DNA from: an uncultured Candidatus Saccharibacteria bacterium | GTDB lineage: Bacteria; Patescibacteriota; Minisyncoccia; Phycocordibacterales; CAIRYW01 | Reading direction: 5' to 3' | Assembly: GCA_964487135.1 (NCBI GenBank) | Contig: CAZAOU010000002.1 | Coordinates: forward strand, 934-64,933 | Length of the DNA stretch: 64,000 nucleotides | Shown here: piece by piece, positions 1 through 64,000 of the stretch | Layout: each line of letters starts with the position of its first letter | How positions within the stretch are numbered: position 1 is the stretch's first letter | Made by a program: the position numbers and the translations under genes | The notes under the pieces: model-generated | What the model was told of the DNA's origin: nothing | Database searches by the model: none | The model's input: the letters and a program-made list of their open reading frames with translations, nothing else

Positions 1-138
1 CCGAACAATGATCAAAAAAGATTTTTATACTGAGCAATCTGAGAAAAGTGTTGACGAAACGGAAGAATCTCCAGTCCAGTCTGAATAATTCTTTAAATTA
101 AATAAGTAAAATCTAAAATCTTTTGGGTGTGTTTTGTG

Positions 139-168
139 TTGACAATATAGTAATTATTGTGGCATAAT
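139..168 (+). promoter_or_regulatory. sigma70-like promoter (TTGACA-18bp-tgnCATAAT) upstream of 179..769 ORF
   Basis: TTGACA at 139-144, extended -10 'tgg CATAAT' at 160-168, ~10 nt before ATG at 179. Confidence 0.3.
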
Positions 169-178
169 CAGGAAGATT

Positions 179-769
179 ATGGACTTTGTCATGCCGATCT
201 GTGCAGTCATTATCGGGATAATGGCTGACAGACTTTACTTTCTGGAACTAGACAAAAAAACGGGACACCACAGACCAAACAGATGGTCATGGCTCATTTG
301 GTGTCTCACTTCCTATGTAGAGGTGGCCACCTTCAAAGGAATCTCGGCCGACTGGCTTAAGGTTATTCCTCTGGCAACAACCCCAATTGCCTGCACAATC
401 CTCTTTTGGAAAGTGTGGAAAATGAGAGAGGACAAGTGGGAAAGCCGGCTAGACAGGTTGATCGACATTTGCTCGGTCACCGCCTCCATCTCGGCAATCG
501 TGATTTGGGTGTGTTTCCAAGAGAAACTCTGGGCACACATTATCATGATTGTAGCCGTGCCAGTAAGCTACATCCCGACTTGGCGAAGTATTCCCAAAGA
601 AACTCACTCGGGTTGGGAGAGGTCGTGGATGTTGTGGACGATTATGGATGCATTAAACCTCGTCCTAAACATTCACCGCCTCAATAGCTTGGCTGAATTG
701 CCCTATGTCACGACAGAACTTATCTGTCATGGCAGTGTCTGGTTCTTAATATCCCGTCGTAGCACATGA
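179..769 (+). CDS. hypothetical polytopic membrane protein (Trp-rich), GC-rich relative to surroundings
   Basis: 196-aa ORF with several hydrophobic helices; locally elevated GC; no recognisable family motif. Confidence 0.45.
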   Translation: MDFVMPICAVIIGIMADRLYFLELDKKTGHHRPNRWSWLIWCLTSYVEVATFKGISADWLKVIPLATTPIACTILFWKVWKMREDKWESRLDRLIDICSVTASISAIVIWVCFQEKLWAHIIMIVAVPVSYIPTWRSIPKETHSGWERSWMLWTIMDALNLVLNIHRLNSLAELPYVTTELICHGSVWFLISRRST

Positions 770-870
770 AGATCCTTAAGTGGAACACTGGTGTGCTAAT
801 TTTATTTTACAAATTATAGAGTATAATTCTATACTATATAAAGATTGAAAAATAATCTTATTAAATAATT

Positions 871-1713
871 ATGGATGAAACTTTCAGCTCAATTGATCTT
901 GTAACCCAATGTCTTTTAGACAAAAAGAGGACAGAAAAATTTGATAAAGCTATCAAAAAAATAATAAAACCTGATAGTATTGTTTTAGATGTTGGTACAG
1001 GGTCAGGAATACTTGCCTTACTTGCTGCTCGTGCAGGCGCTAAAAAAATCTACTCAATTGAAATTGATCCTTATGTTGCGCAATTAGCACAACAAAACAT
1101 TATAAATAATGGTTACAACAACATTATTGATGTAATTTTAGGTGATGCTCGAAACATAGATCTACCAGAAGAAGTAACACATATAGATGTTGTAATAATG
1201 GAAATGCTTACGACCGGGATGATTGACGAATTTCAAATATGGGCAATTAATAACCTTCATCAAAAAAAATATATAAACAAAGAAACAATATTTATACCTT
1301 TTAAACAAGACACATATATATCACTGTCAAACACTGATTACAATGACTATGGACTTAACATGAGAATGGTTAAACACTTCTGGGATTCCATGTTTAAACC
1401 TAAAGTTAAATTTCTATCAGAAAAATATTTACTTAATTCAATACCCTTTAATAAACAAAGCAAAATAGATTTTTGCTTTGAGCAAATTATAGATGTCAAA
1501 AAAACGGGTGTTGTTAACAGTGTTTATTTTACAAGCATATCACTTTTAGATGATCATATTTCTATAGGGGATACTTCAGCACTAAACGGACCTGTTTCTT
1601 TTCCGCTAGAATATGATGTGTTAGTAAAAAAGGGTGAAAAAGTTAGACTTATTGTTAATTATAAATTTGGAGGGGGATTTAGAAATATGAAAGTATCATT
1701 AAATAAAATTTAA
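871..1713 (+). CDS. class I SAM-dependent methyltransferase, protein arginine N-methyltransferase (PRMT)-like
   Basis: Motif I 'VLDVGTGSGILALLAARAGAKKIYSIE' closely matches the PRMT1 motif I and post-I region. 'VDVVIMEMLTTGMIDEFQ' matches the PRMT double-E loop. 'IFIPFKQDTYIS' matches the PRMT beta-barrel start. Confidence 0.7.
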   Translation: MDETFSSIDLVTQCLLDKKRTEKFDKAIKKIIKPDSIVLDVGTGSGILALLAARAGAKKIYSIEIDPYVAQLAQQNIINNGYNNIIDVILGDARNIDLPEEVTHIDVVIMEMLTTGMIDEFQIWAINNLHQKKYINKETIFIPFKQDTYISLSNTDYNDYGLNMRMVKHFWDSMFKPKVKFLSEKYLLNSIPFNKQSKIDFCFEQIIDVKKTGVVNSVYFTSISLLDDHISIGDTSALNGPVSFPLEYDVLVKKGEKVRLIVNYKFGGGFRNMKVSLNKI

Positions 1714-1718
1714 ATTAT

Positions 1719-3416
1719 ATGGAATTATTGTGTCCTTGGGAACCGGCTAAATTTTTTATTTTTTCTAGCAATGTTCCAAAACTTTTATATTATTCTCATT
1801 TTATTGCAATCTTGGCTGCGCTAATATTCTCTTTAATTTTGTTTAGTAAGAGAAAGGATTCTTTAGTTATAAAAATATTTTTATTTAATGTAACCGCTTT
1901 TATAGCTTGGTCTGTAATAGATGTTTTATTATGGGCAAGTAATAGAGCTGATTTGGTGCTATTTTATTGGAACTTACAATTACTCCTTGAAACTTTTATA
2001 TACTCTAGTGCGTTATATTTTTCTTATATATTTATAAGAAAAAAAGATCTTAATACGCCATCAAAAATATATGTAGTGTTATCAATGCTTCCAATAATTT
2101 TGCTATTACCAACAAACTTACTTCTTCCAGGTATAGATATTTCATACTGTGATGCGATAGAATCAAAATTCTTAATTTATTATATATATACTTATGAAAT
2201 TATTCTTAGTTTATTTGTTGTCTTCTTTGCCATAAGACAGATTTATAAATCACCTGAAAGAAGGAAAGAAATTATTTTATTTGCAATAGGAATAATAATA
2301 TATTTAATAACTTTCTCATCAGGAAATATAATAGGTTCATTTACTGAGGACTGGGTATTGGCACAAGTGGGATTATTTGGAATGCCAATATTTATAGCTT
2401 TTCTTACTTACAGTATTGTGAAATTTAATTTATTCAACATAAAGCTAATTAGTAGTCAAGCTCTCGTGGGAACAATATGGCTACTTACACTAGCCATATT
2501 GTTCGTAAGAAAAATTGAAAATGTAAGAGTTATTGTCGTTTTCACATTATGTTTATTTACAGTGCTTGGGTATCAACTTATTAAAAGTGTGAAAAGGGAA
2601 ATTGAAATTAGAGAAAAAATTGAAAAACTAGCTCTTGATCTTAAATCAGCAAATACAAAACTCGAAGAACTAAATCAACAAAAAACAGAATTTATTTCTT
2701 TCGCATCACACCAGCTTCGCGGACCACTTACTTCAATCAAGGGATATGCCTCACTTATTCTTGAAGGAGATTTCGGAAAACTAACAGATGATATAAAAGG
2801 AGCGGTTAATACGATATATCAGTCAACTCAGTCACTTGTAACAATTGTGGGAGATTATCTTGATGTATCACGAATAGAACTCGGCAGAATGAAATATGAT
2901 TTCAAAAAATTTGATTTTAGAAATTTGGTAAAAACCGTTGTAACAGAATTTGAACCTAATATTAAAAATTCCACTCTTTCTTTTGATTTTAAAGATTCCC
3001 CTGGACACACTTTAGTTTATGGTGATGAAGGAAAAATAAAACAAGTTATTTCAAATCTTATTGATAACTCAATGAAATATACAAAAAAAGGAGGGCTTAC
3101 CGTTGAGCTTATTCCTATGAATAATAAAGTGAGATTTGTGGTGTCTGATACTGGGGTGGGAATAAGTCCAGAAGTAATGCCTAATCTTTTTGAAAAATTT
3201 TCTCGTGCACCAGATGCTTCAAAAACCAATATACTAGGAACTGGTCTCGGTTTGTTTGTAGCTAAAAAAATGATCGAAGCTCATAAAGGAAAAATTTGGG
3301 CGGAATCAGAAGGAAAAGATAAGGGTTCTAAATTTATTATAGAGCTAGACACAACAGAAGTAGATACTGTTGATAAAATACCTGAATCAGCAAAAAATTT
3401 CGCAAAAGATTTGTAG
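1719..3416 (+). CDS. membrane-bound sensor histidine kinase (multi-TM N-terminal sensor, HisKA + HATPase_c)
   Basis: ~7 predicted TM helices; H-box 'FASHQLRGPLTSIKGY'; N-box/G-boxes 'NLIDNSMKYT','DTGVGIS','GTGLGLFVAKKMIEAHKG'; no response regulator adjacent. Confidence 0.8.
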   Translation: MELLCPWEPAKFFIFSSNVPKLLYYSHFIAILAALIFSLILFSKRKDSLVIKIFLFNVTAFIAWSVIDVLLWASNRADLVLFYWNLQLLLETFIYSSALYFSYIFIRKKDLNTPSKIYVVLSMLPIILLLPTNLLLPGIDISYCDAIESKFLIYYIYTYEIILSLFVVFFAIRQIYKSPERRKEIILFAIGIIIYLITFSSGNIIGSFTEDWVLAQVGLFGMPIFIAFLTYSIVKFNLFNIKLISSQALVGTIWLLTLAILFVRKIENVRVIVVFTLCLFTVLGYQLIKSVKREIEIREKIEKLALDLKSANTKLEELNQQKTEFISFASHQLRGPLTSIKGYASLILEGDFGKLTDDIKGAVNTIYQSTQSLVTIVGDYLDVSRIELGRMKYDFKKFDFRNLVKTVVTEFEPNIKNSTLSFDFKDSPGHTLVYGDEGKIKQVISNLIDNSMKYTKKGGLTVELIPMNNKVRFVVSDTGVGISPEVMPNLFEKFSRAPDASKTNILGTGLGLFVAKKMIEAHKGKIWAESEGKDKGSKFIIELDTTEVDTVDKIPESAKNFAKDL

Positions 3417-3439
3417 ACTTGGTATAATTCAACAACAAG

Positions 3440-4159
3440 ATGCTTGCTTCTTATGTACATTTTTTTGGTAGTGCAATTTTTTTCTTCTTATTTTTGCTGT
3501 TTCTACATATATACCGATCAAAACATAACCTATATATATTTTTTTACTCAATAACATTTCTTTTTCTGTTTCTCTTTACCTTTGCAAGTTCAGTTCCGAT
3601 AATAATTTATGGTGGTAATAATATTTCCGCTTGGGCAAATGTTGGAGCAAATATTTTTGTATTTTGTTTAATTGCGACCTGCTTAAGAGTTCAGCTGGCA
3701 GTTCAAGATCCATTTTTAATCAAAAATATTAAAAAATTAGATATTATTCTTTTATTAGTAGCTCTCGTATCTACAACAATTCAAATAATGCATTTACAGA
3801 ATCCTGAGGTAAGCCCCAAAGGAGTTGTTTGGCATTTAAATCCGATATCAGGATGGATAATAACAATAACTGCGTTCTGTTACGGAATATACTGGAGTTA
3901 TTTTTTTGGAAAAATTGCACGCCTTTTAAAAGATACGAGATTAAAAATAAATATGTGGATTCTTTCTGTAAACGGTGTGGTGCAGGGTAGTTCGGCATTA
4001 TTCTTTTTTGTAATGGAATCTCCACAAAAACAACTTTTTGGCTTAATACTACTCTGCGGAAGTGGTCTAATAAGTCTTATATTATTTCTTATCCCTGAAA
4101 TTATTTTTCACATAAAACTATCTAGGGATAATAGAAAAATGGTAGGGGTGTCTACTTAA
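3440..4159 (+). CDS. hypothetical integral membrane protein
   Basis: 239-aa ORF, highly hydrophobic with ~6 helices. Confidence 0.45.
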   Translation: MLASYVHFFGSAIFFFLFLLFLHIYRSKHNLYIFFYSITFLFLFLFTFASSVPIIIYGGNNISAWANVGANIFVFCLIATCLRVQLAVQDPFLIKNIKKLDIILLLVALVSTTIQIMHLQNPEVSPKGVVWHLNPISGWIITITAFCYGIYWSYFFGKIARLLKDTRLKINMWILSVNGVVQGSSALFFFVMESPQKQLFGLILLCGSGLISLILFLIPEIIFHIKLSRDNRKMVGVST

Positions 4160-4207
4160 TACCACCAATCATTTCTCTGGTAAAATAGGTATATTTTTGA
4201 TACTATT

Positions 4208-5161
4208 TTGCCTATGAAAAAAAAGCTTTTAAGCGGAATTAAACCGACCGGCAGAACCCATATAGGTAATTATTTTGGTGCTATAAAGCAGTGGCTTAAA
4301 ATGATGGATTCGGGAGAGTTTGACTGCACATGCATGATTGCAGACTATCACACCCTCAATTTTGTTCACAATAAGGACGAAATGAAAAATCTGACCCGCG
4401 ATATGGTATTAGACTATCTCGCTGTCGGTCTTGATCCTAAAAAAGTTACAATTTTTAAACAGTCAGACGTTTCGGCTCATACAGAACTTACATGGATTTT
4501 TGACACACTTGTTACTGTTCCATATCTAATGAGAGCTCACGCATATAAAGACGCGGAAGCAAAAGAAAAAGAAATTTCTGCGGGAACATTTAATTACCCA
4601 GTTTTAATGGCGTCTGACATTCTTCTTTACGACACAGACATCGTTCCTGTTGGAGCTGATCAAAAACAGCACATAGAGTATGCTCGAGATATTGCACAAA
4701 AATTTAATACTACTTTTGGAGAAACATTTAAACTTCCAAAAGAACTTATTATTCCTGAGGTTGCGATTGTTCCAGGAATTGATGGCAGAAAAATGAGTAA
4801 AAGCTATAGCAATACAATTCCACTTTTTGCAACAAAAGAAGAAATAACCAATGCTGTGATGGCTATTGTAACAGATTCAGGAAGTGATATTCCAACAAAT
4901 GTATACACGATTCATTCACTTATAAAAGATAAAAGTGCTCTAGATTCTATTTATAATGAAAATAAAGGTAAGTATAAAATTCTTAAAGATATGTTAATTG
5001 AAGACTTAGATGCTTTTATAAAACCAATGAGAGATAGAAGGAGTGAGTTTGAAAAAGATTCAGAAATTGTAGACAAGGTTTTAGAAGAAGGAAAATCCAA
5101 GGCAAATGAAATTGCAAACGCGACACTTACAAAAGCAAAACAAGCAATAGGGGTAATATAA
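4208..5161 (+). CDS. trpS: tryptophanyl-tRNA synthetase
   Basis: Class I HIGH-like 'TGRTHIGNY' and 'KMSKS' present ('GRKMSKSYSN'); length 317 aa typical of TrpRS. Confidence 0.9.
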   Translation: MPMKKKLLSGIKPTGRTHIGNYFGAIKQWLKMMDSGEFDCTCMIADYHTLNFVHNKDEMKNLTRDMVLDYLAVGLDPKKVTIFKQSDVSAHTELTWIFDTLVTVPYLMRAHAYKDAEAKEKEISAGTFNYPVLMASDILLYDTDIVPVGADQKQHIEYARDIAQKFNTTFGETFKLPKELIIPEVAIVPGIDGRKMSKSYSNTIPLFATKEEITNAVMAIVTDSGSDIPTNVYTIHSLIKDKSALDSIYNENKGKYKILKDMLIEDLDAFIKPMRDRRSEFEKDSEIVDKVLEEGKSKANEIANATLTKAKQAIGVI

Positions 5162-5165
5162 AAAC

Positions 5166-6494
5166 ATGGAAAGAACATACATCGGAAATTTAAAAGAAAA
5201 GATTGGACAGGAGGTGTTGGTGAAGGGTTGGGTTGATACAAGGCGCGATCAAGGAAAACTTATTTTCTTTGATTTTAGAGACATGACTGGCTTTGTACAA
5301 GGAGTGATTTTACCGAACACAACAGAAGCTCACGCTGTTGGTGAAAAAGTCCGTCCAGAATGGGTTGTTGAAGTAAAGGGAAAAGTAAACAAGCGCCCAG
5401 AAAAAAATGTTTCTGCTGATAAACAGAATGGAACAATCGAGTTAGAAATTCTTTCTATGGAAGTTCTAAACGAAGCAGAAACACCTTTTGAATTGGGTAG
5501 CGAGCTTAATCTAGATACATATTTAGATTATCTGCCATATACTTTGAGGACCCAAAAAGCGAAAGATATCTTTACAATGCAAGCATCAATTGTTGATGCT
5601 TATAGGCAATCTCTTATTAAACAAAATTTTACAGAGTTTATGGCACCAGCCATAGTTGGAGGTGATGCAGAAGGAGGAGCTGCAGCTTTTAAAGTTGAAT
5701 ATTTTAAGGATAAAACAGCTTTTTTGGCTACGAGCCCTCAATTCTACAAACAAATAATGGTAGGTCCTTTTGAAAGAGCTTTTACTGTTGCAAAAATATT
5801 TAGAGCTGAAAAAAGCGCTACAACAAGGCATATAAGTGAGGCGGTCTGTGTCGATTTTGAAATGGGATTTATAAAAGACGAAAAAGAACCAATGCAAGTT
5901 TTAGAAAATTGCATTAGAGATGTTGTAAAATCGGTTTCTGAAAAAAATCAAGATATTTTTAAAAGATTTAACGTAGAAGTTCCAAAAATACCAGAAAAAA
6001 TTCCTGTATTTACATTGACCGAAGCTCAGGAAACAATAAAAAAAGAATTTGGTAGAAATATAGAAGACATAAACGACATGTCACCAGAAGATGAGAGACA
6101 AATTTGTGAATATTCCAAAAAAACTTATGATTCTGATTTTGTTTTCATAACTCGGTTTCCAACAAAAAAACGAGCATTTTATACTTACGAAGATGCTAAT
6201 GAGGCTCCTTTTTCGCGTGGATTCGATCTTTTGTTTAGAGGCCTAGAAATAAACAGTGGTGCTCAACGTATACATAATTATGACTCATTGGTTGCAAGGA
6301 TGGTTGAAAGGGGACTAGATCCTCAGAAATTTTCTTTTTATCTCCAAGCTTTTAAATATGGAATGCCTCCTCATGGGGGATCCTCAACTGGTTTAGAGAG
6401 ATTTACTGCGCGAATGTTACAACTTTCTAACATAAAAGAGGCAACATCATTTCCAAGAGATATGTCGCGAATTGACAATCCTCTTTCAAATTAG
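5166..6494 (+). CDS. class IIb aspartyl/asparaginyl-tRNA synthetase (AsnRS or archaeal-type non-discriminating AspRS)
   Basis: N-terminal OB anticodon-binding region; motif 2 'FRAEKSATTRHISE'; motif 3 'GGSSTGLERFTARM'; 442 aa. Confidence 0.85.
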   Translation: MERTYIGNLKEKIGQEVLVKGWVDTRRDQGKLIFFDFRDMTGFVQGVILPNTTEAHAVGEKVRPEWVVEVKGKVNKRPEKNVSADKQNGTIELEILSMEVLNEAETPFELGSELNLDTYLDYLPYTLRTQKAKDIFTMQASIVDAYRQSLIKQNFTEFMAPAIVGGDAEGGAAAFKVEYFKDKTAFLATSPQFYKQIMVGPFERAFTVAKIFRAEKSATTRHISEAVCVDFEMGFIKDEKEPMQVLENCIRDVVKSVSEKNQDIFKRFNVEVPKIPEKIPVFTLTEAQETIKKEFGRNIEDINDMSPEDERQICEYSKKTYDSDFVFITRFPTKKRAFYTYEDANEAPFSRGFDLLFRGLEINSGAQRIHNYDSLVARMVERGLDPQKFSFYLQAFKYGMPPHGGSSTGLERFTARMLQLSNIKEATSFPRDMSRIDNPLSN

Positions 6495-6529
6495 AGGATT
6501 TGTAATATTTTAATTTTTGTTGTATAAAT

Positions 6530-6785
6530 TGGTTCAAACAAGCCAATGAATGCACAAAAAGAAACGTCCAAACCACGCAGACACATCCCGACCTGGCGCA
6601 TCGAAAAAGATGCCCAAACAGCACGCAGTGCACACCAACACACCTATGACCCCAAAGTTGCCGGCACAGCAATTTCCTGGTCTGGCGTGGCGAACTCCGG
6701 GATTAAGCGCTGAAGAAAGGCGCAAACTCGGTCTTGGACCTTAGTAAGGAGGATGGCAGACGGCCACCTCTATTTTTTATGCTCA
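6530..6785 (+). ncRNA. GC-rich (~55%) intergenic segment, candidate structured RNA ending in an intrinsic terminator; identity unknown
   Basis: Sharp GC jump between aspS/asnS and scpA. Hairpin 'gcgc-tgaagaaag-gcgc'. 3' hairpin 'gaggatggc-agacg-gccacctc' followed by TATTTTTT at ~6745-6780. The 64-aa ORF here has no protein-like features. Confidence 0.2.
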
Positions 6786-6806
6786 AAATGCTAGAATAAT
6801 TAATAC

Positions 6807-7538
6807 ATGCAAGATTTCAAAATAAAAACTGAGCAATTTGAAGGACCACTCGACTTGCTTTTAAGTCTTATAGAAAAACGAAAACTTCTCATCAATGAGA
6901 TTTCTCTTAACCAAGTAACTGATGACTATATAGAACACATAAAATCTATATCAGAATACTCACTCAAAAATAGAGCTGACTTTATTGCTGTTGCCTCAAC
7001 CTTAATTCTTATAAAATCTCGCTCACTTCTTCCAAACCTTTCTCTTACCGACGAAGAAGAACAAAGCGTTCAAGATCTAGAAGAGCGTCTAAAAATTTAT
7101 AAAAAAATCAAAGAATTATCTTCCCATGTTGAAAAAAAATTTGGAAAAAATTCAATATATTTTGCGGAAGAATCAAAAATAATAAATCCTGTATTTTCGC
7201 CACATGAATCTATAAAAACCAGTATTCTAAAAGATGCTTTGTATGGGCTGTTAGCAAGAATTCCTATTCCACAAAAGAAAAAAGAAGTGATTATTAAAAA
7301 AGTTATTTCGATGGAAGAGATGATAGAAAATTTAACAACAAGAATTCAAGGTGCTCTTAAAATGTCTTTTAAAAAATTCAGTGGGGCAGGAGAAGAAAAA
7401 ACAGAAAAAGTAAATGTTATTGTGAGTTTCTTGGCACTATTAGAACTTGTAAAACAAGGAATTTTAGACGCAAAACAAGATACTCATTTTGATGATATTG
7501 AGATGGAAACAGTAAGCGTTGGAGTGCCTAGATATTAA
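6807..7538 (+). CDS. scpA: segregation and condensation protein A
   Basis: N-terminal 'FEGPLDLLLSLIEKRKLLINEISLNQVTDDYIEHI' matches the ScpA signature. Confidence 0.8.
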   Translation: MQDFKIKTEQFEGPLDLLLSLIEKRKLLINEISLNQVTDDYIEHIKSISEYSLKNRADFIAVASTLILIKSRSLLPNLSLTDEEEQSVQDLEERLKIYKKIKELSSHVEKKFGKNSIYFAEESKIINPVFSPHESIKTSILKDALYGLLARIPIPQKKKEVIIKKVISMEEMIENLTTRIQGALKMSFKKFSGAGEEKTEKVNVIVSFLALLELVKQGILDAKQDTHFDDIEMETVSVGVPRY

Positions 7539-7695
7539 GGGACGCTTCAGAAAATACAGTCCCAAAATGCACAAAAATTTATTGCTATAAATTTTCTCTG
7601 TCCGGTGTCGCCACACCTACCAAGGCATTTTAAGACTATATTTTCTTCCTCTTTTAAGTTTAAAGCCCTTTTTAATAAGTCAAAAAAGGGTTAAA

Positions 7696-8253
7696 ATGGA
7701 GGTTATGCAAGAATTAGATAAACGTATCGAAGCAATCCTTTTTTTTGAAAACCAACCCGTAAGTATTAAAAAACTTTCCACACTATTTAAAGTATCTTCT
7801 GACGATATAAAGAATTCTTTAGAGATACTAAACGACCGTCTTCAAGGTGGAATTGTTCTTATACAAAAAGACGACGAGGTAATGCTTGGCACATCACCTG
7901 AAGTTTCAGAAATAATAGAATCAATAAAAAAAGAAGAGTTATCTAAAGAACTTTCTAAGGCAGCTCTGGAAACCTTAACCATAATTATCTACAAAGGACC
8001 ACTGCGAAGAAGTGAGATTGATTTTATACGAGGAGTAAATTCTCAATTTATAATACGAAATCTAGAAATGAGAGGTCTTGTTGAAAGAATCACTGATCCA
8101 AAAGATGAAAGGGCGAGCTTGTATAGACCGTCTTTTGAACTTCTTTCATTTTTAGGAATAAAAAATATTGAGGACATGCCCGAGTTTGATGTTTTAAAGA
8201 AAAAAGTTGAGGACTTAGAGGAGTCTCTTAAACAAACCGAAGAAAATCAATGA
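7696..8253 (+). CDS. scpB: segregation and condensation protein B
   Basis: 'EAILFFENQPVSIKKLS' and second wHTH 'LETLTIIIYKGPLRRSEIDFIRGV'; SD GGAGG upstream. Confidence 0.8.
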   Translation: MEVMQELDKRIEAILFFENQPVSIKKLSTLFKVSSDDIKNSLEILNDRLQGGIVLIQKDDEVMLGTSPEVSEIIESIKKEELSKELSKAALETLTIIIYKGPLRRSEIDFIRGVNSQFIIRNLEMRGLVERITDPKDERASLYRPSFELLSFLGIKNIEDMPEFDVLKKKVEDLEESLKQTEENQ

Positions 8254-9305
8254 TTATAAATATAATAAAAATTTTTTTTCCAACAGCGGTAGCATTTTTT
8301 GTGGGTATTGGAATAACACCTTTTATAACAAACAAATTATACAAATATAAGGCTTGGAAAAAACAGGCTGGAAAGATTGATTCTTTAGGTAATACTGCCG
8401 AAACTTTTAATAAACTTCATCAAAACAAGGAAGTTGGAACACCTAGACTTGGTGGAATTATTATTTGGGCAAGCACACTCATAACAGCGGTGGGATTCTG
8501 GATTGTTTCAAAATTTTTTCCTGATGCTTTTTCAAAATTTGATTTTATATCCAGAAATCAAACATGGATACCTTTGGTAACACTTTTAGTTGGAGCATTT
8601 GTTGGTGCTATAGATGATTTTTTGGAAATAAAAAGAGGAAATGGAGGTTTACCACTTTGGCAACGACTTCTAACTGTCACCGTAGTTGGGATACTTGCAG
8701 GATTTTGGTTTTACGAAAAACTAGACGTTGTTAGTGTAGGACTTCCTTTTGGTGGAGAAATATTTGTTGGAGCCCTAATTATCCCAATTGTTGCATTGGT
8801 AATGCTGTTTATTTATTCTGGTGGAGTAATAGATGGAATTGATGGTCTATCAGGAGGAGTATTTGCTGTTATATTTGTTGCTTATGCTGGAATTGCATTT
8901 TCTCTCAATCAAATAAACTTGGCTGCGCTATCTGCCGTAATAGGTGGATCAATTCTCGCATTTTTATGGTTCAATATTCCACCTGCAAGATTTTACATGA
9001 CAGAAACTGGCTCAATGGCCTTAACGATGGCACTTACAATAATTGCATTTATGACAGATACCATTGGGGGTGGTTATGGTCTCATTTGTCTTCCTATCGT
9101 TGCATTTCCGCTTGTTATAACAACAATTTCTGACATCATACAAATTGCTTCAAAAAAAATTCGAGGTAAAAAAGTATTTTTGGTAGCACCTCTTCATCAC
9201 CATTTTGAAGCTCTTGGATGGTCACGAGAAAAAATAACGATGCGATACTGGATACTGTCTGTAATTTTTGGAATTATTGGTCTTTGTTTTGCGCTTATTA
9301 GATAA
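8250..9305 (+). CDS. mraY: phospho-N-acetylmuramoyl-pentapeptide transferase
   Basis: 10-TM protein; 'GGVIDGIDGLSGG' (NxxDGxDGL motif), 'PRLGGIII'; start overlaps scpB stop. Confidence 0.9.
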   Translation: MIINIIKIFFPTAVAFFVGIGITPFITNKLYKYKAWKKQAGKIDSLGNTAETFNKLHQNKEVGTPRLGGIIIWASTLITAVGFWIVSKFFPDAFSKFDFISRNQTWIPLVTLLVGAFVGAIDDFLEIKRGNGGLPLWQRLLTVTVVGILAGFWFYEKLDVVSVGLPFGGEIFVGALIIPIVALVMLFIYSGGVIDGIDGLSGGVFAVIFVAYAGIAFSLNQINLAALSAVIGGSILAFLWFNIPPARFYMTETGSMALTMALTIIAFMTDTIGGGYGLICLPIVAFPLVITTISDIIQIASKKIRGKKVFLVAPLHHHFEALGWSREKITMRYWILSVIFGIIGLCFALIR

Positions 9306-9319
9306 ATTTTAAGAGGTAA

Positions 9320-10411
9320 GTGAAAAAAACTGTTGATAAAACATTTCTTGTGAGTGTAATTACACTAAGTGTTGCTGGATTATTTATCTTTGCATCAGCA
9401 TCTCTTGGAATACTGGCAAAAAACAAAGAGCAGTTTGTCGCCATAGCAACAAATCAGGTTCTGCTTGGTTTTGTTTTGGGTATGATTGCTCTAACAGTAA
9501 CGTCCCACATTCCTTATGAAATATGGAGAAAATACTCTCTGGCACTTTTTATATCTGCTTTTGTTCTTTCGCTTTTAGTTTTTGTCCCAGGAATAGGAGT
9601 GCGCCATGGTGGAGCACTTAGGTGGATAGATTTAGGCTTTACATCATTTCAACCAAGTGAAGCATTAAAAATTGGATACATCATTTACATAGCAGCGATA
9701 CTTTCAAAATACAAAGACAAAGTAGAAAAAGCACGATACGGCCTACTTCCATTTGTGGTAATTACTGGTTTGGTAGGAACATCTCTTCTGCTTGAGCCTG
9801 ATAACGATACTTTTTTTATGACTTTTCTTGCTGGAATTTCTATGTTCATAGTTGCAGGAGCAAGAATAAAACATCTTGTATACCTTGGACTTATTGGTGT
9901 TATAGGTATAGGAGCAATTATTTATACAAGACCATATGTAAAAGACAGAATTATGACTTTTCTTGATCCCGCCAAAAACCCTCTTTCATCTGGCTACCAA
10001 GTTCAACAATCTCAAATAGCCATAGGTTCTGGAGGCATTTTAGGTAAGGGATTTGGACAAAGCACCCAAAAGTTTGGATTTCTCCCTGAACCCATTGGGG
10101 ACTCAATTTTTGCCGTTTTAAGCGAAGAATTCGGCTTTGTAGGAGGGAGCACCCTTATTATCCTATTCATTTTGTTTGCCTTAAGGGGCCTAAAAATAGC
10201 CTCGGGAAGCACGGATATGTTTGGTAGACTCTTGGCCACAGGAATTGTTATAATTATCGTGTCGGGGTCGTTTATGAATATTGCTTCAATGATAGGTATT
10301 ATGCCTCTTTCAGGAACGCCTTTATTGTTCGTAAGCCACGGCGGAACCGCACTTCTCATAGCTCTTGCTGAGGTTGGAATTATTCTTAATATTTCGCGTA
10401 AAAAACGCTAA
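9320..10411 (+). CDS. ftsW: SEDS family peptidoglycan glycosyltransferase FtsW/RodA
   Basis: GTG start; 'LGFTSFQPSEALKIGYIIYIA', 'GGILGKGFGQSTQKFGFLPEPIGDSIFAVLSEEFGFVGG'; sits between mraY and murG. Confidence 0.85.
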   Translation: MKKTVDKTFLVSVITLSVAGLFIFASASLGILAKNKEQFVAIATNQVLLGFVLGMIALTVTSHIPYEIWRKYSLALFISAFVLSLLVFVPGIGVRHGGALRWIDLGFTSFQPSEALKIGYIIYIAAILSKYKDKVEKARYGLLPFVVITGLVGTSLLLEPDNDTFFMTFLAGISMFIVAGARIKHLVYLGLIGVIGIGAIIYTRPYVKDRIMTFLDPAKNPLSSGYQVQQSQIAIGSGGILGKGFGQSTQKFGFLPEPIGDSIFAVLSEEFGFVGGSTLIILFILFALRGLKIASGSTDMFGRLLATGIVIIIVSGSFMNIASMIGIMPLSGTPLLFVSHGGTALLIALAEVGIILNISRKKR

Positions 10412-10418
10412 AACTAAA

Positions 10419-11549
10419 ATGAAAGTAGTATTTTGTGGGGGAGGCTCTGGGGGCCACTTCTATCCAATAATAGCCATAGCCGAGGCCATAAGAGATGTGG
10501 CTCACAAAAACAAATTGCTTCAAGCAAAACTGTATTATCTTGCACCCGATCCATACGATGAAGGAATGCTTTTTGATAATGAAATAGAATTTGTAAAAAT
10601 AAGAGCAGGAAAAATGCGACGTTATTTTTCTATAGCTAATTTTATTGATTCCATAAAAACAGCTTTCGGATTTATAGAAGCAATTATAAAAATATTTTTT
10701 ATATTTCCTGATGTAATTGTGAGTAAGGGAGGAATGATGAGTTTACCCGTTGTTGTTGCTGGTAGAATTTTAGGAATTCCTGTAATTATTCATGAAAGTG
10801 ATTCTGTCCCGGGACGAGCAAATTTGTTTGCATCAAAATTTGCAAAAAAAATTGCGCTTTCATTTAGCGAAGCAGGAGAATATTTTGATCAATCCAAAAC
10901 AGCTCTGACCGGAAATCCTATAAGAAAAGAACTGCTAAATCCTATTTCAGAGGGTGCCAGAGAATTTTTACATCTTGAAGATAATACTCCAGTACTTTTT
11001 ATTCTTGGAGGATCAGGTGGTGCAAAAAAAATAAACGACACAATACTTGATGCTTTGCCAGAATTAATCAAAACATTTGAAATAATTCATCAAACAGGAA
11101 AAGTTAATTTTAAAGAGGTCTCCGAAACAGCCAGCGTGTCACTAGAAACAAATGTTCACGAGCATAGATATCACCCTTTTGATTACTTAAACACTTTAAG
11201 CGAAAGAATGGTAGCAGGAGTCGCAACACTTATAATATCGCGAGGAGGTTCGCAATTATTTGAAATAGCTGCATGGGGAATACCCTCAATAATTATTCCT
11301 ATAACAGACTCAAACGGCGATCACCAAAGAAAAAACTCTTTCAATTATGCACGAAGTGGCGCCGCCGTTGTTATAGAAGAAAATAACCTAACACCCGAAA
11401 TATTACTTTCAGAAATTGATTTTTTAATGAAAAGCCCTGAAAAACAAAAACAAATGAGTGAAGCAGCAAGAAATTTTGCAAAGACCGATGCCGCATATAA
11501 AATCGCTGAACAAATAATTTCTATATCACTACAACATGAGCACTCCTAA
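10419..11549 (+). CDS. murG: undecaprenyldiphospho-muramoylpentapeptide beta-N-acetylglucosaminyltransferase
   Basis: 'MKVVFCGGGSGGHFYPIIAIAEA' (G-loop), C-terminal GT-B 'GGSGGAKKIN'; ATG at 10419 in frame within longer track ORF. Confidence 0.85.
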   Translation: MKVVFCGGGSGGHFYPIIAIAEAIRDVAHKNKLLQAKLYYLAPDPYDEGMLFDNEIEFVKIRAGKMRRYFSIANFIDSIKTAFGFIEAIIKIFFIFPDVIVSKGGMMSLPVVVAGRILGIPVIIHESDSVPGRANLFASKFAKKIALSFSEAGEYFDQSKTALTGNPIRKELLNPISEGAREFLHLEDNTPVLFILGGSGGAKKINDTILDALPELIKTFEIIHQTGKVNFKEVSETASVSLETNVHEHRYHPFDYLNTLSERMVAGVATLIISRGGSQLFEIAAWGIPSIIIPITDSNGDHQRKNSFNYARSGAAVVIEENNLTPEILLSEIDFLMKSPEKQKQMSEAARNFAKTDAAYKIAEQIISISLQHEHS

Positions 11550-12990
11550 AAAAGTAGTAACAAGATTCGCACCAAGTCCAACAGGATTTATGCATATAGG
11601 AGGGGCTAGAACCGCTCTTTTTGCTTGGGCATTTGCTCGCAAAAATAAAGGAACTTTTATATTGCGTATAGAAGATACAGACAAAAAAAGGGAAGTAGAA
11701 GGATCAATTTCTCATATTATCGAATCTCTAAAATGGTTGAAAATAAATTGGGATGAAGGTCCTGACATAGGTGGTCCCAACGCCCCTTATCTACAATCAG
11801 AAAGGCTTAGTTCGTACAAAAAATATGCACAAATTTTAGTAGACAAAGGTCTAGCTTATGCTGATCCTTATACACCAGAAGAATTGGAACGGTTTAGAAA
11901 ACAAGCTGAGGAATCAAAAAAACCCTTTCTTTATAGAAACCACAGACCAGAAAATCCTCCAACATGGGATGGTACCAAACCTTTAAGATTTAAAAATACA
12001 AATATTTGCGAGAGATCGTGGAATGATCTTGTAAGAGGAAATTTAAAAGCTGGGGTTGATGCTCTGGATGATATTATTTTGATAAAAAGCGATGGTTACC
12101 CAACATACAATTTTGCTCACATAATTGATGATTTAGAAATGGGAGTTACACACATTTTTAGAGCTGATGAATTTATATCATCGGTTCCAAATTATCTATC
12201 ATTATATGAAGCTCTAGAAATAGAGAGACCTGAATTTGTTACACTTCCTCCGATAATGGGTCCGGATGGAAATAAAAAATTAGGAAAAAGAGACGGGGCA
12301 AAAGATTTGCTTGATTATAAAAAGGAAGGATATTTACCTGACGCTGTTCGTAATTTTTTGGCATTTATAGGATGGAACCCAGGAGATAATCGTGAAATAT
12401 TGAGTAAAGAAGAGTTTATAGATTCATTTAGTATTGAAGGAATTCAAACTGGCGGAGGAAAATTTAATGAAGAGAAGCTACAGTGGTTTAACAGAGAATA
12501 CATAAAAAATGTTCCAAAATCTTTGGCTCTAGAAAAAATAAAAGAATTTGTTCCTAAAAACATTAACAACGACACTGTTTTAGAAAAATTAGTTCCAGTT
12601 ATTATTGAGAGAATAAACACATGGAACGATGTAGATAAACTCTGGCAAGAAGAATTTAATTTATTTTTTTCAGAACCCTCAGTACAAAAAGAGAATCTAA
12701 TTTGTGGAGAAAAAATGAGAAAAGGTGTTAATGTAAATTTTGAAGATATAAAAAGACACCTTGAATACATAATTGAAAAAATAAATCTATTAAAAGATTC
12801 TTTTAATCCTGAGGATGTAAAAAATATCCTATGGGATTATGCAACACAAGAGGGGAGAGGGATTGTTTTGTGGACTATGAGATATGCCCTATCAGGAAAA
12901 GAAAAATCCCCAGACCCTTTTGTTATCACTTATGTATTGGGAAAAAATGAGACAATTAATAGACTTTCCCATGCCAAAGAACTTTTATAA
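11536..12990 (+). CDS. gltX: glutamyl-tRNA synthetase
   Basis: 'VTRFAPSPTGFMHIGGARTALFAW' HIGH region, 'ILRIEDTD'; KMSKS-like 'KKLGKRDG'. Confidence 0.9.
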   Translation: MSTPKKVVTRFAPSPTGFMHIGGARTALFAWAFARKNKGTFILRIEDTDKKREVEGSISHIIESLKWLKINWDEGPDIGGPNAPYLQSERLSSYKKYAQILVDKGLAYADPYTPEELERFRKQAEESKKPFLYRNHRPENPPTWDGTKPLRFKNTNICERSWNDLVRGNLKAGVDALDDIILIKSDGYPTYNFAHIIDDLEMGVTHIFRADEFISSVPNYLSLYEALEIERPEFVTLPPIMGPDGNKKLGKRDGAKDLLDYKKEGYLPDAVRNFLAFIGWNPGDNREILSKEEFIDSFSIEGIQTGGGKFNEEKLQWFNREYIKNVPKSLALEKIKEFVPKNINNDTVLEKLVPVIIERINTWNDVDKLWQEEFNLFFSEPSVQKENLICGEKMRKGVNVNFEDIKRHLEYIIEKINLLKDSFNPEDVKNILWDYATQEGRGIVLWTMRYALSGKEKSPDPFVITYVLGKNETINRLSHAKELL

Positions 12991-14275
12991 AAAAAATAAA
13001 AAAATATCCCAAATACTAACAATCACAATATTGGCAATTTTGTTTTTTCCATTTCAATCAAATGCTTCAATAATTGACACAATAAAAGATAAGATAAAAA
13101 ATCGCGCCGAAGATATAAAACAACTAGAGCAAGATATAAAAAAATATACAGAAAACCTGAATGAAACAAAAGCCGAAAAACAAACACTGCAAAAAGATAT
13201 TTCTGAACTAACAAACACCAAGAAAAAACTTGATACAAATATTAAAACTACAGAAAAAGACATCTCCAAAACAACTTCCAATATACTTACACTGCAAGAA
13301 GAAATAGACGATAAAGAAGAAAGAATTGCTTTATTAGCTCGTTCTTTGTCTTCATCTTTTGAAAACCTACATCAAGAGGAATCAAGAGATCCGATAGAAA
13401 TCATGCTCTCAGATAGTAATGGACTAGCAGGCCTTGGAGAACTTATAGAAACTTCTGACAAATTTCATGGATCAATAAGCGACACTCGAAATGAACTAAA
13501 AGATCTTAGAGAGTCATTAAAATCAAAAAAACTAGAGGCCGAGGGAAAGAAGAAAACTTTGACCAATCTTAAAAACGAATTATCTGGACAAAAAAAATCA
13601 GTAGTAGAAACAGAAAATCAAAAAACTCAGTTACTTTCAGTAACAAAAAACAAAGAATCAAACTATCAAAAAATTTTAGAAGAAAAAATGAGATTGCGTG
13701 AAGAATTTGAAAAAGAATTATTTGATTTGGAATCAAGTCTTAAAGTTGCAATTGATCCATCAAAATATCCTGAAGCCAACAGAAATGTATTATCTTGGCC
13801 ATTACAAAATGTCTACATAACCCAACAGTTTGGTGCGACAGTTGCAGCAAAAAGACTATATGTATCTGGATCACACAATGGTATAGACCTTAGAGCGTCT
13901 GATGGAACCAAAGTTATGTCAGCACTTTCTGGAAGTGTTGAAGCCACCGGAAACACTGACATAATAAAAGGTTGTTATTCCTATGGAAAATGGATTCTAA
14001 TAAAACATCCGAACGGACTATCTACAATATACGGACACCTATCATCAATTGCCGTCTCAGCAGGAGATACAGTATCAACTGGAGACACGATAGGTTATAG
14101 CGGGAGAACCGGTTATGTAACAGGACCACATTTACACCTTTCTCTTGCCGCCTCTCAAGGTGTTAAAGTTATGGCAATCCCGTATAGTAAAAGCAAAAGT
14201 TGTGGAGGGGCAGTTATTCCTATTGCAGACCCAAGCGCATTTCTAGATCCTATTCAATATTTACCAAGACAATAA
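12971..14275 (+). CDS. M23 family metallopeptidase with N-terminal coiled-coil (EnvC-like)
   Basis: Signal/TM 'ILTITILAILFF', long coiled-coil, C-terminal LytM domain 'HNGIDLRA','GHLSSIAV','GPHLHLSL'; start chosen at Met 12971 (overlaps gltX end). Confidence 0.75.
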   Translation: MPKNFYKKNKKISQILTITILAILFFPFQSNASIIDTIKDKIKNRAEDIKQLEQDIKKYTENLNETKAEKQTLQKDISELTNTKKKLDTNIKTTEKDISKTTSNILTLQEEIDDKEERIALLARSLSSSFENLHQEESRDPIEIMLSDSNGLAGLGELIETSDKFHGSISDTRNELKDLRESLKSKKLEAEGKKKTLTNLKNELSGQKKSVVETENQKTQLLSVTKNKESNYQKILEEKMRLREEFEKELFDLESSLKVAIDPSKYPEANRNVLSWPLQNVYITQQFGATVAAKRLYVSGSHNGIDLRASDGTKVMSALSGSVEATGNTDIIKGCYSYGKWILIKHPNGLSTIYGHLSSIAVSAGDTVSTGDTIGYSGRTGYVTGPHLHLSLAASQGVKVMAIPYSKSKSCGGAVIPIADPSAFLDPIQYLPRQ

Positions 14276-14299
14276 ATTATTAGATGTTATAATTTTTAT

Positions 14300-14542
14300 A
14301 TGAAATCACAACAAGGTTTTGTAAAAACAATTATTCTTATTGTAATAGCACTAATTGTATTAAAATTTGTTTTTGGAATAAGTTTATCTGACATAATAAA
14401 TAGCCGAATCATAAAAGATATTATAGAAATATTAAGAATGCTTCTAAAACTTTTGTGGGAAGCACTGACGACAACGCTAGATTTTATAAAATTAGTTTTA
14501 ATGAAAGGTAGAGAATTTCTACAAAGTATCCCCACAAAATAG
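14300..14542 (+). CDS. small hypothetical membrane protein
   Basis: 80-aa ORF with one clear TM helix; overlapping antisense ORF 14296..14637 is less protein-like. Confidence 0.3.
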   Translation: MKSQQGFVKTIILIVIALIVLKFVFGISLSDIINSRIIKDIIEILRMLLKLLWEALTTTLDFIKLVLMKGREFLQSIPTK

Positions 14543-14594
14543 TTTCTAAATAGTTTCTTGCTTTTTAAAAGGCAAGAACTATACTTGATCCGAA

Positions 14595-14735
14595 ATGATT
14601 GATCCGAACACAGAACCAACTTCGTCTTTACCACCAAGAATTTCTGTTGCAGATGACGACGGGGAAGAACCTCTTGAGGAAAGTCTTAAAGGGAAGGAAG
14701 AGGCACCCTTAAGCGACGCGCAAGACGAAGACTAA
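14595..14735 (+). CDS. small acidic hypothetical peptide (46 aa) in a GC-rich patch
   Basis: ATG at 14595, TAA at 14733; 'MIDPNTEPTSSLPPRISVADDDGEEPLEESLKGKEEAPLSDAQDED'; below the ORF-track size cut-off. Confidence 0.15.
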   Translation: MIDPNTEPTSSLPPRISVADDDGEEPLEESLKGKEEAPLSDAQDED

Positions 14736-14794
14736 GGCAAGAAATAATCATCTTGACCTTATTTTTTTATTTTAATTAATAATTTACAATTCTA

Positions 14795-14810
14795 ATATAT
14801 TGTGCGACAT
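14795..14810 (+). repeat. 16-bp direct repeat 'atatattgtgcgacat', copy 1 (copy 2 at 15341..15356)
   Basis: Exact 16/16 identity; the two copies bracket the HAD-hydrolase ORF. Confidence 0.6.
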
Positions 14811-14821
14811 GATTTTATTTT

Positions 14822-15286
14822 ATGAAAAATAATAAATGGATCTTCTTTGATTGGGGTCGAACACTTCACGACCCTGACACTAAACACCTTTTTCCAGAAA
14901 CTTTAGATATTATTTCCCATTGTAAATCTAAAAACTATAAACTTGGAATAATTTCTTTAGCAAAACACCAAAGCGGTCAAACCAAAGAAGAAAGAACGCA
15001 AACAATTCAATCTTTTAACTTAAAACCTTATTTTGACTTCATAGAAGTAACAGATCAAAGTAAAGAGGATCTATACAAGGAGTTAATAGCTAAATTTAAG
15101 ATAAAAGCTAAAGACCTAACAGTTGTAGACGACAGAACCATAAGAGGTATTGCTTGGGGAAATAAATTTGGTGCAAAAACTATTTGGCTTAAGAGGGGAA
15201 AATTTTCTGAAGAATTGCCAAATGAAGGTACTGGTAATCCAACCCACACCATAAAAAATCTTCTGGAACTTAGGGAAGTGCTTTAA
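14822..15286 (+). CDS. HAD-superfamily hydrolase-like protein
   Basis: N-terminal 'IFFDWGRTL' (HAD motif I-like), 'VVDDR' (motif IV-like); 154 aa. Confidence 0.45.
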   Translation: MKNNKWIFFDWGRTLHDPDTKHLFPETLDIISHCKSKNYKLGIISLAKHQSGQTKEERTQTIQSFNLKPYFDFIEVTDQSKEDLYKELIAKFKIKAKDLTVVDDRTIRGIAWGNKFGAKTIWLKRGKFSEELPNEGTGNPTHTIKNLLELREVL

Positions 15287-15340
15287 CAACAATAAGTATT
15301 AGCTAAGGGCTTCTTCCTATATATTAGCATTACCAAAGAT

Positions 15341-15356
15341 ATATTGTGCGACATAC
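15341..15356 (+). repeat. 16-bp direct repeat 'atatattgtgcgacat', copy 2
   Basis: Exact match to 14795..14810. Confidence 0.6.
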
Positions 15357-15530
15357 ATAGTATCTTCCCCTGAGCATTAAAATATTCAATAAAAGACCTG
15401 TGCTCTCTCTAAAACTTGATCATTAAATAAACTATTTTTGTTTAAAAAAAATCAAAGAAAATATATTTTATAAATTTAATACAAAAAAAATACCGATTTC
15501 GCAGAAAAATTCTACTTATCGGCCTTTGAA

Positions 15531-15908
15531 TCATCGAGTTTTGATGTAGCCACGCTTCTTTTTGATAGTCGGCTCTTTTCGGTTACGCCTATAACCACTT
15601 TTTGGTGGGAAAGCCTTGTCAATCCACTGATTTAGGCATTCAGGTCTAACCTTGATGCGGCCTGTTTCAGGAATAGTTACCACAAAAACCTCCTGTGGCA
15701 CGCAAACTTGTAGATGTTGCCAGTCTGACAACCCAGCCATAGTTCTGCGACAGCTCATCAGATCCTTTACGTTAACCTCCACCCTACCTCGATTGGGAAC
15801 TTCTAAAATCAATACACAGGTCACCATTCTCGACAACGCCTTTATATGGCCATTCTGAACCATCCCAACTCGACATTCCACAACAGGAACAATTTTTTTG
15901 TATTCCAT
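15531..15908 (-). CDS. hypothetical protein, GC-rich, basic C-terminus
   Basis: 125-aa ORF, ~45% GC against a ~30% background; no recognisable motif. Confidence 0.35.
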   Translation of the reverse strand: MEYKKIVPVVECRVGMVQNGHIKALSRMVTCVLILEVPNRGRVEVNVKDLMSCRRTMAGLSDWQHLQVCVPQEVFVVTIPETGRIKVRPECLNQWIDKAFPPKSGYRRNRKEPTIKKKRGYIKTR

Positions 15909-15985
15909 AAAACTTCATTACCATGATTTCATGGATATAAAATTTTGTAAATTAATTTCAGACAAAGTGATAGAATATAAGCAAT

Positions 15986-17065
15986 ATGCACTCGTGGAAA
16001 TTTTATACAAATACTGCCGAAGCCTGGGAAGCAATGCTAGAGGCTTTAGAAAATGCAAAACACTCAATAGATCTTGAACAATATATATTTTACCTTGATG
16101 GAATAGGTTTAAAGTTTATAGATGTATTAAAAAGGCGTGCTTTGGATGGTATTTCTATAAGAGTTATATGCGACGGAGTTGGAAGTTACAGTATCTACAG
16201 AAGCAATATTCCTGAAGAATTAAGAGATCTTGGAATAAAATTTAGAATATTTAATCCTCTCCTGCCTTGGAGCCCAAACAACGAATCATGGTGGTATTTT
16301 AGAGATCACCAAAAACTTTTAATCATTGATGGAGTGATTGGCTTTACAGGAGGAATTTGCCTTGGCGAAGAAATGAAGGGTTGGCGCGAAAGCCATGTAA
16401 AAATAATAGGTCCTGCAGTTGAAGAAATGAGTAAGAGTTTTGAGCTCATGTGGCAAAAACAATACCGTAAACCACGGTACTTAATTAACAGAGCAAAGAA
16501 AGAATTTTTGATGCGACCGGAAAAAGAGTTTAGCTATGTCACAAACTATCCAATACCCGGAAAAAGATTCATGTATTATGAGCTTTTAAGAGCTATACGA
16601 AAGGCAAAAAGATACATCTATATTACCACTCCGTATTTTTTACCTGACAGGAAGTTATTAAAATCTATAAAAAAGGCGGTTCGCAGAAGAGTAGATGTTA
16701 AACTTTTAATTCCCTTTTCACCCAATCATACTTTGGCCGACATCGGAGCTAAAACTTTTTTTACAGAAGTTCTGGAAGCTAATGTAAAAATTTTTAGATA
16801 TCGATCAATGATACATTCAAAGACGGTTGTGATTGACGACTCATGGTCAACAATTGGAAGTCTAAATCTTGATAACTTAAGTCTTAAATATAATTTTGAA
16901 GCCAATCTAGTTAGCTTAAACAAAGAATTTGCCCTAGAACTTAAGAGTCAATTTATGAAAGATCTTTCATACACTGGAGAATTAACCCTAAGAGAATGGG
17001 ACAAGAGAGGTCTAAAAGAAAAAATCCTTGAATTTCTAATATTTCCGTTCCGAAAGCTAATTTAA
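15986..17065 (+). CDS. phospholipase D family protein / cardiolipin synthase-like (two HKD motifs)
   Basis: HKD-1 'FRDHQKLLIIDG', HKD-2 'IHSKTVVIDDSWSTIGSLNLD'. Confidence 0.8.
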   Translation: MHSWKFYTNTAEAWEAMLEALENAKHSIDLEQYIFYLDGIGLKFIDVLKRRALDGISIRVICDGVGSYSIYRSNIPEELRDLGIKFRIFNPLLPWSPNNESWWYFRDHQKLLIIDGVIGFTGGICLGEEMKGWRESHVKIIGPAVEEMSKSFELMWQKQYRKPRYLINRAKKEFLMRPEKEFSYVTNYPIPGKRFMYYELLRAIRKAKRYIYITTPYFLPDRKLLKSIKKAVRRRVDVKLLIPFSPNHTLADIGAKTFFTEVLEANVKIFRYRSMIHSKTVVIDDSWSTIGSLNLDNLSLKYNFEANLVSLNKEFALELKSQFMKDLSYTGELTLREWDKRGLKEKILEFLIFPFRKLI

Positions 17066-17075
17066 AATAAACAAA

Positions 17076-17106
17076 AAAACTACCCCCTATTATAGGGGGT
17101 AGTTTC
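17076..17106. terminator. bidirectional intrinsic terminator (perfect hairpin ctaccccctat/tatagggggtag)
   Basis: Palindrome flanked by A-run and T-run between convergent genes. Confidence 0.6.
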
Positions 17107-17110
17107 AATA

Positions 17111-17644
17111 TTATTTGACCGCAACAAGATTCGATCGCTTAGCCCAACATGGAGAAGAAGACTTCCATGGTGCTGCTCCCTGCTTCTCAAAGAGATATCT
17201 TGCATATTTAAGATTTCCCTCGAGAGTAAAGATATCCAGACCCATTTTCTTTGAATCTTCCAAGTGATACATTGTATTAATCTGCATCACTCCTACATCG
17301 TTTGGGTTCACTAAACCCCTAAATATAGTTCCATCTGAATTTGTTTGTCTCATTCTAGATTCGCACCATGCGATATCGTCCATGAGAGGAATGTCGCTAA
17401 AATAATTTTCAACAACTTCTCTTACCGTCTTACCTGATCCGACTTCCGGATCTTTGTAACTTCTTTCTATCTGTGAAGGTGCACTTGTTGCTGTCGCTGT
17501 GATCTCTGTCTCTACTTTTATTGTTCCTGAAGCTAAGAGACTAAGACCTGCAATGATTTCTATAATAAGCCTATTCTTAGATTGTAATCTACGCGTCCAT
17601 TTCGGTTTGTCTTTTTTAAAAAAAGACCGTGCGTAGTTGCACAA
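17111..17644 (-). CDS. membrane-anchored lysozyme-like / lytic transglycosylase-like protein
   Basis: N-terminal TM anchor; 'DIAWCESRMRQ...GLVNPNDVGVMQIN' resembles the SLT/lysozyme-like catalytic E-S and G-hMQ motifs. Confidence 0.5.
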   Translation of the reverse strand: MCNYARSFFKKDKPKWTRRLQSKNRLIIEIIAGLSLLASGTIKVETEITATATSAPSQIERSYKDPEVGSGKTVREVVENYFSDIPLMDDIAWCESRMRQTNSDGTIFRGLVNPNDVGVMQINTMYHLEDSKKMGLDIFTLEGNLKYARYLFEKQGAAPWKSSSPCWAKRSNLVAVK

Positions 17645-17860
17645 TTTAAATGACCAGAGGATATCTGGTCGGGGTATATAATAGCATTTTTGGATTAAAA
17701 AGTCAACGACAAAATGGAAAAAATCATATTAAAGTAGCCAGAAAATCCTTATTTTATAAGGATTTTCTGGCATATGGGGTTGACGCAATATACACAAATA
17801 TTGCATAATTTTTAATAAAAACCCATCACCCCAACTTCCTAGCTACATTTTAGAAATATA

Positions 17861-18445
17861 TTAAAAAGGAACCTCAAATTTTTTGTAAGAATCGTAAAAA
17901 TTCTTACCGAAAAACAATCTATAAAATGCCTCTGCTTCTATCCTAGCCCCATTTATTGCAATATGAGGATGAGATTCTGGAGGTATGCCGACGTATTCCA
18001 TAATTTTATCTGAATTTAAGTCTGATCTATTATGTGAAATTGGAGGTTTAATTCCCCTCTGCAACATATGGGAGACACATACACTATGCAAATCTATAAT
18101 TCTTTTTGGTATTGAAAAATTCAATCTAACCCTCTCAGAAGCGGCAATAATAAAACCCGTATCAAAGTGTGGATTTTGTCCCGCAACAGTATGATCTAAG
18201 ACTCCACTCATCCAATTTAAAAAATCTTTCACTATTTCTCCTTCGGTTTTTTTGGAAGAGTCATTTATTTGTTCTTCAGTAAAACCGTTTACAGAGAGTG
18301 CCTCTTTGGCAACATGGGCACCATCAAAAGCGCGACATTCCATATAAAATTCATTTTTAGGATTATCAAAATCTAAAGCCCCTATTGAAAGGATACTGTG
18401 ATACCTAGAATCTGACCCTGTTGTTTCTACATCTACTACGATCAT
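17861..18445 (-). CDS. DEDDh-family 3'-5' exonuclease (DnaQ-like)
   Basis: Exo I 'VVDVETTG', Exo II 'GQNPHFDTGFI', Exo III His/Asp near the C-terminus. Confidence 0.7.
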   Translation of the reverse strand: MIVVDVETTGSDSRYHSILSIGALDFDNPKNEFYMECRAFDGAHVAKEALSVNGFTEEQINDSSKKTEGEIVKDFLNWMSGVLDHTVAGQNPHFDTGFIIAASERVRLNFSIPKRIIDLHSVCVSHMLQRGIKPPISHNRSDLNSDKIMEYVGIPPESHPHIAINGARIEAEAFYRLFFGKNFYDSYKKFEVPF

Positions 18446-18484
18446 AAAATAAGTTTAATAGTTTTTAGTTGAGAGTTGATAGAG

Positions 18485-18889
18485 TTATTTACAACCTGAT
18501 GCCAAAGTGTAACCCGCCTTCTTGGCTTCTTCTTCACTTTTAAAGTATATCTTATTTTTTGCAGAAATTCTGTTTGCACCAGAACAATATGAAAAGTAGT
18601 ATCTAGTGCCATTTTTTGATGCTGTAATCTGGAGATTATTGTCTTTAGCATCTTGGGCCTTGAGCGTTTCTTTAGCAAAAGCCGTCTGGCTTTCCTTAGG
18701 AATTTTAAGCAAACCGGATGACAAATTTGATGAGTTTTTATAGTCTTTTTCCTCTAAGACAGATATTCTCCCTATCTCAAAACTAGAAAAAGCCACCAGA
18801 ATAACAATAATAGAGAGCCAAATCTCTCTTTTGTTATCCTGCCAAAAGGTCTTGATTTTTAATGAATATTCTTCTATAATCTTCCCCAT
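18485..18889 (-). CDS. membrane-anchored protein with C-terminal Ada-Zn-binding-like small domain
   Basis: TM 'IWLSIIVILVAFSSF'; C-terminal 'YYFSYCSGANRISAKNKIYFKSEEEAKKAGYTLASGCK' resembles the Ada N-terminal metal-binding fold; likely co-transcribed with the exonuclease. Confidence 0.45.
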   Translation of the reverse strand: MGKIIEEYSLKIKTFWQDNKREIWLSIIVILVAFSSFEIGRISVLEEKDYKNSSNLSSGLLKIPKESQTAFAKETLKAQDAKDNNLQITASKNGTRYYFSYCSGANRISAKNKIYFKSEEEAKKAGYTLASGCK

Positions 18890-18920
18890 ACCTTAATTAA
18901 CATTATAGAACATAAATTAA

Positions 18921-19193
18921 ATGGCACATAAAAAAGCCGGAGGCTCAAGTAAAAACTTAACAGATTCAGGACCACAGTATTTAGGCGTGAAGCTTTTTGA
19001 GGGTGAAACTGCAAAAACAGGGAGCATTATTGTAAGACAAAGAGGAACAAAGGTTCTTGCTGGAAGAAATGTTGGCATAGCAAAAGATCACTCACTCTTT
19101 GCTTTAGCTCCTGGAAAAGTTTCTTTTGGAGACAAAAGAAAGAAAAATTTTGACGGAACAACAACAAAGAGAAAGATTGCTCACGTAGACTAA
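18921..19193 (+). CDS. rpmA: 50S ribosomal protein L27
   Basis: '[12 protein letters not shown]...[11 protein letters not shown]' canonical L27. Confidence 0.9.
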
Positions 19194-19204
19194 ACATTAA
19201 GACA

Positions 19205-19238
19205 AAAGCCCCGTTCGCCTAGGCGAACGGGGCTTTTT
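19205..19238. terminator. bidirectional intrinsic terminator
   Basis: 'aaaagccccgttcgcctaggcgaacggggctttttt' perfect hairpin plus T-run. Confidence 0.65.
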
Positions 19239-19249
19239 TGTTTATGTAT

Positions 19250-19693
19250 TTATTTTGCCTCTATAACCAACTTCACTGTTGCTTTCTTTCCTCCTGCAAC
19301 CACATGAATTTCATGCTCTCCCACTTCTTTTATTGGCTTTGGAAGCTCAATAAAATCAGGAAGTATTTCAACATGCTGAGATTTTTTAATAAACTGAGCT
19401 ACATCAGTCTGATGAACTCCAGCAAACAAATGTCCTTTGTTATTAGCAGGAAGAGAAATTTCAACTGCCTTTCCATCTATTTCATGAAGAGTCTTTGACA
19501 AGAGATCCTCCTGAACTTTTTTCTCAGCTTCTGCCGCTGCCTTTAGAGTATCTAATTCTTTAAGCGCAGAAGGAGTAGCGGCCTTAGCGTCTCCCTTTGG
19601 AATTAAAAAATTCAGAGCGTGTCCGTCAGCAATATCTTTAACCTCAAACTTCTTTCCAACCTTTGCAATATCTTTAAGTAATATAACCTTCAT
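19250..19693 (-). CDS. rplI: 50S ribosomal protein L9
   Basis: 'MKVILLKDIAKVGKKFEVKDIADGHALNFLIPKG' canonical L9 N-domain; start set at internal Met 19693. Confidence 0.85.
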   Translation of the reverse strand: MKVILLKDIAKVGKKFEVKDIADGHALNFLIPKGDAKAATPSALKELDTLKAAAEAEKKVQEDLLSKTLHEIDGKAVEISLPANNKGHLFAGVHQTDVAQFIKKSQHVEILPDFIELPKPIKEVGEHEIHVVAGGKKATVKLVIEAK

Positions 19694-19759
19694 ATGTTTT
19701 TTTGAATTCAAATAATAAGATGAATAGAGTATAGCCAAAACCAGATGTTTGTCTACCAA

Positions 19760-21025
19760 CTAGAAGCCCTTTATAAGATCTATCGCTTTTTGCTTTTGAG
19801 GATCACGACCTGCTTTGTAATCTTCTTCTTTCATTTCAACAACAAAATCCGGTTTTAATCCCCCTTCAGCCAAAGACTTACCTTTAGGAGTTAACCACTT
19901 CGCAACGGTAATTTTAAGAGATGTATTGTTAGTTATCGGCACAACTTCTTGAACAGAACCCTTTCCAAAAGACTGCTCACCAACTAGAGTGGCAATTCCA
20001 TATTCACTAAGTGCTCCTGCAAATATTTCTGAAGCAGAAGCACTGCCTTTATTTATTAGGACCACAATTCTAAAATTTGGGTTAAACAAATCATATCCCT
20101 TACTCCTGTAAATTATAGCGTCTCGCTTAGTTCCAAAGTCTTCTGTCACAATTATTTTTCCTTGAGACACAAACCAACTAGTCATATCAACCGCTGCATC
20201 AAGATATCCTCCAGGATTATCTCTTAAGTCAATAATCATCTTTGTATATCCACCGGTTATAAATTCTCTCAGAGCAACTCTAAACTCGTTAGCAACATTT
20301 GAGCTAAATGTATTGATCTTGATTATAAGAGTAGTGCTATCAACTCGCTCTGTTTCTACAGCTGGAACAACAATTAAATCTCTTATGAGTGCTTTTTCTA
20401 ATTTACTTCCATCTCTTTCAAAAGTAATTTTCACTTGTGTCCCCTTTTTTCCTCTTATGAGCTTTACCGCTTCTTCAACAGAAATTCCAGCAGTGTCCTT
20501 TCCGTCAATTAATACTATTTTATCCCCCGCTAACACCCCGGCTTTTGAAGCAGGAGAATTTTTTACAGGAGATATAACAACCAATTGTTTTTCCTTAATT
20601 CCAACAACCATTCCAACCCCTTCCAAGCTTCCTGCTAATTCTGTTTCAAAATTAGTGTTTTCTTCTGGAGTAAAGAAAGTTGTATAGGGATCACCCAAAG
20701 AAGCAACCATACCTTTAATTGCTCCGTGTAAGCGAGCCTCGTCTGTTGTTGTGCTTGTTGTTGTACCAACAAAATTATCGTTAATTTCTGACCAAACTTT
20801 CCAAAACGGAGAAAAATCAACTTTTCCATTAGTTCCCTGAATAACTGTATTGCCCGAAGTAGAAGGATTGGTGTCCTTTACCGCTACAAAAGAAGCAATT
20901 TTTGCATAACTAAAAACGCCAGCAAAAAAAGAAAACGAAAGTATAAAGACCGTAAGAGACGCAATTCCAACTTTTTTAGACCAACTTTTAAAATCAAAAT
21001 TATTGTGATTTAAATTCATTATCAT
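19760..21025 (-). CDS. ctpA: carboxyl-terminal processing protease (S41, PDZ-containing)
   Basis: Signal/TM, PDZ 'GDKIVLIDGKDTAGISVEEAVKLIRGKKGTQV', catalytic 'LINKGSASASEIFAGAL...GKGSVQ'. Confidence 0.85.
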   Translation of the reverse strand: MIMNLNHNNFDFKSWSKKVGIASLTVFILSFSFFAGVFSYAKIASFVAVKDTNPSTSGNTVIQGTNGKVDFSPFWKVWSEINDNFVGTTTSTTTDEARLHGAIKGMVASLGDPYTTFFTPEENTNFETELAGSLEGVGMVVGIKEKQLVVISPVKNSPASKAGVLAGDKIVLIDGKDTAGISVEEAVKLIRGKKGTQVKITFERDGSKLEKALIRDLIVVPAVETERVDSTTLIIKINTFSSNVANEFRVALREFITGGYTKMIIDLRDNPGGYLDAAVDMTSWFVSQGKIIVTEDFGTKRDAIIYRSKGYDLFNPNFRIVVLINKGSASASEIFAGALSEYGIATLVGEQSFGKGSVQEVVPITNNTSLKITVAKWLTPKGKSLAEGGLKPDFVVEMKEEDYKAGRDPQKQKAIDLIKGF

Positions 21026-21109
21026 TGCAAGATTATCTCAAAATTATAACAAAATGTACACAAGTGCTTCTGTTTTGGTCATAAACATTGTGTTTGATAT
21101 AATCTTTCT

Positions 21110-22027
21110 ATGCTTAGAACACACCAACACAAAGACGTTACATGGCTCGATTTAGAAAATCCTCAGCCGGAAGAAATTAATCAAATAATGCACTCTTACA
21201 GTATTCCAAACGAGGCCGCTGAAGACCTTCTATCTCCGACCCCAAAACAAAGAGTGGTTAAATATGATAACTGTGTTTATATTGTCATGCATTTTCCCGC
21301 TCTCAGTCATCCAATAGCAAAAAACCACCAAAGACAAGAAATTGACTTTATTATTGGTAAAAAATTTCTTATCACTGTTCATTACGACAAAATAAAATCT
21401 ATAGATAATTTTGGAGAGTCTTTTATTACCGAAATTCAATCTGGATTAGAAGATACCGAACACAACGCCGGACACATATTCCATAAACTAATGAGAAAAC
21501 TCTATCACAACATTCTTCAAGATGTTGAAATGACCAGAGACAGTCTTCATAGAGTTGAAAATGCAATATTCAAAGGTGAAGAAAAAAGAATGGTTATTGA
21601 AATATCTAAAATTCACAGAGACATATTAAGATTTAAATCGGCAACAGGCCCCCACAAAGAAGCCATAACCACCCTTTACCAAGTTTTTAGAGAGTTTCTC
21701 GGCAATGAATACGAATATTTTATTCATGATATGTCTAGTGAGTATCAGAGAGTTGAAAGACGCATGCAGGCAAACAAAGATCTTTTAGACGAGCTACGAC
21801 TTACAAATGATTCTCTCTTAGAATCAAAACAAAATGAGGCAATTAAAAGTCTTACAATGATGGCATTCATGACATTTCCTCTTACACTGATTGCAACGCT
21901 TTTCACAATGAGAACAGACTACATGCCCATAATCGGTATGCAAAATGATTTTTGGATAATTATTGGAATTATGTTTGCAGTCGTAATTTCCTGTATTTCT
22001 TTTTTCAGTTATAAAAAATGGCTGTAA
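21110..22027 (+). CDS. CorA-family divalent cation transporter homolog with non-canonical signature
   Basis: CorA-like N-terminal domain plus two C-terminal TMs. The position of the GMN motif reads 'LFTMRTDYMP', i.e. TMR instead of GMN. Confidence 0.65.
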   Translation: MLRTHQHKDVTWLDLENPQPEEINQIMHSYSIPNEAAEDLLSPTPKQRVVKYDNCVYIVMHFPALSHPIAKNHQRQEIDFIIGKKFLITVHYDKIKSIDNFGESFITEIQSGLEDTEHNAGHIFHKLMRKLYHNILQDVEMTRDSLHRVENAIFKGEEKRMVIEISKIHRDILRFKSATGPHKEAITTLYQVFREFLGNEYEYFIHDMSSEYQRVERRMQANKDLLDELRLTNDSLLESKQNEAIKSLTMMAFMTFPLTLIATLFTMRTDYMPIIGMQNDFWIIIGIMFAVVISCISFFSYKKWL

Positions 22028-22109
22028 AAAAGCAACACGCAGTAAGCAATAAGAATCAAGAAAATAATAGTTTAAAACCCTTAATGCTTGACACATAATA
22101 CTTAATGCC

Positions 22110-23483
22110 ATGAACATCTTTCTCCAAAACACACTTACAAAAAATAAAGAACTGTTTAAACCTCTAAAAGAAAGCGAGATTTCGATGTATTCTTGTGGCC
22201 CAACGGTTTATAACTATCTTCATATAGGAAATTTACGCGCATATGTTTTTGCAGATATTTTGAAGCGCGTCTTGCAATACAACGGATACAAAGTAAATCA
22301 TGTGATGAATATTACAGACATCGGCCACTTAACCAGTGACGCTGACGATGGTGAAGACAAAATGGTAAAAGGATTGAAGCGCGAGGGCTTAGATATGTCA
22401 CTTGAATCTCTTAAGAAACTCGCTACAAAATACGCTGATGCTTTCAAAAAAGATTTTGAAGAAATAAATATTATTCCGGCAGATAAATTAGTTTTTGCGA
22501 GTGATGAAATTCCTGAGCAAATTAAACTAATTGAGGAATTAACCGATAAAGGATTTGTTTATAAAACATCTGACGGAATTTATTTTGACACAGAAAAACT
22601 TCCAACTTACGGAAGACTTGGAGGTTCTGCATCTACTGAACATTCTCGTATAGGGGTAAACAACGAAAAGAAAAATCCTAAAGATTTTGCAGTTTGGAAA
22701 TTCGCAGATAAAGACGGAATTGGTTTTGAAGCACCTTTTGGAAAAGGATTTCCCGGTTGGCACATAGAATGTTCTGCGATGAGTATGAAATATTTAGGCG
22801 AGCAATTTGATATTCACACCGGAGGAATTGATCACATACAAGTTCATCATAATAATGAAATTGCTCAGAGTGAGGCTCTCACCGGAAAAATTCTTGCAAA
22901 TTACTGGATGCACAATAATCACCTAACTATAGGTGAAGACAAAATGGCGAAAAGCGGAGAAAACTTTTTGACTCTTTCTGTATTAAAAGAAAAAGGAATT
23001 TCTCCCCTCGCCTACCGATATTGGCTCTTGCAATCGAGATATTCGACAAGAATGAATTTTTCTTGGGAAGCACTTGAAGGAGCACAAACTGGACTCGAAA
23101 GACTTAAAAACACATTATCCAAAATACCTGATGGAGGAATAATTGATATTGCTTATAAAGATAGATTTATTGAAGCTATTAATGATGACCTTGATACTCC
23201 AAGAGCTTTAGTAATTATAAGAACACTTTTAGAATTTCCAATTCGCGATGAAGACAAAAAAGCAACTATCCTAGATTTTGATAGAGTTCTTGGACTTGGA
23301 CTTGCTGATATTAAAAAAGAAGAGTTTGAAACACCTTCCGAAATTCAAAAACTTTTAGATGAACGAAAAACTGCAAAAGAAAATAAAGATTTTCAAAAAG
23401 CCGACGAAATCCGAGAAAAAATAAAATCTCTTGGTTTTGAGGTTCTAGACACCTCAGAAGGACAACAAATCAAAAAGCTGTGA
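22110..23483 (+). CDS. cysS: cysteinyl-tRNA synthetase
   Basis: 'MYSCGPTVYNYLHIGNLRAYV' HIGH motif, Zn ligand 'WHIECS', 'KMAKSGEN' (KMSKS). Confidence 0.9.
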   Translation: MNIFLQNTLTKNKELFKPLKESEISMYSCGPTVYNYLHIGNLRAYVFADILKRVLQYNGYKVNHVMNITDIGHLTSDADDGEDKMVKGLKREGLDMSLESLKKLATKYADAFKKDFEEINIIPADKLVFASDEIPEQIKLIEELTDKGFVYKTSDGIYFDTEKLPTYGRLGGSASTEHSRIGVNNEKKNPKDFAVWKFADKDGIGFEAPFGKGFPGWHIECSAMSMKYLGEQFDIHTGGIDHIQVHHNNEIAQSEALTGKILANYWMHNNHLTIGEDKMAKSGENFLTLSVLKEKGISPLAYRYWLLQSRYSTRMNFSWEALEGAQTGLERLKNTLSKIPDGGIIDIAYKDRFIEAINDDLDTPRALVIIRTLLEFPIRDEDKKATILDFDRVLGLGLADIKKEEFETPSEIQKLLDERKTAKENKDFQKADEIREKIKSLGFEVLDTSEGQQIKKL

Positions 23484-23525
23484 ATTTGACAATTCCGTTT
23501 TTTAATTGTAATTTAAGCGCGACTT

Positions 23526-23858
23526 ATGAAACAAGTGGCTCTTTTTTTGCTGGCAATACTGGCCGTATTCCTAATAACCGCGACTATTTTTCCCGACCAA
23601 ACAAAATTGATGTGGAGACTAGCCATAGCTATTTTATTTTTTTGGGCGATGATAGTGCCTTCTCCGCCGACAAAATCGGCAATGAGTATCGCGAAAATCA
23701 GGACAGTAACATGTGTGGCGGTTGTCTTTCTTGTGTGGAAAATTTCTCCTCTATCACAAGAACTATTTCATAACGCTTTCCCGTTTTTTTTCATTGGGGG
23801 AGGTTGTGGAACAATATACAGTTTTTTATTATTCCTTCTAACCAAAGAAAGGAAATAA
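23526..23858 (+). CDS. hypothetical small membrane protein
   Basis: 110-aa ORF with 3-4 hydrophobic helices; competing overlapping ORF 23480..23773 is not protein-like. Confidence 0.3.
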   Translation: MKQVALFLLAILAVFLITATIFPDQTKLMWRLAIAILFFWAMIVPSPPTKSAMSIAKIRTVTCVAVVFLVWKISPLSQELFHNAFPFFFIGGGCGTIYSFLLFLLTKERK

Positions 23859-23900
23859 AAAAAACACCAGCACAGGATCGGAAATAGAGCCGATCATTTT

Positions 23901-24590
23901 TTATTTAATACTCAAAAAAGTTTCGGCAACTGCCAAATCTTCTGGAGCTGTAATTTGAAGCCAAAAACGAGATTGAACAGCTTTTATATTTATATTTTTT
24001 TTTGCAGACAAAATTGTTTGGGGTAAACCAAACTCCCCGCCCGGAATTGAAACTTGTGCATAATCAAAAATTTTTGAACTTAAACAATACATTCCAGCAC
24101 AAACAAAACCCTTTTCTTCGTTTGGATATTTTTCGACAATATCTGTAATATGTCCCGATTCATCAAAAATCACTTTTGCTCTTCCCTTTATTGAATCAAC
24201 CTCTCTTATTGCAATAGCCCAGCCGTTTTTAAGACACTCGTCCATATCCTCTTTGCAATAAATATCATCACCCATTAATACCAAAAACTTTTCTTCATTT
24301 TTTAACAATTCTTTACACAAAAAAAGTGCCCCAGCTGTGCCGTTTAATTCTTCTTGAACAACATAAGTTATTTTTTTGCCTTTGTATGAATCTCCCAAAT
24401 AATCAGTAATTGCATTTTTTAAATGTCCAACAACAATAACAACTTCCGTTATTGATTCTGGAAGCATATCTAGTTTGTGCTCTAAAAGAGTTTTGCCGAG
24501 CACCTTAAGCATTGGTTTTGGAGTTTCTAAACTCAAATTTCCCATTCTAGTTCCCTTTCCCGCCGCTAATATTACGCATTTCATAAACAA
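23901..24590 (-). CDS. sugar-phosphate nucleotidyltransferase (NTP_transferase family)
   Basis: 'MKCVILAAGKGTRMG...TPKPMLKV' G-x-G-T-R motif; 229 aa. Confidence 0.7.
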   Translation of the reverse strand: MFMKCVILAAGKGTRMGNLSLETPKPMLKVLGKTLLEHKLDMLPESITEVVIVVGHLKNAITDYLGDSYKGKKITYVVQEELNGTAGALFLCKELLKNEEKFLVLMGDDIYCKEDMDECLKNGWAIAIREVDSIKGRAKVIFDESGHITDIVEKYPNEEKGFVCAGMYCLSSKIFDYAQVSIPGGEFGLPQTILSAKKNINIKAVQSRFWLQITAPEDLAVAETFLSIK

Positions 24591-24641
24591 AGATTATAAG
24601 TCTAGCGGATTAAAATAGTTATTGACTAATAGTTTTTTTAA

Positions 24642-24995
24642 TTGTATTTTAAAAACATGAAAGCAATCCTGTTTATTCTGCTCGCCATCGTCGTTCTTTT
24701 CACAGCCAACCAAGCCTTGGCGCAAAAACCCGACTTCTCCGAACTAGAGAAGAAAATCGAGAAATATGAGCCGCTTCCGGATGGAAGCGGCTACCAGATC
24801 ACCCTCAAACCTGAATACGAGGATGAGCTGAAGAAAAATCCCATACCCATCATCTCGATGCTCTTCGTTTGGGTCGTGGAAACAAAGCTCAAAGGGCTTC
24901 ATGGCGAATGCCTCGCCAACGCGAAAGGCCGAGTGGTGACCTTCAAAATCAATCTCAAAGAGACACCACCCCCTCGTCCCCCGCAAAGAGCATAG
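24642..24995 (+). CDS. hypothetical secreted protein with Pro-rich C-terminus; GC-rich gene
   Basis: Signal peptide 'MKAILFILLAIVVLFTANQALA'; ~50% GC; ends 'TPPPRPPQRA'. Confidence 0.4.
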   Translation: MYFKNMKAILFILLAIVVLFTANQALAQKPDFSELEKKIEKYEPLPDGSGYQITLKPEYEDELKKNPIPIISMLFVWVVETKLKGLHGECLANAKGRVVTFKINLKETPPPRPPQRA

Positions 24996-25043
24996 CTTCT
25001 GGCGGGGTACAATTTTATACTTATTTTTAGTGTCTTTCACTTT

Positions 25044-25080
25044 CCACTTCACACTATCCACTGTTCACTATTTCTTATCC
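25044..25080 (+). promoter_or_regulatory. DnaA-box-like motif cluster upstream of dnaB
   Basis: Contains CTATCCACT, GTTCACTAT, CTTATCCCC and TTTATCCAG, ~70-100 bp upstream of the dnaB ATG. Confidence 0.3.
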
Positions 25081-25148
25081 CCATTTTATCCAGCTTATTT
25101 CCCCTTTTGTAAATTCCCTTCTCTCTTTGCCTGCTATACAATTAGCAC

Positions 25149-26537
25149 ATGTCTTCAAAGCCCATAAAAAAAGAAAGTTTGATGGTTCCTCCTCAACACC
25201 TAGAAAGTGAAATGGCTCTTTTAGGATCAATAATGCTCAAACCAGATGCAATGTATGATATTGCAGATATTGTTTCTCCCGATTCTTTTTATGCAGAAAA
25301 ACACAAAATTATTTTTTCTGCAATGCAAGAACTTTTAGCAAAAAACGAACCTATTGATCTTCTTTCTCTTTCAACAAAATTAGAATCGAAAGGATCACTT
25401 GAAGCAATTGGTGGAAGAAGTTATCTAGCAGAACTTATTCAAAGTGTTCCATCTGCTTCAAACATCACATATTATGCAGATTTAATAAAACAGAAATCAC
25501 TTTTAAGAAGACTTATTGAAGCTGCACAAAAAATTACAGAATTGGGTTTTGCAGAAAATGGCGAAATAGAAGAAATTTTAGACAAAGCCGATAAACATGT
25601 TTTTGCTGTATCTCAATCAACAAGCTCTAGAAAATTTACAGAACTTAAAGATACACTTGGAGAAGCGTGGAACCGTCTTGAAACTCTTCATCAATCAGGT
25701 GGACAGCTTAGAGGAATTCCAACTGGTTTTAGAGATTTAGACAATATGCTTTCTGGTTTCCAAAAATCAGATCTTATTATTCTTGCAGCACGACCTTCCA
25801 TGGGAAAAACTGCTCTAGCTCTTGATATTGCTCGCCAAGCAGCGGTAAATCACAATGTGTCTGTTGGAATTTTTTCTTTGGAAATGAGCTCGGGACAGCT
25901 TGTAGACAGAATGCTTGCCGCAGATTCAAAAGTAAACTCTTGGAAGCTTCGAACCGGAAAACTATCGGTTGATAAAGATTTTGATTTAATTAGAAATTCT
26001 TTGGATAGACTTTCAAAAGCTCCTATTTATATAGATGACGAACCGGGAAGTAATTCACTAAAAATGCGCTCAATCGCAAGGCGTTTGAAACGAGAAAAAG
26101 GATTAGGAATGATTGTTGTAGATTACCTACAACTAATGAGTCCAGTGCAGAGCAAAAATTCAGACAACGTTGTTCAACAAGTTACAGAAATTTCCAGATC
26201 TTTAAAACACTTGGCAAGAGAGCTTGAAGTGCCTGTTTTAGCTCTTTCACAGCTCAATCGTTCTGTAGAAACGCGGGGAGGTACTGGCCGACCAAAACTT
26301 TCAGACCTTAGAGATTCAGGATCTATTGAACAAGATGCTGATGTGGTGATGTTTATTCATCGTGAAGATAAATATAAAGATGATTCCGACAGAAAAAATG
26401 TTGCACAAATTCATGTTGATAAACACCGAAATGGGCCTGTAGGAAGTGTTGAACTATTCTTTGATGAAGAAAGAACAACTTTCCTTAATCTTGAAAGATC
26501 AAACATTTCTGACTTTACTAATGATGATGTTTTTTGA
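25149..26537 (+). CDS. dnaB: replicative DNA helicase
   Basis: DnaB N-domain, Walker A 'ARPSMGKTALAL', Walker B 'IVVDYLQLM', 'SQLNRSVE'. Confidence 0.9.
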   Translation: MSSKPIKKESLMVPPQHLESEMALLGSIMLKPDAMYDIADIVSPDSFYAEKHKIIFSAMQELLAKNEPIDLLSLSTKLESKGSLEAIGGRSYLAELIQSVPSASNITYYADLIKQKSLLRRLIEAAQKITELGFAENGEIEEILDKADKHVFAVSQSTSSRKFTELKDTLGEAWNRLETLHQSGGQLRGIPTGFRDLDNMLSGFQKSDLIILAARPSMGKTALALDIARQAAVNHNVSVGIFSLEMSSGQLVDRMLAADSKVNSWKLRTGKLSVDKDFDLIRNSLDRLSKAPIYIDDEPGSNSLKMRSIARRLKREKGLGMIVVDYLQLMSPVQSKNSDNVVQQVTEISRSLKHLARELEVPVLALSQLNRSVETRGGTGRPKLSDLRDSGSIEQDADVVMFIHREDKYKDDSDRKNVAQIHVDKHRNGPVGSVELFFDEERTTFLNLERSNISDFTNDDVF

Positions 26538-26543
26538 TAAAAA

Positions 26544-27140
26544 ATGGATAGTTTTGAAAAATTAGTAAAATTATTTGAAGAATTTCCCGGAATAGGTGGA
26601 AGACAAGCTAGACGCTTTGCATATTTTTTACTTTCTAAACAATCTAGTTTTATAGAAGAGCTAACATCTCTAGCAAAAGAAATTAAAAGAGATACTGCTC
26701 AATGCCCTCTTTGTATGAGATTTAGTTCTAAAAAAAACGATTCTACATGCAGTATCTGTATAGATGAAAATCGAGACAAAAACACTTTAATGATTATAAG
26801 CAAAGATACCGATCTTCGTTCAATTGAAGAAAGTGGTGTTTATAACGGACTTTATTTTGTTTTGGGTGGATTACTACCAATCTTAGAGAAAGATCCTAAT
26901 AAAAAAATAAGGATTGATGCATTAAGAAAACGGATAGAAAAAAACAACCTAAAAGAAATAATTCTAGCTTTTAATGCAACTTCAGAAGGAGAAAACACAA
27001 TATTGTTTTTAAAAGAAAATCTAAAACCTTTTGGTATAAAAATATCTGAATTGGGTAGAGGTATCTCAACAGGAACCGAAATAGAATACATAGACGCCGA
27101 AACACTAAAAGGCGCCCTCCAGAACAAGCACCCTGCGTAA
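26544..27140 (+). CDS. recR: recombination protein RecR
   Basis: HhH 'FPGIGGRQARRFAYFLL', C4 zinc finger 'CPLCMRF...CSIC', Toprim. Confidence 0.85.
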   Translation: MDSFEKLVKLFEEFPGIGGRQARRFAYFLLSKQSSFIEELTSLAKEIKRDTAQCPLCMRFSSKKNDSTCSICIDENRDKNTLMIISKDTDLRSIEESGVYNGLYFVLGGLLPILEKDPNKKIRIDALRKRIEKNNLKEIILAFNATSEGENTILFLKENLKPFGIKISELGRGISTGTEIEYIDAETLKGALQNKHPA

Positions 27141-27145
27141 ATAAA

Positions 27146-27188
27146 AAGACGAGGTTTAGTCCGCTTAAGCGGACTAAACCTCGTCAGG
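27146..27188. terminator. bidirectional intrinsic terminator
   Basis: 'gacgaggtttagtccgcttaagcggactaaacctcgtc' 17-bp perfect stem between convergent recR and rplU. Confidence 0.7.
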
Positions 27189-27196
27189 AAAAAATA

Positions 27197-27550
27197 TTAT
27201 TTTAAGGCAGTAACCTTAACCGCAAAGAAAGGCTGTCTGTGACCATTTCTTTTTAGGTATCGGCTCTTTGCTTTGTATTTTACAACCTCTACCTTCTTTG
27301 CTCTTCCAATTTCAACAATTTCTGCAATAACTTTTGCTCCGGAAATAAAAGGCGTTCCGATTGTCACATTAGATCCATCATCAACAAGAAGAACCTCAGA
27401 AAATTCAACTTTATCACCTTCTTTGTGATCTCCTTTGATTTTTTCAATTTTTACTGTCTCGCCAACAGACACGCGGTATTGCTTACCACCAGTCTGTATA
27501 ATGGCAAATTCGTCTTTATTAGATTTTGCTGTCTTTTTAGGCATGGGCAC
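27197..27550 (-). CDS. rplU: 50S ribosomal protein L21 with N-terminal extension
   Basis: 'FAIIQTGGKQYRVSVGETV' canonical L21. Confidence 0.85.
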   Translation of the reverse strand: MPMPKKTAKSNKDEFAIIQTGGKQYRVSVGETVKIEKIKGDHKEGDKVEFSEVLLVDDGSNVTIGTPFISGAKVIAEIVEIGRAKKVEVVKYKAKSRYLKRNGHRQPFFAVKVTALK

Positions 27551-27612
27551 AATTCTACCCCCTTTTTAGGTAAAAATCAAGTCCAAATAACAGATAGGAA
27601 TAAAGCGGAAAT

Positions 27613-28275
27613 CTATACAATGGCCATTTCCCTCACTCGTATGGCAGCCGGCTTATTAAAATCCGCCTCAAGCTCTTCCGCTGCTTCTTCAACAATAGTA
27701 TTAAATTCGTCCTTTGAAATTCCAAAAATACTTTTAAAATGAAGCAAATCTTCATTAATCTTCTTTTCACCCATCTCACTTAAAGACAATCTTAATGCCA
27801 ATAGAGCATCTTCCTTCCATGAAGAAAAATCGTAATTAGGATAGACCAAATCAGCAAATTTCAATATCTCAACAAAATCATACGATTTCATTATCTTACC
27901 AAACTCTTTCTCAAATTCTTCTTTTAGAGACTCATCAGAGTTAGTGGAATTTAAAAAATCAGAAATATTTGATGAAATATTTTTAATATCAAATATTTCT
28001 CTAATTTTAGACGCTTCTCTAAACTTTTTAAATTTAAATTGTTGAAGTATCACCATTTCTGCAAGCTGTCTCGTTTCCGGATCACTAACAATTTTTTCTT
28101 TTAGATCTTTAGGGATTATTAACGATGGAATATATTCACCAGTATCGTTAGTTGCTTTATCTAAAGACGCGGGTTCTGATAGATAGTTTAAAAGTCGCTC
28201 TCTTATTGATTTTATACCACTCTCCACAATATCCTCGTGACTAACATTTACATCTTCAGGGACTTCGTATGGCAT
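27613..28275 (-). CDS. hypothetical highly charged soluble protein, downstream of rmuC in the same orientation
   Basis: 220-aa ORF, no recognisable family; 9-bp gap to rmuC. Confidence 0.45.
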   Translation of the reverse strand: MPYEVPEDVNVSHEDIVESGIKSIRERLLNYLSEPASLDKATNDTGEYIPSLIIPKDLKEKIVSDPETRQLAEMVILQQFKFKKFREASKIREIFDIKNISSNISDFLNSTNSDESLKEEFEKEFGKIMKSYDFVEILKFADLVYPNYDFSSWKEDALLALRLSLSEMGEKKINEDLLHFKSIFGISKDEFNTIVEEAAEELEADFNKPAAIRVREMAIV

Positions 28276-28283
28276 ATTTATAC

Positions 28284-29336
28284 TTAATCTTCCAAAGAAG
28301 GTTTTTCTAAAACATCAACTTCAATCCCTGGACTATTTCCCGCAATCCTCAAGATATCTTTATCAATCTTCTTTAGTTCTTTTCCTGAAGCGTTGTAATG
28401 GTTAACCACTACAGACATAGCATTGCCAAGTTTTAAATGATAATCTTCGTAACTTTTTAGATGTTTACCCAAATCATCTACGCGTTTAATAATATCTTTT
28501 GCAGTCTCTTCAATTTGAAGTTGTTTTAGACCCTGAAGAACTGTTTGCAGATAAGCCAAAAACGACGTTGGAGAAACAATAATCACCTTATACTTCCCTG
28601 CAGCACGCTGAATTAAGCTTTCTGAGTCTTCTTTTAGAGCTCCTATTTTATTTATAAGTAAATCATAATAAATTGCCTCATGTGGTATAAACATAAAAGC
28701 AAAATCCGTTGTTCCGTTTTCTGGCTGAATATATTTTGAAGTTTCTACAATCCTGTTTTTGAGATCATTTACAAAAATCTTCTCTAATTTTTCTTTTTCA
28801 ATCTCATTTCTTTCATCAACAATACGATTATAATTTTCCAGAGAAAATTTTGAATCAACTGGAATAATTTTATCTTTTACAAAAACAGCCGCATCAACAA
28901 TGGTGCCGTCCGAAAAAGGATACTGCATCTGGAAACTTCCGGGAGGTAAAACATTTTTAAGAAGTGTTTCTAAATAATATTCTCCCAAAATTCCCCTTTG
29001 TTTTGGATTTTTTAAAACATCTTGCAAACTTTGAAGTTGGTCAGCAAAAGAGACTACTTGCCTATTTGTTTCATCAAGTTTGGTAAGACCCTCCGTTACA
29101 TCTTTGATGAGGCGTGCAGATTCACCGAATTGAGTTTTGACTGCGTCATGAATAAACCTATGTGACTCCCCTATTTTGTTATCTACAGTTCGTGAAAGAT
29201 TGTTTAGTTGATCCAAAATAAGTCTAAGACCTGTTCCATCTTCTTCTTTTGGTTTCTTTTTTAAAACAAAAAATAAGACAGCTATGTTAGCTGCGAAAAG
29301 TATTATAATTATTGCTATAAATCCCGTATTAGACAT
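28284..29336 (-). CDS. rmuC: DNA recombination protein RmuC family
   Basis: N-terminal TM, coiled coil, 'QRGILGEYYLETLL', 'PVDSKFSLENY', 'FAFMFIPHEAIY' matching RmuC conserved blocks. Confidence 0.75.
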   Translation of the reverse strand: MSNTGFIAIIIILFAANIAVLFFVLKKKPKEEDGTGLRLILDQLNNLSRTVDNKIGESHRFIHDAVKTQFGESARLIKDVTEGLTKLDETNRQVVSFADQLQSLQDVLKNPKQRGILGEYYLETLLKNVLPPGSFQMQYPFSDGTIVDAAVFVKDKIIPVDSKFSLENYNRIVDERNEIEKEKLEKIFVNDLKNRIVETSKYIQPENGTTDFAFMFIPHEAIYYDLLINKIGALKEDSESLIQRAAGKYKVIIVSPTSFLAYLQTVLQGLKQLQIEETAKDIIKRVDDLGKHLKSYEDYHLKLGNAMSVVVNHYNASGKELKKIDKDILRIAGNSPGIEVDVLEKPSLED

Positions 29337-29372
29337 GCCACTTAATTATAACAAAATATTGAGGTATTATAT

Positions 29373-29825
29373 ATGCATATGCAAAATGAAATAAAAGAAA
29401 AAATAAAAGATGCTATGCGAGCTAAAGACGAAATTAAGCTTGCGGTATTTAGGAGTATCTCAGCAGCTTTTACAAATGATTTAGTTTCAAAAAACAGAAC
29501 ACCTCAAGATATTCTAACGGATGAAGAATGTATGGATGTTGTTAGACGCTTAGCAAAGCAACGAAAAGATTCTATTGAACAGTTTGAAAAAGGAGGACGG
29601 CCAGAACTTGCTGAAGCAGAAAGAAAAGAACTATCGGTATTAGAAACACTTCTTCCTCAAATGATGGATAAGATGGAGATTAAAAAATTTGCTGAGGCAA
29701 AGAAAACAGAAATGGGAATAACCGACAAGACTAAATCTGGAATTTTGATGGGTGCTTTAATGAAAGACCTAAAAGGAAAAGCTGACGGCTCTGATGTTAA
29801 AGAAGTTGTTGAATCTCTTTTCTAA
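29373..29825 (+). CDS. GatB/YqeY domain protein
   Basis: 'IKEKIKDAMRAKDEIKLAVFRSI...DILTDEECMDVVRRLAKQRKDSIEQFEKGGRPELAEAERKEL' typical YqeY. Confidence 0.75.
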   Translation: MHMQNEIKEKIKDAMRAKDEIKLAVFRSISAAFTNDLVSKNRTPQDILTDEECMDVVRRLAKQRKDSIEQFEKGGRPELAEAERKELSVLETLLPQMMDKMEIKKFAEAKKTEMGITDKTKSGILMGALMKDLKGKADGSDVKEVVESLF

Positions 29826-29837
29826 ATCTTATAAATT

Positions 29838-30236
29838 TTATAGTTTTTGGCATCCTGATTCTGTACACCTGACAGCATCTGTAGTATTTCGGGCTGTAAA
29901 TGTAAAAGTGCCCGCCGCCTGATCGGTATCAAAATTAGTATCATCAGATACATCATATGCCCAGCCAGTTGGTAAATTTAACCAATTTGTAGAAGAACCA
30001 TCACACAAAGCTCCTCCACCACCATTTTGAGTAGCTGTAGGTTGGTTTAAGTTTTTACTATCCAAAATACACTGAAATCCAATACTAACCAGAGATCTCA
30101 TTGAAGCCTGAACACTTGCAACACTCGCCTTTCCTCTGGCATTACTAAGAGACGCTAAAACAACAGAAGATAAAATACCAATAATTGCAATTACAACAAG
30201 AAGTTCTATGAGTGTGAATCCGCGTTTCTTTGACAT
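29838..30236 (-). CDS. type IV pilin / pseudopilin (class III signal peptide)
   Basis: '[25 protein letters not shown]' prepilin cleavage/methylation motif; C-terminal Cys pair. Confidence 0.75.
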
Positions 30237-30332
30237 TCATATATTATATATCATTAATAAAACCAAAACATCATTTTGCCAATAAACCAAAAAACTGTTA
30301 TATTTTTTTTGTTTTTAGTTTATTCCTGTATT

Positions 30333-30364
30333 CTCTATCCACTATAAACTACTAACTATCCACT
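30333..30364 (+). promoter_or_regulatory. two copies of CTATCCACT motif in the tRNA-Glu/pilin intergenic region
   Basis: 'ctatccactataaactactaactatccact'; first copy fused to a TATAAA -10-like hexamer ~27 nt upstream of the tRNA. Confidence 0.3.
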
Positions 30365-30372
30365 TCTGCAAC

Positions 30373-30444
30373 GGCCCTATCGTCTAACGGTTAGGACATT
30401 GCCTTCTCAAGGCAGTAATCGGGGTTCGATTCCCCGTGGGGTCA
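30373..30444 (+). tRNA. tRNA-Glu (anticodon CTC)
   Basis: Manual fold gives a 7-bp acceptor ggcccta/tggggtc, D-arm gtct/ggac and anticodon stem ttgcc/ggcag. The loop ttCTCaa gives anticodon CTC. A 4-nt variable loop precedes the T-arm cgggg-ttcgatt-ccccg. CCA is not encoded. Confidence 0.75.
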
Positions 30445-30530
30445 CAAAAAGATACTCGTTCAATCTTTTTCACTAAGAAAGCTTCTACCGTCATATTGAC
30501 TTTTAATGAAAACATGTCAAATTTGTTGCT

Positions 30531-30707
30531 ATGAAAAAACTATTCTTCGTAGGGAGCTACACCTTCGTAGCAGGATGCCTTGCTAACGCATTTGGTTGGT
30601 GGTGGTTAAAGTCTCCCTGCCTTGTCCAACTCGGACATTTACTCATGGGATTGGGAGGTGGATTTTCCATATTGGGAGCATGGAAGAAAATGTCTGGAAA
30701 TGAATAG
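30531..30707 (+). CDS. small hydrophobic peptide (58 aa), Trp-rich
   Basis: 'MKKLFFVGSYTFVAGCLANAFGWWWLKSPCLVQLGHLLMGLGGGFSILGAWKKMSGNE'; GC-rich; below the ORF-track cut-off. Confidence 0.2.
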   Translation: MKKLFFVGSYTFVAGCLANAFGWWWLKSPCLVQLGHLLMGLGGGFSILGAWKKMSGNE

Positions 30708-30806
30708 TATTTCCCTATGAGTAATTAAAGTGCTCGAAGTCTTCTGACCTAGGGCGCATTTTTTATAATAATTGACAGCAACAATCTAAATGCTAGTCTC
30801 ATAAAC

Positions 30807-31199
30807 ATGAAAACCTACTCCACCCAATTTCGGGTCGAGGAAGCGCACCTTGATAAAGGAAACCACATGAATTGGCTGGCTCAACTTGCAATTGCTCAAG
30901 AACTTCATTTCCAATTCAGAGAAGAATTGGGATTGGGACTCGAGGAACTGCAAACGAAGCACAATTTGTTTTTGGTTATGGGGGTAGTGAAAGATGTCAC
31001 CTATCGTAGACAATTAAGATGTGGCGACATTGTAGATGTCGAAATGACGATGTCTATCTTAAGTCTCACAAGACTAGAGTTTCACTGCACTTTTCGCATC
31101 CATGGACAAACTGCCACGGAAATGAGTTGGGTAATGCCACTCGTATCTGGAGAACGTCCTGCCAAAATTCCTATGTGGATGACAACAATCATCAATTAA
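30807..31199 (+). CDS. hotdog-fold acyl-CoA thioesterase (4HBT/YbgC-like)
   Basis: 'FRVEEAHLDKGNHMNWLAQLAIAQELHFQF' matches the 4HBT catalytic-region pattern; GC-rich. Confidence 0.6.
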   Translation: MKTYSTQFRVEEAHLDKGNHMNWLAQLAIAQELHFQFREELGLGLEELQTKHNLFLVMGVVKDVTYRRQLRCGDIVDVEMTMSILSLTRLEFHCTFRIHGQTATEMSWVMPLVSGERPAKIPMWMTTIIN

Positions 31200-31329
31200 C
31201 CCGCCACCATGACAAGCTAGTGAGAAGCTAGTCAGCATTAGCGGGTATTTTTTACAAAAATTTCACTTAACTTAATAAACGGAATTTTTTACTGGATTCT
31301 TATTTTATTATATTTAAACTTAAAACGCC

Positions 31330-32355
31330 CTAATTCCTACGGTTTCTCAATTGTGTTTGATAATCTGCTATTCCCCATGATTCTCCCCTAAGTCTTACAA
31401 GATCAAGCTCATAATCTCTAATTGTTTCTGAGGGAGAACGATCAAAAGTATACCCGTCGCTTAATTTGGGACGATAATCTGGACTCAGCACATGAGCAAC
31501 ATCACGAATTCCACGACTAACCCTTCTAACAAAACCACTGAAAGTTTGTCTTTTTTTAATTTCTTCTATTTCTTGTTCAATGCTTTCAGAAGCTTTTCTT
31601 ATAGCAACAAGCATTTTATCAGTTTCTTCTAAAGAAGGGTGTTGTCTTACCAAATCTTCAAAAGTCTTAAATCGAGCCCATGACTCAATAGATTCTTCTC
31701 TTCGTCTTTCCAAACCTTTAGAATTAAATCCTTTCCCTTCATCAGATTCTGCACCTTTTTTAAAACTGTCAGATTCTACTTGTTTTCCAGTTAACCACCT
31801 CCTAAAATCCGCTACATCTTCATGATCTCTTTCTTTTACTGCTCTAAAAAAATTAGCTAACATGGACAGAGATACATACTCAACAGAAAACTCACCTTTT
31901 TTACGTAACGCTTCATCCTGTTGTTTAAAAGTATCTTCCATCATTTTTTGTACCTCGTCTGCAATAGGGAATCCTTTTTTACTACTATCCCATTTATGCC
32001 AGACATCTTGAGATTCATCTTTACCACCTTCTTCAAAATTTGAACTAGATTCTCTATCAATCATAGTAAGAATCTTTCCTGCATTTTCTGCAATAAGTTC
32101 TTTTCCTTTAGTTTTTCCTGTAATTTCTCTCTTACTATCTGGATGTGTTTTTCTAATTTGGACCGCTTCAAAAAATGAGCTGTCTTCTAAAGCTTTAAAA
32201 TATAACCGCGAAGAAATTCCTCTCTCTTTTTGTCTTTCTTTTGGATCAATATCGGTATCACTACGTTCAATGGTTGTTTCAGGTACGATCGGGCTATCCT
32301 CTAATTTTTCAGCATCATCCGGTCCTGATACTACTGCTGGTTCTTCAAATGACAT
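31330..32355 (-). CDS. hypothetical acidic/charged soluble protein
   Basis: 341-aa ORF, no TM, no recognisable motif. Confidence 0.45.
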   Translation of the reverse strand: MSFEEPAVVSGPDDAEKLEDSPIVPETTIERSDTDIDPKERQKERGISSRLYFKALEDSSFFEAVQIRKTHPDSKREITGKTKGKELIAENAGKILTMIDRESSSNFEEGGKDESQDVWHKWDSSKKGFPIADEVQKMMEDTFKQQDEALRKKGEFSVEYVSLSMLANFFRAVKERDHEDVADFRRWLTGKQVESDSFKKGAESDEGKGFNSKGLERRREESIESWARFKTFEDLVRQHPSLEETDKMLVAIRKASESIEQEIEEIKKRQTFSGFVRRVSRGIRDVAHVLSPDYRPKLSDGYTFDRSPSETIRDYELDLVRLRGESWGIADYQTQLRNRRN

Positions 32356-32441
32356 AAATTTATGTTTATAAACTTTAATAAGTGTTTTAATTATACGCCT
32401 TGGTTTTCACAATTCAAATATAAATCTGATACAATAATGTA

Positions 32442-32747
32442 ATGGCTATGCGCCTAAACCCCTATATAAATGCAGTTGCGGCGTCATCATACATTTGTAT
32501 GATTGGGGCATTTTTCAGATTTATGAATTTAACCCAGTCTGATAAGCCAGACACCATAATGGCTCCAATGATTGCTCTTTCGCTTCTTGTATTCTCTGTA
32601 GCACTTATGGCTTTTCTGTTTTTTTACTATCCCCTAATACTTCTTTTAGAAAACAAGCGAGATCAAGCTGTATCATTTTTCTTAAAAACTTTGGGAACAT
32701 TTTTTATTTTTGTTCTTGTATTACTAGCATCAATTAGTATTCAGTAA
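32442..32747 (+). CDS. hypothetical small membrane protein
   Basis: 101 aa, 3 hydrophobic helices; directly precedes the glutaredoxin-like gene. Confidence 0.4.
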   Translation: MAMRLNPYINAVAASSYICMIGAFFRFMNLTQSDKPDTIMAPMIALSLLVFSVALMAFLFFYYPLILLLENKRDQAVSFFLKTLGTFFIFVLVLLASISIQ

Positions 32748-32996
32748 ATGAACATCATTATTTACACAAAAACTGGTTGCCCATGGTGCAACGACGCCTT
32801 AGCAATGTTAAAAGAAAAAAATATCCCTTTTGAGGAACGCGAGGTTAGAAATAATGAAAAACACTACGAAGAATTGGTTGAAAAATCTGGGCAAGACAAA
32901 ACACCAACACTTGATATAGATGGGTTTATTTTGGCAGATTCTGACAAAGATCAAATCGCCCAATATTTAAAAGAAAAAGGATTTAAGGGGTTTTAA
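32748..32996 (+). CDS. glutaredoxin-like protein (CPWC active site)
   Basis: 'IIIYTKTGCPWCNDALAMLKEKNIPFEE' thioredoxin-fold CxxC. Confidence 0.7.
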   Translation: MNIIIYTKTGCPWCNDALAMLKEKNIPFEEREVRNNEKHYEELVEKSGQDKTPTLDIDGFILADSDKDQIAQYLKEKGFKGF

Positions 32997-34285
32997 GGTC
33001 TTTTTAGCCATTCTATCTCCTGGCGCACCAGAAGCTCGGATTTCTTTTCTGGCTCAGCCATCAAAGCTTCAACAACACGCTCCATTCTCATGCTTTGAGA
33101 ACCTTTTACATATACGACATCACCTTTCTTTATAATATCAATAAGTTTTTTTCCGGCATCAATAGAATTTTCAAAAAATAAAACGTTTTCCCTATCTGCC
33201 CCAACCTCAAGAGCTCCGTGAGCAAACTCTTTTGAGCGAATTCCAACACTAGCAACAATATCTGAAACTTTTCCAGCAATCTCACCCAATCTTCTGTGCT
33301 CAGAAGAAGAATGTTTACCTAATTCAAGCATATCACCAACAACAACAATTTTTCTTCCTAAAATTTTTAATGACTCAACCAGTTTCAAACCCTCTTCAAC
33401 AGCTGTTGGTGAAGCGTTGTATGTATCGTCAATAATTGTTGAATTATTTATACCTTTTATTATATGCATCCTACCTTTTGGACTTTCATGCAAAGAAAAT
33501 GCTTCAGAGACTTCTAAAAGATTAACCCCTTTTGCATGAGCAACAGCAAAAGCAGCCAAAACAGGATAAATATGTTGGACACCAAGACAATCTTTTAAAA
33601 CTATAGGAAAACTATTCCCCCCCAAATCAACACGAGCTGTCATTCCTGAAGGATTTTCTTCTTTGTCGTAAGCAACAGAAATATAAGATCCGTATAAATC
33701 TGCATGTTCTTTTATACCGAATGTAATAATTTTTGCAGAAGTTAAAGCTTTCATCTCTACAACATCAGGATCATCTGCATTTAGAATAACCACTCCGTCT
33801 GATTTTGTTCCTTTTACTAATTCACTCTTTTCTTTTGCAACCTGAGCTGGAGATTTATAAAACTCAACATGAACAGGCACCTTACCTACTCGAGTAACAA
33901 TAGAAATATCTGGTTTTATCCAAGAAACTGCGCTCTTAATTTCTCCCGGTCTATCAGCCCCAATTTCAAGAACAAGCAGTGTTGGATAAGAACGTCCAAG
34001 AGCAACAAATGCACCTCGAATAATATTTAGTATCCATTGTTTAGTATCGTTCCAAGGATTTTCAAGTCCCAAAATTGTAAGAGGAATTCCGATCTCACTA
34101 TTAAAACTTTTTGCACTTTTTCTAACATGAAAAAAAGGAGTAAGAGCAGTATAAACAGCATCTTTGGTAGATGTTTTGCCAACACTTCCAGTAATAGCAA
34201 CCACAAAAGGTTTATGCCGTTTTAAAGCAATTTTAGATTCTAATGTAAGAATATAGACAACAATTTTTTTTATAGTATTTTTCAT
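32993..34285 (-). CDS. murF: UDP-N-acetylmuramoyl-tripeptide--D-alanyl-D-alanine ligase
   Basis: P-loop 'AITGSVGKTSTKD'; 'IIDDTYNASP' (MurF DDSYNANP signature); directly downstream of ftsI. Confidence 0.75.
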   Translation of the reverse strand: MKNTIKKIVVYILTLESKIALKRHKPFVVAITGSVGKTSTKDAVYTALTPFFHVRKSAKSFNSEIGIPLTILGLENPWNDTKQWILNIIRGAFVALGRSYPTLLVLEIGADRPGEIKSAVSWIKPDISIVTRVGKVPVHVEFYKSPAQVAKEKSELVKGTKSDGVVILNADDPDVVEMKALTSAKIITFGIKEHADLYGSYISVAYDKEENPSGMTARVDLGGNSFPIVLKDCLGVQHIYPVLAAFAVAHAKGVNLLEVSEAFSLHESPKGRMHIIKGINNSTIIDDTYNASPTAVEEGLKLVESLKILGRKIVVVGDMLELGKHSSSEHRRLGEIAGKVSDIVASVGIRSKEFAHGALEVGADRENVLFFENSIDAGKKLIDIIKKGDVVYVKGSQSMRMERVVEALMAEPEKKSELLVRQEIEWLKRP

Positions 34286-34289
34286 GTTT

Positions 34290-35993
34290 TTATCTGTCTG
34301 GTGGAATATTGTAATAATTGATTAAAAATTTAGACAATGAAAGAAACGGCTCCGCAAGAGTCTCTGCCGCAAACTGCACTCCTTTCGGGTAGACAGTATA
34401 CATTAGAACCAAAAATTGAGGGTTATAGGCCGGAAAATAGCCCACAAACGAGTGTAAAACCCTATCAGAGTAATATCCCCCTTCTGGACTTGCTATCTGC
34501 GCAGTGCCCGTTTTGGCTGCTACAGAATAATGAGGGTTTTTACCTTTTCCATTCAAAAGAGAGGTATCAACAACTTTTACAAGCATACGCGTTATTTCGT
34601 CTGCTGATTCTTTTTTGATAGCTTGTTTGCCTACATAACCTTCTAAGGGATCAAAAGAAATACCATCAGAATATTCTATTTTTTTTACAACATGAGGTTT
34701 TACCAAAACACCCCCATTTGCAAGAGCCGACATAGCCCTAACTGTTGAAACCGGAGTTAGAGCAATTCCCTGACCAAACGAAGCAGTTATATATTCAATG
34801 GTTCTTGGACTCTTTAAATTTCCAACGATATTTTGGGCTTCATTTGGCAAATCAATTCCAGTTTTTTCTCCAAGACCATAGCTCATCATATATTCACCAA
34901 ATTTTTTAGTTCCAAGTTTAGTAACAACATAAGAAACACCTGTATTTAAAGAATGATTCAAAACTTCCTGCATTGATATTTGTCCTCTACCTTTTTTGTC
35001 ATAATTGTAAATTGTTTCAGTATCCACAGAAAAACTTCCCTTATCAAAATATGTTGACGAAGGAGTTACAACACCCGCATCAATACCTGCAGCCATCGTA
35101 AGTGGTTTAATAATTGAACCCATCTCTTTTACCTCCTCAACTAGTGGGTTAGAAAAAACCAACGCTGATTTTTCTTTTGAAAAATTATTTGGGTCAAAAT
35201 TTGGAAAACTAGCCATTGCATAAATCTCGCCATTTTTTGGATTAATTATTATTCCCGATGTTTCCGCAGAAGACCATCCGGTATGAACTTTTTTTAGAGT
35301 CTCTTCCAAAGAAGTTTGCACTGTTGGTTCTATTGTTGAAAGCAAATCACCCTCTCGTTCTCCCCCATTAAGACCGGACTTTATATTCGAAAATATCTCA
35401 ACAAAAAAATTTGCATATAAATCCTTTTCTTTTCGAGAAAGTGTTTTGTCATAAAATTTTTCAAGTCCATATCTTCCAGCCAGTTCATCACCTTTATAAG
35501 CAACAATACCCAAAACATGAGAAGCATTTTCACCGCCCGGATAGACTCTCCAACGCTCTTTTACCAAACGAACTGAAGGAATTTTTAAGGCGGAAATTTT
35601 TAATGCAGTTTGTTCGTCAATTTTTTTTGCAATTTCTTCGTATGGATCGTTTTCTTTTTTTGCTTTTTCAATAAAAGAATCTTTATCAAGTGAAATAAAT
35701 TTACTTAGGGTTTCAAAAAGTTCTTCGGGATTACTAATTGCTTTTGGAATAATTGCTATAGTAAATCCCGTCTTTACACCGGCAGCAGAAATACGAGAAC
35801 CGTCTTTGTGTTCAAAATAAATGTTTCCTCTATTAAAAATTCCGCCTGATGATTTTGAATATTGTCTATCAGCCAAACCAACAAATTGATCATGCCTTAA
35901 AATCTGTAAAAAATATAATTTGGCAATAAAAACAAAGCCAACTGCCACTACGCATAAAGATAATATGCGTATTGATAAAGTTGACCTCTTCAT
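34290..35993 (-). CDS. ftsI: penicillin-binding protein (class B transpeptidase, FtsI-like)
   Basis: N-terminal TM, SxxK 'SIIKP', SxN 'SLNTG', KTG 'KTGTAQ'. Confidence 0.85.
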   Translation of the reverse strand: MKRSTLSIRILSLCVVAVGFVFIAKLYFLQILRHDQFVGLADRQYSKSSGGIFNRGNIYFEHKDGSRISAAGVKTGFTIAIIPKAISNPEELFETLSKFISLDKDSFIEKAKKENDPYEEIAKKIDEQTALKISALKIPSVRLVKERWRVYPGGENASHVLGIVAYKGDELAGRYGLEKFYDKTLSRKEKDLYANFFVEIFSNIKSGLNGGEREGDLLSTIEPTVQTSLEETLKKVHTGWSSAETSGIIINPKNGEIYAMASFPNFDPNNFSKEKSALVFSNPLVEEVKEMGSIIKPLTMAAGIDAGVVTPSSTYFDKGSFSVDTETIYNYDKKGRGQISMQEVLNHSLNTGVSYVVTKLGTKKFGEYMMSYGLGEKTGIDLPNEAQNIVGNLKSPRTIEYITASFGQGIALTPVSTVRAMSALANGGVLVKPHVVKKIEYSDGISFDPLEGYVGKQAIKKESADEITRMLVKVVDTSLLNGKGKNPHYSVAAKTGTAQIASPEGGYYSDRVLHSFVGYFPAYNPQFLVLMYTVYPKGVQFAAETLAEPFLSLSKFLINYYNIPPDR

Positions 35994-36295
35994 TATCTCC
36001 TAAATGAAACCTCACTATTTGAGGCCTTAGCTATTATTGTGTCTTTTGCTTCAACAAACCCTCTATCAACAGCCATTTGCTCGTTTATTGAAGATTTTAA
36101 TGATAAATATGAAAATTCTAGTTCGCTTAAAGTGGTAGACAATTCTGCGCTTCTTTTTTCAGCATTTTGGCGTGCCAAAGTATTATTTACTGTTATTCCA
36201 ACAAAATACATATAAAGAAAAACCATTACCACACAGGCGCTACTTATTGACCAAAAAGATCTTTGATATTTATAAAGTGATGGAACTGTTGTCAT
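35993..36295 (-). CDS. ftsL: cell division protein FtsL-like (single TM + coiled coil)
   Basis: 100 aa, TM 'VVMVFLYMYFVGITV', position between rsmH and ftsI. Confidence 0.55.
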   Translation of the reverse strand: MTTVPSLYKYQRSFWSISSACVVMVFLYMYFVGITVNNTLARQNAEKRSAELSTTLSELEFSYLSLKSSINEQMAVDRGFVEAKDTIIAKASNSEVSFRR

Positions 36296-37182
36296 ATTTT
36301 TTCAATGATACGAAGTTTGGAACTTCGTGAACGAGGATTTTCTTTTTGTTCCTCGCGTGAAGGAGTAATTGGTTTTTTGACTACAAGTTTTGCTTTTTTT
36401 GTTACTGACAGATTTTTAAAGAATTGCTTTACCTCTCTATCAGAAACACTCTCAAAACTTATTACCGCTATTCGTCCTCCACTAGAGAGTCTTTCAAAAG
36501 TTGCTGAAAGGCCCTCTATAAGAGACTGAATCTCATCGTTAACCACGACCCTAATTGCTTGAAACGTTTTTGTTGCTGGATGAATTTTTCTTCTTCGATA
36601 CCAAACCGGCACAGCGTTCCAAATTATTTCGCGAAGCTCTTCTGATGTTTGAATCGGTTTTATTTCTCTGGCCTCACATATAGCTTTGGCAATTCTTTTT
36701 GAAAAAGATTCTTCACCGTACGCCTTAATGATTATGTCTAGATTTTCTAGAGAAAATGAATTCACGACATCTTTTGCCGTTAAATCTTCTTTTGTAGGAT
36801 TAGATTTAAAGGTCATCAAAAGAGGTTCGTTCTTTTGAAAACTAAATCCTCTGCCTGAATCTTCAAGCTGATCGGAACTTAATCCCAAATCAAACATTGC
36901 GCCGTTTATTTTTAAAATACCAAGATCATCAAGATATTTTTTTATATTCTTGAAATTTGACTCGATACCAAAAACTTTTGCTCCAGTTTTTTTTACCGCA
37001 TCAACACCTTTTTGTAAGGCAACTCCATCAGCATCAAAACCTACAATGGTGCAATTACCTTTAAGTAATTTTGATAAAAAAACCGAATGTCCCCCGCTAT
37101 TTAATGTGCCATCCAAATAGATGCCGTTATTTTGCGGAAGAAGCGCGTTCACTGTTTCTTGTAAAAGAACTGTCTTGTGCAT
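36292..37182 (-). CDS. rsmH: 16S rRNA (cytosine1402-N4)-methyltransferase
   Basis: 'HKTVLLQETVNALLPQNNGIYLDGTLNSGGHS','GFSFQKNEPLLMTF'. Confidence 0.9.
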   Translation of the reverse strand: MHKTVLLQETVNALLPQNNGIYLDGTLNSGGHSVFLSKLLKGNCTIVGFDADGVALQKGVDAVKKTGAKVFGIESNFKNIKKYLDDLGILKINGAMFDLGLSSDQLEDSGRGFSFQKNEPLLMTFKSNPTKEDLTAKDVVNSFSLENLDIIIKAYGEESFSKRIAKAICEAREIKPIQTSEELREIIWNAVPVWYRRRKIHPATKTFQAIRVVVNDEIQSLIEGLSATFERLSSGGRIAVISFESVSDREVKQFFKNLSVTKKAKLVVKKPITPSREEQKENPRSRSSKLRIIEKI

Positions 37183-37185
37183 ATT

Positions 37186-37620
37186 TTAGAAAGCGCCAGT
37201 TGAAGAAAGTTTCTCAGCTAGACTGTCTGCCTGACTAACAACTTTTCTCTTATATGCCTCCCATCGTTTTTCATTCCACATTTCAATGCGCTTGTGCACA
37301 CCAATAAAAACGACTTTGCCTTTAATATCAGAAAAGTTTCTTAGGTGTTCTGGCATCAGTATTCGTCCAAGATTATCTATCTCTACTTCTACTGCGCCTC
37401 CAAACATAAACCTATTAAACTCTCTGGTATCAGCTTTCATCATTCCGAGCTTTGCTATTTCTTCTGAGATTTTTTCCCACTCCTTTAAAGGATAAAGAAA
37501 TAAGCACTGCTCTAACCCATAAGTGGCAACAATTTTTTTACCCATCTCCTTGCGAAACTTAGACGGCAAAGAAATGCGGTTTTTGTCGTCTATTGAATGT
37601 GTGTATTCGCCGATAAGCAT
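37186..37620 (-). CDS. mraZ: transcriptional regulator MraZ
   Basis: Two MraZ/AbrB-type repeats, 'DDKNRISLPSKFR' and 'EIDNLGRILMPEHLR'. Confidence 0.9.
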   Translation of the reverse strand: MLIGEYTHSIDDKNRISLPSKFRKEMGKKIVATYGLEQCLFLYPLKEWEKISEEIAKLGMMKADTREFNRFMFGGAVEVEIDNLGRILMPEHLRNFSDIKGKVVFIGVHKRIEMWNEKRWEAYKRKVVSQADSLAEKLSSTGAF

Positions 37621-37659
37621 TATTTTTTAAACTCAGAAAGCGTGGTCGCTCGCTTTCTA

Positions 37660-37732
37660 AATTCCACTTTATACCACTTGCTTACCATTTTATACCACTC
37701 TGTTACATATGCAATCCAAAGTTTTCCACAAA
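37660..37732 (-). promoter_or_regulatory. putative MraZ operator: phased GTGG direct repeats in the mraZ upstream region
   Basis: On the gene strand, GTGG repeats (CCAC on + at 37664, 37674, 37695, 37726) spaced 10, 21 and 31 nt apart. Two occur within 'agtggtataaa', which overlaps a -10-like TATAAA. Confidence 0.35.
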
Positions 37733-37735
37733 ATA

Positions 37736-37765
37736 AAAACCGCAATTATCATTGCGGTTTTTATT
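37736..37765 (-). terminator. intrinsic terminator downstream of lysS
   Basis: 'aaaaaccgcaattatcattgcggttttt' hairpin plus T-run. Confidence 0.55.
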
Positions 37766-37783
37766 TTGAATTTATACTTATTT

Positions 37784-39244
37784 TTAGGATTTTAGTCTCA
37801 TTAAAGGAAATATTTGAGCTTCTCTAATGGATTTTTCTGAAAGCAATGAAAACAACCTTTCACTAACCCCAAACCCAAATGCTGGCGGCATTCCATGCTC
37901 AAGTGCTTCAATAAAACTATCGTCCTTCATATGTGCCTCATCATCACCCCCATCACGCAAAGATTCTTGATAAGAAAATCTGTCCGCTTGATCTATTGGA
38001 TCATTAAGTTCACTAAAGCCCTTACCCATTTCAGAACCTCCTAAAATTATTTGGAAACGTTCAACCACTCGTGAATCTTTTTCTGATTTTTTTGCTAGAG
38101 GTTCCATATATACCGGCACATTTATTAAAAATCCTGGACCAATGATTTTTTTACGACAAACTTTCCAAAGCAAATCCGTTCCTCTTTCTTTGTTTATATT
38201 TTTTGAATCAAATTCAATTTTATTTTCTTTTAGAGTTTCTATAATCTGTTTTTCTGATGACTCCAAAACATCAATATTAAATTCCTTTTTTACTATATCA
38301 ACATAATTATAAACCACCCAATCAGAAGCTAAATCAACATCCTGACCATTTATATTAAAAACAGTTTTGCCAAATGTTTCTTTAGCAACATACACATAGA
38401 GATCACGGACCATATCCATTCCTTTTTTATAATCGCTGTATGCTTCGTAAAATTCTATTTGAGTATAATCCTGTGCGTGTTCGTGCGAAATTCCTTCATT
38501 TCTAAAAATTCTTCCTATTTCAAAAACTTTAGGAAAGCCTGCAACAAGAAGTTTCTTCTGCCAAAGTTCTCCGCAAGAAATTCGAAGATATACATCAATG
38601 TCTAATGCATTGTGGTGAGTAATAAAAGGTCTAGCATCCGCTCCTCCAGTCGTAGTTTCAAGAACCGGAGTTTCAACCTCTATATAGTCTCTTTTTAACA
38701 AGAAATTTCTAAATGCGTTCCAAAACTTAGACCTTCTTTGGATACTTTCTCTTACAGATTCATTTAAAATAATATCTATATATCTTTTTCTAAATATTTC
38801 ATCTTCATCTTTAAGTCCATACCAAGAATCTGGCAAAGGCAGAAGAGATTTTGAAAGAATTTTCCAATCCGAGACTTTTATTGTCTGCTGTCCTGATTTT
38901 GTAACAAAAACAGAACCATTTACTTCAACAAAATCCGCAGTATCAATCACTTCTCTCCAAAAATCAAAAGATGATTCGTCCATTTCGTCTTTTTTAAGGA
39001 GTCCTTGCATCCGAGCGGTGCCATCAAAAAAATCAAAAAAGATGAGCCCACCTTGACCTCTCTGCGACAACACCCTACCAACCAGGGTGATTTTTTCTTC
39101 TGATTTAGATAAAGAATCAAAATCTTTTAAAGCTTCAGATATATAATGAGTTTTTGCAGTTAAATTAGGGTAAGGATTAATACCTTTATCCTTAATTTTC
39201 TGTAGTTTTTCTAATCTAACATTTCTTATTTCTTCAAGTGACAT
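37784..39244 (-). CDS. lysS: lysyl-tRNA synthetase (class II)
   Basis: OB-fold N-domain, motif 2 'FRNEGISHEHAQDYTQIEFY', motif 3 'GMPPAFGFGVSERL'. Confidence 0.9.
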   Translation of the reverse strand: MSLEEIRNVRLEKLQKIKDKGINPYPNLTAKTHYISEALKDFDSLSKSEEKITLVGRVLSQRGQGGLIFFDFFDGTARMQGLLKKDEMDESSFDFWREVIDTADFVEVNGSVFVTKSGQQTIKVSDWKILSKSLLPLPDSWYGLKDEDEIFRKRYIDIILNESVRESIQRRSKFWNAFRNFLLKRDYIEVETPVLETTTGGADARPFITHHNALDIDVYLRISCGELWQKKLLVAGFPKVFEIGRIFRNEGISHEHAQDYTQIEFYEAYSDYKKGMDMVRDLYVYVAKETFGKTVFNINGQDVDLASDWVVYNYVDIVKKEFNIDVLESSEKQIIETLKENKIEFDSKNINKERGTDLLWKVCRKKIIGPGFLINVPVYMEPLAKKSEKDSRVVERFQIILGGSEMGKGFSELNDPIDQADRFSYQESLRDGGDDEAHMKDDSFIEALEHGMPPAFGFGVSERLFSLLSEKSIREAQIFPLMRLKS

Positions 39245-39275
39245 GTGACAATGATACTAAAATTATCAGAAAAAA

Positions 39276-39312
39276 CAAAAAAGCCCCGCCAGCTATGCAG
39301 CTGGCGGGGCAA
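39276..39312. terminator. intrinsic terminator (gccccgccagctatgcagctggcggggc)
   Basis: 12-bp GC-rich perfect stem flanked by A/T runs, between greA and lysS. Confidence 0.6.
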
Positions 39313-39321
39313 AAATAAATT

Positions 39322-39789
39322 TTATTTAACTTCAGTAATTTTATAACCAACCTTACCTGCCGGAGTTTTAAGTTCTACCCTCTCTCCCTTAGATTTACCT
39401 ATAAGGGCAATCCCCACTGGAGACTCATTAGAAATTTTACCCGTTGCAATGTCTGCCTCCTCACTTCCTACAATCTGATATGTTTTTTTTGTTTTGTCTG
39501 ACTCTTTTTCAATAGTCACCACAGCACCAATACCAACAACACCCCCATGATGTTCTGGAAGAAATTCTACATTGGACAAAATCTGTTCTAATTTATTTAT
39601 TCTTTCCTCAACTTCTGCTTGTTTTTCTCTAGCTTCTTGATACTCAGCATTTTCAGAAAGATCACCCATACTTTTTGCATATTCAAGATTGTCAGCAATT
39701 TCTCTTCGCTTTATTTTTTTCAAATAATCTAACTCTGCAGTTAATTCTTTGTGTTTTTCTTTTGTAAGATATTCTTTTGTTTCAGCCAT
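39322..39789 (-). CDS. greA: transcription elongation factor GreA
   Basis: 'LTKEKHKELTAELDYLK...MGDLSENAEYQEAREKQ' coiled-coil plus FKBP-like C-domain; start at internal Met 39789. Confidence 0.85.
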   Translation of the reverse strand: MAETKEYLTKEKHKELTAELDYLKKIKRREIADNLEYAKSMGDLSENAEYQEAREKQAEVEERINKLEQILSNVEFLPEHHGGVVGIGAVVTIEKESDKTKKTYQIVGSEEADIATGKISNESPVGIALIGKSKGERVELKTPAGKVGYKITEVK

Positions 39790-39870
39790 TATATTTATGG
39801 AAAGGCTTAAAAATGCGTCTCGAAACGCGCCCAAATTGTATAAATATGGAAGCAATAAGTCAATGAGACT

Positions 39871-41568
39871 CTAGTTAGTATTGACTAACTCCTTTTTATC
39901 TGTTGTTATCCAATTTAACACAGACCCCATAACTCTCATAGCACTGACTTTATATGTTGGTGGTCCCTGCTCTAAAACAACGGCAAAGGTATATTTTGGA
40001 TTTTCGTATGGAAAAAATCCTTCAACCCAAGAATTTACATACTGTTTCCTTGCACCCACTTCTGCGGTTCCAGTTTTTGCAGCGACAGTAAGTCCTGGAA
40101 TGAGTAAAGCTCCGGCGGTTCCGTTAGTGACGGCCAATCTCATACCTTCATGAACAATATTATATTTAGCTTCATCAATTTTTGGTAATTCAGATATTTG
40201 TCCTTGTTCATCTTTTCTTATAACTGGTTCAACGATTTTACCTTTGTTCGCTATTCCTGTCATCGCTCTTGCTATCTGAAGTGGAGTAACCTGAAAACCG
40301 TATTGCCCAATTGAAGTATGATATGTATTTCCCAGAGTCCATTCCTCTCCATTAAAAGTTTCTTTTTTCCATTCTGGTGTTGGAATATTTCCTGAAGGAC
40401 CAGATAACGCCCCCGTAGTAGGAATTCCTAGTTTAAACAGTGTAAAATATTTATCTAATTTTGTAATTCCTAAACCTTTTTGATCTGCATACCCTCCACC
40501 GACTGCATAAAAATAAACATCAGATGACACAGCTAACGCCTCTCTCATATCTGTAAAGCCGTGAACTTTCCAGTCCTTAAAAATACTTTTTTTGGAAGGA
40601 TCGTAAGGATTTGGAATAGATATTGATCCCTTACTTTCTATTTTTTTATTTGGACTTATTATGTTTTCTTCTAATACACCAACTGAAATATATGGCTTTA
40701 CAATAGAGCCCGGGGCATAAAGACCCGATATTGCTCTATCAAGTGAGGGTTTTCTCTTGCTATTAAAATAAAAATTTATAAGAGAACTGTCTTTTCCCTC
40801 TGTTAGGACAGAAGATTTATATTCAGGATAAGAAGAAATTGCTAAAACCTCACCTGTTTTTGCATCCATAATGACACCTGCACCACCCTCAAATCCCGAT
40901 TCATCAACTGCATAAGATAAAAAATGATAAAGTCTTTCCTGTAAAGATGCATCAATAGACAACGAAAGTTTTTCTCCTGAAATTGGTTCTTCAAGAATAC
41001 TTTGAGACTCCACCTCTCCTGTCGCATTTACTTCTGTAAGCTTTACTCCATTAGTTCCTGAGAGAATTTCATCAAAATATTTTTCCAAACCATCCTGACC
41101 GTTTATTTTAGTCTCATAAAAAAATCCTGAAGAATCTTTTCTTGGATATTTCACGAAACCAAGCAAAGTTCCGAAGCCACTTTGTTCAATATATCGGCGC
41201 ACCGGAAAAACAGAATCGGCAGACAATTCATTCCAAGATAAAGGAATATCGTTTCTATCCGTTATTACTCCCCTATGAGCAAATACAATATCTTTTCGAA
41301 GGAGATTATTTTTACTTTTTTCGCTATAAAAATTTGCTTTAACTATTTGTAAATCTACCGCCCTGTAAATAAACATTAAAATAATTATCAAAAACAAAAT
41401 ACCCCCTATTAAAAAGGGTTTGGATCCTATCGGCTTTTCTATTCGACCCTCAAATTGATATTTATCATAAGATGGAATATTTGTGGCATCCAAAAATACT
41501 TCATCTGGATCGATAGATTTAATCTTGTGAGAGCGATTATAAAAAAAGTTTTTTATGAAAAAAAACAT
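39871..41568 (-). CDS. mrdA: penicillin-binding protein 2 (class B, elongation-type)
   Basis: SxxK 'SIVKP', SxD 'SSDVYF', KTG 'KTGTAEV'; follows mreBC(D). Confidence 0.8.
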   Translation of the reverse strand: MFFFIKNFFYNRSHKIKSIDPDEVFLDATNIPSYDKYQFEGRIEKPIGSKPFLIGGILFLIIILMFIYRAVDLQIVKANFYSEKSKNNLLRKDIVFAHRGVITDRNDIPLSWNELSADSVFPVRRYIEQSGFGTLLGFVKYPRKDSSGFFYETKINGQDGLEKYFDEILSGTNGVKLTEVNATGEVESQSILEEPISGEKLSLSIDASLQERLYHFLSYAVDESGFEGGAGVIMDAKTGEVLAISSYPEYKSSVLTEGKDSSLINFYFNSKRKPSLDRAISGLYAPGSIVKPYISVGVLEENIISPNKKIESKGSISIPNPYDPSKKSIFKDWKVHGFTDMREALAVSSDVYFYAVGGGYADQKGLGITKLDKYFTLFKLGIPTTGALSGPSGNIPTPEWKKETFNGEEWTLGNTYHTSIGQYGFQVTPLQIARAMTGIANKGKIVEPVIRKDEQGQISELPKIDEAKYNIVHEGMRLAVTNGTAGALLIPGLTVAAKTGTAEVGARKQYVNSWVEGFFPYENPKYTFAVVLEQGPPTYKVSAMRVMGSVLNWITTDKKELVNTN

Positions 41569-41810
41569 TATTCAATTCTAAACGAAGTCTTAACAATATG
41601 CGATACCAAATAGATAACAATGCTCGCAACAATTATATAAAAATACGAAAACAAATCTCCCTTGGAAAAGGCGCTGACCCATAAAGGGGCCCAAATAAAT
41701 ATTTCCAAAAAATCCCAAGTAAAAGCACATCCTATAATTATTATTGGCGCCACATACCACGGACACAAAAATACTGATATCAAAATTGCAATGTTAGCAA
41801 AAATTCTCAT
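41568..41810 (-). CDS. small membrane protein in the mreD position (possible minimal MreD)
   Basis: 80 aa, 3 TM helices, between mreC and pbp2. Confidence 0.35.
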   Translation of the reverse strand: MRIFANIAILISVFLCPWYVAPIIIIGCAFTWDFLEIFIWAPLWVSAFSKGDLFSYFYIIVASIVIYLVSHIVKTSFRIE

Positions 41811-42571
41811 TTTATAATTGAGTGGGAAACGATAACATTCTCAATTTCAAAAGGATTGACCAAAGGCCTTACAATTAATCTTTTTAAAGTATCAGACTCT
41901 TTTTCTATAATCCTTTCAACCTTACCAGCAATACTTTTGTTATCTTGAAAAATTACCCCTTCGCCAACCGATACATTAACAGCAATAGGCACATAACTTT
42001 CATATACACCACCACCAATACCTTTAAGCTCTATAGGCACACGAGAAATTGATAGTCTGGCCTTTGATAATTTATCGTTAGTTGTTAACAATTCCACCTG
42101 AGAAAATTTATCGGAAACTTTTGATATAAAACCAATGGTAGTTGAAGAAAACAAAACATGATCACCGGATAAAACCCCATCAAGTGATCCTTTGTCTATA
42201 AAAAGAATATCGTAGGGTGTGTATCCGGGGTTACCTAAAATATAAGCATTCAAAAAACCTTTAGAATTTTCTGTGTCTGAATTATTTTCTTGGTTAATTA
42301 ACTTATACTCTGACAACATAGTTTGAAGTGATATCACTTCTTGTTTTAGTTTATTATTTTCTTCTTGAAGAAAATGTTTAGTAGTAAAAATATCTAAAAA
42401 TGGCATAGAAAAAAAAGACTGCCGAACAGAAAGTTTTAAAGAATTTATTGGATTATAAATAAAATAAAATATTGCTGATACAAAAATCGCAATGAGTACA
42501 ATAAAACCCGATTTCAAAAAAAATCTATTCTGACTTTCCTTTTTTTTTCTAGCGGACGAAAGGTAAATCAT
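41807..42571 (-). CDS. mreC: rod shape-determining protein MreC
   Basis: N-terminal TM, coiled coil, beta-rich C-domain; follows mreB. Confidence 0.7.
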   Translation of the reverse strand: MIYLSSARKKKESQNRFFLKSGFIVLIAIFVSAIFYFIYNPINSLKLSVRQSFFSMPFLDIFTTKHFLQEENNKLKQEVISLQTMLSEYKLINQENNSDTENSKGFLNAYILGNPGYTPYDILFIDKGSLDGVLSGDHVLFSSTTIGFISKVSDKFSQVELLTTNDKLSKARLSISRVPIELKGIGGGVYESYVPIAVNVSVGEGVIFQDNKSIAGKVERIIEKESDTLKRLIVRPLVNPFEIENVIVSHSIIK

Positions 42572-43610
42572 CTTCGTTATCTATAAGAGCATCCTTAAAT
42601 TCGTCTAGGCTTGATAAAATTATGCCAGCACCCCTAGCCACCGCGGTAAGAGGTTCATCTGAAATATAAACAGGAATTTTTAAACTCTCCTCTAATAATT
42701 CCTTAAGACCTCTAAGCAAAGCACCTCCACCTATTAAATGTATTCCTTTATACATAATATCGGAAACAACTTCAGGTGGTGTAATTTCTATAACCTCTTT
42801 TATGGACTCTATCAGTGTATCAATCGATAACCCGATTGCCTCTCTTACATCAGAATCTGTAATAACAACTTCTCTTGGTAATCCGGTAACCAAATCTCTA
42901 CCTCGCACAGGCATTTCCAGACTTTCTTGACCTGGAGTTACATTTCCGATGCCAATTTTTATTTCTTCTGCAGTTTTTTCACCAATTAAAATTTTAAATT
43001 CGTTCCTTAAATAAGAAACAATGTCGTTGGATAATCTATCGCCAGCAATTTTAATGTTTCTTGAATGAACAATTCCTCCAAGAGATATGACAGCAACATC
43101 AGTTGTTCCTCCTCCAATATCAACAATCATATTTCCAACCGGATCATGAATAGGCAAACCAATTCCAATTGCTCCAGCCATCGGCTCTTCAACAATAAAG
43201 ACATCGCGCGCTCCAGCATTTTTTGCAGCATCCCTTACCGCCCTTCTTTCAACGTTTGTAATTCCAGACGGTACCCCAACAACAACACGCGGACCAAGCC
43301 ATTTTTTTCTATTTTCTGTTGCCTTCTTTATCAAATAAGAAAGCATTTCTTCACAAACTTCAAAATCAGAAATTACCCCATCAACAATGGGCCTGACCGC
43401 AACAATATGCCCCGGAGTCCTTCCAAGCATATCTTTAGCTGATGCCCCAACAGCAACTACCTGACCAGTCTTTTGATTTACAGCAACAACAGAAGGTTCA
43501 TTTATTACAATACCTTCACCCTTAACCCAGACTAAAGTATTTGCGGTCCCGAGGTCAATACCAACATCTTCAGAAAATAATGAAAAAAATTTTTCTTTAA
43601 GAGTTGACAT
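42549..43610 (-). CDS. mreB: rod shape-determining protein MreB
   Basis: 'GIDLGTANTLVWVKGEGIVINEPSVVAV', actin-fold phosphate/adenosine motifs. Confidence 0.9.
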   Translation of the reverse strand: MSTLKEKFFSLFSEDVGIDLGTANTLVWVKGEGIVINEPSVVAVNQKTGQVVAVGASAKDMLGRTPGHIVAVRPIVDGVISDFEVCEEMLSYLIKKATENRKKWLGPRVVVGVPSGITNVERRAVRDAAKNAGARDVFIVEEPMAGAIGIGLPIHDPVGNMIVDIGGGTTDVAVISLGGIVHSRNIKIAGDRLSNDIVSYLRNEFKILIGEKTAEEIKIGIGNVTPGQESLEMPVRGRDLVTGLPREVVITDSDVREAIGLSIDTLIESIKEVIEITPPEVVSDIMYKGIHLIGGGALLRGLKELLEESLKIPVYISDEPLTAVARGAGIILSSLDEFKDALIDNEDDLPFVR

Positions 43611-44850
43611 GTTTTTTTATAATCTGCTCTAAAGATAACTTTTCTTCTTGTTTAGAAATTCTGTCGCTATACTCAAACACCTCTTCCTCAGCACTTTTTT
43701 TACCTACAACAATTCTTACAGGAATCCCAATTAGATCAGCGTCCGCAAATTTCTCTCCCGCCCTACTTTCCCTATCGTCATAAAGAACATCTGTATATTT
43801 TGATAATTCATTAAAAGCTTTTTCGGCAACACTTTTTGTTTTCTCATCATCTCCAATAGCAATTAAATGTATAGAAAATGGAGAAATCTCATTTGGCCAA
43901 AACATTTCTTTTTCTGTAGCACAAACCTCCACCACTGTTCCCAGAAGTCTTGTTATTCCTATTCCGTAACTTCCCATAATTACAGGATTACTCTGACCCT
44001 TATCATCTTTAAACATCAAACCTAGGGGTTTAGAATAAAAAGTTCCTAATTTATAGATATTACCAACCTCTATGGCCTTTTCTTGAACTAATTCACTTTC
44101 TGATACACCAAGCTCCTTAAGAGTCTCCTCATTTAAAACTTCTTTGTTAATAGCAATATTTTTTTGTTTGTGAATATAAATTGTGTCTTCACCAGAAGAA
44201 GTAATAGTTTGAAACTCGTGAGAATACTTAGTGCCAAAAGTTCCACCACTAGCCAAAGTTAAATAGGTTTTTCCACCAAGACCAACGCGCTCAAATATTT
44301 TATTGTAAGCATCTATTGATTTGTCATAAAAAGAATTTAATTCTTCTTCCGTTTTTGAAAAAGAATATAAATCTTTCATCAAAAATTCTCTTCCTCTAAG
44401 AATTCCACTTTTTGCCCTAAGTTCATTTCTAAATTTAGTTTGAAATTGATAAGGATATACAGGCAAATCTCTGTATGAAGAAATATATTCTTTCATAATT
44501 TCAGCAAGAATCGCCTCATGAGTGTAAGCAAGACCAAGCTCTGTTCCGTTTTTTAGTTTCGTCTTAAACCAATTATCAACAACTTCGTCATCCCATCTGC
44601 CAGTTTTTTCCCAAACAGTTTTTTCTTGAAGTGCTGTAAGTTTTATTTCCTGTCCTTCAATTTTATTCATCTCTTCCCTAACAATATTTTTTATTTTTTC
44701 AACAACTCTTAGTCCAAGTGGTAATAGAGAATAAACTCCCGCAAGATCTTTATGAATAAAACCTCCTCTAATCAAAACAGATGCATTTTTTGCCACTTCA
44801 TCTGAAGGACTTTCAAATCTAGTTTTTGTAAAAAGTTGTGATTGACGCAT
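43597..44850 (-). CDS. proS: prolyl-tRNA synthetase (short form, no editing insertion)
   Basis: 'MRQSQLFTKTRFESPSDEV...GLRVVEKIKNIVREEM', motif 2 'FRNELRAKSGILRGREFLMKDLYSF'. Confidence 0.85.
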   Translation of the reverse strand: MRQSQLFTKTRFESPSDEVAKNASVLIRGGFIHKDLAGVYSLLPLGLRVVEKIKNIVREEMNKIEGQEIKLTALQEKTVWEKTGRWDDEVVDNWFKTKLKNGTELGLAYTHEAILAEIMKEYISSYRDLPVYPYQFQTKFRNELRAKSGILRGREFLMKDLYSFSKTEEELNSFYDKSIDAYNKIFERVGLGGKTYLTLASGGTFGTKYSHEFQTITSSGEDTIYIHKQKNIAINKEVLNEETLKELGVSESELVQEKAIEVGNIYKLGTFYSKPLGLMFKDDKGQSNPVIMGSYGIGITRLLGTVVEVCATEKEMFWPNEISPFSIHLIAIGDDEKTKSVAEKAFNELSKYTDVLYDDRESRAGEKFADADLIGIPVRIVVGKKSAEEEVFEYSDRISKQEEKLSLEQIIKKHVNS

Positions 44851-44948
44851 ATTTAGTCAAGCTATTTTACTATAAAGAAAAAACTATCGTACTTTGACAA
44901 TAAACAAAAATTATGATATAATGCAACAATCTTAAAGCACCCCCCCTC

Positions 44949-46019
44949 CTACTTATGTAAAAGCTTAGACAAGTCAGAACTTGTAATTGCAATCATAAAA
45001 AAGATTAACAAAATAAAACCAACTGCATTTATAGCTGTAACCACTTTAGAAGATATTGAGCGACGAATTATTGCCTCAATTGCAACAATCAGAAGTCTTC
45101 CCCCATCAAGAGCTGGAAAAGGAATTAAATTTATTACAGCAAGATTAAGTGAAATTAAAGCAGCAAAAGAAAGTAGATATCCTCCCCCAAATTTTGAGGC
45201 ATCTCCAACCAAACCAACAATACCAACAGGCCCTGCAACTTGACTTAGGTCGGCTTTAGCAATGATTGCTCTAGATAAAAACTTAGCAATATCTTTTGTT
45301 GTCTGAATAAACCCGATATATGTTGTTTTTAACCCTTCATAAATTGCTAAGTGAATTGGTAATTTTTTTATTGAAATTAGAGCCATTTGAATTCCAATCA
45401 TGTAATCATTAGACGAAGTTTTTTCTGCAGAAATTATTTTTTCTTCATCAACGCCTTTATGTGAGACAACAACTTTTAGGGGTTTTCCAAAAGATTTAGA
45501 CACAGCACTTCTTACAACATCAGGAGAAATATCGCTATTAACCTGATCAATTTGTTTTATAAAATCTCCAGCAACAATTCCAGCTTTTTCTGCTGGAGAT
45601 CCAGCTGTTACGGCGGTTATGACCAAACTTGCATCTTTTGTAGAAGAAGCATCTGTTGGTGTTCCAAAATACAAAGCAACCGAAAACAACACCCATGCAA
45701 ATAAAATATTAAAAACAATACCTGCAACCAAAACTATTGCTTGAGAAAGTTTAGACCGAGAAGAAAAACTCCTAGAAGAATCCAAACCACCTTCCACCTC
45801 CTCTCCCGGATTTTCACCAAAAATTTTTACATACCCACCAAAAGGTATCAGATTTATTGCGTATATTGTTTCGCCTTTTTTCCAAGAAAAAATTTTAGGC
45901 GGAAAACCTATTGCAAACTCATCCACCCTCATCCCTGTTTTTTTTGCAGCCAAAAAGTGACCTAACTCATGAACAAATACAAGTGCAGTAATTATTACAA
46001 TAAAAATAATGACGGACAT
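44949..46019 (-). CDS. rseP: RIP metalloprotease RseP (site-2 protease, PDZ)
   Basis: 'FVHELGHFLAAK' HExxH, PDZ domain, C-terminal LDG motif 'FPALDGGRL'. Confidence 0.85.
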   Translation of the reverse strand: MSVIIFIVIITALVFVHELGHFLAAKKTGMRVDEFAIGFPPKIFSWKKGETIYAINLIPFGGYVKIFGENPGEEVEGGLDSSRSFSSRSKLSQAIVLVAGIVFNILFAWVLFSVALYFGTPTDASSTKDASLVITAVTAGSPAEKAGIVAGDFIKQIDQVNSDISPDVVRSAVSKSFGKPLKVVVSHKGVDEEKIISAEKTSSNDYMIGIQMALISIKKLPIHLAIYEGLKTTYIGFIQTTKDIAKFLSRAIIAKADLSQVAGPVGIVGLVGDASKFGGGYLLSFAALISLNLAVINLIPFPALDGGRLLIVAIEAIIRRSISSKVVTAINAVGFILLIFFMIAITSSDLSKLLHK

Positions 46020-46022
46020 AAA

Positions 46023-46583
46023 TTAACCTCCGAGAATTTCGGCCTCTTTCTTTTTGTAATGATTATCAAAAGACTCATTTGCTTCTTTTATTGTTTTTTC
46101 TACTTCGTTTTTTTCGCGCATCATCTGATCTTCACTCATAACACCTTCTTTCTTTTTCTTTTCCAGAACATCAATAATTTTGTTTCTATCTTGTCTTAGA
46201 CGAACTTTTGCCTCCTCAAGTTTTTGTTTGGCAACTTTTACAAATTGAGTTCTACTTTCAGTTGTTAATGGAGGAAAAGAAACCCTAACCCCCTTCTCAT
46301 CAGAAGAAACAGATACTCCAGTGTTGGATATCATTATTGCTTTCTCAATTGCCTTTATATTTGAAGAATCCCAAGGAGCAATTCTCAAAGTTTTAGGATC
46401 TTCTAAAGAAATACTAGCAACCTCATTAATTTTTACTTGGTTACCATACGCTTCAACCCTTATATCATCAAGCATTTGTGGAGTAGCTCGGCCCGTTCTA
46501 ATTGTCCCAAATTCTTTGGAAAGCCATTCGTTTATTTGTTTTACAGATTGTGTAATTTCTTGTGTTGATGCCATATGCCCCAT
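46023..46583 (-). CDS. frr: ribosome recycling factor
   Basis: 'LDDIRVEAYGNQVKINEVASISLEDPKTLRIAPWD' canonical RRF. Confidence 0.9.
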   Translation of the reverse strand: MGHMASTQEITQSVKQINEWLSKEFGTIRTGRATPQMLDDIRVEAYGNQVKINEVASISLEDPKTLRIAPWDSSNIKAIEKAIMISNTGVSVSSDEKGVRVSFPPLTTESRTQFVKVAKQKLEEAKVRLRQDRNKIIDVLEKKKKEGVMSEDQMMREKNEVEKTIKEANESFDNHYKKKEAEILGG

Positions 46584-46595
46584 TATACCAAAGCA

Positions 46596-47270
46596 TTACG
46601 AAAGAGCGACTAATGATAAAAGTTGTTTTACGGAAGCAGAGTGAGAGGGTAAATAATTTAATGCAACCGCAATACTTTCTAAACTTTTTGTATTTTTTGA
46701 AACATCTTTTAATAATTCTTCATGCAAAGCCATTAAAAAATCTTCTACCTCCTCTTTTGAAATTTCTTCATTTTTATATTTATCTGCCATAGATTCAGCG
46801 TAAGAATTTTTCTTTCCAATTGATAATCTTAAAAAAGATTCTGCCTCTTTTTGAAATTTATTTTTTTGGTCTATTTTAATTTCTCGGCTTTCAACCATTC
46901 TAGAAAAAAGAGTAGGAAGTAATATATTTCTTGGGGCTAAAACATAAAAACAAACAGACTCCGATGGTTCTTCAAAAGTTTTTAGAAGAGCATTTTGAGA
47001 TATTGAATCTGCACTCCAAAAAGAAACTAGGATATGTAATTGTGACTCTTTTACTGGAACAGAAAGTGTTCTTTCTTTTATTAATCTGGCATCTTCAATA
47101 AGCAATTTATCGTATTCAAATACTAAAACATCTGGGTTAGCTGAAATTGAAGACGATAGTTTTGTTTCAATAAAATCTTTTAGTTTATCTAAAGATACAT
47201 TTTTTCTTTCAAAAAATAATGCGTGGTGATTTATGGTGGATAGTGGATAGTGAATAGTGGATAGTGACAT
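46596..47270 (-). CDS. minimal DNA polymerase III delta'-like clamp-loader subunit (HolB-like)
   Basis: 'NALLKTFEEPSESVCFYVLAPRNILLPTLFSRM' matches the clamp-loader sensor-1/SRC block; degenerate P-loop region 'HHALFFERKN'; no Zn module. Confidence 0.55.
   Translation of the reverse strand: MSLSTIHYPLSTINHHALFFERKNVSLDKLKDFIETKLSSSISANPDVLVFEYDKLLIEDARLIKERTLSVPVKESQLHILVSFWSADSISQNALLKTFEEPSESVCFYVLAPRNILLPTLFSRMVESREIKIDQKNKFQKEAESFLRLSIGKKNSYAESMADKYKNEEISKEEVEDFLMALHEELLKDVSKNTKSLESIAVALNYLPSHSASVKQLLSLVALS
47229..47266 (-). repeat. tandem DnaA-box-like repeats (CACTATCCACT x3 plus a variant) overlapping the holB-like start
   Basis: + strand 'ggtggatagtggatagtgaatagtggatagtgac'; on the gene strand it reads atgTCACTATCCACTATTCACTATCCACTATCCACC. 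Confidence 0.5.
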
Positions 47271-47327
47271 AAAAATTATTTAAGTTCCATATTTTTTTCT
47301 ATACACCATCAACCATTAACTTCTTTA

Positions 47328-48341
47328 CTACCTTTTCGCGATAATAGTCTTCTTGTATGTATCAAGATGCTCAAGAGCAACGCCTGTTCCCAAAACAACA
47401 CAATATAATGGCTTTTCTGCCAAACTCGCCTTAACCCCTGTTCGTCTAAGAACTAACTCTGGAAGATTTCGAAGCTGTGATGAGCCCCCTGTCATAATAA
47501 TCCCCTGATCAATAATGTCAGATGCAAGCTCGGGAGGAGTCTCTTGTAATACATCTTTTATTGCTTGAATCATTTCACGAAGTTCTTTTCCAAGAGCTCT
47601 AACAACCTCATTTGTTTTTATCTCAATAGAACGAGGAAGCCCAGAAATACAATCTCTTCCTTTTACCATCATGGACAATTCCTCTTCAACAGGCACGGCC
47701 GAACCAACAGCTATTTTTATTTCTTCAGCAGTCTTATCGCCAATCAAAAGATTGTGAGCTTTTTTCATATAATCAACAACTGCTGAATCCAACTTATTAC
47801 CCGCGCACTTAACAGAAGTTGATGAAACTATACCTCCCAAAGATATAACTGCCACATCCGTTGTTCCTCCTCCTATATCAACAACCATATGTCCTCTTGG
47901 CTCATATATAGAAATCCCAGCACCAATTGCTGCAAGAATTGGTTCTTTTACAACAAACGCATTTTTAGCTCCGGCCTTTATTGCCGCCTCAATAACAGCC
48001 CTTCTCTCTGTTGAAGTGACTCCTGCCGGCACAGATATCATTACTTCTGGTTTTAAAAGACTCCACTTACCAAGAGCTTTTGTCATGTAGTATCTAAGCA
48101 TTGCCTCAGTTACTCTGTAATCCGCAATCACACCGTCTTTTAGAGGTCTGTAAGCAACAATAGTATCTGGTGTTTTTCCTATCATATCTTTGGCCTCCAA
48201 ACCAACCGCCAATATTTTGTTACCCTCTTTTGAAACCGCAACAACAGATGGTTCGTTTAGGACGATTCCCTTTCCTGGAGCAAAAACAAGCGTATTAGCT
48301 GTGCCTAAATCTATACCTAGTTTATTGCTAAATAACGCCAT
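47328..48341 (-). CDS. MreB/Mbl-family actin homolog (second paralog)
   Basis: 'LGIDLGTANTLVFAPGKGIVLNEPSVVAV'; 337 aa; ~55% identical in its N-terminus to the mreB at 42549. Confidence 0.8.
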   Translation of the reverse strand: MALFSNKLGIDLGTANTLVFAPGKGIVLNEPSVVAVSKEGNKILAVGLEAKDMIGKTPDTIVAYRPLKDGVIADYRVTEAMLRYYMTKALGKWSLLKPEVMISVPAGVTSTERRAVIEAAIKAGAKNAFVVKEPILAAIGAGISIYEPRGHMVVDIGGGTTDVAVISLGGIVSSTSVKCAGNKLDSAVVDYMKKAHNLLIGDKTAEEIKIAVGSAVPVEEELSMMVKGRDCISGLPRSIEIKTNEVVRALGKELREMIQAIKDVLQETPPELASDIIDQGIIMTGGSSQLRNLPELVLRRTGVKASLAEKPLYCVVLGTGVALEHLDTYKKTIIAKR

Positions 48342-48444
48342 AAGTAGAAGAAGTATAAAGGCTATTTAAGTTAATGCCAAGGGTTAAAAATGAACAAAAA
48401 ATAAAATAAATTTATAAAAACTTTGTGCTATACTCTCTCCTACA

Positions 48445-49761
48445 ATGTTAAAAACCGAGTCTAAAAGTTTAAATTTTAAAATAGAAGGAGGTAAAAAATT
48501 GAGGGGCTCTATTGAGATAAAAAAGTCCAAAAATGCTGCGGTATCTCTTTTGTGTGCCTCACTTTTAAATCAAGGAAAAACTACTCTAAAAAAAGTTCCT
48601 AAAATTGAAGAGATTTTCCGCATTATAGAAGTGTTTCAGAGTATTGGAATAAATGTTGAGTGGAATAAAGAAGACTTAATAATTTCACCTAAAAAAATAA
48701 ATCTAAAAAAAATTAATACTGAATCGGCCAAAAAAACTAGAACGGTTATTATGATGATTGGTTCTCTGGTTCATCTATTTAAAAAATTTACACTGCCATA
48801 CGCAGGTGGATGTAAATTAGGTAAAAGAACAGTTACCCCACACTTTTATGCTTTAGAAAATTTTGGGGTATCAATTGAAACAAAATCAGACGAATACGAA
48901 ATAAAAGCCAACAGATTAAAACCTGCTGAAGTGGTCTTATACGAAATGGGAGATACTGTGACAGAAAATACTATCCTAGCAGCTTCATCTATATCAGGAA
49001 CCTCTGTAATAAAGTTTGCTTCCTCAAACTACATGGTTCAAGACCTTTGTCATTTTTTAGAAATTTTAGGAGTTAAAATTGAAGGCATAGGAACATCAAC
49101 ACTCATTATTCATGGCAAAAAAAATATAAACACAGATGTAACTTTTGAGATGAGTGAAGATCCTATAGAAGCAATGTTTTTTATAACATCAGCCATAGTA
49201 ACAAAATCATCAATAACAATAAAAAAATGTCCGATTGATTTTTTACTCTTAGAATTATTAAAACTCAAAAAAATGGGTTTTAAATATAAAATTGAAAAAG
49301 AGTATTTAGGAGAAAATGGTTTTATAAAATTAGCGGACATTAAAACATTTCCATCACAACTAAAATCACCTGTAGAAAAAATACATCCCTTAACCTATCC
49401 CGGAATAAATATTGATAATCTTCCGTTTTTTGCAATCATAGCAACCCAAGCCGATGGAGAAACATTAATTCATGACTGGGTTTATGAAAATAGAGCGGTT
49501 TATTACACAGAACTTACAAAATTAGGAGCTGAAATGAATTTGGCAGACCCTCATCGAATTTATATAAAAGGAAAAACAGAGTTAAAACCAGCAGATATAG
49601 CAACGCCGCCGGCCTTAAGGCCGGCGGCCATAATCCTTATCGGAATGCTTGGAGCCAAAGGAACTTCAATCTTGCGAAATGTATATTCAATAAATAGAGG
49701 CTACGAAGACCTATCAGAAAGACTAAAAAAATTAGGGGCCAAAATACAAATTTCTGAATAA
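48445..49761 (+). CDS. murA: UDP-N-acetylglucosamine 1-carboxyvinyltransferase
   Basis: EPSP-synthase fold repeats; active-site Cys loop 'YAGGCKLGKRTV'. Confidence 0.8.
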   Translation: MLKTESKSLNFKIEGGKKLRGSIEIKKSKNAAVSLLCASLLNQGKTTLKKVPKIEEIFRIIEVFQSIGINVEWNKEDLIISPKKINLKKINTESAKKTRTVIMMIGSLVHLFKKFTLPYAGGCKLGKRTVTPHFYALENFGVSIETKSDEYEIKANRLKPAEVVLYEMGDTVTENTILAASSISGTSVIKFASSNYMVQDLCHFLEILGVKIEGIGTSTLIIHGKKNINTDVTFEMSEDPIEAMFFITSAIVTKSSITIKKCPIDFLLLELLKLKKMGFKYKIEKEYLGENGFIKLADIKTFPSQLKSPVEKIHPLTYPGINIDNLPFFAIIATQADGETLIHDWVYENRAVYYTELTKLGAEMNLADPHRIYIKGKTELKPADIATPPALRPAAIILIGMLGAKGTSILRNVYSINRGYEDLSERLKKLGAKIQISE

Positions 49762-49800
49762 TTTGGCATAATCTGGCTTCGTGAGAAAATTAATATACTC

Positions 49801-51678
49801 ATGAGCATGTATGTAATAACAATTATCCCAATACTCCGATCAATAAATAAAGAGAGTCTCTCTTACCTTTCAAGTGAGTATTTTGAGGAAGGAAGTATTG
49901 TCTTAATTCCAGTTAGAAATAAATCTGTTCCGGGAATAGTAATTTCCATAACAAAAGCCGAGAATCAGAAAAGTGAAATAAAAAAATCGTCTTTCCAATT
50001 AAAAAAACTTCAGGCCTCAGTAAAAGCAAAAATCAATCCAAAACTTATAATGGCCAGCAAAAAAATGGCATCTCTTTACGCAACAACACCGGGAGCCATA
50101 CTTGGACATTTTATAAATGAAAACAATTTAAACTATTTATCAAACATACAAAATAAAACAGAGTCCAACGTTGCAACTCCAGAAAATAAAAAAAACTTAA
50201 AGCCTGAAAAATTTGCCATACAATCCGATGAAGAAGATCGTTTAAATATCTACAAAAGTCTCATAAGGGAATCGTTCGCTAAAAAACATTCAATTTTTTT
50301 GGTTCTACCCACAGAAGAGAAAGCTAAGAAAGTATTTTCAAAACTATCTAAAGGTATAGAAGATTATGTTTTTTTATTTAGTAATTCCCTATCAAAAAAA
50401 AGAATTGGAGAAAACATAAATTCCATAAATGAAAGCATTCACTCGGTTGTTATTATTGCAACATCATCATATCTTCCCTTTGCAAGAGATGATATAAAAA
50501 CAATAATTATTGAAGCGGAATCTTCAAGATTTTATGTAAAAGAAAGGAGACCTTATATAGACGTAAGATCACTACTAGAAATATATGCCGAAGAAATAGG
50601 TTCTTCACTTGTATATGGAGACACCCTATTAAGAGTTGAGACCCATTTTCAAATTGATGAGGGTAAAATACTTGAATACGGAAGACTCTCTAACAAAATA
50701 AATCATCCTATCCAAACACTGATTGTAAATACCAAAAAAGAAGATGACGAAAAATCACCGTTTGAAATATTTTCTAAAGAACTAAAAGAAATGATTTCTT
50801 TTGTTGTTAAAAAAAACAAAAAGATTTTTATTTTAGTTCTCAGAAAAGGACACTCCCCAGAAACAGTATGTAGAGACTGTGGTAAAACCGTTTTGTGTAA
50901 AGAATGTGAGGCACCAGTCGTTTTACACAAAGGATCCAAAGAAAATATATTTATTTGCCATCACTGCGGAAAAAAAAGAAGCGCTAAGGAAACATGTACT
51001 AATTGTGGAGGATGGCGTCTCGAATCTTTTGGTATTGGCATAGAAAGAGTAAAGGAAGAAATAAATAAAATATTTTCAATATCACCAATTATTATTGAAT
51101 CGGAAAAAGATTCAAAAACTTTTCTTGAAGATAAAACATCGATTGCTTTGGGAACGGAAAAATCTCTTGAATATTTGGAATCAAACAGTTTGCCGTATGT
51201 AGCAATAGCAAGTATTGATTCTTTATTTGCTATCCCAGACTTCCATGTGAGAGAAAAAATCATGCATATTTTACTTGAACTAAAATCAAAATCTTCAGAA
51301 TACTTATTGATACAAGGCCGAAATACCGAAGACAACATAATAGAACAGGGATTATCTGGTGATTTAAGGAATTTTATAAAAGAAGAAATAATATCGCGAA
51401 AAAAATGGGGTTACCCACCCTTTTCAGTCTTTATTAAAATAACAATATCTCTAGAAAAAGAAAAAATAAAAAAAGAAATAGAAGTCCTTAATACTTATTT
51501 TAGTAGTTACGAAAAAATTATTTTTCCAGCATTTATAAAAGTTAAAAAAGGAAAATCAATCTGCCATATGCTTATTAAAATCAAAAAAGAAAACTGGCCA
51601 GATAAGATTCTTATAGGAAAACTATTGTCACTCCCTCCTTACATAGAAGTTAGGATAAATCCAGAAAGTTTGTTGTAA
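49801..51678 (+). CDS. primosomal protein N' (PriA)-like with degenerate helicase core
   Basis: PriA N-terminal DNA-binding region 'GSIVLIPVRNKSVPGIVISI' and Cys-rich Zn module 'CRDCGKTVLCKECEAPVVLHKG...CHHCGKKRS...CTNCGG'. The Walker A position reads 'SDEEDRLNIY' and the DEEH position reads 'EAES'. Confidence 0.65.
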   Translation: MSMYVITIIPILRSINKESLSYLSSEYFEEGSIVLIPVRNKSVPGIVISITKAENQKSEIKKSSFQLKKLQASVKAKINPKLIMASKKMASLYATTPGAILGHFINENNLNYLSNIQNKTESNVATPENKKNLKPEKFAIQSDEEDRLNIYKSLIRESFAKKHSIFLVLPTEEKAKKVFSKLSKGIEDYVFLFSNSLSKKRIGENINSINESIHSVVIIATSSYLPFARDDIKTIIIEAESSRFYVKERRPYIDVRSLLEIYAEEIGSSLVYGDTLLRVETHFQIDEGKILEYGRLSNKINHPIQTLIVNTKKEDDEKSPFEIFSKELKEMISFVVKKNKKIFILVLRKGHSPETVCRDCGKTVLCKECEAPVVLHKGSKENIFICHHCGKKRSAKETCTNCGGWRLESFGIGIERVKEEINKIFSISPIIIESEKDSKTFLEDKTSIALGTEKSLEYLESNSLPYVAIASIDSLFAIPDFHVREKIMHILLELKSKSSEYLLIQGRNTEDNIIEQGLSGDLRNFIKEEIISRKKWGYPPFSVFIKITISLEKEKIKKEIEVLNTYFSSYEKIIFPAFIKVKKGKSICHMLIKIKKENWPDKILIGKLLSLPPYIEVRINPESLL

Positions 51679-51739
51679 AAAATTTGCCCCAAAATTAAAT
51701 AGAAGTTTAATTTTGGGGCATTTACTATTTACTTTTTTA

Positions 51740-52040
51740 AAATTTTGTAAAAAATTTTTTCGAAATGGCAGTAAACCGAGTTCGCATTCCCGAAGGAACA
51801 CAAATCTGTGTTCTTAATCCCCACCAACACATCGAAACCCGTGCCACAGGAAAAGAAACTCTTGCGAAGACCATCGTCCGATTGCTTCGCGAAAACGACC
51901 TGTGGTTTCCAACACACAAAGTTCTTTCGGCCCTAAGACGGCATGAAATCAAATTCGGAATAATAATAGTCACTATTCCGCTTAACACCTGACGCCCCCC
52001 CAGAGAGGCGCCATTTTTATTTATTGTTATATATAGTAAT
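51740..52040 (+). ncRNA. GC-rich (~50%) intergenic block upstream of def, candidate structured RNA; identity unknown
   Basis: Abrupt GC rise. Hairpins 'gaacaca-aatc-tgtgttc' and 'cggaata-ataatagtcact-attccg'. Ends in a C-rich hairpin plus T-run near 51990-52020. The overlapping 60-80-aa ORFs on both strands are not protein-like. Confidence 0.2.
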
Positions 52041-52048
52041 CTTTAGAC

Positions 52049-52576
52049 ATGGAAAATAGCATAATCCAAAGAGACAACCCCATATTAAGACAAAAAGCTA
52101 AAGAAGTAGGGATATCGGAAATAAAAAGTGCTTATGTCCAAAATGTTATAAAAAACATGAATAGTGCCCTATCCAAAGAAAAAGATGGCGTGGCCTTAGC
52201 TGCACCACAAATAGCAATATCTCTTAGAATTTTTGTTGTCGCGGGAATTGCTTTTGACATTGCAGAAGGTACATACGAAGAAAACAGGGAAAGCGCACGA
52301 AAAAACATGGTATTTATAAATCCAGTAATAACAAAAACATCAAAATCACGGAAAGATGTTGAGGAAGGATGTCTTTCTGTAAGATGGAAATATGGAAAAA
52401 TTTCTAGAGCCACCAAAGCAACAGTTGAAGCGTATGATGAAAATGGTAAAAAATTTTCTTACGGAGGCACAGGACTTATTGCTCAAATCTTTCAACATGA
52501 AACAGACCATCTCGACGGCAAACTATTTATAGACAACGCCCATGACATTATAGATTTACCCCCAAAACAAAAATAA
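52049..52576 (+). CDS. def: peptide deformylase
   Basis: 'GVALAAPQIA', 'EGCLSV', 'QHETDHLDG' three canonical PDF motifs. Confidence 0.9.
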   Translation: MENSIIQRDNPILRQKAKEVGISEIKSAYVQNVIKNMNSALSKEKDGVALAAPQIAISLRIFVVAGIAFDIAEGTYEENRESARKNMVFINPVITKTSKSRKDVEEGCLSVRWKYGKISRATKATVEAYDENGKKFSYGGTGLIAQIFQHETDHLDGKLFIDNAHDIIDLPPKQK

Positions 52577-53430
52577 TGAAATTCGTTTTTTTTGGTTCAT
52601 CTGAAATATCGGTTATTGCTTTAGAGACTTTAAAAAAAGAAGGTTTAATTCCCTCACTAATAGTTACATCTCCCGACAAGCCTCAGGGAAGAGGTCTCTC
52701 TCTTATGGGAACAATAGTTAAAACATGGGCAACATCCAACAACATACCCTTTATACAACCAACCTCCCTAAAAGAAACAGAAATTATAGAAAAATTATCT
52801 AGAGAAAACGCACCCCTTTTTGTATTGGTGTCTTATGGAAAAATAATTCCAAAAGAGATCTTGGAAATTCCCCTTCAAGGAATTCTAAATCTTCACCCTT
52901 CAATTCTTCCCAAACTTCGTGGTCCATCTCCTATAGAATCATCAATATTGCTTGACCAAAAAGACAATTTTGGAATTTCAATAATTATGCTTGATGAAGA
53001 AATGGATCATGGGCCGATTTTAGCCCAAGAAAAAATTGAGCTCGCCGAATGGCCACTATCAAAAGAAACCTTAACAACAATTGCCGGATCACAAGGAGGA
53101 CTTCTTTTAGCAAAGACAATGAAACTATGGAGCGAAAGAAAAATATCCCCAATAGAACAATCACACCACAATGCTACTTATACTAAAAAAATTGGTAAAG
53201 AGAATTCTTTTATTAATTTAGAAAACAATCCTTACAAAAATTATCTTATATATTTAGCGTGCGGTAATAATCCAGCTCCATACTTTTTTGTAAACCATTT
53301 AGGAAAGCAAATAAGAGTAAAAATAACTAAAGCTTCTTACAACAACAATACATTTACAATTGAAAAAGTAATACCCGAAGGCAAAAAAGAAATGTTCTAC
53401 GAAGATTTTAAAAGAGGATTAAAATCCTAA
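52576..53430 (+). CDS. fmt: methionyl-tRNA formyltransferase
   Basis: 'MKFVFFGSSEISVIALETL', 'LNLHPSILPKLRGPSPI' formyltransferase SLLP motif; def-fmt operon. Confidence 0.9.
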   Translation: MKFVFFGSSEISVIALETLKKEGLIPSLIVTSPDKPQGRGLSLMGTIVKTWATSNNIPFIQPTSLKETEIIEKLSRENAPLFVLVSYGKIIPKEILEIPLQGILNLHPSILPKLRGPSPIESSILLDQKDNFGISIIMLDEEMDHGPILAQEKIELAEWPLSKETLTTIAGSQGGLLLAKTMKLWSERKISPIEQSHHNATYTKKIGKENSFINLENNPYKNYLIYLACGNNPAPYFFVNHLGKQIRVKITKASYNNNTFTIEKVIPEGKKEMFYEDFKRGLKS

Positions 53431-53937
53431 AACCTCTTCGATAGTCTGTTTATCTATCAAACTCATTTGTCTTGGGCCATGTTTTGCCCTAACAACAACC
53501 TTTTTACCTTCTATAATTTCTTTAAGCCACTCGTATGTTCCGGGCATTAATTCTTTGTCTGGAATTTCATGAAATTCAAACCATTTCAAATCAACCATTG
53601 CGCCATCTTCACTAGGAGTAGGTTCACCTTCCCAATTTCTTAGTAAGTATGTATGAACAAGAATATTCCACATTAGACCCTCTGCAGTTGTATTATCAAA
53701 ATAAAGCTCAGCCATTTTTTCCAAATCACTTTCCAAAGAATTTATTCCGCACTCTTCTTTCAGTTCTCTAACAGCACAAGCAAGCAGAGTTTCTCCATCT
53801 TCTATCCCTCCTCCATATCCATTTCTGCAACCCTCTCCAATTTTTCTAGTTTTTAGTGGAAGCAAAATCTTATTATCTTTTATAAGAAAAATAAGTGTTG
53901 CCTCTTTTAGTGTCTTTTCCTTTTCTAAATGTTTCAT
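53419..53937 (-). CDS. NUDIX hydrolase
   Basis: Nudix box 'GGGIEDGETLLACAVRELKEECGI'. Confidence 0.75.
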   Translation of the reverse strand: MKHLEKEKTLKEATLIFLIKDNKILLPLKTRKIGEGCRNGYGGGIEDGETLLACAVRELKEECGINSLESDLEKMAELYFDNTTAEGLMWNILVHTYLLRNWEGEPTPSEDGAMVDLKWFEFHEIPDKELMPGTYEWLKEIIEGKKVVVRAKHGPRQMSLIDKQTIEEVLGF

Positions 53938-54308
53938 TATTTACTCCTAAAAACACCTCGAAGCATATCTTTGATTTTTTGGTGCCCCCTTTTTAGAAGA
54001 TGAAACTGTTTTCTTTTAGCTCTGCTAACCTCAGCAAAAATTTCATCCCTCATACCATCGATGGCAGCATAGAGATCCGATGTTTCAAAAACAGCCCTAA
54101 AATCTTTATCTGAAATTTTCAGATTTATTTCTGCTCTAAAAATATCTCCTTTATTATGATGATGACTAGTTTTTCCAACCTCTATACGAGCGAGCGCTTC
54201 AACACCGTCTTCAACAAATTTTTCAAGACTCTGAATTTTCTTTTCTACATAATTTTCTATAGCTTCCGTAAGTTCTATATTTGTAGCCTTGATATGTTTT
54301 TTGAGCAT
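53937..54308 (-). CDS. hpf: ribosome hibernation promoting factor / RaiA family
   Basis: 'IKATNIELTEAIENYVEKKIQSLEKF...RIEV' sigma-54 modulation protein family. Confidence 0.8.
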   Translation of the reverse strand: MLKKHIKATNIELTEAIENYVEKKIQSLEKFVEDGVEALARIEVGKTSHHHNKGDIFRAEINLKISDKDFRAVFETSDLYAAIDGMRDEIFAEVSRAKRKQFHLLKRGHQKIKDMLRGVFRSK

Positions 54309-54336
54309 ATTTATTTTTTATCTTTTAATAACTAAA

Positions 54337-54573
54337 TTATAACAAATTTTTTTGTGGTTCACGCACATCACAAATCTTGTTGGGTCTGGTTTTACCACGC
54401 ACTATCTGTATAGATAGAGCATCAGGAAAATAACCTCTTAAAAGATTAATTAAAGATTCGTTAGCTTCGTTATTGCGCGCCCAAGCTTTAACCTTGGCTT
54501 CAAATACACCCTCTTTTTTACAAACCAATTCGTCTTTAGAGCTCTTTGGAAAGACTTTTACACGAATAAGCAT
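54337..54573 (-). CDS. DUF167 (YggU-like) protein
   Basis: 'RVKVFPKSSKDEL...EAKVKA...NEANESLINLL' DUF167 pattern. Confidence 0.6.
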   Translation of the reverse strand: MLIRVKVFPKSSKDELVCKKEGVFEAKVKAWARNNEANESLINLLRGYFPDALSIQIVRGKTRPNKICDVREPQKNLL

Positions 54574-55106
54574 TATTGTTTTTGGTAAGTACCCATAAGC
54601 TCTCCCTCCGCCAAGATGTGTCCGCTCATAGCATTCATCAAATCAATTTTGCTAGAACCTCCAGCCAAATCCAAAACAGTATCTAAAGCAAAAATTCTAA
54701 AAAAATATCTGTGAACACCGTCTGGGGGGCAAGGCCCTATGTAAGAAAGGTTGCCAGCACTTCCCCTTCCAGATATTCCTCCTGGATCACTAGACTCATC
54801 AATAAAAGAAAGATCTGGGGGTAAATTCCACTTTAACCAATGAATCCATGTTCCAACAGGAGCGTCAGGATCTTCCATTATTAAAGCCAGAGACTCTGCC
54901 TCTTTTGGTATATCACCAATTTCAAGAGTTGGATTTATATTTTCAGCATCACAAGTATACCGAGATGGAATCGCACCACCATCTTCAAAAACAGTGCTTC
55001 TTATTTTCATAAGGGGTATGTTGGGATTATCTAATAAATTAAAAATAATAAAAAATGAAGAGACAATTATCACAAGGATTGAAACACCAACAATAGTTTT
55101 TATCAT
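54573..55106 (-). CDS. phosphatidylethanolamine-binding protein (PEBP/YbhB) family, secreted
   Basis: N-terminal TM/signal; 'MEDPDAPVGTWIHW', 'GPCPPDGVHRYFFRIFALD'. Confidence 0.75.
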   Translation of the reverse strand: MIKTIVGVSILVIIVSSFFIIFNLLDNPNIPLMKIRSTVFEDGGAIPSRYTCDAENINPTLEIGDIPKEAESLALIMEDPDAPVGTWIHWLKWNLPPDLSFIDESSDPGGISGRGSAGNLSYIGPCPPDGVHRYFFRIFALDTVLDLAGGSSKIDLMNAMSGHILAEGELMGTYQKQ

Positions 55107-55154
55107 ACATACATTTTCTCATACTTTTTATACTCTTAAAACAATATTTCTAAG

Positions 55155-55364
55155 TTGTATAATATAAATGTGAAATTCCTGACTTTTCTTCTGGTTCTTT
55201 CGTTGGCTTCCACACTAACTTCTTGCACACCCTTGGATCTGGTGAAAATGAGTCGTGATCCTGCATTTCACAAATTGATAGCACCAACCACACCCCCAAC
55301 AAACAGTGTTGCCCAAGAAACAAACGAGGAGACAGCACCAGCCTCCGCTACCCCGCCACTTTAG
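55155..55364 (+). CDS. small putative lipoprotein (69 aa)
   Basis: Signal 'FLTFLLVLSLASTLTSC' with lipobox-like L-T-S-C; Pro/Thr-rich tail; GC-rich. Confidence 0.3.
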   Translation: MYNINVKFLTFLLVLSLASTLTSCTPLDLVKMSRDPAFHKLIAPTTPPTNSVAQETNEETAPASATPPL

Positions 55365-55436
55365 GCGGATTTTTAATCTTTGATTTCTTTGATAATTTTG
55401 ATACTATCTAATGCGTTCTTTTAAAGAACAAGATAT

Positions 55437-55512
55437 TCCGCGATAGCTCAGCTGGTAGAGCGGCCCGCTGTTAACGGGTTGGTCGTAGGTTCGAATCCTA
55501 CTCGCGGAGCCA
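55437..55512 (+). tRNA. tRNA-Asn (anticodon GTT), CCA encoded
   Basis: Manual fold gives a perfect 7-bp acceptor tccgcga/tcgcgga, D-arm gctc/gagc and anticodon stem gcccg/cgggt. The loop ctGTTaa gives anticodon GTT. T-arm gtagg-ttcgaat-cctac; 3' gCCA. Confidence 0.85.
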
Positions 55513-55758
55513 GTTAGGACTGTCAGCCAGTTCTAGTACTAAATTAAACGGAGAAGCTATTGTAAAATATAGCTTTTTTCCGTTTACGGTCGGGTTCTGA
55601 AGTATGTAGTTCAAAAACTGTCTTTTTCTTGCTGGTTCAGAACTATTATCAAAAATTGTTTTTGCTCTGCGTGCTACAGAAATAACAGTAGCAACGGTAT
55701 TTTGGTATTCGTAATCAGCTTTACTGTGTTCAGACATTTCAATTTCAAGTACTTGCAT
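55498..55758 (-). CDS. short orphan ORF abutting the 3' end of tRNA-Asn (possible gene remnant)
   Basis: 86 aa, no start-proximal motifs; overlaps tRNA 3' end by 15 nt. Confidence 0.25.
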   Translation of the reverse strand: MQVLEIEMSEHSKADYEYQNTVATVISVARRAKTIFDNSSEPARKRQFLNYILQNPTVNGKKLYFTIASPFNLVLELADSPNWLRE

Positions 55759-55952
55759 TTGGTCCTGTAGTTCTTGATGTTTCTTGTCATAGACATCCTT
55801 AGTAATTCACCCGATTCAATACCTGATGATTCAAAATTTAGCATTCATAAATTATACTTATTCTCTGAAGTTTTATCTATAAAATAAGTGTTTATAAAAA
55901 TCACCCTTTCCACATTTGCGGTTAGGGCGGTTGAGAGCGAGAAAAGAGTTTC

Positions 55953-56519
55953 CTACTGAACCAAGACCGCAATCATTTGGTCTGGTTCAATTGGCGCACT
56001 GGAAGGACGAAGCAGAGCTCCGAGATATGGGTCTCCGTCTTTGGAACACCCAACCTCAAGAACAATACTGTCGCCCATGCCGGGGACATCGATAGGTTGA
56101 TGGGCCAACCAGATTTTCTCTCCGGCAGGCTGTTTTGCCATAACCTCCCTCATAAACAGTCCGAGGATAGGATCAATCTTCGGGGCCTGACCGAAGAAAC
56201 TCTTCTCGGCAATCCCAGCCACACCAAGTCGCCCTGCCGAGCAAATACGAACCTTGTATAAGCCCGGTGGAATCTGTTTGATCAATCCTTGCTCGACAGC
56301 CCTTTTGACATGGTCAGAGACCATCTCTCGGGGACTGATACGGAACCGATCCAAATTGTTACAAAGGATAGCTGGAGTGACATAATCAACAGGGATATCA
56401 ACCACCCGATCAAGAATGGTGACTTTCGCACGGCCTTCAAGAAAGGCCGTGACTGCCTCAAGTTCTTGATCTGATCCGCGTCCAGCACGGATCATTTCCT
56501 GACGGATTTTTTCAATCAT
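55953..56519 (-). CDS. hypothetical wHTH-containing protein (AbiEi-antitoxin-like fold?), GC-rich
   Basis: 188 aa, ~52% GC; 'ISPREMVSDHVKRAVEQGLIKQIPPGLYKV' resembles helix-turn-helix + wing 'RGxY'. Confidence 0.35.
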   Translation of the reverse strand: MIEKIRQEMIRAGRGSDQELEAVTAFLEGRAKVTILDRVVDIPVDYVTPAILCNNLDRFRISPREMVSDHVKRAVEQGLIKQIPPGLYKVRICSAGRLGVAGIAEKSFFGQAPKIDPILGLFMREVMAKQPAGEKIWLAHQPIDVPGMGDSIVLEVGCSKDGDPYLGALLRPSSAPIEPDQMIAVLVQ

Positions 56520-56572
56520 AATCTGAATTCCTAAGCTGGGCGGGTTTAATTTGGTTTAAGTTTTGTTAGTTT

Positions 56573-56616
56573 CGCCACAGCAGAAAATGGCTTTAAAGCC
56601 ATTTTCTGCTGTGGCG
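56573..56616. repeat. perfect 44-bp palindrome (22-bp arms, no spacer)
   Basis: 'cgccacagcagaaaatggcttt|aaagccattttctgctgtggcg' between the GC-rich island and the DUF1211 gene. Confidence 0.8.
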
Positions 56617-56684
56617 AATATACTCTTTTCTCTCAAAGAACTTGAGAAGTTATACAACTTTTTATAGAAAAGTCAATTGTTATG

Positions 56685-57305
56685 CTAGTTTTCTATTTTT
56701 TCTGGAAGAAGCTCATCTATTGGTCCTGGAAGAATATAGAGAATTGGAGTAATTACAAAAAGGAAAAAACTTACTATTGGACTAAAAAACGCTAGAGCTA
56801 TTGAGATTACATATAAAGATGGGGCTACAAAAAGAGCTCTCGTTGATTTTTTTATAAATTGCTCTTCAAGACCTGATTTTATAAATTTTTTGTGCACCGC
56901 GTATTTCCAGACAAATAGATAAAATATACTGCAAACAAATAGTGTTAATCCATAAACAACAGAACCAGAAAGTGTCCAAGGGTAAGTTCCAATAAGATTA
57001 GCAGAAAAAGGAATAAAACAGATAAATAACAACAAAAGATTATTGAGACACATCAATCTAATATTTACTAATTCAATATAATGAAACATTACCCTATGCC
57101 CTATCCAAAAAACTCCGATTACAAAAAATGTTGAAGCGTAGACAATTATTTTTGGCCAGAGATTCATAAGCTCTTGAATGAGGCCCCCTTCACTAAAAGA
57201 AGACATAATTGGCACGGAAACATTTAAAACTAAAAGAGTAAGAGCGACAGCAAAAACACTGTCGCTTAGACTTATAATCCTATCTGCTGATATTCCTAAT
57301 TTCAT
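56685..57305 (-). CDS. DUF1211/TMEM175-family membrane protein (putative K+ channel)
   Basis: 'RIISLSDSVFAVALTLLVLNV' matches the TMEM175 signature helix 'R(L/I)xxFSDGVFAIAITLLVL'. Confidence 0.7.
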   Translation of the reverse strand: MKLGISADRIISLSDSVFAVALTLLVLNVSVPIMSSFSEGGLIQELMNLWPKIIVYASTFFVIGVFWIGHRVMFHYIELVNIRLMCLNNLLLLFICFIPFSANLIGTYPWTLSGSVVYGLTLFVCSIFYLFVWKYAVHKKFIKSGLEEQFIKKSTRALFVAPSLYVISIALAFFSPIVSFFLFVITPILYILPGPIDELLPEKIEN

Positions 57306-57359
57306 GAAAATATTATAACAAAATATAAACTTGTATTTAAGTTCTGATATAATTTCAAA

Positions 57360-57923
57360 ATGACAGAAATATTTGTAATAGTCGCCTCCTTGTTCGCCGT
57401 CGTTGGCAATGTTCCGTATCTCAAAGATATATTAAAGGAAAAAGTAAAACCTCATCCATACACTTGGTTTGTGTGGTCGCTAGTCTCTGGAATAAATCTT
57501 TTTGGACAAGTGGCAAAAGGAGCTGGAATTGGAGCAATACCAACCGCAGCATCAGAAATATTTACAGTCATCATTTTTTTCTTCTCACTTAAATATGGTT
57601 TTAAAAATATTCAAAAAAGAGACACTTATTTTTTAATTATTGCACTTTTAGGAATAATTCCTTGGATAATAACAAAAGATCCAACCATTTCCGTAATTAT
57701 TGTTGTGATAATAGATTTAATAGCATTTATACCAACACTTCAAAAGACATGGGCACACCCCGAAACAGAAAATTCTATTTTATATAAAATGAATGTATTA
57801 CGACATGGCTTAACGCTGCTTTCTTTGCAAAGTTATAACATCGCCACAACCCTACACTCAATTTCGATGATAATAACTAACACTTTGATGACAGTGTTTT
57901 TGTCAAAAAATAGAAAAAAATAA
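57360..57923 (+). CDS. hypothetical integral membrane protein
   Basis: 187 aa, ~6 hydrophobic helices. Confidence 0.45.
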   Translation: MTEIFVIVASLFAVVGNVPYLKDILKEKVKPHPYTWFVWSLVSGINLFGQVAKGAGIGAIPTAASEIFTVIIFFFSLKYGFKNIQKRDTYFLIIALLGIIPWIITKDPTISVIIVVIIDLIAFIPTLQKTWAHPETENSILYKMNVLRHGLTLLSLQSYNIATTLHSISMIITNTLMTVFLSKNRKK

Positions 57924-57996
57924 ATTTATATAGTGTTAGAATATTAGAAATACCTCCCAAACATCAACTCAACCTTCAAATTCAAAACTAATCGTC

Positions 57997-58560
57997 ATGT
58001 TCTTTGTAACAGTGTTTGCGTTCGTCATGTTTTGCCCCTTCTACTCATCTGTTTTTGAGTGGATACTTCATCGCTACGTTATGCACCGACCTGTCGGTAA
58101 ATTTCGATACGCCTACGAAGCTCACGCTCTAACCCACCACCGTATTTTCGGGTCAACAAAAACATACCACCTCCAAAACCCTAAGGACAAGGAAACAATT
58201 CCCATGGCGTGGTGGAATGGACCCCTGTTAATAATCATTGCATCACTGCCAGCAGTTCCGATTTGCTGGCTCATTGATGTGTGGTGGCCATTATGGGTGC
58301 TGGCATTTGAATTTACTCTATACTACGGAGCATACGAGTGTCTTCACTGGTATATGCATCTCCCGAAGGCTCGGCGGATTGAGTTTTGGGGAATATTCAA
58401 GTGACTAAACGGACATCACCTGCTACACCACAGGTATCCGGGCAAAAACTTCAATGTAGTATTTCCATTTGCCGACTGGCTTTTTGGAACACTACTCAGG
58501 AAATCACTGGCAAGTTTTGACCAGCCCCGAGGAATTGGAGTCCCTGACGTGCAACCGTAG
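57997..58560 (+). pseudogene. fatty acid hydroxylase / sterol desaturase-family gene interrupted by an in-frame TGA (58402-58404)
   Basis: His boxes 'HRYVMHRP' and 'HALTHHRIF' lie before the stop; after it the same frame continues 'LNGHHLLHHRYPGKNFNVVFPFADWLFGTLL'. That segment holds the third His box and the WxRLFGT-like motif. GC-rich. Confidence 0.6.
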
Positions 58561-58621
58561 ACAGCTTTCAAGTCTCGCTCTAAGCCACACAGCAAAGAGC
58601 GAATTTTTTATAATTACAAAC

Positions 58622-58656
58622 AAAAGCCGGGCACCCTAGGGCGCCCGGCTTTTGTT
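58622..58656. terminator. intrinsic terminator (gccgggcaccctagggcgcccggc)
   Basis: GC-rich hairpin with A-run 5' and T-run 3'. Confidence 0.6.
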
Positions 58657-58676
58657 ATTAAATTATTTTGCCTTCC

Positions 58677-58829
58677 CAAGAATGCAGTACATTCCTGTTC
58701 CGCAATCAGGACACTTTCCTTTCATTGCTTTTCTTCCGTTCTTCATTTCAACCTCCTTCGCCTCAGCCATTTCCTTTTTTGCTTTGCACTTAACGCAATA
58801 TGCTGTTGTTGCCATATGTTTTAGTTAAC
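58677..58829 (-). CDS. small zinc-ribbon protein (50 aa; CxxC...CPxCG)
   Basis: Reverse-strand ORF 'MATTAYCVKCKAKKEMAEAKEVEMKNGRKAMKGKCPDCGTGMYCILGKAK'; missed by the ORF track (<60 aa). Confidence 0.5.
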
Positions 58830-58909
58830 TAATAGTCTTACTGTGTATTCTACCATAAAAAGGAAGTCATGCCAACTCCTAGTGTTGAAAATACCTTAGA
58901 ATCCTTTAT

Positions 58910-59815
58910 TTGACATGGTATTATAGAATCCTTATGGTAAAAATTTCAGAGATCTTTAACTATAAAAATCGTCTCACTATGATGCTTTTTTTTCTTATAA
59001 TCGGCATTGCATACGGTCATGTACAAAAACAAAATCTTGAAAAAGATTTAATGAAAGCATCTGACGAGATATCAAAGCAAAGCGAAGAACATCTTGGAGC
59101 AGAACTACGATTTATGAACCAGCAGAGAGAGTTACAAGGAAAATTATCTGAGGAAAAAAACCGTAACGATTCTTTTGAAGACCAAATAGGCCAAATATCA
59201 TCAACCGTTGGAACTCTTACCAAATTAAAAGAAACAGATAAAGAACTACTTCAAAAATATTCGAAAGTTTATTTTTTAAATGAACACTACATCCCTAAAG
59301 AATTATCAACAATACCCTCTCAATACACTCTATACCCCAATAATGAATACAAAATTCATTCAAAGGTTTTACCTTTTCTAACAAGACTGTTAGATGATGC
59401 AAAAAAAGAAGGAATAACAATAGAAATAAATTCAGCATATAGATCTTTTTATGAGCAAGCATCAATAAAATCAAGCAACAGGGTGGTTTATGGCTCAGGA
59501 TCTAACAAATTTTCTGCAGATCAAGGATATTCTGAACACCAACTAGGAACAACGGTGGATTTTTCTTTTAATAAAAAAAGTGGAGTGGGTTCTGGTTTTG
59601 AAAAATCACTGGCATACAAATGGCTAACTGATAATGCTTACAAATATGGTTTTGTATTATCATATCCGGAAAAAAATCAGTATTATGTTTTTGAACCTTG
59701 GCACTGGAGATTTGTTGGATCAAGACTTGCCGAAAGAATACATGAAGACAAAAAATATTTTTACGATCTTGATCAAAGAAATATTGATGAATATTTGGTA
59801 AATATTTTTGATTGA
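58910..59815 (+). CDS. D-alanyl-D-alanine carboxypeptidase, peptidase M15B (VanY-like)
   Basis: 'SAYRSFYEQ', 'SEHQLGTTVDF', 'EPWHWRFVG' M15 zinc-binding motifs; N-terminal TM. Confidence 0.8.
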   Translation: MTWYYRILMVKISEIFNYKNRLTMMLFFLIIGIAYGHVQKQNLEKDLMKASDEISKQSEEHLGAELRFMNQQRELQGKLSEEKNRNDSFEDQIGQISSTVGTLTKLKETDKELLQKYSKVYFLNEHYIPKELSTIPSQYTLYPNNEYKIHSKVLPFLTRLLDDAKKEGITIEINSAYRSFYEQASIKSSNRVVYGSGSNKFSADQGYSEHQLGTTVDFSFNKKSGVGSGFEKSLAYKWLTDNAYKYGFVLSYPEKNQYYVFEPWHWRFVGSRLAERIHEDKKYFYDLDQRNIDEYLVNIFD

Positions 59816-60461
59816 GATGAAAATAAAAGAAATTATAAAAAAAATTTCACCAAAAGATTTATCGATTTTAAAGAAACTAAATAGTCCAATAAAAATTCAA
59901 AATTTTTTGGATAAAATGCCTATTAACCATGAAAAAAATGGTGAAACTTACATGTCGGCACTTTCTTCTTTAAAATTTAACAAAGCCCACTGCTTAGAAG
60001 GCGCTCTAATTGCCGCTCTAGCCCTATTTATTCATAAAAAAGAACCACTGATTTTAGATCTAAAGACCAAAAAACCAGATATTGATCACGTGGTTGCTGT
60101 ATATAAAATTAATGGATATTTTGGAGCCATAAGTAAGACAAATCATGCAACCCTTAGATTTAGAGACCCTATATATAAAACAATTCGAGAACTTGCTCTA
60201 TCATATTTTCATGAATATTTTTTAAATAAAAATGGAGAAAAAACTTTAATAAGTTATTCAAAACCATATAATTTAAAAAAATATGGTGAGAAATGGATAT
60301 TTAGTAAAGATAATCTATGGGATTTGCCAGATATATTAGATCAACTTCCCCATCAATCTATAATCCCCAACAAAAATAAAAAATATATTAGAAAGGCTGA
60401 TGCAATGGAAAGACAGGCAGGAGAAATTATTGAATGGAAAATAAATAACCCTAAGACTTAG
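59808..60461 (+). CDS. hypothetical protein with possible Cys/His catalytic pair
   Basis: 217 aa; 'KAHCLEGALIAALAL' ... 'DHVVAVYKINGYFGAISKTNH'; no confident family. Confidence 0.4.
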   Translation: MIEMKIKEIIKKISPKDLSILKKLNSPIKIQNFLDKMPINHEKNGETYMSALSSLKFNKAHCLEGALIAALALFIHKKEPLILDLKTKKPDIDHVVAVYKINGYFGAISKTNHATLRFRDPIYKTIRELALSYFHEYFLNKNGEKTLISYSKPYNLKKYGEKWIFSKDNLWDLPDILDQLPHQSIIPNKNKKYIRKADAMERQAGEIIEWKINNPKT

Positions 60462-61683
60462 AAACTTCTTTTTGTATCAAAAAGTGTGCAATAACAAGTG
60501 TGAGTGCTGATAAAATAAGTGGGGCGGTTGCAGAAAAAAATATAGCTGAAACACCAGCAATAAGTGGAGGGAAAATCTCCCCTATAGCTTGCATACTAGC
60601 GTTTATTCCCATCACCTCTCCACGATTTTGACTGTTTGTTTTTGACGACAAAAAACTCATAAAATAAGAGAGGGTGAAACCCACCCAAATAGCGGCAAAA
60701 GGAGGAACAAGATACAAGAAGAAAATAGATTTTGGTAATAAATACAAAAGAACCGATAATGCAGTCATAAGAAAAGAGATAGCCAAAACATTTCCGTCAG
60801 AAAACTTACGAGAAACAGTAGGAATTAGAAAGATCTGAACAATAGCAATCCATAGTCCACTATAAGCAAAAAATATACCTATATTTCTTGGCGAAAAATT
60901 AAATATTTCTTTTAAATAAATAGCAAAAAAAGAAGAGTAAAAGCCGAAACCAACAGTAAAAACAAATGATACTAAAAATAACCTTCTTAAATCAGTATCT
61001 TTAAAAGCTTTAGCGATATGAGAACAAGAAGATAGGATTGAAAATGATTTTTCCGTTTTTAAATTATTAACTGTCTCCGGAAGAAAAAACCAAACGAGAA
61101 TAAATGATACAACCGAAAGAACTGCAGCAAACAAAAAAGGGATTGTGGGAGAAAACCAAGAGACCAAAGAGCTATCAGAAAGAACACCTCCAACAAAAGG
61201 CCCAAAAATAAAACCTAAGCCAAAAGCGGCTCCTATAATTCCAAAATTTTTTGAACTATCTTTAGGAGAAGAAATATCTGAAATAACGGCTTGAGCTGTA
61301 GAAATATTACCCCCTGTTATACCATCAATTAATCGGGCAATAAATAAAATTTCTAAAGACTGCAATAAAATTCCATAAGAAAATAAAAAATATCCAGATG
61401 CAGTACCTATAAGAGAAATTGCTAGAATTTTTTTTCTTCCAAATAAGTCGGACAAATCACCAAGAAATGGTGCCCCGAAAAAACGTCCAAGAGAATATAT
61501 TGCAATTAAAGCACCATAGAATAAATACTCAATTTTTTGATCAAATACATTTCCAAATAACAATAAGGGCTTAGCGGTAGTTTCAAATAATTCTGGGAGT
61601 ATAGGGATAATAATTCCTACACCAAGCAAATCCAAAAATACAACCAAAAAAATTATATTGAGAATCTTTTTGGATTGGGACAT
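60451..61683 (-). CDS. MFS transporter
   Basis: 12 TM; MFS motif A 'GDLSDLFGRKKIL'. Confidence 0.8.
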   Translation of the reverse strand: MSQSKKILNIIFLVVFLDLLGVGIIIPILPELFETTAKPLLLFGNVFDQKIEYLFYGALIAIYSLGRFFGAPFLGDLSDLFGRKKILAISLIGTASGYFLFSYGILLQSLEILFIARLIDGITGGNISTAQAVISDISSPKDSSKNFGIIGAAFGLGFIFGPFVGGVLSDSSLVSWFSPTIPFLFAAVLSVVSFILVWFFLPETVNNLKTEKSFSILSSCSHIAKAFKDTDLRRLFLVSFVFTVGFGFYSSFFAIYLKEIFNFSPRNIGIFFAYSGLWIAIVQIFLIPTVSRKFSDGNVLAISFLMTALSVLLYLLPKSIFFLYLVPPFAAIWVGFTLSYFMSFLSSKTNSQNRGEVMGINASMQAIGEIFPPLIAGVSAIFFSATAPLILSALTLVIAHFLIQKEVSKS

Positions 61684-61696
61684 CGTAAACTAATAA

Positions 61697-63370
61697 TTAT
61701 TGTCCCCAATAACACGCACCACCCTGAGCATTACATGAACTTATCGTACTGAAAGACGAACAATTTATACTTGAAGGACCGCACGAACCGGATTGAGGAA
61801 TATAAGTATAGCTACAACCATATCCACTACTGCTGTACTGTTGACAAGTAGATGAATCTAAACCTGAACAACTTCCGGAAGCATAAACGGGGTGTTCTCC
61901 ATTACAAGCATTTGAAGCACTATCAAACGAACAACCTTGTAAGCTATTACAATAATCCACCTTCTGCTGATAATCTTCATCCTCTGGATTACCGCCGTAA
62001 TAGATATTGCAACTTTGATTGCCTGTATAATAACTATAATCACCTGTGCAAGAATAACCCTCCGCCGTGCCGTTCCAAATACACAGGCCACCAGTTGCAT
62101 TACAATTAGAACTTGAATTTATATACTGGCAACTTGCACTATCATAATTGTGACAACTTCCTCCTCCCGGCTCACAAATATCTCCCACACCATTATTATC
62201 GTAGTCATCCTGCCCTGGATTATAATTTGTCGGACAATTGTCTAAACTATAAGCAATTCCATCGTAGTCAGGATCATAACAAGCATCCCCAGCTCCTCCA
62301 GCTGAACCTTGCGCTGACTGACTAGGGTTATAAACATTTGGACAATTATCACTTGAATTAGGAATTCCATCGGCATCAGAGTCAGCATCAGGATCACACA
62401 CATCTCCTATACCATCATTGTCAGAATCAGCCTGGTTTGCGTTAGAAGTGCTTGGACAATTATCTTGAGAATTAACAATTCCATCACTATCACTATCTAT
62501 ATTATCTTGATCACACACATTTCCTATTCCATCATTGTCAGAATCAGCTTGATTAGCGTTAGAAACTGATGGACAGTTGTCTGTTTCATTAGGTATTCCA
62601 TCGCCATCTGAATCGGCGGCTGTCTCACACACATCTCCTATTCCATCATTATCAGAATCAGCTTGGTTTGCATTAGAAACTGACGGACAGTTGTCTGTTG
62701 AATCTGGCACGCCATCACCATCTGTATCTACTGGATTATTACATGTGTCTGTGGAATCTGTCGGACAAGAATCGCAAGAGTCTCCTCTACCATCATTATC
62801 TGTGTCTGTTTGAAGAGCATTTGAAACAGATGGGCAATTATCTGCATTATCTTTTACTCCATCATCATCTAGATCGTCATCCGTTGTGGTTTGAGTGGTT
62901 GTAGCAAAATATGTTGAATATCTAATTGATACAGTATTTTCAGGACATAAATTTAAACTACCACTTTGAATATACTGACTTGAAGAACAAGAGTTATAAA
63001 CAATTCCCTGCTGTTCACCATTTTCGTCGGTAATAATAGGAAATTCCAAAGACTGTTCCCCAAATGGAGCAAAACTCGAATTTATACGCGTTGTAACAAC
63101 CTGACCATTTACCATACAATCATCGGCAGTAATACAACAATATGAAGAACCCTCATCACAACTTGGATATCCTCCATTGTCTTGATTATATTCTTCAAGA
63201 GCCAATTGAACTTGGTGAGCTTGAACAACTGTTTTTGCGTCATTTGCTTTCTTCTTACTCGTTGCAACAGAAGCTGATACCACACTTGAAAGAAGTGAAA
63301 TTATAGAAATTACCATCATTAACTCTATGAGGGTAAAACCTTTTTTAAAAAACTCTTTTTTAAAATACAT
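61697..63370 (-). CDS. large type IV pilin-like protein with thrombospondin type-3 Ca-binding repeats and a Cys-rich C-terminal domain (putative pilus adhesin)
   Basis: N-terminal 'KKGFTLIELMMVISIISLLSSVV' prepilin motif. About six repeats of 'D-DGxGDxCD…DxDGDGxPDxxDNCPxVSNANQADSDNDGIGDVCD'. C-terminus has >25 Cys. Confidence 0.7.
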   Translation of the reverse strand: MYFKKEFFKKGFTLIELMMVISIISLLSSVVSASVATSKKKANDAKTVVQAHQVQLALEEYNQDNGGYPSCDEGSSYCCITADDCMVNGQVVTTRINSSFAPFGEQSLEFPIITDENGEQQGIVYNSCSSSQYIQSGSLNLCPENTVSIRYSTYFATTTQTTTDDDLDDDGVKDNADNCPSVSNALQTDTDNDGRGDSCDSCPTDSTDTCNNPVDTDGDGVPDSTDNCPSVSNANQADSDNDGIGDVCETAADSDGDGIPNETDNCPSVSNANQADSDNDGIGNVCDQDNIDSDSDGIVNSQDNCPSTSNANQADSDNDGIGDVCDPDADSDADGIPNSSDNCPNVYNPSQSAQGSAGGAGDACYDPDYDGIAYSLDNCPTNYNPGQDDYDNNGVGDICEPGGGSCHNYDSASCQYINSSSNCNATGGLCIWNGTAEGYSCTGDYSYYTGNQSCNIYYGGNPEDEDYQQKVDYCNSLQGCSFDSASNACNGEHPVYASGSCSGLDSSTCQQYSSSGYGCSYTYIPQSGSCGPSSINCSSFSTISSCNAQGGACYWGQ

Positions 63371-63391
63371 AATTATTTAAATTATAAAAAA

Positions 63392-63817
63392 TTAATTTAA
63401 AATTTTTGAAACAAGAAAAGATACGAATCCACATAAAACACCTCCCCAAAGCATATCAACGATAGCCACCTTAACTGGCCACAAACTTAAAGTACTCATA
63501 TTGGTCATGTCGTATATTCCATAAGAAATAATACCGAAAATTGCACCGAATACTAATGCTTGAATAGGACTACCTCCCGAACGAGGTATCACAAATAATA
63601 TAATTCCTAGCACCAAAAAAACATAAGCAATAAGACCTGGTAGTATAAGAGGGTTCATGGTGCCATTAGCACCAATTCTAAGTAAAGGTCTTAAGTTTGA
63701 TATATAAAAATTAGAAGCCAATACTTGTAGCCACACATAATCAATTGCCAATATAGCAATCATACTAACTAAGAATTGTTTTATAAAATAAATCATAGTA
63801 TATGTGCCATGTACCAA
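63392..63817 (-). CDS. hypothetical membrane protein (DUF2177-like)
   Basis: 141 aa, 4 TM helices. Confidence 0.4.
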   Translation of the reverse strand: MVHGTYTMIYFIKQFLVSMIAILAIDYVWLQVLASNFYISNLRPLLRIGANGTMNPLILPGLIAYVFLVLGIILFVIPRSGGSPIQALVFGAIFGIISYGIYDMTNMSTLSLWPVKVAIVDMLWGGVLCGFVSFLVSKILN

Positions 63818-63835
63818 TATGATATATTGTACACT

Positions 63836-64000
63836 ATGAAAGAAATAATAAAAGGAAGATTTAAAAGTTTTAAATACGCATTAAACGGTATTAAAACTGT
63901 TTTGAAAGAAGAAAAAAATTTTCAAATTGAAATCGTTTTTGCAGTTTTGGTTATTTTTTTAGGATTATTTCTTAAAGTTACATCAATAGAATTTAGCCTG
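63836..64000 (+). CDS. partial (5' end) diacylglycerol kinase / DgkA-family protein
   Basis: 'RFKSFKYALNGIKTVLKEEKNFQIEIVFAVLVIF' parallels the DgkA N-terminus 'xxKAxGYSWxGLRAAWxxEAAFRQE'; runs off the window end. Confidence 0.4.
   Translation, partial: MKEIIKGRFKSFKYALNGIKTVLKEEKNFQIEIVFAVLVIFLGLFLKVTSIEFSL

Follow-up and report, generated by a model that had tools for sequence, protein, structure and literature searches.

GC-IGR screens of AT-rich bacterial genomes returned 31 singleton regions in Thermovirga lienii that were left as 'unnamed: insufficient evidence to classify' (Stav et al. 2019, PMC6429828). Among described small RNAs, the Rsa RNAs of S. aureus act through unpaired UCCC motifs that bind Shine-Dalgarno sequences (Geissmann et al. 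2009, PMC2790875). The locus described here is a GC-rich block at positions 6530–6785 of a 64 kb stretch of DNA (the window), between the genes for an Asp/Asn/Lys-type tRNA synthetase (aspS) and ScpA (scpA). It is best, though tentatively, explained as a lineage-specific, GC-rich, non-protein-coding insertion into the aspS-scpA junction of a Parcubacteria/Paceibacteria-type genome, which would give rise to a stand-alone orphan small RNA.

The GC-rich block and its transcription signals

The genes of the window and their closest relatives assign the genome to the Parcubacteria/Paceibacteria, within the Candidate Phyla Radiation; these relatives are metagenome-assembled genomes (MAGs) that carry the labels Taylorbacteria, Nomurabacteria, Kaiserbacteria and Paceibacterota. 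The genome is a singleton, with the best AspRS match among GTDB species representatives at 77% aa identity and the best ScpA match, besides the exact sequence, at 61%. The features of the locus are as follows.

5166–6494, + strand: class-II Asp/Asn/Lys-type tRNA synthetase gene (aspS), 442 aa, with domains PF00152 and PF01336 (Pfam)
6477–6500, + strand: AT-rich hairpin over the aspS stop codon (TAG, 6492–6494), followed by an interrupted T-rich tract (terminator scan; −10.8 kcal/mol, z −2.3)
6500–6528, + strand: sigma-70-like promoter candidate, TTGTAA (6500–6505), a 17-nt spacer and TATAAA (6523–6528), read from the sequence
6536–6745, + strand: non-coding body, GC-rich (52%) and A/C-rich (62% A+C) (composition, predicted fold, coding tests)
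6546–6713, + strand: 55-aa ORF (ORF list), overlapping the next
6550–6744, + strand: 64-aa ORF (ORF list)
within the block region, − strand: overlapping ORFs of 63, 50 and 81 aa (ORF list)
6748–6778, + strand: intrinsic terminator, a 9-bp stem with a 1-nt bulge and a 5-nt loop, then A and T6 (fold prediction, hairpin scan)
6789–6809, + strand: extended −10 element of scpA, TGCTAGAAT (6789–6797), 9 nt 5′ of the ATG (6807), with the same arrangement in two related loci (L069, L004)
6807–7538, + strand: scpA (ScpA, PF02616; Pfam)

The aspS-scpA spacer is 312 nt long, AT-rich at its edges and GC-rich in its core. The GC content is 51.6% over positions 6530–6785, where the + strand is A/C-rich (A80 C73 G59 T44), and 53% over 6546–6775. 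The 150-nt maximum (57.3%, from 6573) is the top GC peak of the window and lies about 4 sd above its mean (34.7% GC, sd 5.7%, 150-nt windows). The original prediction had put a GC-rich intergenic block at this place, ending in a hairpin and T-run terminator, and both are present, the latter as a 9-bp hairpin and T6 on the + strand; its figure of about 30% GC for the genome is below the value found within the window. The block has no second copy in the 64 kb window and no terminal inverted repeats, its internal repeats being only short and imperfect, and no parS site was found.

Signals on the + strand follow one another in the order weak hairpin, promoter-like site, body, strong terminator, scpA promoter. 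The hairpin over the aspS stop codon is taken as a weak, possibly leaky terminator of trpS-aspS. The promoter candidate downstream of it agrees with the consensus at 9 of 12 positions and fell below the filter of the promoter scan because its −10 hexamer lacks the final T. It implies a transcription start at about 6535–6537, and the same TATAAA hexamer recurs upstream of tRNA-Glu and in the cassette of a related locus (L004, see below). An own promoter of the block at this site is a candidate at the level of consensus agreement, and promoter-like matches are common in the AT-rich DNA here (7 observed versus 3.7 expected in 1.3 kb).

The terminator stem is formed by pairs 6748–6752/6767–6771 and 6754–6757/6763–6766, with the loop at 6758–6762 and the T6 run at 6773–6778, and has a predicted energy of −13.3 kcal/mol. 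It has the form of a Rho-independent terminator, a GC-rich hairpin directly before a U tract on the transcribed strand, and was overlooked by the consensus terminator scan because of the 1-nt bulge. It is one of 15 hairpin-plus-T5 sites on the two strands of the window (128 kb scanned), and a terminator-like site as near to the 5′ end of scpA occurs in two of 75 related loci.

A separate scpA promoter lies beyond the terminator. Its −10 arrangement recurs in relatives as TGATATAAT (L069) and TGCTAAAAT (L004), and −10-like hexamers ending 6–12 nt before the ATG are found genome-wide at 25 of 63 ORFs, Shine-Dalgarno-like (SD-like) motifs at just seven of 63. The start of scpA thus appears to be of the leaderless type, with its own promoter downstream of the terminator of the block, so that the block would be transcriptionally insulated from scpA.

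These signals suggest the following course of events. GC-rich non-coding cargo would have been inserted into a normally tight aspS-scpA junction. Transcription of the + strand would begin at the block's own sigma-70-like promoter (about 6536), or come from read-through of the weak aspS hairpin, and would be halted at the intrinsic terminator (6748–6778). Started at this promoter, the RNA would be about 245 nt long; with read-through, it would form a 3′ tail of about 285–290 nt on the aspS mRNA. Shielded by the terminator, scpAB would be transcribed anew from the leaderless-type promoter at 6789–6797. That the block is a transcribed non-coding insert is probable; that the RNA is functional has somewhat less than an even chance.

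The aspS-scpA junction in relatives

Comparisons were made with 80 GTDB loci that carry aspS relatives and with six loci found through ScpA homologues, and they cover the neighbourhoods of aspS and scpA. Among 68 relatives, aspS and scpA are separated by 50 nt or less in 25, by 51–500 nt in nine, and by larger distances in 34. Since the two genes lie within 50 nt of each other in those 25, the block is regarded as an insertion.

The same short spacers bear on the reading of the block as a cis-regulatory leader (riboswitch or attenuator) that governs read-through into scpAB. A promoter-like site, a 240-nt GC-rich leader and a terminator 25 nt before scpA do make up an attenuation-like layout, but the spacer before scpA is 50 nt or less in the 25 relatives just mentioned, and the scpA −10 element, which is conserved, lies 3′ of the terminator, so that scpA does not depend on read-through. 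Inspection by eye found no alternative, anti-terminator pairing to either terminator arm, and no Rfam riboswitch or leader matched. A leader of this kind is very improbable.

Small ORFs with their own signals are present at the junction in three relatives:

L004: 83-aa ORF, GC 0.53 in a 0.40 locus, GC1/2/3 of 0.61/0.40/0.57
L008: 54-aa ORF on the opposite strand, GC1/2/3 of 0.60/0.27/0.71
L054: 72-aa ORF

Two of these (L004 and L008) are GC-rich micro-ORF cassettes. They share the insertion site with the block and are similar to it in size (about 250–460 nt) and in GC content (0.53 in AT-richer surroundings), but their cargo ORFs have a clear codon periodicity and the block has none. The order of elements in L004 (TTGCTT-17-TATAAA, cargo, hairpin and T run, scpA −10 element) is that of the block, and the right flank of the block (6746–6809, comprising the terminator and scpA promoter) can be aligned to its L004 equivalent (z 5.15; reached by none of 500 shuffles). 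The body of the block does not align with L004 as DNA (z 1.5), and as protein the block could not be aligned with either cassette (best z 2.4 in 18 tests). The L004 spacer as a whole had scored as a possible global homologue (z 3.7), and was rejected when the comparison was split into body (1.5), left flank (z 1.1) and right flank (5.15); the global score is due mainly to the AT-GC-AT layout that the two spacers have in common. Likewise, the resemblance to a CA-rich spacer in another relative (L022) is a low-complexity A/C match.

Nothing related to the block was found by blastn, nhmmer or tblastx in the 80 syntenic loci and the six further loci. A covariance model built from the single sequence (184 positions, 48 pairs) recovered only the block itself, both with filters on (772 kb, 86 loci) and with filters off (77 kb). 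A scan of JGI metagenomes with one 20-mer from the block gave two chance matches, three 18-mers scanned against viral contigs gave nothing beyond chance matches, and blastn in 'distant' mode against plasmids and phages matched the AT-rich flank and nothing in the block. The block is therefore an orphan, absent from every relative examined.

Five other GC-rich islets of the window are orphan ORFs, among them:

179–769: GC-rich orphan ORF islet, no Pfam match
24657–24995: GC-rich orphan ORF islet, no Pfam match
55953–56519: GC-rich orphan ORF islet, no Pfam match
57997–58404: GC-rich orphan ORF islet, followed by a GC-rich tail of about 200 nt that has no ORF and reaches to a terminator

These ORFs are un-ameliorated, with GC3 values of up to 0.61. 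In this genome, a high GC content points to accessory DNA of recent acquisition no less often than to structured RNA and, as the other islets are orphan ORFs, GC-richness alone is no evidence of RNA structure. The block, too, was probably acquired horizontally.

Tests for protein-coding and housekeeping RNA genes

The 64-aa ORF had been described as the only ORF in the block, and as not protein-like. It overlaps a 55-aa ORF on the same strand and ORFs of 63, 50 and 81 aa on the other, and its unlikeness to a protein gene is borne out. The GC content at the three codon positions is flat in the 55- and 64-aa ORFs (0.52/0.55/0.54 and 0.58/0.52/0.51), the spread being at most 0.07, versus a median of 0.20 in the GC-rich ORF islets of the window and 0.28 in native genes. 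Both products are basic, of low complexity and without a hydrophobic core.

Database searches gave the same picture. A word-index search of 5.8 billion protein clusters found none that shares a word triplet with the 64-aa ORF, and the six frames joined into one query yielded 4475 word candidates in that collection, none of which scored at E ≤ 10. A phmmer search with the 64-aa ORF against 1.84 billion representatives returned just three translated tandem-repeat (satellite) artefacts, two of them without a matched stretch. No Pfam match was found for the block ORFs, and the source record annotates none of them as a gene. Five were looked up exactly in a collection of 15 billion proteins and were absent from it, while the AspRS of the contig and another of its small ORFs were present. 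An alignment of the segment to a protein-coding gene, which would have spoken against an RNA, was not found either by tblastx against the loci of relatives or with all frames against the protein clusters. By every test run, the block is non-coding.

A small protein gene (the 55-aa ORF at 6546–6713 or the 64-aa ORF at 6550–6744), comparable to the micro-ORF cassettes of relatives, is thus unlikely. It would fit with the small ORFs that occupy the same junction in L004, L008 and L054, and a missing SD is no argument against translation where such motifs are rare in the genome; the A-rich, unpaired 5′ end (6536–6565) might even allow SD-independent initiation. The codon-position profiles of the L004 and L008 ORFs are, however, strongly uneven where those of the block are flat, the products of the block have neither homologue, Pfam match nor source gene call, and the ATG lies 17–21 nt past the −10 candidate versus 6–12 nt in the leaderless genes of the genome.

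The block had also been put forward as a place to look for the RNase P, SRP, tm or 6S RNA, none of which is annotated in the window. Their absence was confirmed, since Rfam models at gathering scores matched two tRNAs only across the whole 64 kb, and ARAGORN likewise found two tRNAs and no tmRNA; this absence carries no weight because the window is just 64 kb of the genome. The block itself is none of these RNAs as far as the covariance models can tell. With lax filters and E ≤ 10, positions 6400–6900 (501 nt) gave no match to RNase P, SRP, tmRNA or 6S RNA and matched seven unrelated, low-scoring families. The models of RNase P RNA (RNaseP_bact_a/b and related, with the P4 core and catalytic domain) and of the domain IV hairpin of small SRP RNA were without a match at gathering scores and at E ≤ 10, and the tRNA-like domain and tag peptide ORF that are hallmarks of tmRNA were not found in the block by ARAGORN or Rfam. 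Measured from promoter to terminator, the unit has about 245 nt, versus the 330–400 nt or so expected of RNase P RNA, and its predicted fold is multi-branched, unlike the rod of 6S RNA (closing stem, large central bubble, terminal stem). A loose pairing of 'GAAACGUCC ... GGACCUUA' in the block faintly recalls helix P4 of E. coli M1 RNA. An ORF-poor spacer of 863 nt in a related locus (L001) looked RNase P-like by eye, and Rfam was negative there.

A highly divergent housekeeping RNA (6S, reduced RNase P, SRP or tmRNA) is accordingly the least probable of the readings considered, with only a slight chance of being correct. A GC-rich intergenic block in a small AT-rich genome, in a window where such RNAs are missing, is what might be expected of one, but essential RNAs are conserved and nothing related occurs in the 772 kb of relatives' loci, and neither the size nor the branching suits RNase P or 6S RNA. 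An RNA from the block would most likely be a stand-alone orphan small RNA and not a housekeeping RNA, and the block is removed as a false lead to the missing housekeeping RNAs.

Predicted fold, possible function and comparison with known RNAs

The + strand body is predicted to fold into a multi-branched structure (MFE −57.7 kcal/mol, identical to the centroid). A closing helix (6566–6574/6730–6739) and an inner helix (6585–6590/6698–6703) are predicted, along with hairpins at 6594–6616, 6621–6631, 6639–6689 and 6707–6723. Compared with dinucleotide shuffles, the folding z-score is −2.1 to −2.4 on the + strand (body −2.10) and −0.7 to −1.2 on the − strand (body −0.68). The preference for the + strand agrees with the strand of the promoter candidate and terminator. 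Ensemble diversity is 17.8 (40.8 ± 11.8 in shuffles) and the probability of the MFE structure is 0.026, a value that 1% of shuffles reach; the fold is better defined than in 96–99% of shuffles.

A control set of 256 windows, each 210 nt long and taken from this genome, gave a mean z of −0.49 (sd 1.6), with 11% of the windows at z ≤ −2.1. Against the background of its own genome, the folding signal of the block does not stand out. In the predicted fold, GC makes up 66% of the paired and 40% of the unpaired positions, much as in the two tRNAs, but the MFE algorithm gives such a split in any sequence. The composition (more C than G, more A than U, and long unpaired stretches rich in A and C) is atypical for tightly folded RNAs. 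The proposal of a structured non-coding RNA therefore holds in part: the block is non-coding in every test and ends in a + strand terminator, while its structure signal is shared by 11% of genome windows and has no homologues to support it. Judged by the refuting condition that came with the proposal, the lack of both an Rfam match and covariation support, its specific claim is refuted.

Alternatively, the block may be what is left of DNA gained by horizontal transfer, inert and perhaps passively transcribed as a tail of aspS, with a role only for its terminator, that of insulating scpAB. We give this reading about one chance in three, only slightly less than a functional small RNA. It agrees with the several other foreign, un-ameliorated GC-rich islets of the window, one of which (57997–58404) has an ORF-less tail, and with a junction that is variable in relatives and holds GC-rich cargo in L004 and L008. 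The block has neither a homologue nor a structure signal above background, and what it has in common with L004 is confined to the terminator/promoter flank, the bodies being unalignable. Against a remnant, no trace of a former ORF was found: codon periodicity is missing, and none of the frames resembles a protein at E ≤ 10. The block also looks complete, its 5′ flank being promoter-like and its terminator clean, and derivation from a larger cassette would need an internal deletion that spared both ends. Streamlined CPR genomes have a high coding density and tend to lose useless DNA, and the well-defined fold, as judged by the shuffles, likewise speaks for more than debris.

A functional small RNA is the reading we prefer by a narrow measure of probability, and we infer the transcription, folding and function of such an RNA from the signals and predictions described above. 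Several observations weigh against function: no search gave a homologue, 11% of genome windows fold as well, the promoter match is of the consensus-like kind found in AT-rich DNA, and relatives hold small protein cassettes, not RNAs, at the same junction. The stronger proposal of a new class of structured, functional sRNA gene of about 245 nt, confined to one deep-branching Paceibacteria lineage and forming a self-contained promoter-RNA-terminator cassette at a junction that serves as landing site for GC-rich micro-cassettes, is rather unlikely, at about one chance in five. If the small RNA is real, it would join a very short list of candidate regulatory RNAs from the Candidate Phyla Radiation, where RNA biology is almost unexplored, and non-coding RNA genes would then be seen to move as small GC-rich cassettes into reduced genomes. 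The locus also counsels caution, as the rule that a GC-rich intergenic region means a non-coding RNA needs a background control.

What the block shares with the RNase P, 6S, small SRP and tmRNA genes is just that an RNA gene in an AT-rich genome can generally be expected to be rich in GC and to end in a terminator; it differs from them in having no model match at E ≤ 10, no tRNA-like domain or tag ORF, and the wrong size and predicted architecture. The block resembles the Rsa RNAs, and stand-alone or 3′ UTR-derived sRNAs of that kind, in that it is intergenic and non-coding, with a promoter-like 5′ flank, a stable terminator hairpin and C-rich stretches (CAUCCCGAC and GACCCCAAAG). Unlike the Rsa motifs, these stretches lie for the most part in predicted helices, and the block is not conserved. 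An anti-SD mechanism of the RsaE type is unlikely in a genome nearly devoid of SD motifs (seven of 63 ORFs).

Another parallel is with the unnamed GC-IGRs, which the block resembles as a long, high-GC intergenic region in a compact, low-GC genome, with no ORF match and no homologues (PMC6429828). It differs from them in that its genome also has GC-rich coding islets, which weakens the premise that high GC means structured RNA. In the terms of those screens, the block would be classed as one more 'unnamed' singleton (PMC6429828).

Spacers flanking scpA

The junction between the tRNA synthetase gene aspS and scpA, compared among aspS-bearing loci of related genomes (L001-L080), varies in length: it is 50 nt or shorter in 25 of 68 loci, 51–500 nt in nine, and longer than 500 nt in 34. 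Inserts of ~1.04–1.08 kb and ~1.42–1.46 kb recur in subclades, and small ORF cassettes lie between the two genes in L004, L008 and L054. The spacer of L001 (5326-6190) is 863 nt long, ORF-poor and ~49% GC, and gave no match in Rfam. This spacer and that of L002 (5326-5525) have in common a long palindrome, GCGGATTTTGCATAC...GTATGCAAAATCCGC, directly 5′ of scpA; this palindrome possibly acts as operator or terminator.

The spacer between scpA and scpB (7539-7695, 157 nt) is predicted to fold into a long hairpin, followed by a second one directly 5′ of the scpB ATG. Relative to shuffled sequences its folding z is −3.4; the window control (the same score over windows of the same genome) gave −3.6 to −6.5. 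The 12-mer AATGCACAAAAA is common to this spacer and the 5′ end of the GC-rich non-coding block upstream of scpA (6530-6785), a match that is expected by chance.

GC-rich ORFs

Five GC-rich ORFs are considered here:

179-769, + strand: orphan ORF islet, clear coding periodicity
24657-24995, + strand: orphan ORF islet, clear coding periodicity
55953-56519, − strand: orphan ORF islet, clear coding periodicity
55155-55364, + strand: orphan ORF islet of 69 aa, codon-position GC nearly flat (0.49/0.47/0.40)
57997-58404: ORF of 135 aa

The GC content of the four islets is 0.45–0.50, compared with 35% for the genome, and GC3 reaches 0.61 among the three longer ones. One islet ORF encodes a protein of 112 aa that carries a signal peptide, the 69-aa product is lipoprotein-like, and none of the four had a Pfam match. 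The islets look like horizontal acquisitions of recent date. The 135-aa ORF is followed by ~200 nt of GC-rich DNA holding only short, broken ORFs, and this tail ends at a strong bidirectional terminator (58619-58657); the region 57997-58657 may represent an acquired gene that is frameshifted or decaying.

Repeats, palindromes and gene starts

Several repeated or palindromic elements occur across the window:

25037-25080, 30332-30363 and 47233-47267: DnaA-box-like repeat clusters (CTATCCAC / GTGGATAG)
56571-56618, 19194-19247, and the regions of 39282 and 17079: GC-rich palindromes, perfect or nearly so, with runs of A and T on either side
62181-62875: tandem repeat within a coding region, five diverged copies of a ~95 nt unit spaced 114–222 nt apart

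The tandem copies look like part of a repeat-domain protein. The GC-rich palindromes are probably bidirectional intrinsic terminators, which would mean that canonical terminators are in use in this genome. The first DnaA-box-like cluster, directly 5′ of dnaB (25149-26537; replicative helicase), may mark an origin-related or DnaA-regulated region.

Of the 63 ORFs in the window that are 120 aa or longer, 25 have a −10-like hexamer ending 6–12 nt upstream of the ATG, frequently of the form TGnTAnAAT, compared with 7–12 at control offsets (examples are the starts at 3440, 4214, 6807, 15986, 21110, 57360 and 58934). Shine-Dalgarno-like 4-mers were found at just seven of the 63. Judged by these sequence patterns, gene starts in the window look leaderless.

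Follow-up and report, generated by a model that had tools for sequence, protein, structure and literature searches.

A DnaA-box-like motif and short heptanucleotide tandem arrays at gene 5′ edges in a Candidate Phyla Radiation genome

The window, a 64,000-nt stretch of DNA from an uncultured Candidatus Saccharibacteria bacterium, carries a nonanucleotide, CTATCCACT, at three loci (Table 1). The first lies upstream of dnaB, downstream of a hairpin (24976-25010). No Rfam match indicating a structured RNA before dnaB was obtained in the window or in the relative L201. ORF117 encodes a secreted protein and is not conserved. The second locus is the spacer in front of a tRNA-Glu gene. The third covers the start of a holB-like gene for a divergent member of the DNA polymerase III delta′ family; a homolog search with this protein retrieved no close homolog but the protein itself. 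Pfam assignments confirmed that two of the three neighbors are replisome genes.

Table 1. Features of the three array loci (window coordinates).
Feature	Position	Strand	Description
Heptad array before dnaB	25035..25069	+	TTTCACT TTCCACT TCACACT ATCCACT GTTCACT
Triple-box operator before dnaB	25075..25105	+	TTATCCCCA (25075-83), TTATCCAGC (25086-94), ATTTCCCCT (25097-105)
dnaB -10 hexamer (probable)	25137..25142	+	TACAAT; ends 6 nt before ATG 25149, leaderless geometry
dnaB, replicative helicase	25149..26537	+	Pfam DnaB, DnaB_C
Sigma-70-like site, best 5′ of tRNA array	30276..30304	+	TTGCCA, 17 nt, TG-extended TATATT; consensus match only
Heptad array before tRNA-Glu	30323..30364	+	TTCCTGT ATTCTCT ATCCACT ATAAACT ACTAACT ATCCACT
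tRNA-Glu (CTC)	30373..30445	+	ARAGORN, Rfam
holB-like gene, divergent DNA pol III delta′ family	46596..47270	-	Pfam DNA_pol3_delta2
Heptad array, 5′ end of holB-like ORF	47228..47269	-	TGTCACT ATCCACT ATTCACT ATCCACT ATCCACC ATAAATC
Inverted partner of holB array, mreB-holB spacer	47299..47315	-	TGGTTGATGGTGTATAG; pairs with 47227-47243

Exact copies of CTATCCACT occur at 25054(+), 30335(+), 30356(+), 47242(-) and 47256(-). These five copies compare with 0.39 expected, and none of 100 shuffles contained at least five; with the three loci taken as independent, the Poisson probability is about 0.007. One-mismatch copies number 19 (9.3 expected), eight of them within the three loci, while isolated ones outside are not enriched (11 versus about 9 expected). 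A search for (ATCCACT)3 with up to five mismatches returned only the three loci (0.13 in shuffles). All copies point the same way as the downstream gene, and the motif is confined to gene 5′ regions. The recurrence at co-oriented 5′ loci, proposed in a sequence-only reading of this DNA, is upheld, as neither a chance-like frequency nor a lack of bias toward gene starts was found. Among relatives the motif is not enriched (six matches in 1.23 Mb). The positions given in that reading were confirmed. The dnaB copy lies 95 bp 5′ of the ATG, and two copies are located in the spacer before tRNA-Glu, the first running into TATAAA. At the third locus the motif is read through the start of the holB-like ORF, which begins MSLSTIHYPLSTINHH. 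The three copies plus one variant claimed there are correct for the 7-mer TATCCAC only; the 9-mers comprise two exact and two one-mismatch copies (CTATTCACT, CTATCCACC).

A 7-bp phasing had been overlooked in that reading. The motif forms contiguous 7-bp arrays, (NNNCACT)5-6, of which the 9-mers are overlapping reads: with copies 7 bp apart, successive 9-mers overlap by 2 bp. The dnaB array, called by TRF with a period of 7/14, lies 79-114 nt 5′ of the ATG. The tRNA-Glu array stops 8 nt short of the tRNA, holds TAAACT and TATAAA as -10-like hexamers and is accompanied by a local inverted repeat (30311-23 and 30344-56). The holB array starts 1 nt past the A of the ATG at 47270, spans the first 14 codons and encodes SLSTIHYPLSTIN (TRF: period 7, 4.4 copies, 91% matches). 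Each window array borders the 5′ end of a gene, whether past a hairpin, within the promoter/leader zone or over the first codons. Mismatches by heptad position amount to 11, 7, 14, 5, 1, 0 and 1 (P = 2e-5; P = 0.018 for the best 21-mers only). The CACT core is much better conserved than positions 1-3, both within and across arrays. Five of six arrays are co-oriented with the downstream gene, which is weak evidence (P = 0.11).

It was considered whether the TATCCAC cores are bound by DnaA, either for joint control of dnaB, holB and tRNA-Glu or for titration of DnaA by the arrays. CTATCCACT is identical to the DnaA box TTATCCACA over positions 2-8 (7/9), including the TCCAC core, as had been claimed. 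The replisome genes among the targets and the conserved triple box next to the dnaB array also favor this reading. The arrays differ, however, from DnaA-box clusters in their overlapping 7-bp spacing and in the T present in 26 of 27 units where the box wants an A (position 9). At the E. coli oriC, arrayed DnaA sites are about 11 bp apart, center to center. The motif fails even the relaxed TTWTNCACA at positions 1 and 9, and the canonical TTATCCACA was not found in the 64-kb window, whose GC skew suggests converging replication or transcription rather than an origin. Relatives retain the triple box without the arrays, sites are not conserved at orthologous promoters, the arrays of the distant relative L002 adjoin non-replication genes, and equivalent arrays in other genomes consist of unrelated units. 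DnaA binding to the arrays is decidedly improbable, and the proposed DnaA-type regulon joining the replisome genes is not sustained on these grounds. That TATCCAC looks like the core of a DnaA box is most probably a coincidence. A search for oriC in relatives returned a lone DnaA-box cluster (L025), which lies inside a gene. Neither the window nor the loci compared yielded a dnaA or an oriC; for dnaA this is a weak negative, obtained by tblastn with a B. subtilis DnaA query.

The further TTATCC variants reported near dnaB exist and are conserved, but belong to an element separate from the heptads. This triple box consists of direct repeats with 11-bp spacing, conserved in eight genomes (alignments A2, A3). 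Its signature was confined to dnaB loci in 1.41 Mb, with five matches versus 0-1 in shuffles. The boxes of L205 read GTATCCACT, TTCTCCACA and TATTCCACT. The middle box ends in CACA, and the dnaB heptad array is located directly 5′ of the boxes in the same orientation. The 11-bp geometry is compatible with DnaA and is the sole DnaA-like geometry here. Triple box and heptads are different elements. At the dnaB -10 position, relatives carry TGATAGAAT.

On comparison of the sequences, all three window arrays are lineage-specific insertions, since relatives that conserve the synteny are without them. The dnaB array has no counterpart in the dnaB upstream regions of seven relatives and is therefore an insertion. 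The L201 ortholog of the tRNA-Glu upstream region is without an array. At the holB start, the array is missing in about 25 relatives, whose orthologs begin just before a conserved HHA motif. The same unit family (NNNCACT-type) is present in L002 by rseP, a class II aaRS gene and murA/mazF. These arrays flank non-replication genes, and a replisome theme is therefore lacking. Two of them lie 6 and 12 nt before an ATG, and one is antisense to both adjoining genes. Three close relatives differ in the length of the frr-rseP spacer, with 0, about 50 and 143 nt. When L002 is compared with L209, 17 of 36 sites at heptad positions 1-3 are different, which exceeds the divergence of the adjoining hairpins and spacers (about 10-15%, estimated by eye). 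At the greA-aaRS site the ACT core is kept in 4/4 units, while positions 1-3 changed at 8/12 (P = 0.001). Array length and phase are kept at all three sites. The arrays are the same, copy number included, in both assemblies compared for the L002 species. Gain and loss of arrays between species is clear. L209 keeps the unit number of L002. Deep conservation of the CACT core common to the window and L002 was rejected: the RseP proteins are only 54% identical, L004 and L006, nearer to L002, are without arrays, and a chance match of a 4-nt core among about 25 array-bearing genomes is, by rough estimate, not unlikely.

A general survey covered 1.29 Mb of Paceibacteria DNA with an array threshold of 17/21 self-matches. 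Intergenic arrays of period 7 numbered 21, other non-harmonic periods (4-13) at most three each, and shuffles about zero. Of 42 arrays, 34 are intergenic, in sequence that is 81% coding. Of the 32 arrays in spacers, 26 come to 10 nt or less from a gene boundary (11.3 expected), and for 16 of 43 arrays a start is no more than 13 nt away. Arrays adjoin start as well as stop codons, and some form inverted pairs. The units are genome-specific and recur within a genome, some arrays being literally (TATAATC)3 or (TAGAATA)n. Period-7 arrays with such units are thus widespread at Paceibacteria gene boundaries. A unit is shared in 9/40 within-genome pairs (22%) versus 7.5% between genomes (P = 0.003). 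One unit occupies three loci in the window and three in L002, while several unrelated units may coexist in a genome, e.g. L007. A metagenome scan for (CACTNNN)5 was discarded; it yielded generic heptamer simple sequence repeats (SSRs), their hosts spanning all GC contents, and told nothing of the NNNCACT family.

The Paceibacteria genomes examined are largely leaderless. In 116 of 893 genes, exactly 6 nt separate the end of a -10 hexamer from the ATG (background about 10). Many window genes show this geometry as well. The arrays therefore sit in promoter/leader DNA. This setting raised the question of a reiterated promoter, the heptad being a -10 hexamer plus one base and the arrays supplying or multiplying promoters. 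In the L002 rseP array, the final unit (GTAAACT) carries TAAACT at precisely 6 nt from the ATG. This hexamer recurs in the window tRNA array, and the (TATAATC)3 and (TAGAATA)n arrays point in this direction. Yet just 3 of the 16 arrays close to a start place a strong -10 at the leaderless distance, a proportion not above the 26% for genes at large. TANNNT showed no strand bias (38 versus 32), and TCCACT is without the essential A at -11. A reiterated promoter is extremely unlikely. Repeated use of one promoter module, suggested in the sequence-only reading, was roughly right as to promoter-proximal location, since in these genomes the core promoter is the DNA immediately 5′ of an ATG; a shared module was not recovered, as the alignment of 'TTTTTAG' plus a -10 at the three loci rests on the array alone.

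On balance, the motif probably represents the repeat unit in three heptanucleotide tandem arrays, all short and degenerate, forming a genome-specific SSR family of known kind. At least three head-to-tail period-7 units were detected in the window arrays by TRF and a phased scan, and the lineage exhibits both the intergenic period-7 excess and a genome-specific unit at several loci. Such arrays would arise via slipped-strand replication, which reportedly favors 7-nt units, and may persist where the sequence is weakly constrained. DNA around the -10 would tolerate expansion, because a leaderless first-in-operon gene would need little beyond a -10 hexamer 6 nt from the ATG. Any effect on expression would be generic: leader or spacer DNA that is poor in G and unstructured, a change of spacing, or now and then a hairpin arm. 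Heptanucleotides are described as the most abundant class of long SSRs, and polymerase slippage has been proposed as their origin (Mrazek 2007, as relayed in PMC4679880 and PMC4692102). On record are intergenic heptamer families, each specific to its genome, immediately 5′ of start codons (PMC4679880), and inverted heptamer arrangements (PMC4692102). One of the closest descriptions concerns TAACTGA in marine Beggiatoaceae (MacGregor 2015, PMC4679880), likewise a heptamer specific to its genome that forms short runs of 2-6 direct tandem copies. It is intergenic, mostly forward and a few nt from start codons, with some copies inside ORFs; the downstream genes share no functional theme and include essential ones. 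The window unit differs from it. Its copies are degenerate apart from a conserved core of 4 nt, a tRNA follows one of the arrays, and another lies 79 nt from the gene. The host is moreover one of the Paceibacteria, within the Candidate Phyla Radiation (CPR), with leaderless promoters, and three loci are visible in 64 kb. The long SSRs of Mrazek 2007, GGGAATC of Xanthomonas and GGGGAYT of Nostoc (PMC4692102) and the cyanobacterial STRR share the intergenic enrichment of period 7, genome-specific units, occasional inverted pairs and probably also a fast change of length and sequence between relatives. Their units are G-rich and quadruplex-capable and the arrays often long and near-perfect, whereas the window units are G-poor and AT-rich, in short (4-6 units), imperfect arrays. 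No report of heptamer repeats in Patescibacteria was found in the literature searched.

Several observations run counter to a plain SSR. The uneven core, the kept ACT, length and phase, the stable copy number and the orientation suggest some sequence-specific constraint, and slippage by itself leaves the recurrence of a single unit at several loci within a genome unaccounted for. A tandem platform is possible, if doubtful, in which the CACT core would be read every 7 nt by a nucleic-acid-binding protein, one protomer per heptad, tuning transcription or translation of the adjacent gene. Candidate binders would be a ribbon-helix-helix (RHH) protein on duplex DNA, a ToxR/H-NS-like promoter binder, or an OB-fold protein (cold-shock/S1) on the transcript. 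The conserved core, its retention together with length and phase in the orthologous L002/L209 arrays, the reuse of one unit within a genome and the promoter/leader position agree with a platform, and precedents are available. Omega, the ParB of pSM19035, occupies runs of 7-10 contiguous WATCACW heptads with a dimer on each, and binding requires no fewer than four contiguous units (PMC9499535). The window arrays share with its sites the contiguous 7-bp units, runs of at least four, the promoter overlap and a CAC core. An omega-type RHH operator is nevertheless not supported: contiguity and number agree, but the unit is ATCCACT/ATTCACT instead of WATCACW and a cognate RHH protein was not detected among the 28 window ORFs scanned. 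The omega sites belong to a plasmid partition locus, unlike the window arrays, which are chromosomal and dispersed. In Vibrio cholerae, TTTTGAT heptads at the ctxAB promoter recruit ToxR, ToxT and H-NS (doi 10.1101/2021.05.14.444153). They are likewise tandem heptads 5′ of a core promoter, and their number varies between strains. ctxAB has known binders at a single locus; the window arrays occupy several loci. Against a platform, no RHH, cold-shock or other binder was present among the 28 ORFs scanned in this 64 kb of genome (Pfam matches for 18), and the arrays are not conserved past very close relatives. Between array and gene start lie anything from 0 to 79 nt, both neighbors of one L002 array run antisense to it, and unrelated units coexist in one genome.

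A further, unlikely extension links the platform to the triple box. The latter would be the original operator, recognized by a factor (DnaA-ATP or some other regulator) that reads TCC(A/C)C. In the lineage of the window, slippage would have multiplied the core of this operator into 7-bp arrays that recruit or titrate the factor at dnaB, tRNA-Glu and holB. More generally, every Paceibacteria genome would possess a heptad 'word' of its own, in co-evolution with a protein that reads it and acts where leaderless genes begin or end. If true, the heptad arrays would not be inert.

Very unlikely is a role of the arrays as one arm of spacer-spanning RNA or DNA hairpins, acting as processing, terminator or occlusion structures at the start codon. 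In the mreB-holB spacer, a 17-nt partner is 82% complementary to the holB array, an inverted partner was recorded for 19/43 arrays versus 11/43 in the control, and the spacers of L062 and L065 fold with z = -4.2 and -7.2, respectively. The holB fold, however, gains little over shuffles (z = -1.65), the dnaB array is partnerless, the tRNA array has a short local partner only, and most arrays are partnerless. An MraZ GTGG operator was dismissed for its spacing of about 10 bp, opposite strand logic and restriction to its own locus. DNA uptake sequences and Chi sites are frequent dispersed single copies, and were rejected because the motif instead forms arrays at three loci.

The heptad arrays are an ordinary repeat class in a new lineage, with a putative function only. 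They extend a poorly understood class of genome-specific, intergenic heptamer repeats to the Candidate Phyla Radiation and remove a false lead, a DnaA-box-like motif by two replisome genes being an SSR unit. As the repeats occupy the very short promoter/leader DNA of mostly leaderless genes, changes in their length could plausibly alter expression. The sharp leaderless -10 geometry and the conserved dnaB triple box are by-products usable for work on expression and replication control in CPR bacteria.

The 9-mer CTATCCACT, likened to a DnaA box in a sequence-only reading, occurs in five exact copies in the 64-kb window, against 0.39 expected from shuffles. Its recurrence at three loci, the gene contexts and the orientation of every copy as its downstream gene agree with that reading. 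At the first locus, a copy lies 95 bp 5′ of dnaB (Pfam DnaB and DnaB_C in the product). At the second, copies lie in the spacer separating a divergent type IV pilin gene from tRNA-Glu(CTC). At the third, two exact and two one-mismatch copies occupy the opening codons of a divergent holB-like gene, immediately 3′ of mreB. One-mismatch copies number 19 in the window (9.3 expected); because eight of them fall in the same three loci, isolated copies are not in excess. Each copy belongs to a contiguous tandem array with a 7-bp unit, consensus (NNNCACT)5-6, a structure that had been missed. The 9-mer thus arises from reading the heptad array in overlapping steps, neighbouring 9-mers sharing 2 bp. 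TRF gave period 7 at the holB and dnaB arrays. A phased scan with (ATCCACT)3, allowing up to 5 mismatches, matched the window only at dnaB, tRNA-Glu and holB (shuffles, 0.13). The holB array has a weak inverted partner.

Coordinates of repeat and promoter features (window positions unless a locus from a related genome, L-number, is named)
Feature	Positions	Strand	Units
Exact CTATCCACT copies	25054, 30335, 30356	plus	
Exact CTATCCACT copies	47242, 47256	minus	
dnaB heptad array	25035-25069		TTTCACT TTCCACT TCACACT ATCCACT GTTCACT
tRNA-Glu heptad array	30323-30364		TTCCTGT ATTCTCT ATCCACT ATAAACT ACTAACT ATCCACT
holB heptad array	47269-47228	minus	TGTCACT ATCCACT ATTCACT ATCCACT ATCCACC ATAAATC
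Site orthologous to L002 murA/mazF array	L209 4610-4650		TTTCACA AACCATT AGTGATT AATCACT
Spacers with inverted heptad arrays	L062 13140-13285; L065 12015-12205; L007 10156-10315, 12440-12590; L008 9077-9169		
AAGTT(T/C)(A/G)TAAAGT..AAGTTCATAAAGT element	L002 10465-10510, 19098-19140; L209 17066-17115; L004 11012-11040		
-10 hexamers 6 nt before ATG, examples	21095-21100, 25137-25142, 57345-57350		
-10 hexamer 6 nt before ATG, example	57315-57320	minus	
Triple box 5′ of dnaB	25075-25105; L201 9928-9954; L203 4951-4978; L204 9930-9956; L205 9927-9953; L206 9929-9955		
GC-rich gap 5′ of dnaB	L201 9313-10000		
117-aa ORF 5′ of dnaB	24642-24995		
GTGG repeats 5′ of mraZ	37664-37699	minus	
557-aa ORF	61697-63370	minus	
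114-bp tandem repeat in 557-aa ORF	62338-62728		

MreB comparison places the window in the Patescibacteria, class Paceibacteria (Parcubacteria); among species representatives, the best match is 87% identical. For DnaB, identity to the nearest homologs is 79%, and the HolB-like protein had no close homolog besides itself among 5.8 billion proteins. The dnaB array is absent at seven dnaB loci with kept synteny (NTP-transferase, dnaB, recR). The mreB-holB junction of relatives is without such an array, and their holB genes start a few codons ahead of a conserved HHA motif. The tRNA-Glu(CTC) of L201, a related locus, also lacks an array; an extended -10 lies about 10 nt 5′ of the tRNA. By comparison with these relatives, the three arrays of the window are insertions. 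The 9-mer itself is not enriched in relatives: 1.23 Mb drawn from 80 related genomes contains six matches.

Period 7 is strongly over-represented among short tandem arrays in the window and Paceibacteria loci, scored by self-matches out of 21. Nine period-7 arrays reached 18/21, compared with 0-2 for each of the periods 5-12. In intergenic DNA, 21 reached 17/21 (at most three for other non-harmonic periods; shuffles about 0). The arrays are intergenic in 34 of 42 cases, even though coding sequence makes up 81% of the DNA. Of 32 spacer arrays, 26 are no more than 10 nt from a gene boundary (11.3 expected); 16/43 arrays end within 13 nt 5′ of a start codon, and 15/43 have a stop codon within 25 nt. 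The units are genome-specific and reused inside a genome, for example AATTGAA in L062, ACTTTTG in L007 and CTATAAG in L034. Units are shared by 22% of within-genome pairs, compared with 7.5% between genomes (P = 0.003). Some arrays form inverted pairs bracketing a spacer and folding to long hairpins (z = -4.2 in L062, -7.2 in L065). Bracketed spacers are often frr-rseP or mreB-holB, with one inverted array beside the stop codon, the other beside the start codon and a different unit in every genome.

Of the long simple sequence repeats known from prokaryotes, heptanucleotides are the most abundant, and a proposed cause is polymerase slippage (Mrazek 2007, following the summaries in PMC4679880 and PMC4692102). 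Xanthomonas and Nostoc harbor genome-specific intergenic heptamer families, inverted arrangements included (PMC4692102). TAACTGA repeats of Beggiatoaceae are located a few nucleotides 5′ of the start codons of unrelated genes (PMC4679880). The period-7 arrays fit this described, poorly understood class; the literature searched held no report of heptamer arrays in Patescibacteria. The heptad motif of the window is a lineage-specific heptanucleotide tandem-repeat family of this class in promoter and leader DNA. Heptad arrays would arise by slippage and then persist in weakly constrained DNA, an account judged the most likely, at somewhat better than even confidence.

Outside the window, CACT-core arrays were found essentially only in the related locus L002 and its closest relatives. 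One L002 array lies 6 nt 5′ of the rseP ATG behind the frr terminator hairpin, another 12 nt 5′ of a class II aaRS ATG behind the greA terminator. The third, which adjoins a hairpin, lies in antisense orientation between murA and a mazF-like gene. None of the genes next to these arrays belongs to replication. The window and L002 are not closely related (RseP 54% identical), and the nearer relatives of L002, L004 and L006, are without arrays, so the common CACT core probably had independent origins. The DnaA-type regulon of replisome genes proposed earlier is not supported: against it stand these non-replication neighbours, the absence of the heptads in relatives and the unrelated units of other genomes. 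The 7-bp overlapping spacing and a T at position 9, where the box needs A, also argue against it. Canonical DnaA boxes are absent from the 64-kb window.

In L208, assembled independently from the same species as L002, the arrays are identical. In L209/L210 (RseP 88% identical), array length and phase are kept at all three orthologous sites. Heptads of L002 and L209/L210 differ at 17/36 of positions 1-3 versus 10/48 of positions 4-7 (P = 0.017); identity in the neighbouring hairpins and spacer is about 85-90%, as estimated by eye. Comparison of the six CACT arrays shows far higher conservation of the core than of positions 1-3, a signal that may partly be ascertainment since unit boundaries were picked by eye. 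The core and array length are under residual constraint, for which plain slippage does not account. A binding factor reading the heptads, the main rival to slippage, is considered rather unlikely. The arrays turn over fast; among three near relatives, the frr-rseP spacer is 0 nt long in one, about 50 nt in another and 143 nt in the third. The L209 site orthologous to the murA/mazF array holds a palindrome, AGTGATTAATCACT, whose halves fit the omega-type heptad WATCACW. Spacers also carry another small repeated element, AAGTT(T/C)(A/G)TAAAGT..AAGTTCATAAAGT, which lies directly 3′ of stop codons (mreB, greA), precedes terminator hairpins and is kept between L002 and L209.

Of 893 genes whose upstream spacer measures 70 nt or more, 116 have a -10-like hexamer that stops exactly 6 nt short of the ATG (background about 10). 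Hexamers are also in excess at 7-9 nt, a TG extension is present in over half of the peak, and Shine-Dalgarno-like motifs form only a weak peak. The 6-nt geometry recurs in the window's genes, among them dnaB (TACAAT-tagcac-ATG) and the pilin gene. The -10 excess implies that leaderless mRNAs would be widespread in Paceibacteria loci and start-adjacent DNA would be core promoter. A strong -10 at leaderless distance occurs in only 3/16 start-proximal arrays, and -10-like hexamers in arrays show no strand bias. The arrays thus sit in promoter and leader DNA without systematically supplying the promoter.

The 'TTATCC variants' noticed beside the dnaB array hold up as a conserved element, though not as part of the heptads. 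They are three direct boxes with 11-bp spacing, about 45-75 nt 5′ of dnaB in eight Paceibacteria genomes. The boxes read TTATCCCCA, TTATCCAGC and ATTTCCCCT in the window and GTATCCACT, TTCTCCACA and TATTCCACT in L205; CACA ends the middle box in relatives. Downstream of the boxes, 6-8 nt ahead of the dnaB ATG, is an extended -10. Across 1.41 Mb, the signature is confined to dnaB loci. The triple box is a good candidate operator, possibly a DnaA or response-regulator site. The NTP-transferase-dnaB interval differs among genomes: L201 has a 688-bp GC-rich gap without called gene or Rfam match, the window a 117-aa ORF that is not conserved and whose N-terminus resembles a signal peptide, and L203 an unrelated 81-aa ORF.

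Cumulative GC skew in the window (1-64000) climbs until about 14 kb, beyond which it declines steadily. Plus-strand genes predominate at the left and minus-strand genes across 31-48 kb. The pattern is convergent, terminus-like or transcription-driven, and not that of an origin. GTGG repeats with about 10-bp spacing (GTGGTATAAA, ATGGTAAGCAA, GTGGTATAAA, GTGGAAT) 5′ of mraZ (Pfam MraZ) look like the classical MraZ operator heading the division and cell-wall cluster. The 557-aa ORF contains about three copies of a 114-bp tandem repeat (75-85% identity), which suggests a repeat-domain protein, probably at the surface.

Follow-up and report, generated by a model that had tools for sequence, protein, structure and literature searches.

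A divergent PriA homologue of Patescibacteria with an intact cysteine-rich region and no helicase ATPase motifs: a likely natural pseudohelicase

PriA of Deinococcus radiodurans is a natural pseudohelicase, published in 2015 by Lopper, Boone & Morrow: its Walker A lysine is replaced by arginine, it has neither ATPase nor helicase activity, and it binds forks, ssDNA and DnaB directly, in a lineage, Deinococcus-Thermus, that is without PriB or DnaT (PMC4504706). In E. coli PriA the Lys to Arg change alone abolishes ATPase activity (PMC4504706, PMC5778457), cells carrying this change (priA300, K230R) behave nearly as wild type (PMC5778457), K230A PriA supports DnaB reloading in vitro (PMC10175261), and helicase-dead variants support restart via PriA-PriB (PMC5778457, PMC10175261). 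The residues of the 3'-end pocket in the 3' DNA-binding domain of the E. coli protein have been defined (PMC5778457), and the aromatic-rich loop (ARL) of PriA is known to act in DNA binding and in wedging the fork junction (PMC5175346, PMC10175261). Literature searches on PriA in Patescibacteria, CPR or Parcubacteria, on other PriA pseudohelicases and on mycobacterial PriA motifs gave nothing specific beyond PMC4504706 and PMC1193525.

We analyzed a PriA-like gene in the 64-kb stretch of patescibacterial DNA presented above (hereafter the window). The gene and the domains of its product are as follows.

49801..51678, + strand: priA-like gene, 625 amino acids plus stop, from the open reading frame list and the matches to TIGR00595 and PDB PriA
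49801..50139, + strand: 3' DNA-binding domain (3'BD, residues 1-113), from Pfam PF17764 and conservation counts
50140..50205, + strand: linker (residues 114-135) replacing the winged-helix (WH) domain, from an alignment gap and pLDDT 54-73
50206..50700, + strand: RecA-like lobe 1 (residues 136-300), without catalytic motifs, from AlphaFold pLDDT >90, Foldseek and HMMER alignment to 4nl4
50701..51330, + strand: RecA-like lobe 2 (residues 301-510), interrupted by the cysteine-rich region, from the alignments and the model
50860..51015, + strand: cysteine-rich region (CRR, residues 354-405) with four CxxC pairs, from PF18319 and conservation
51331..51675, + strand: C-terminal domain (CTD, residues 511-625), from model pLDDT 85-97 and the full-length Foldseek alignment to PriA

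The reading frame opens with ATG and has no internal stops in the open reading frame list, and the second ATG (49807) is likely to be the true start because relatives align from Met3. Profile comparison with TIGR00595 gave a strong match (159.7 bits, E 1e-46) that begins at model position 12, just past the P-loop, and that does not reach the equivalog cutoff of 230.35; NF004066 likewise scored 166.6 bits against a cutoff of 813, and PRK05580-type models of NCBIfam also matched. PDB PriA was recovered by HMMER with E 1e-15 from the single sequence and 5e-56 with the family profile, and Pfam found no helicase domain. The AlphaFold (AF2) model (pLDDT 90.1, pTM 0.89) has the fold of PriA: in a Foldseek search of the PDB its top nine matches were all PriA, from both crystal and cryo-EM structures, aligned over the full length at TM 0.70-0.79, and were followed by generic SF2 helicases at TM <0.41. 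The PriA SF2 core fold is reproduced by a pair of RecA-like lobes, the second of which carries the CRR as an insertion and is followed by the CTD, and the domain order 3'BD, HD1, HD2 with CRR, CTD is shared with the E. coli and K. pneumoniae proteins (4nl4, 6dgd, 8fak). As judged from its sequence, the protein is a divergent PriA homologue, for which homology is unambiguous and equivalog status is not reached. Actinobacterial short PriAs are flagged in UniProt as being without detectable helicase domains. Their NCBIfam type, PRK14873, gave a top score of 75.5 bits, where the cutoffs are 812-1147; as the protein fits the PRK05580/TIGR00595 type better, it is not a member of the PRK14873 subfamily.

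The N-terminal 3' DNA-binding region, which the original prediction had described as conserved from the bare sequence, was detected by PF17764 at residues 21-102 above the cutoff (23.8 bits against 22.7). Its 3'-end pocket retains the tyrosine (Y22, E. coli Y18), which is Tyr in 256 of the 259 relatives listed, and the position of E. coli K61 is Lys or Arg in 255 of them; the position of E. coli D17 is Ser or Thr in the family. Between this domain and lobe 1 the alignment opens a gap some 85 residues long opposite E. coli residues 113-195 or so, where the roughly 80-residue WH domain of the E. coli protein lies, and across the family the motif I site falls at median position 138. The WH domain is thus absent, which is why the structure matched best is that of E. 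coli PriA in its engineered delta-WH form (6dcr, TM 0.79/0.77).

The motifs of the helicase lobes were placed by two independent alignments, MAFFT with E. coli PriA and HMMER against PDB PriA chains. The remnants are located thus.

50221..50244, + strand: motif I (Walker A) remnant QSDEEDRL (residues 141-148), opposite E. coli GVTGSGKT
50512..50568, + strand: motif II remnant EAES (residues 238-241), opposite E. coli DEEH, together with the aromatic-rich loop, SSRFYVKERRPYIDVR
50617..50631, + strand: motif III remnant GDTLL, opposite E. coli GSATP

Both alignments set QSDEEDRL against GVTGSGKT, with R147 opposite Lys230, and EAES against DEEH, and so agree with the original prediction that SDEEDRLNIY (residues 142-151) and EAES occupy the Walker A and DEEH positions. 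A comparison of the sites across the family showed that: 1) motif I has become an acidic loop or helix N-cap without glycines, D or E filling 3-4 of 5 positions, which ends in the invariant R147; a DSSP assignment of the model gives a strand (137-141) followed by a helix (144-160) there; the E. coli K230 position is Arg in 258 of the 259 relatives listed. 2) Motif II has the family consensus [ED]-[KRE]-E-[SN], and the catalytic glutamate (E. coli E321) is mostly Lys or Arg in relatives and Ala in this protein. The aromatic-rich loop that follows is retained, with Y245, P251, D254 and R256 conserved. 3) In motif III SAT has become DTL, E. coli Ser356 being replaced by Asp (D274) in 244 of the 259 relatives listed. 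4) Motif VI (QxxGRxGR, E. coli GRAGR) is unrecognisable, the protein reading LELKSKSSE there, and the two alignments disagree on a basic residue near K495 as a counterpart of the arginine finger. Of the 262 relatives listed, 0 showed a P-loop where motif I lies and just 2 kept DEEH. The prediction that Walker A and B are gone therefore stands, and the loss is wider than it had claimed, extending to motif III, the GRxGR of motif VI and the entire WH domain.

Neither a displaced GKT or DExH motif nor a frameshift was found. A regular-expression scan of the whole protein recovered no [AG]x4GK[ST], no [ST]AT and no GRxxR, and no DExH except the DEED of the acidic loop itself; its GK[ST] strings are only CGKT (361) in the zinc finger and KGKS (584) in the C-terminal domain. 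A scan of all three frames over 49600..51900 uncovered no frameshift-hidden P-loop, with 58-62 stops in each of the other two frames. All the residue sets for ATP binding and hydrolysis thus appear to be gone, and the protein is predicted to have no ATPase activity. A network of conserved charged residues probably occupies and stabilises the site where nucleotide was once bound; candidates for it are the N-cap residues D143/E144/E145 together with R147, E238, E240 and D274. The high conservation of the motif-replacing residues Q141, R147, E240 and D274, along with the mention in the literature that E. coli PriA may have a second nucleotide site, a weaker one (PMC5778457), might instead be taken to indicate an NTPase or translocase with a non-canonical site, in which, for example, Arg147 and the conserved acidic residues bind metal-nucleotide anew. 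We consider this very improbable: the glycine-rich loop is wholly missing, the strongly acidic loop that stands in its place should repel phosphates, Lys, Arg or Ala takes the place of the catalytic glutamate, neither SAT nor the arginine-finger motif GRxGR is left, and in E. coli the exchange of the lysine for arginine is by itself enough to kill the ATPase (PMC4504706, PMC5778457).

The Cys-rich region is intact, as predicted, and all of its quoted strings were found: the cysteines pair as 357/360 (CRDCG), 366/369 (CKEC), 386/389 (CHHCG) and 399/402 (CTNCGG), each of the eight being kept in 252-259 of the 259 relatives listed, and their pattern implies two zinc sites. The PriA zinc ribbon model PF18319 matched residues 366-392 at 21.2 bits, just below its cutoff of 26. 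D359 (E. coli D438) is retained. The PriB-docking residues of E. coli PriA, S481-T482-H483 (PMC10175261), are replaced by G-W-R here and by G/S-W-R/K in the family, and the tryptophan (Trp405) is found in 255 of the 259 relatives listed. A point that counts against a scaffold role is that the E. coli helicase-dead allele works only via PriA-PriB, and it is this PriB-docking patch that is changed here. In the C-terminal domain the YPPF motif (E. coli LPPW) and a terminal V-x-P motif are conserved. The protein therefore shares with E. coli PriA the Tyr and Lys of the pocket, the ARL, D438 and all eight cysteines that bind zinc, and differs from it in having no WH domain, no ATPase motifs and an altered PriB-docking patch.

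The degenerate motifs are carried by relatives as well. Among the matches listed are about 260 full-length proteins of Paceibacteria/Parcubacteria with 37-52% identity, which have the same motif-less state in common, and over 150 clusters (50% identity level) that score >698 bits; family-specific peptide patterns gave up to 537 matches in species-representative genomes. The relatives examined are the best matches listed, every one of which belongs to this motif-less family, and their alignment has 25 invariant columns, including R147, E240 and all CRR cysteines. From this pattern of conservation the family is obviously under purifying selection. The low identity to E. coli-type and model PriAs (14-18%), and the fact that many relatives are entered as 'hypothetical protein' at NCBI, would also suit a gene in decay, a pseudogene, or an artefact that arose in annotating or assembling a single metagenome-assembled genome. 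This explanation is scarcely credible, and we rejected the pseudogene, because the degenerate state is common to the roughly 260 full-length relatives under purifying selection; moreover, the open reading frame is uninterrupted, full-length copies that share one architecture and the invariant residues occur in hundreds of independent genomes, and the fold is predicted with high confidence.

The genomic context of the gene was examined for features bearing on its identity and on its partners.

25149..26537, + strand: dnaB, replicative helicase, from Pfam DnaB_C (E 2e-103) and the DnaB N-terminal domain (E 2e-35)
51685..51720, strand not assigned: hairpin resembling a terminator, stem of 16 bp, 7 nt past the priA stop codon
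52049..52576, + strand: def, from Pfam PF01327
52576..53430, + strand: fmt, from Pfam PF00551

The order priA-def-fmt recurs in 64 of the 80 related loci compared, priA and def lying a median 41 nt apart, and this conserved neighborhood argues for orthology with PriA. The same order is also present in Firmicutes; a literature search on published priA-def-fmt gene order gave nothing useful. In the window the priA-def spacer is 370 nt long and GC-rich; it had no Rfam match, no significant folding (z about -1.2 to -1.3, both strands) and no similarity in the 80 related loci. The synteny bears on the proposal that the protein is a neofunctionalised PriA paralogue that acts in a different process on DNA, for example as a recombination factor or as a regulator binding forks or D-loops, while restart itself is left to a different protein encoded elsewhere. 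[quoted passage not shown] In addition, the part of the genome inspected is 64 kb, so that a second canonical PriA or a substitute helicase (Rep, PcrA, RecG) could sit elsewhere; when the window was searched by tblastn, using E. coli PriA and this protein as queries, the priA-like gene was the sole match and no second PriA was found. Nevertheless, the proposal appears unlikely in view of the conserved gene order, the retention of the ARL and of the Tyr and Lys that line the 3'-end pocket, and the naming of the family by the JGI and NCBI pipelines, for which it is primosomal protein N' in the genomes that carry it.

Hence, the likely explanation is that the gene is the PriA orthologue of Patescibacteria (Paceibacteria/Parcubacteria), now a natural pseudohelicase that serves as an ATP-independent scaffold for fork recognition and helicase reloading. 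We infer that the 3'BD pocket would capture the nascent leading-strand 3' end, by which the protein would bind abandoned forks and D-loops, while the lagging-strand ssDNA would be held on surfaces of the lobe, the CRR and the CTD. The CRR, with its invariant Trp405 patch, and other surfaces may then form a docking platform that returns DnaB to the lagging-strand template, either directly or through a loader or SSB; no ATP would be spent, and the lagging-strand duplex would stay un-unwound. The dnaB product encoded in the window is canonical, with an intact Walker A (ARPSMGKT), and is the presumed client for such reloading. Fork recognition and DnaB recruitment without unwinding, as the original prediction had proposed, would match the behavior of D. 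radiodurans PriA and of the K230R and K230A forms of the E. coli protein. A bolder version, which we hold possible but on balance doubtful, is that restart throughout the Paceibacteria, a class-level radiation of ultra-small bacteria, depends on a permanently nucleotide-free PriA scaffold, in which the acidic cap and the invariant Arg mimic or replace phosphates and lock the lobes, the WH domain is dispensed with, and the Trp patch docks DnaB or a loader directly.

The concept of a PriA pseudohelicase is not new, a natural example having been published in 2015; what is new is a more extreme variant in a new lineage. As in Deinococcus-Thermus, the Walker A Lys has become Arg (R147), motifs I and II match poorly and the state is conserved across the lineage. 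In contrast to Deinococcus, the lineage is Patescibacteria and the loss seems more radical, with no Gly-rich loop, and with motif III, the GRxGR of motif VI and the WH domain gone. That the loss is an adaptation to a minimal genome is plausible, given that the relatives belong to Patescibacteria and have contigs of some 1 Mb; in Deinococcus, however, the same loss is found in a genome that is not minimal.

For annotation some caution is advisable, in that the family falls below the PriA equivalog cutoffs and is often called 'hypothetical', and those members that are named merit no helicase EC number. To the known pseudohelicase the family adds a much larger lineage, hundreds of species of Patescibacteria in which PriA has lost all ATPase motifs and the WH domain and the remainder is strongly selected. 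This lends support to the idea that what PriA cannot do without is its ability to recognise forks and recruit DnaB. It presents a natural 'minimal PriA', made up of 3'BD, ARL, CRR and CTD on an inert scaffold of RecA lobes, that may guide structural and reconstitution work, for which the acidic cap with Arg147 and the Trp405 of the CRR are flagged as testable determinants. If the reading as an ATP-independent scaffold is true and the loss was independent of that in Deinococcus, this family would be a second natural experiment pointing to scaffolding rather than unwinding as the core function of PriA, and would define what a minimal PriA is.

The divergent PriA homologue is encoded by an uninterrupted ORF of 625 codons (49801..51678, + strand), flanked by a murA-like gene (48445..49761) on one side and def-fmt (52049..53430) on the other; judging from the alignment of its relatives, which begins at Met3, the true start may be 49807. 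NCBIfam PriA equivalog models matched it clearly, though below their thresholds: with TIGR00595, the profile suggested for checking its identity, the PriA match is unmistakable (159.7 bits, E 1e-46), but falls short of the cutoff of 230 and aligns from model position 12, just past the P-loop. Pfam recognized the PriA 3' DNA-binding domain (residues 21-102, above cutoff) and zinc ribbon (366-392, just below cutoff), and no helicase domain in the protein. A phmmer search of PDB sequences recovered PriA chains only (E 1e-15), and a profile from 114 relatives improved the match to PDB PriA to E 5e-56. Further, with a confident AlphaFold2 model using an alignment of 114 relatives as input (mean pLDDT 90.1, pTM 0.89), the top nine entries of a Foldseek search of the PDB were all PriA structures (TM 0.70-0.79), led by 6dcr, an engineered E. 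coli PriA with the winged helix deleted (0.79/0.77), with generic SF2 helicases far lower (TM 0.41 or less). The conserved neighborhood supports orthology with priA, because the def/fmt order is shared in related loci: among 80 of these, 65 have def and 64 have fmt downstream of priA, and the commonest order, M50-frr-holB-mreB-murA-priA-def-fmt, is that of this window. Firmicutes presumably have the same priA-def-fmt adjacency.

A comparison of motifs, using a MAFFT alignment of the protein and its relatives with E. coli PriA (from NC_000913), showed the following state of the motor elements:

Helicase elements of E. coli PriA (Ec), the query and the aligned relatives
Motif I: Ec GVTGSGKT (224-231); query QSDEEDRL (141-148); family without glycines, Lys230 replaced by Arg in 258/259
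Motif II: Ec DEEH; query EAES (238-241); family [E/D]-[K/R/E]-E-[S/N], second (catalytic) residue mostly basic
Motif III: Ec SAT; query DTL; family Asp in 244/259
Motif VI: Ec QxxGRxGR; not recognizable in query; position of one basic residue nearby differs between the two alignments
Winged helix: Ec about 113-195; query, a 22-residue low-confidence linker; median position of the motif I site in the family, 138

The independent HMMER alignment likewise sets the family arginine (Arg147 in the query) opposite Lys230, and begins at that residue. The original observation of a PriA with an intact Zn-finger module and no Walker A/B motifs is thus borne out: the strings SDEEDRLNIY (142-151) and EAES (238-241) are present as quoted, as are the four CxxC pairs (cysteines 357/360, 366/369, 386/389 and 399/402), and neither a shifted GKT/DExH nor any P-loop, SAT or GRxxR was found elsewhere in the protein. 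Stops abound in the other reading frames of the region, and therefore no frameshift conceals a motif.

A protein search recovered 559 matches, the best 120 of which are full-length (about 620-690 aa, 37-52% identity), with named sources that are Paceibacterota, Parcubacteria, Taylorbacteria or "Patescibacteria group" MAGs, several on contigs about 1 Mb long. Searching 1.84 billion cluster representatives with a profile added at least 150 further clusters, those listed all scoring above 698 bits. Two family-specific peptide patterns located 552 stretches in species-representative genomes, 537 encoding a relative; as both patterns may fall in one gene, this corresponds to somewhere from about 270 to 537 species. 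The relatives share the degenerate motifs, as had been asked of them: a P-loop occurs at the motif I site in 0/262 and DEEH is kept in 2/262, and 25 alignment columns are invariant, including R147, E240 and the cysteines. Hence the former active-site positions are not drifting; they have taken on a new state that is itself conserved. The pseudogene reading is rejected by the many full-length relatives with the same motif state and invariant columns. One member (L052, JBEBJM010000006.1) lies on a contig labelled "MAG: Nitrospira sp.", and many TPA assemblies with family contigs are labelled "uncultured Candidatus Saccharibacteria"; such labels probably reflect errors of binning or labelling, not true occurrences outside Paceibacteria.

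The DNA-binding elements are retained. Among the 3'-end pocket residues given in PMC5778457, the tyrosine (Ec Y18) is kept in 256/259 relatives and Lys or Arg occupies the Lys61 position in 255/259, with Asp17 replaced by Ser/Thr. The aromatic-rich loop downstream of motif II, which in E. coli binds DNA and acts as a wedge at the fork junction (PMC5175346, PMC10175261), keeps Y245, P251, D254 and R256. The claimed conservation of the cysteine-rich region holds for all eight cysteines, and its Asp438 (Ec) is retained as D359. The C-terminal domain is retained too. The S481-T482-H483 patch, at which E. coli PriA docks PriB (PMC10175261), reads G/S-W-R/K in the family, with Trp405 in 255/259 relatives.

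Other features of the window are:

25149..26537: canonical dnaB (462 aa, DnaB_C E 2e-103), P-loop ARPSMGKT intact
Directly after dnaB, the pair spanning 25149..27140: recR (198 aa, Toprim and RecR HhH/C domains)
28284..29336 (-): rmuC, near dnaB-recR
39871..41568 (-) and 34290..35993: two PBP2-type transpeptidases
47328..48341 and 42549..43610, with mreC at 41807..42571 (- strand): two mreB paralogues
46596..47270 (-): short DNA polymerase III delta'-like gene (224 aa)
61697..63370 (-): 557-aa protein, N-terminal prepilin-type methylation motif, then four matches to the calcium-binding thrombospondin type 3 repeat; perhaps an unusual surface protein of pilin-like type
27613..28275 (-), 31330..32355 (-), 55953..56519 (-), 57360..57923 (+): ORFs (187-341 aa) with no Pfam match at E 0.01 (0.001 for 55953..56519)

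Since dnaB keeps its P-loop, the motif loss is specific to PriA and not general to the P-loop proteins of this genome; with dnaB, recR and rmuC, this small genome has clearly kept functions in replication and recombination. No second PriA-like gene was found within the 64-kb window. Cumulative GC skew (1..64000) climbs until it peaks around 12-14 kb and declines steadily thereafter, and large ORFs are mostly on the + strand before about 17 kb and mostly on the - strand at 27-48 kb. This switch near 12-18 kb would fit a replication terminus inside the window, which would make murA-priA-def-fmt head-on to replication. The priA-def spacer measures 370 nt (51679..52048), whereas the median over 63 related loci is 41 nt; the spacer contains a terminator-like hairpin (16-bp stem, 51685..51720), followed by a core of about 250 nt with 48% GC, against about 33-35% for the genome. 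It has no Rfam match and no significant fold (z about -1.2 to -1.3, both strands), nothing similar was found in related loci or in the rest of the window, and it could be an insertion remnant or a small RNA.

In the model, strand 137-141 leads directly into helix 144-160, with D143, E144 and E145 at the N-terminal end of the helix, the place in which a P-loop would grip phosphates, and R147 in the first turn. These residues are predicted to cap the helix and, together with E238, E240 and D274, might form a charge network that would stabilize an empty cleft. E. coli PriA with the K230A change supports reloading of DnaB in vitro (PMC10175261), and Deinococcus radiodurans PriA lacks both ATPase and helicase activity but binds to ssDNA, forks and DnaB (PMC4504706). 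By analogy with these two, the protein is most likely an ATP-independent fork/D-loop recognition factor and platform for DnaB reloading.

That PriA can be a pseudohelicase in nature is already published for Deinococcus-Thermus, and like the protein described here D. radiodurans PriA has Lys replaced by Arg in Walker A and poor motifs I and II (PMC4504706). Actinobacterial PriA was called "smaller and very divergent" in 2005 (PMC1193525), a 2017 review listed Deinococcus as the sole exception to helicase conservation, and our literature search for PriA of Patescibacteria found no paper describing the present case. Compared with that of Deinococcus-Thermus PriA, the loss in the patescibacterial family looks more radical: it has erased the P-loop completely and extends to motifs III and VI and to the winged-helix domain. 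This motor-less PriA family also spans a very large radiation.

Follow-up and report, generated by a model that had tools for sequence, protein, structure and literature searches.

A decayed small integrative element as the probable source of the island beside tRNA-Asn in an uncultured Candidatus Saccharibacteria bacterium

In the window analysed here (a stretch of 64,000 nt from an uncultured Candidatus Saccharibacteria bacterium), a segment of unusual composition adjoins a tRNA-Asn gene, which raises the question of how the segment arose and what is left of it. The tRNA-Asn(GTT) gene, the integration target in the reading developed below, was confirmed at 55437–55512 (plus strand) by ARAGORN and Rfam (70.7 bits). 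The small lipoprotein-like ORF reported upstream of it was also found, at 55155–55364 (plus strand), encoding 69 aa that include a signal peptide and a lipobox (LTSC). The initial annotation had described a rise to about 50% GC around the tRNA. The GC content is raised relative to the window mean of 0.347 (sd 0.041, 400-nt windows), but instead of a single block there are two separate patches, 55250–55549 (0.46) and 55850–56449 (0.46–0.53), divided by an AT-rich stretch at 55550–55849 (0.35).

On the 5' side of the tRNA, the YggU, HPF and Fmt genes are syntenic across relatives (HPF/Fmt synteny in 22 of 80 loci), whereas the 3' side is variable and unrelated from locus to locus. Foreign composition on a variable island side, opposite a conserved flank, is the pattern of a genomic island. 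The first flanking gene past the island encodes a TMEM175-family membrane protein (56685–57305, minus strand; Pfam PF06736, E 4.7e-24) and is host-like in composition (GC3 0.222, codon adaptiveness 0.200). A further patch of foreign composition was observed at 57997–58404, 1.5 kb further on from the segment with the 188-aa gene described below, and the island side of tRNA-Asn is therefore a mosaic. A search of the collections for close relatives via the flanking genes returned none; the only other contig from the same organism (Logan) is identical to 56589–58133 and ends inside the palindrome discussed below. The organism is also present in the read set SRR11567520.

The 86-aa ORF downstream of the tRNA (55498–55758, minus strand) had been called an orphan fragment. 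It is a fragment and it overlaps the final 15 nt of tRNA-Asn, but it is no orphan, since it has many homologues. It corresponds to the portion after the first internal ATG of a longer open frame (55501–55806, minus strand), recognised by homology to the recombinase of locus L001 as the last 102 codons (ITKDVYDKK...SPNWLRE) of a large serine recombinase (LSR). The stop codon of this stump falls within tRNA-Asn, and the final bases of the tRNA gene are common to both. The stump (55806–55507) is 97% identical in amino acids to residues 406–505 of the L001 recombinase (E 1.6e-60), a bona fide LSR with Resolvase (PF00239, E 1.7e-15), Recombinase (PF07508, E 6.2e-15) and Zn_ribbon_recom (PF13408, E 3.1e-8) domains. 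L030 contains a second recombinase, more distantly related, with whose C-terminus the stump shares 35% identity. With the frame extended to ITKD, homologues amounted to 283 proteins, 131 genome loci and 277 metagenome loci; of 80 genome loci, about 45 have the homologous ORF lying against the same tRNA-Asn.

The N-terminal part of the recombinase was not detected anywhere in the 64 kb by tblastn with eight full-length relatives. The Recombinase and zinc beta-ribbon domains are absent from the window, as is the Resolvase catalytic domain with its serine nucleophile. The window copy is a fragment and not a functional member of the family; the 306-nt stump is non-functional. Across hosts the stump is 65–97% identical in amino acids and 93–95% in nucleotides, whereas the HPF and Fmt of those hosts are 32–55% identical to those of the window, a contrast in sequence identity that argues for horizontal mobility. 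Two other views of this region were rejected: that of a hyper-conserved module, as protein conservation is uniform along the intact genes, and that of a conserved non-coding RNA under the 86-aa ORF, as Rfam returned the tRNA alone.

Full-length relatives of the recombinase (~505 aa) are encoded against tRNA-Asn(GTT) in many Patescibacteria, with the gene adjoining the tRNA 3' end in dozens of loci. The intact elements are 6–10 kb long and encode the LSR, whose gene points at the tRNA, together with a conserved 372-aa protein and an HTH_17 protein. The cargo of related elements is highly variable; in two intact elements that were scanned it included restriction-modification genes and a SocA/Panacea antitoxin. 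In the integrated relatives, the recombinase gene lies against the tRNA and its last ~35 codons (the tail) are found at the far end of the element, where the tRNA end is also repeated; roughly 5–10 kb separate the tail piece from the truncation site. In a circular 8.9-kb contig (L121) the recombinase ORF is uninterrupted, and the similarity of this contig to the integrated L003 and L050 ends exactly at AACTGGCTCC. The crossover in the relatives (...AACTGGCTCC) falls where the acceptor stem of the tRNA ends, and copies of a (G/C)TTCAGAAC motif are spread over about 250 bp on and beside the core. Many truncated copies retain both ends, and tandem arrays exist (L021). The DNA kept next to the tail has a median length of 1.26 kb in truncated elements, compared with 7.6 kb in intact ones. 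No relatives were found among viral contigs. A tRNA half joined to a conserved sequence was considered as a candidate attP and rejected, as the anticodon loop of tRNA-Asn there carries a group I intron, which has been published already (PMC13011429). The element family is undescribed, and the window copy is an ordinary remnant of it.

The tRNA trailer (55514–55585, plus strand) folds into two hairpins, 55514–55536 and 55546–55585 (-24.2 kcal/mol, z -5.25). The second of them, AAGCTAT-N8-ATAGCTT, sits antisense within the recombinase coding remnant and resembles a terminator because its stem-loop is followed by a T-run; a role in termination is inferred from this layout. The codons concerned (KKLYFTIAS) are near-invariant at synonymous positions in 41 intact genes and 115 fragment sequences.

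The upstream end of the stump is formed by the truncation junction with its conserved site, GGTGA|ATTACTAAGGATGTCTATGACAA, at 55784–55811 (minus strand), the break lying between 55807 and 55806. The same stump with the same cut base recurs across dozens of unrelated genomes. In 64 independent and unique junctions it starts at the identical nucleotide (GGNGN|ATTACTAAGGA), and the DNA upstream of this shared boundary is unrelated. A G was found at position -5 in 43, at -4 in 55 and at -2 in 60 of the 64 junctions. The codons CAG AGT ATT ACT AAG .. TAT GAC are invariant in 41 intact genes; the site inside the gene is given as GAGT|ATTACTAAGG or CCAGAGT|ATTACTAAGGACATCTATGAC. Since the 64 junctions coincide to the nucleotide and the synonymous codons are invariant, the stump scars are produced by a site-specific process.

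Several candidates for the junctions were rejected. Recognition of an extended half-site by the recombinase at the partner sites did not agree with the lack of information upstream of -5, nor a Xer/dif-like central crossover with the left partner in L040, which is unlike the arm. Intact elements showed no further copy of the stump at their far end, such as a crossover at the ITKD site would leave. An insertion into the recombinase gene that displaced the N-terminal part upstream was dismissed as well, as no such part was found within 10 kb, except for two partial cases, L040, an internal deletion that ends at the canonical site, and L049, which has a different boundary; the tail pieces are only 0.5–3.4 kb distant. 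Separately, L016 carries an unrelated second recombinase.

The ~28-nt invariant site (GAGT|ATTACTAAGGAyATCTATGAC) might, as a tentative proposal, be a dedicated second cis site, which an element-encoded enzyme would cut or nick and rejoin to loosely defined GGNGN targets. If true, autonomous elements would routinely lose their recombinase and turn into mini-elements or scars in which attP and the tRNA terminator are preserved, a programmed, site-specific decay or miniaturisation. It would also account for the many 'hypothetical proteins' with identical boundaries beside tRNA-Asn across Patescibacteria. A rival explanation, judged possible but on balance doubtful, regards the stump as one end of a non-autonomous mini-element and no passive scar; the in-gene cis site would be cut or nicked, and derivatives with a complete attP but no recombinase would be integrated in trans. 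The enzyme would be either the 372-aa protein, as a nickase of the rolling-circle or relaxase type, or the recombinase acting at a secondary site. The 64 junctions with one exact end, the short GGNGN motif with nothing further upstream and the invariance of synonymous codons at the site agree with this explanation. So do the retention of both ends on many truncated copies, the tandem arrays (L021) and the short DNA retained next to the tail, which is 0.5–3.4 kb in all but one of 25 truncated elements. For pC194 and M13, deletions are known in which one of the two ends falls on the nick site of a replication origin. However, the 372-aa protein gave no recognisable family in Pfam, PHROGs, NCBIfam, the PDB (single sequence and 30-sequence profile) or plasmids and phages (tblastn), and its identity as a rolling-circle Rep was rejected for this reason. 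The internal site is on inspection unlike the primary att half-sites, and no mini-circle was observed. The copy in the window is immobile even in trans because its tail is missing.

A very unlikely alternative is that the 86-aa ORF is a functional small gene kept by selection, for example a dominant-negative recombinase fragment blocking related elements. All 102 codons are open in the window, as in most copies, a promoter-like consensus match is present upstream and, where the sequence departs from that of the intact genes (L001, L002, L084), it does so mostly at third codon positions. Such an excess would be expected anyway for young copies of a recently functional gene. Moreover, the start codon is not conserved, the number of open codons upstream ranges from 0 to about 220, stops occur directly at the junction in many copies, and frameshifted copies exist (the second copy in L021; L036/P0044).

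Beyond the junction, an AT-rich spacer of 146 nt (55807–55952, minus strand) reaches to the stop codon of the 188-aa gene. It bears no similarity to any related locus and contains one promoter-like consensus match on the minus strand, which by itself does not indicate a function. The 188-aa gene (55953–56519, minus strand) is of foreign composition, as its GC content is 0.504 and its GC3 0.476, compared with a GC3 of 0.22–0.27 in host genes, and its codon adaptiveness (-0.207 versus 0.206 ± 0.038) is about 10 sd off host genes. The encoded protein has essentially no family in homology searches; its sole relative is P0123 (26% identity), it had no match among plasmids and phages, and AlphaFold reached a pLDDT of 36 in two runs.

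The initial annotation had noted a winged-helix 'GLYKV' motif in this protein and likened it to an AbiEi antitoxin or other regulator. The ORF and the motif (as 'PPGLYKV') are there, but a regulatory identity was not supported. The explanation in which the protein is an AbiEi-type antitoxin or regulator, the island a toxin-antitoxin or defence module and the palindrome its operator is hardly credible. It draws on a sub-threshold Pfam AbiEi_4 match at residues 64–88 (E 0.069), a weak similarity over 25 residues that includes a G-x-Y 'wing'-like motif, on the position of the palindrome 52–99 nt upstream of the start codon and on the occurrence of defence genes in intact relatives of the element. 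The match reaches 13.7 bits where the cut-off is 25, and it occurs in only one of the two family members, being absent from P0123, and the same residues align equally weakly to the C-terminal domain of uS3 (E 0.004). The AlphaFold model is not usable at its pLDDT, and the protein has no PADLOC, NCBIfam or PHROG match. No AbiEii/DUF1814 or other partner gene was found, the neighbours being the recombinase stump and the TMEM175-family gene, and the window gave no PADLOC hit, which leaves the suggested defence module without support.

The palindrome that closes the island (56571–56618) is perfect, as had been claimed, but larger than the 44 bp with 22-bp arms given for it, comprising 48 bp with arms of 24 nt each; as RNA it would form a 22-bp stem with a 4-nt loop. 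It is located 66 nt past the stop codon of the TMEM175-like gene, and the start codon of the 188-aa gene follows 52 nt downstream of it. None of the shuffles held a match to one of its arms, and its fold (-41 kcal/mol) has a z of about -11 to -13. In a simple scan it was terminator-like on the plus strand only; the adjacent genes are on the minus strand, where there is no T-run. The palindrome is unique in the window and the other loci examined, and a repeated element was therefore rejected. Related loci totalling 1.77 Mb contain about 60 perfect hairpins of this kind, with 18 bp as the minimum; they are common at gene ends and element borders, and several directly border the far end of intact elements. 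Most likely, the palindrome is a terminator-type hairpin that belongs to the adjacent host gene, and it is the point of return to host DNA.

The initial annotation had proposed a search for a repeated tRNA 3' end. No such direct repeat was present in the window with up to 3 mismatches allowed, and the recombinase tail piece or other att half was absent as well. Because there is neither a repeat nor a tail, the far boundary is an inferred one, and so is the assignment of the 188-aa gene to the same element. The 188-aa gene is probably either leftover cargo or a separate acquisition. That it is unrelated to the recombinase element together with the palindrome, as a separate horizontal acquisition or as host DNA beside the scar, has a minor share of the probability. 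Such an origin agrees with the comparison of 3 kb on the island side with genome loci L001–L080, in which none of the 80 matched, with the lack of a tail or attR between the segment and the host gene and with the second foreign patch at 57997–58404. On the other hand, the stump junction and the first host-like gene enclose the whole of the segment, the junction bears the canonical GGTGA, as where cargo abuts the stump elsewhere, and the cargo of these elements is highly variable in any case.

The best explanation of the whole, with a probability of about 0.85, is that a small integrative element at the tRNA-Asn 3' end has decayed to what is now 55513–56570. The original reading of a tRNA-integrated remnant is sustained by the 97% identity of the stump, the 5' synteny with 3' variability and the foreign codon usage of the 188-aa gene. 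In the proposed course of events, a small element would have entered at the tRNA-Asn 3' end, and integration would have set the recombinase gene against the tRNA and moved the tail to the far end. The element would also have brought a putative replacement terminator hairpin for the tRNA, which lies antisense in the recombinase coding sequence. Afterwards, all recombinase sequence upstream of codon ~406 would have been deleted in the window, with the right end of the deletion fixed at the conserved in-gene site GNGN|ATTACTAAGGA. Left behind would be the 306-nt stump and one foreign gene, without a site at the far end. The remnant is probably inert, except that it may still terminate transcription of the tRNA.

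The window alone has a modest yield, an inert scar and one foreign orphan gene. The 95–170-aa 'hypothetical proteins' beside tRNA-Asn in Patescibacteria can be annotated as recombinase remnants (283 protein matches, of which all 120 among the matches listed are 95–170 aa long), and tRNA-Asn is marked as a hotspot for the uptake of small elements in very small genomes. Truncation at an exact boundary offers a clean, testable case of site-specific element decay. As the recombinases target a tRNA end and carry attP within their own gene, they are candidate genetic tools for a phylum in which manipulation is difficult.

Among known systems, deletions at nick sites of the pC194/M13 type or at insertion-sequence termini share one invariant end and variable partners with a short motif; no nickase, Rep or transposase was found in these elements, and the resemblance is one of pattern only. 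In Islander-type tRNA islands the recombinase gene likewise abuts the regenerated tRNA 3' end, displaced copies of the tRNA end mark the far boundary, as in the relatives here, and variable cargo, tandem arrays and a conserved versus a variable side are also shared. The differences are that the recombinase is of the serine and not the tyrosine class and that the far repeat is missing in the window. In SSV1-type archaeal integrases, tyrosine-class enzymes of archaeal viruses and plasmids, integration partitions the integrase gene. The attachment site there is likewise inside the ORF, and hence the gene is split in the integrated form but intact in the circular form. The relatives described here, in contrast, detach a short C-terminal tail and leave the main body whole, and there is no family membership. 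With the LSR elements (the phiC31, Bxb1, A118 and SPbeta prophages, Tn4451 with TnpX and SCCmec with Ccr), the full-length relatives share the Resolvase, Recombinase and Zn-ribbon domains and a long C-terminal region; they likewise occur both integrated and as a circle, with a short common core where the junctions form. Unlike these, the relatives have a tRNA gene as their target and insert at its 3' end, a choice more typical of tyrosine integrases (cf. PMC4383910). The window keeps the last 102 codons only. In the relatives attP lies inside the recombinase ORF, so that integration carries about 35 codons to the far end, and the (G/C)TTCAGAAC motif spans about 250 bp, whereas described serine-integrase sites are shorter than 50 bp (PMC1470463).

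The locus around the intron-free tRNA-Asn(GTT) gene (55437-55512) is a scar left at a tRNA gene by an integrative element, an object of an ordinary kind. The initial annotation had proposed a decayed element remnant at this position, which is supported by a recombinase stump abutting tRNA-Asn, as in the 6-10 kb elements of relatives. All ORFs named in that annotation were found at the locus. The window has a GC content of 0.347 (sd 0.041 across 400-nt windows) and the GC enrichment described as a single island is present, but it consists of two patches with an AT-rich stretch between them. The first (55250-55549) covers the end of a lipoprotein-like ORF and the tRNA, and the second (55850-56449) the 188-aa ORF, with GC up to 0.53. 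The conserved side of the tRNA holds the 69-aa lipoprotein-like ORF (55155-55364; lipobox LTSC, Pro/Thr/Ala-rich tail, GC 0.45), which had no homologue among 80 genome loci. On its island side the tRNA is flanked by a mosaic: another patch whose composition is foreign lies 1.5 kb past the island (57997-58404 and 58614-58815), with a 135-aa ORF (GC3 0.51, no Pfam match) followed by a 24+24-nt hairpin (88%) and a 50-aa DUF5679 zinc-ribbon gene. Overall, the window is AT-rich and resembles a Patescibacteria (CPR) genome; among its products is a pilin-like protein that combines an N-terminal methylation motif with thrombospondin-3 repeats.

The frame of the 86-aa ORF (55498-55758, minus strand), previously called an orphan fragment, was extended upstream to the first stop, giving 102 codons (ITKDVYDKKHQ...SPNWLRE; 55806-55501, minus strand). 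This peptide had 283 protein homologues; the 120 listed were all short, with 70-96% identity, and in the inspected examples the C-terminus reads as a tRNA 3' end translated from its reverse complement. The search of genome contigs gave 131 loci, all from Patescibacteria, of which 80 were analysed. The match end was overlapped by tRNA-Asn(GTT) in about 45 of these 80 loci and by tRNA-Gln in a few, and about half of the loci had an upstream open frame of 397-438 codons. Resolvase, Recombinase and Zn_ribbon_recom domains are present in the full-length protein of the related locus L001 (507 aa), which is therefore a large serine recombinase. The window matched its residues 406-505 alone (97% identity, E 1.6e-60), with the remaining parts of the protein absent elsewhere in the 64 kb, and thus the 86-aa ORF is a recombinase stump. 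A second, distant large serine recombinase (28-42% identity) shares these neighbourhoods in four loci (L014 16913-18094, L016 11363-12526, L017 14111-14803 and L030 63-1334), and the L014 copy adjoins tRNA-Asn, so this tRNA may be a target for more than one lineage of recombinases.

The 188-aa gene (55953-56519, minus strand) is clearly foreign, with a GC content of 0.504, GC3 of 0.476 versus 0.22-0.27 in its neighbours and codon adaptiveness of -0.207 versus 0.206 ± 0.038. Its GC1 exceeds GC2, which is the pattern of real genes. When 5.8 billion proteins were searched by word index, only the protein itself was returned. HMMER, run exhaustively against 1.84 billion representatives, additionally gave a weak cold-shock-repeat match and the 160-aa protein P0123 (E 2.6e-4 in the library search; BLASTP 26% identity, pairwise E 5e-15), and a profile search gave no further relatives. 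The AbiEi-like, toxin-antitoxin or defence role suggested initially found no support in the window, as the AbiEi_4 match was below threshold and absent in P0123, and PADLOC, NCBIfam and PHROGs searches were empty or insignificant; defence genes were seen in the cargo of relatives. The two-sequence profile weakly matched the uS3 C-terminal domain (E 0.004; GRLGVAGIAE versus GRLGGAEIAR), and two AlphaFold models were unusable (pLDDT 36). Neither a far-end repeat of the tRNA-Asn 3' end, a direct repeat that the initial annotation had proposed to look for, nor an element tail piece was found in the window, and the arrival of the 188-aa gene with the recombinase element is therefore suggested only by its position.

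The palindrome reported with 22-bp arms (44 bp) is present and perfect, but comprises 24+24 nt (56571-56618). About 60 distinct perfect hairpins of at least 18 bp were detected in 1.77 Mb of related loci and three in the window, the majority with the A-tract/stem/T-tract layout typical of bidirectional terminators. Hairpins lie right at the far border of intact elements in five loci (L001, L017, L023, L036 and L052), ending within or just ahead of the TGCTCC core or the displaced tRNA-end repeat. The window palindrome lies 66 nt beyond a TMEM175-family gene of host-like composition, and we take it as the host-side boundary. Its inner part follows a AGAAAATGGC/GCCATTTTCT design, T-rich sequence comes after the palindrome on the plus strand only, and its sequence is unique among the window and the other loci searched; it could conceivably serve as an operator for the 188-aa gene. 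A Logan contig from the same organism (L081, SRR11567520, independent assembly) is identical to 56589-58133 and breaks at the palindrome centre, which is expected if a palindrome exceeds the k-mer of the assembler.

Intact relatives are 6-10 kb segments with the full-length recombinase gene at one end and a conserved tail of about 105 nt at the other, preceded by T(T/G)GCTCC. The tail would extend the recombinase ORF in frame beyond ...NWL, and its median distance to the ITKD site is 7.6 kb (n = 32). The core genes encode the recombinase, an HTH_17 protein and a 372-aa protein (MIDTxxLLIPK...) found in 49 loci, including L059 (4509-5627) and the 8,981-nt metagenome contig L121 (2956-4074), with 53-80% identity to the L121 copy. 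The 372-aa protein had no match in Pfam, PHROGs, NCBIfam, PDB (including a 30-sequence profile), plasmids or phages. The cargo includes an Eco57I-type N6-methyltransferase, a C5-methyltransferase with HpaII endonuclease and a SocA/Panacea antitoxin. The 5' flank of the tRNA (YggU, HPF, Fmt) is syntenic and the opposite flank is not. The elements move horizontally, because the stump shows 65-97% protein and up to 95% DNA identity across hosts in which HPF and Fmt share only 32-55% identity with those of the window. Tandem arrays were observed in L021, L027 and L073; L021 contains two truncated stumps (6889-7191 and 11175-11474) 4.3 kb apart with several tail pieces between them, the second stump alone adjoining tRNA-Asn, which suggests repeated integration at one tRNA. 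No paper describing these elements was found in the searched library, and they apparently constitute an undescribed serine-recombinase family of Patescibacteria.

Truncation in this family recurs at one site. In 64 unique junctions, unrelated DNA was fused to the recombinase gene at a single nucleotide (...GGNGN/ATTACTAAGGA, the slash marking the junction), and the window junction, GGTGA/ATTACT between 55807 and 55806, conforms to this pattern. Only three positions on the left were informative, with G at -5 in 43, at -4 in 55 and at -2 in 60 of the 64, and no sequence information was present upstream of -5. The left partners fall in differing genes, one within the 372-aa gene (P0118) and one within that of the recombinase (L040). 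Many truncated elements kept the tail, with a median of 1.26 kb retained beside it and less than 3.5 kb in 24 of 25. Synonymous variation in 41 intact genes (normalised codon entropy, mean 0.68 ± 0.26) collapses at three places only, each within the last 100 codons, and most strongly at the truncation boundary, where CAG AGT ATT ACT AAG and TAT GAC are invariant. The junction pattern is characteristic of a site-specific reaction in which one end is specific and its partner only loosely so. Random decay does not account for it, and an assembly artefact was ruled out by the presence of the junction in independent assemblies from different assemblers. Such a reaction could be a secondary activity of the recombinase, although the internal site does not resemble the primary att half-sites, or could follow a nickase-type mechanism, although no relative of the 372-aa protein was detected in any of the libraries. 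The truncation site is an unusual, reproducible property of the family and merits follow-up.

Constrained codons +74 to +85 correspond to a hairpin (AAGCTAT-N8-ATAGCTT) with a T-run on the tRNA strand (55546-55585, about 35-75 nt past the tRNA), and the tRNA trailer folds with -24.2 kcal/mol (z -5.25). It would be a replacement terminator brought by the element, because the hairpin that natively lies downstream ends up at the far end upon integration. The motif (G/C)TTCAGAAC, repeated in the stump and tail, is similar to the tRNA T-arm; its extended form (G/C)TTCAGAAC(T/C), resembling T-arm TTCGAAC, recurs four or more times across the roughly 250 bp surrounding the crossover core. It was located at stump positions 160-169 and 203-212 (approximately 55647-55638 and 55604-55595, minus strand) and in tail pieces of L059, L023, L073 and others. 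Proteins may bind at this set of repeats, an arrangement that would be unusual among serine integrases. Short copies (15-24 nt) of the 3' end of the tRNA were found about 170-200 nt outside the tail (L059 1197-1220, L023 2577-2591, L032 600-618 and L052 2536-2552), followed in L059 and L023 by a conserved stretch, CTCnCTCGACTAAAA...TTTTGTCTGGGCACC; they may have been left by another insertion, or an older one, that crossed over in the T-stem. In some loci, the tRNA-Asn beside the recombinase carries a group I intron in its anticodon loop (Rfam RF00028, above gathering score; L002 6464-6734, L022 10343-10631, L025 10343-10628 and about 11 more by sequence pattern), because of which ARAGORN misses these genes. 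Such an intron in tRNA-Asn of Patescibacteria has already been published (PMC13011429).

Both ends of L121 share identical 123 nt, so this contig is circular. It contains no tRNA, and its recombinase ORF (531 aa) is unbroken through AACTGGCTCC into the tail, running about 35 codons beyond the crossover point, as in L119, L120, L122, L137 and L153, five further contigs in which gene and tail are contiguous. L121 is colinear with the integrated L003 and L050 (72-81% nucleotide identity), and the similarity ends exactly at AACTGGCTCC. The uninterrupted ORF and this end point indicate that attP lies inside the recombinase ORF and that insertion at the tRNA acceptor end splits off about 35 codons. 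The recombinase gene is thus split by integration much as in SSV1-type archaeal integrases, from which these elements differ in that the enzyme is a serine recombinase.
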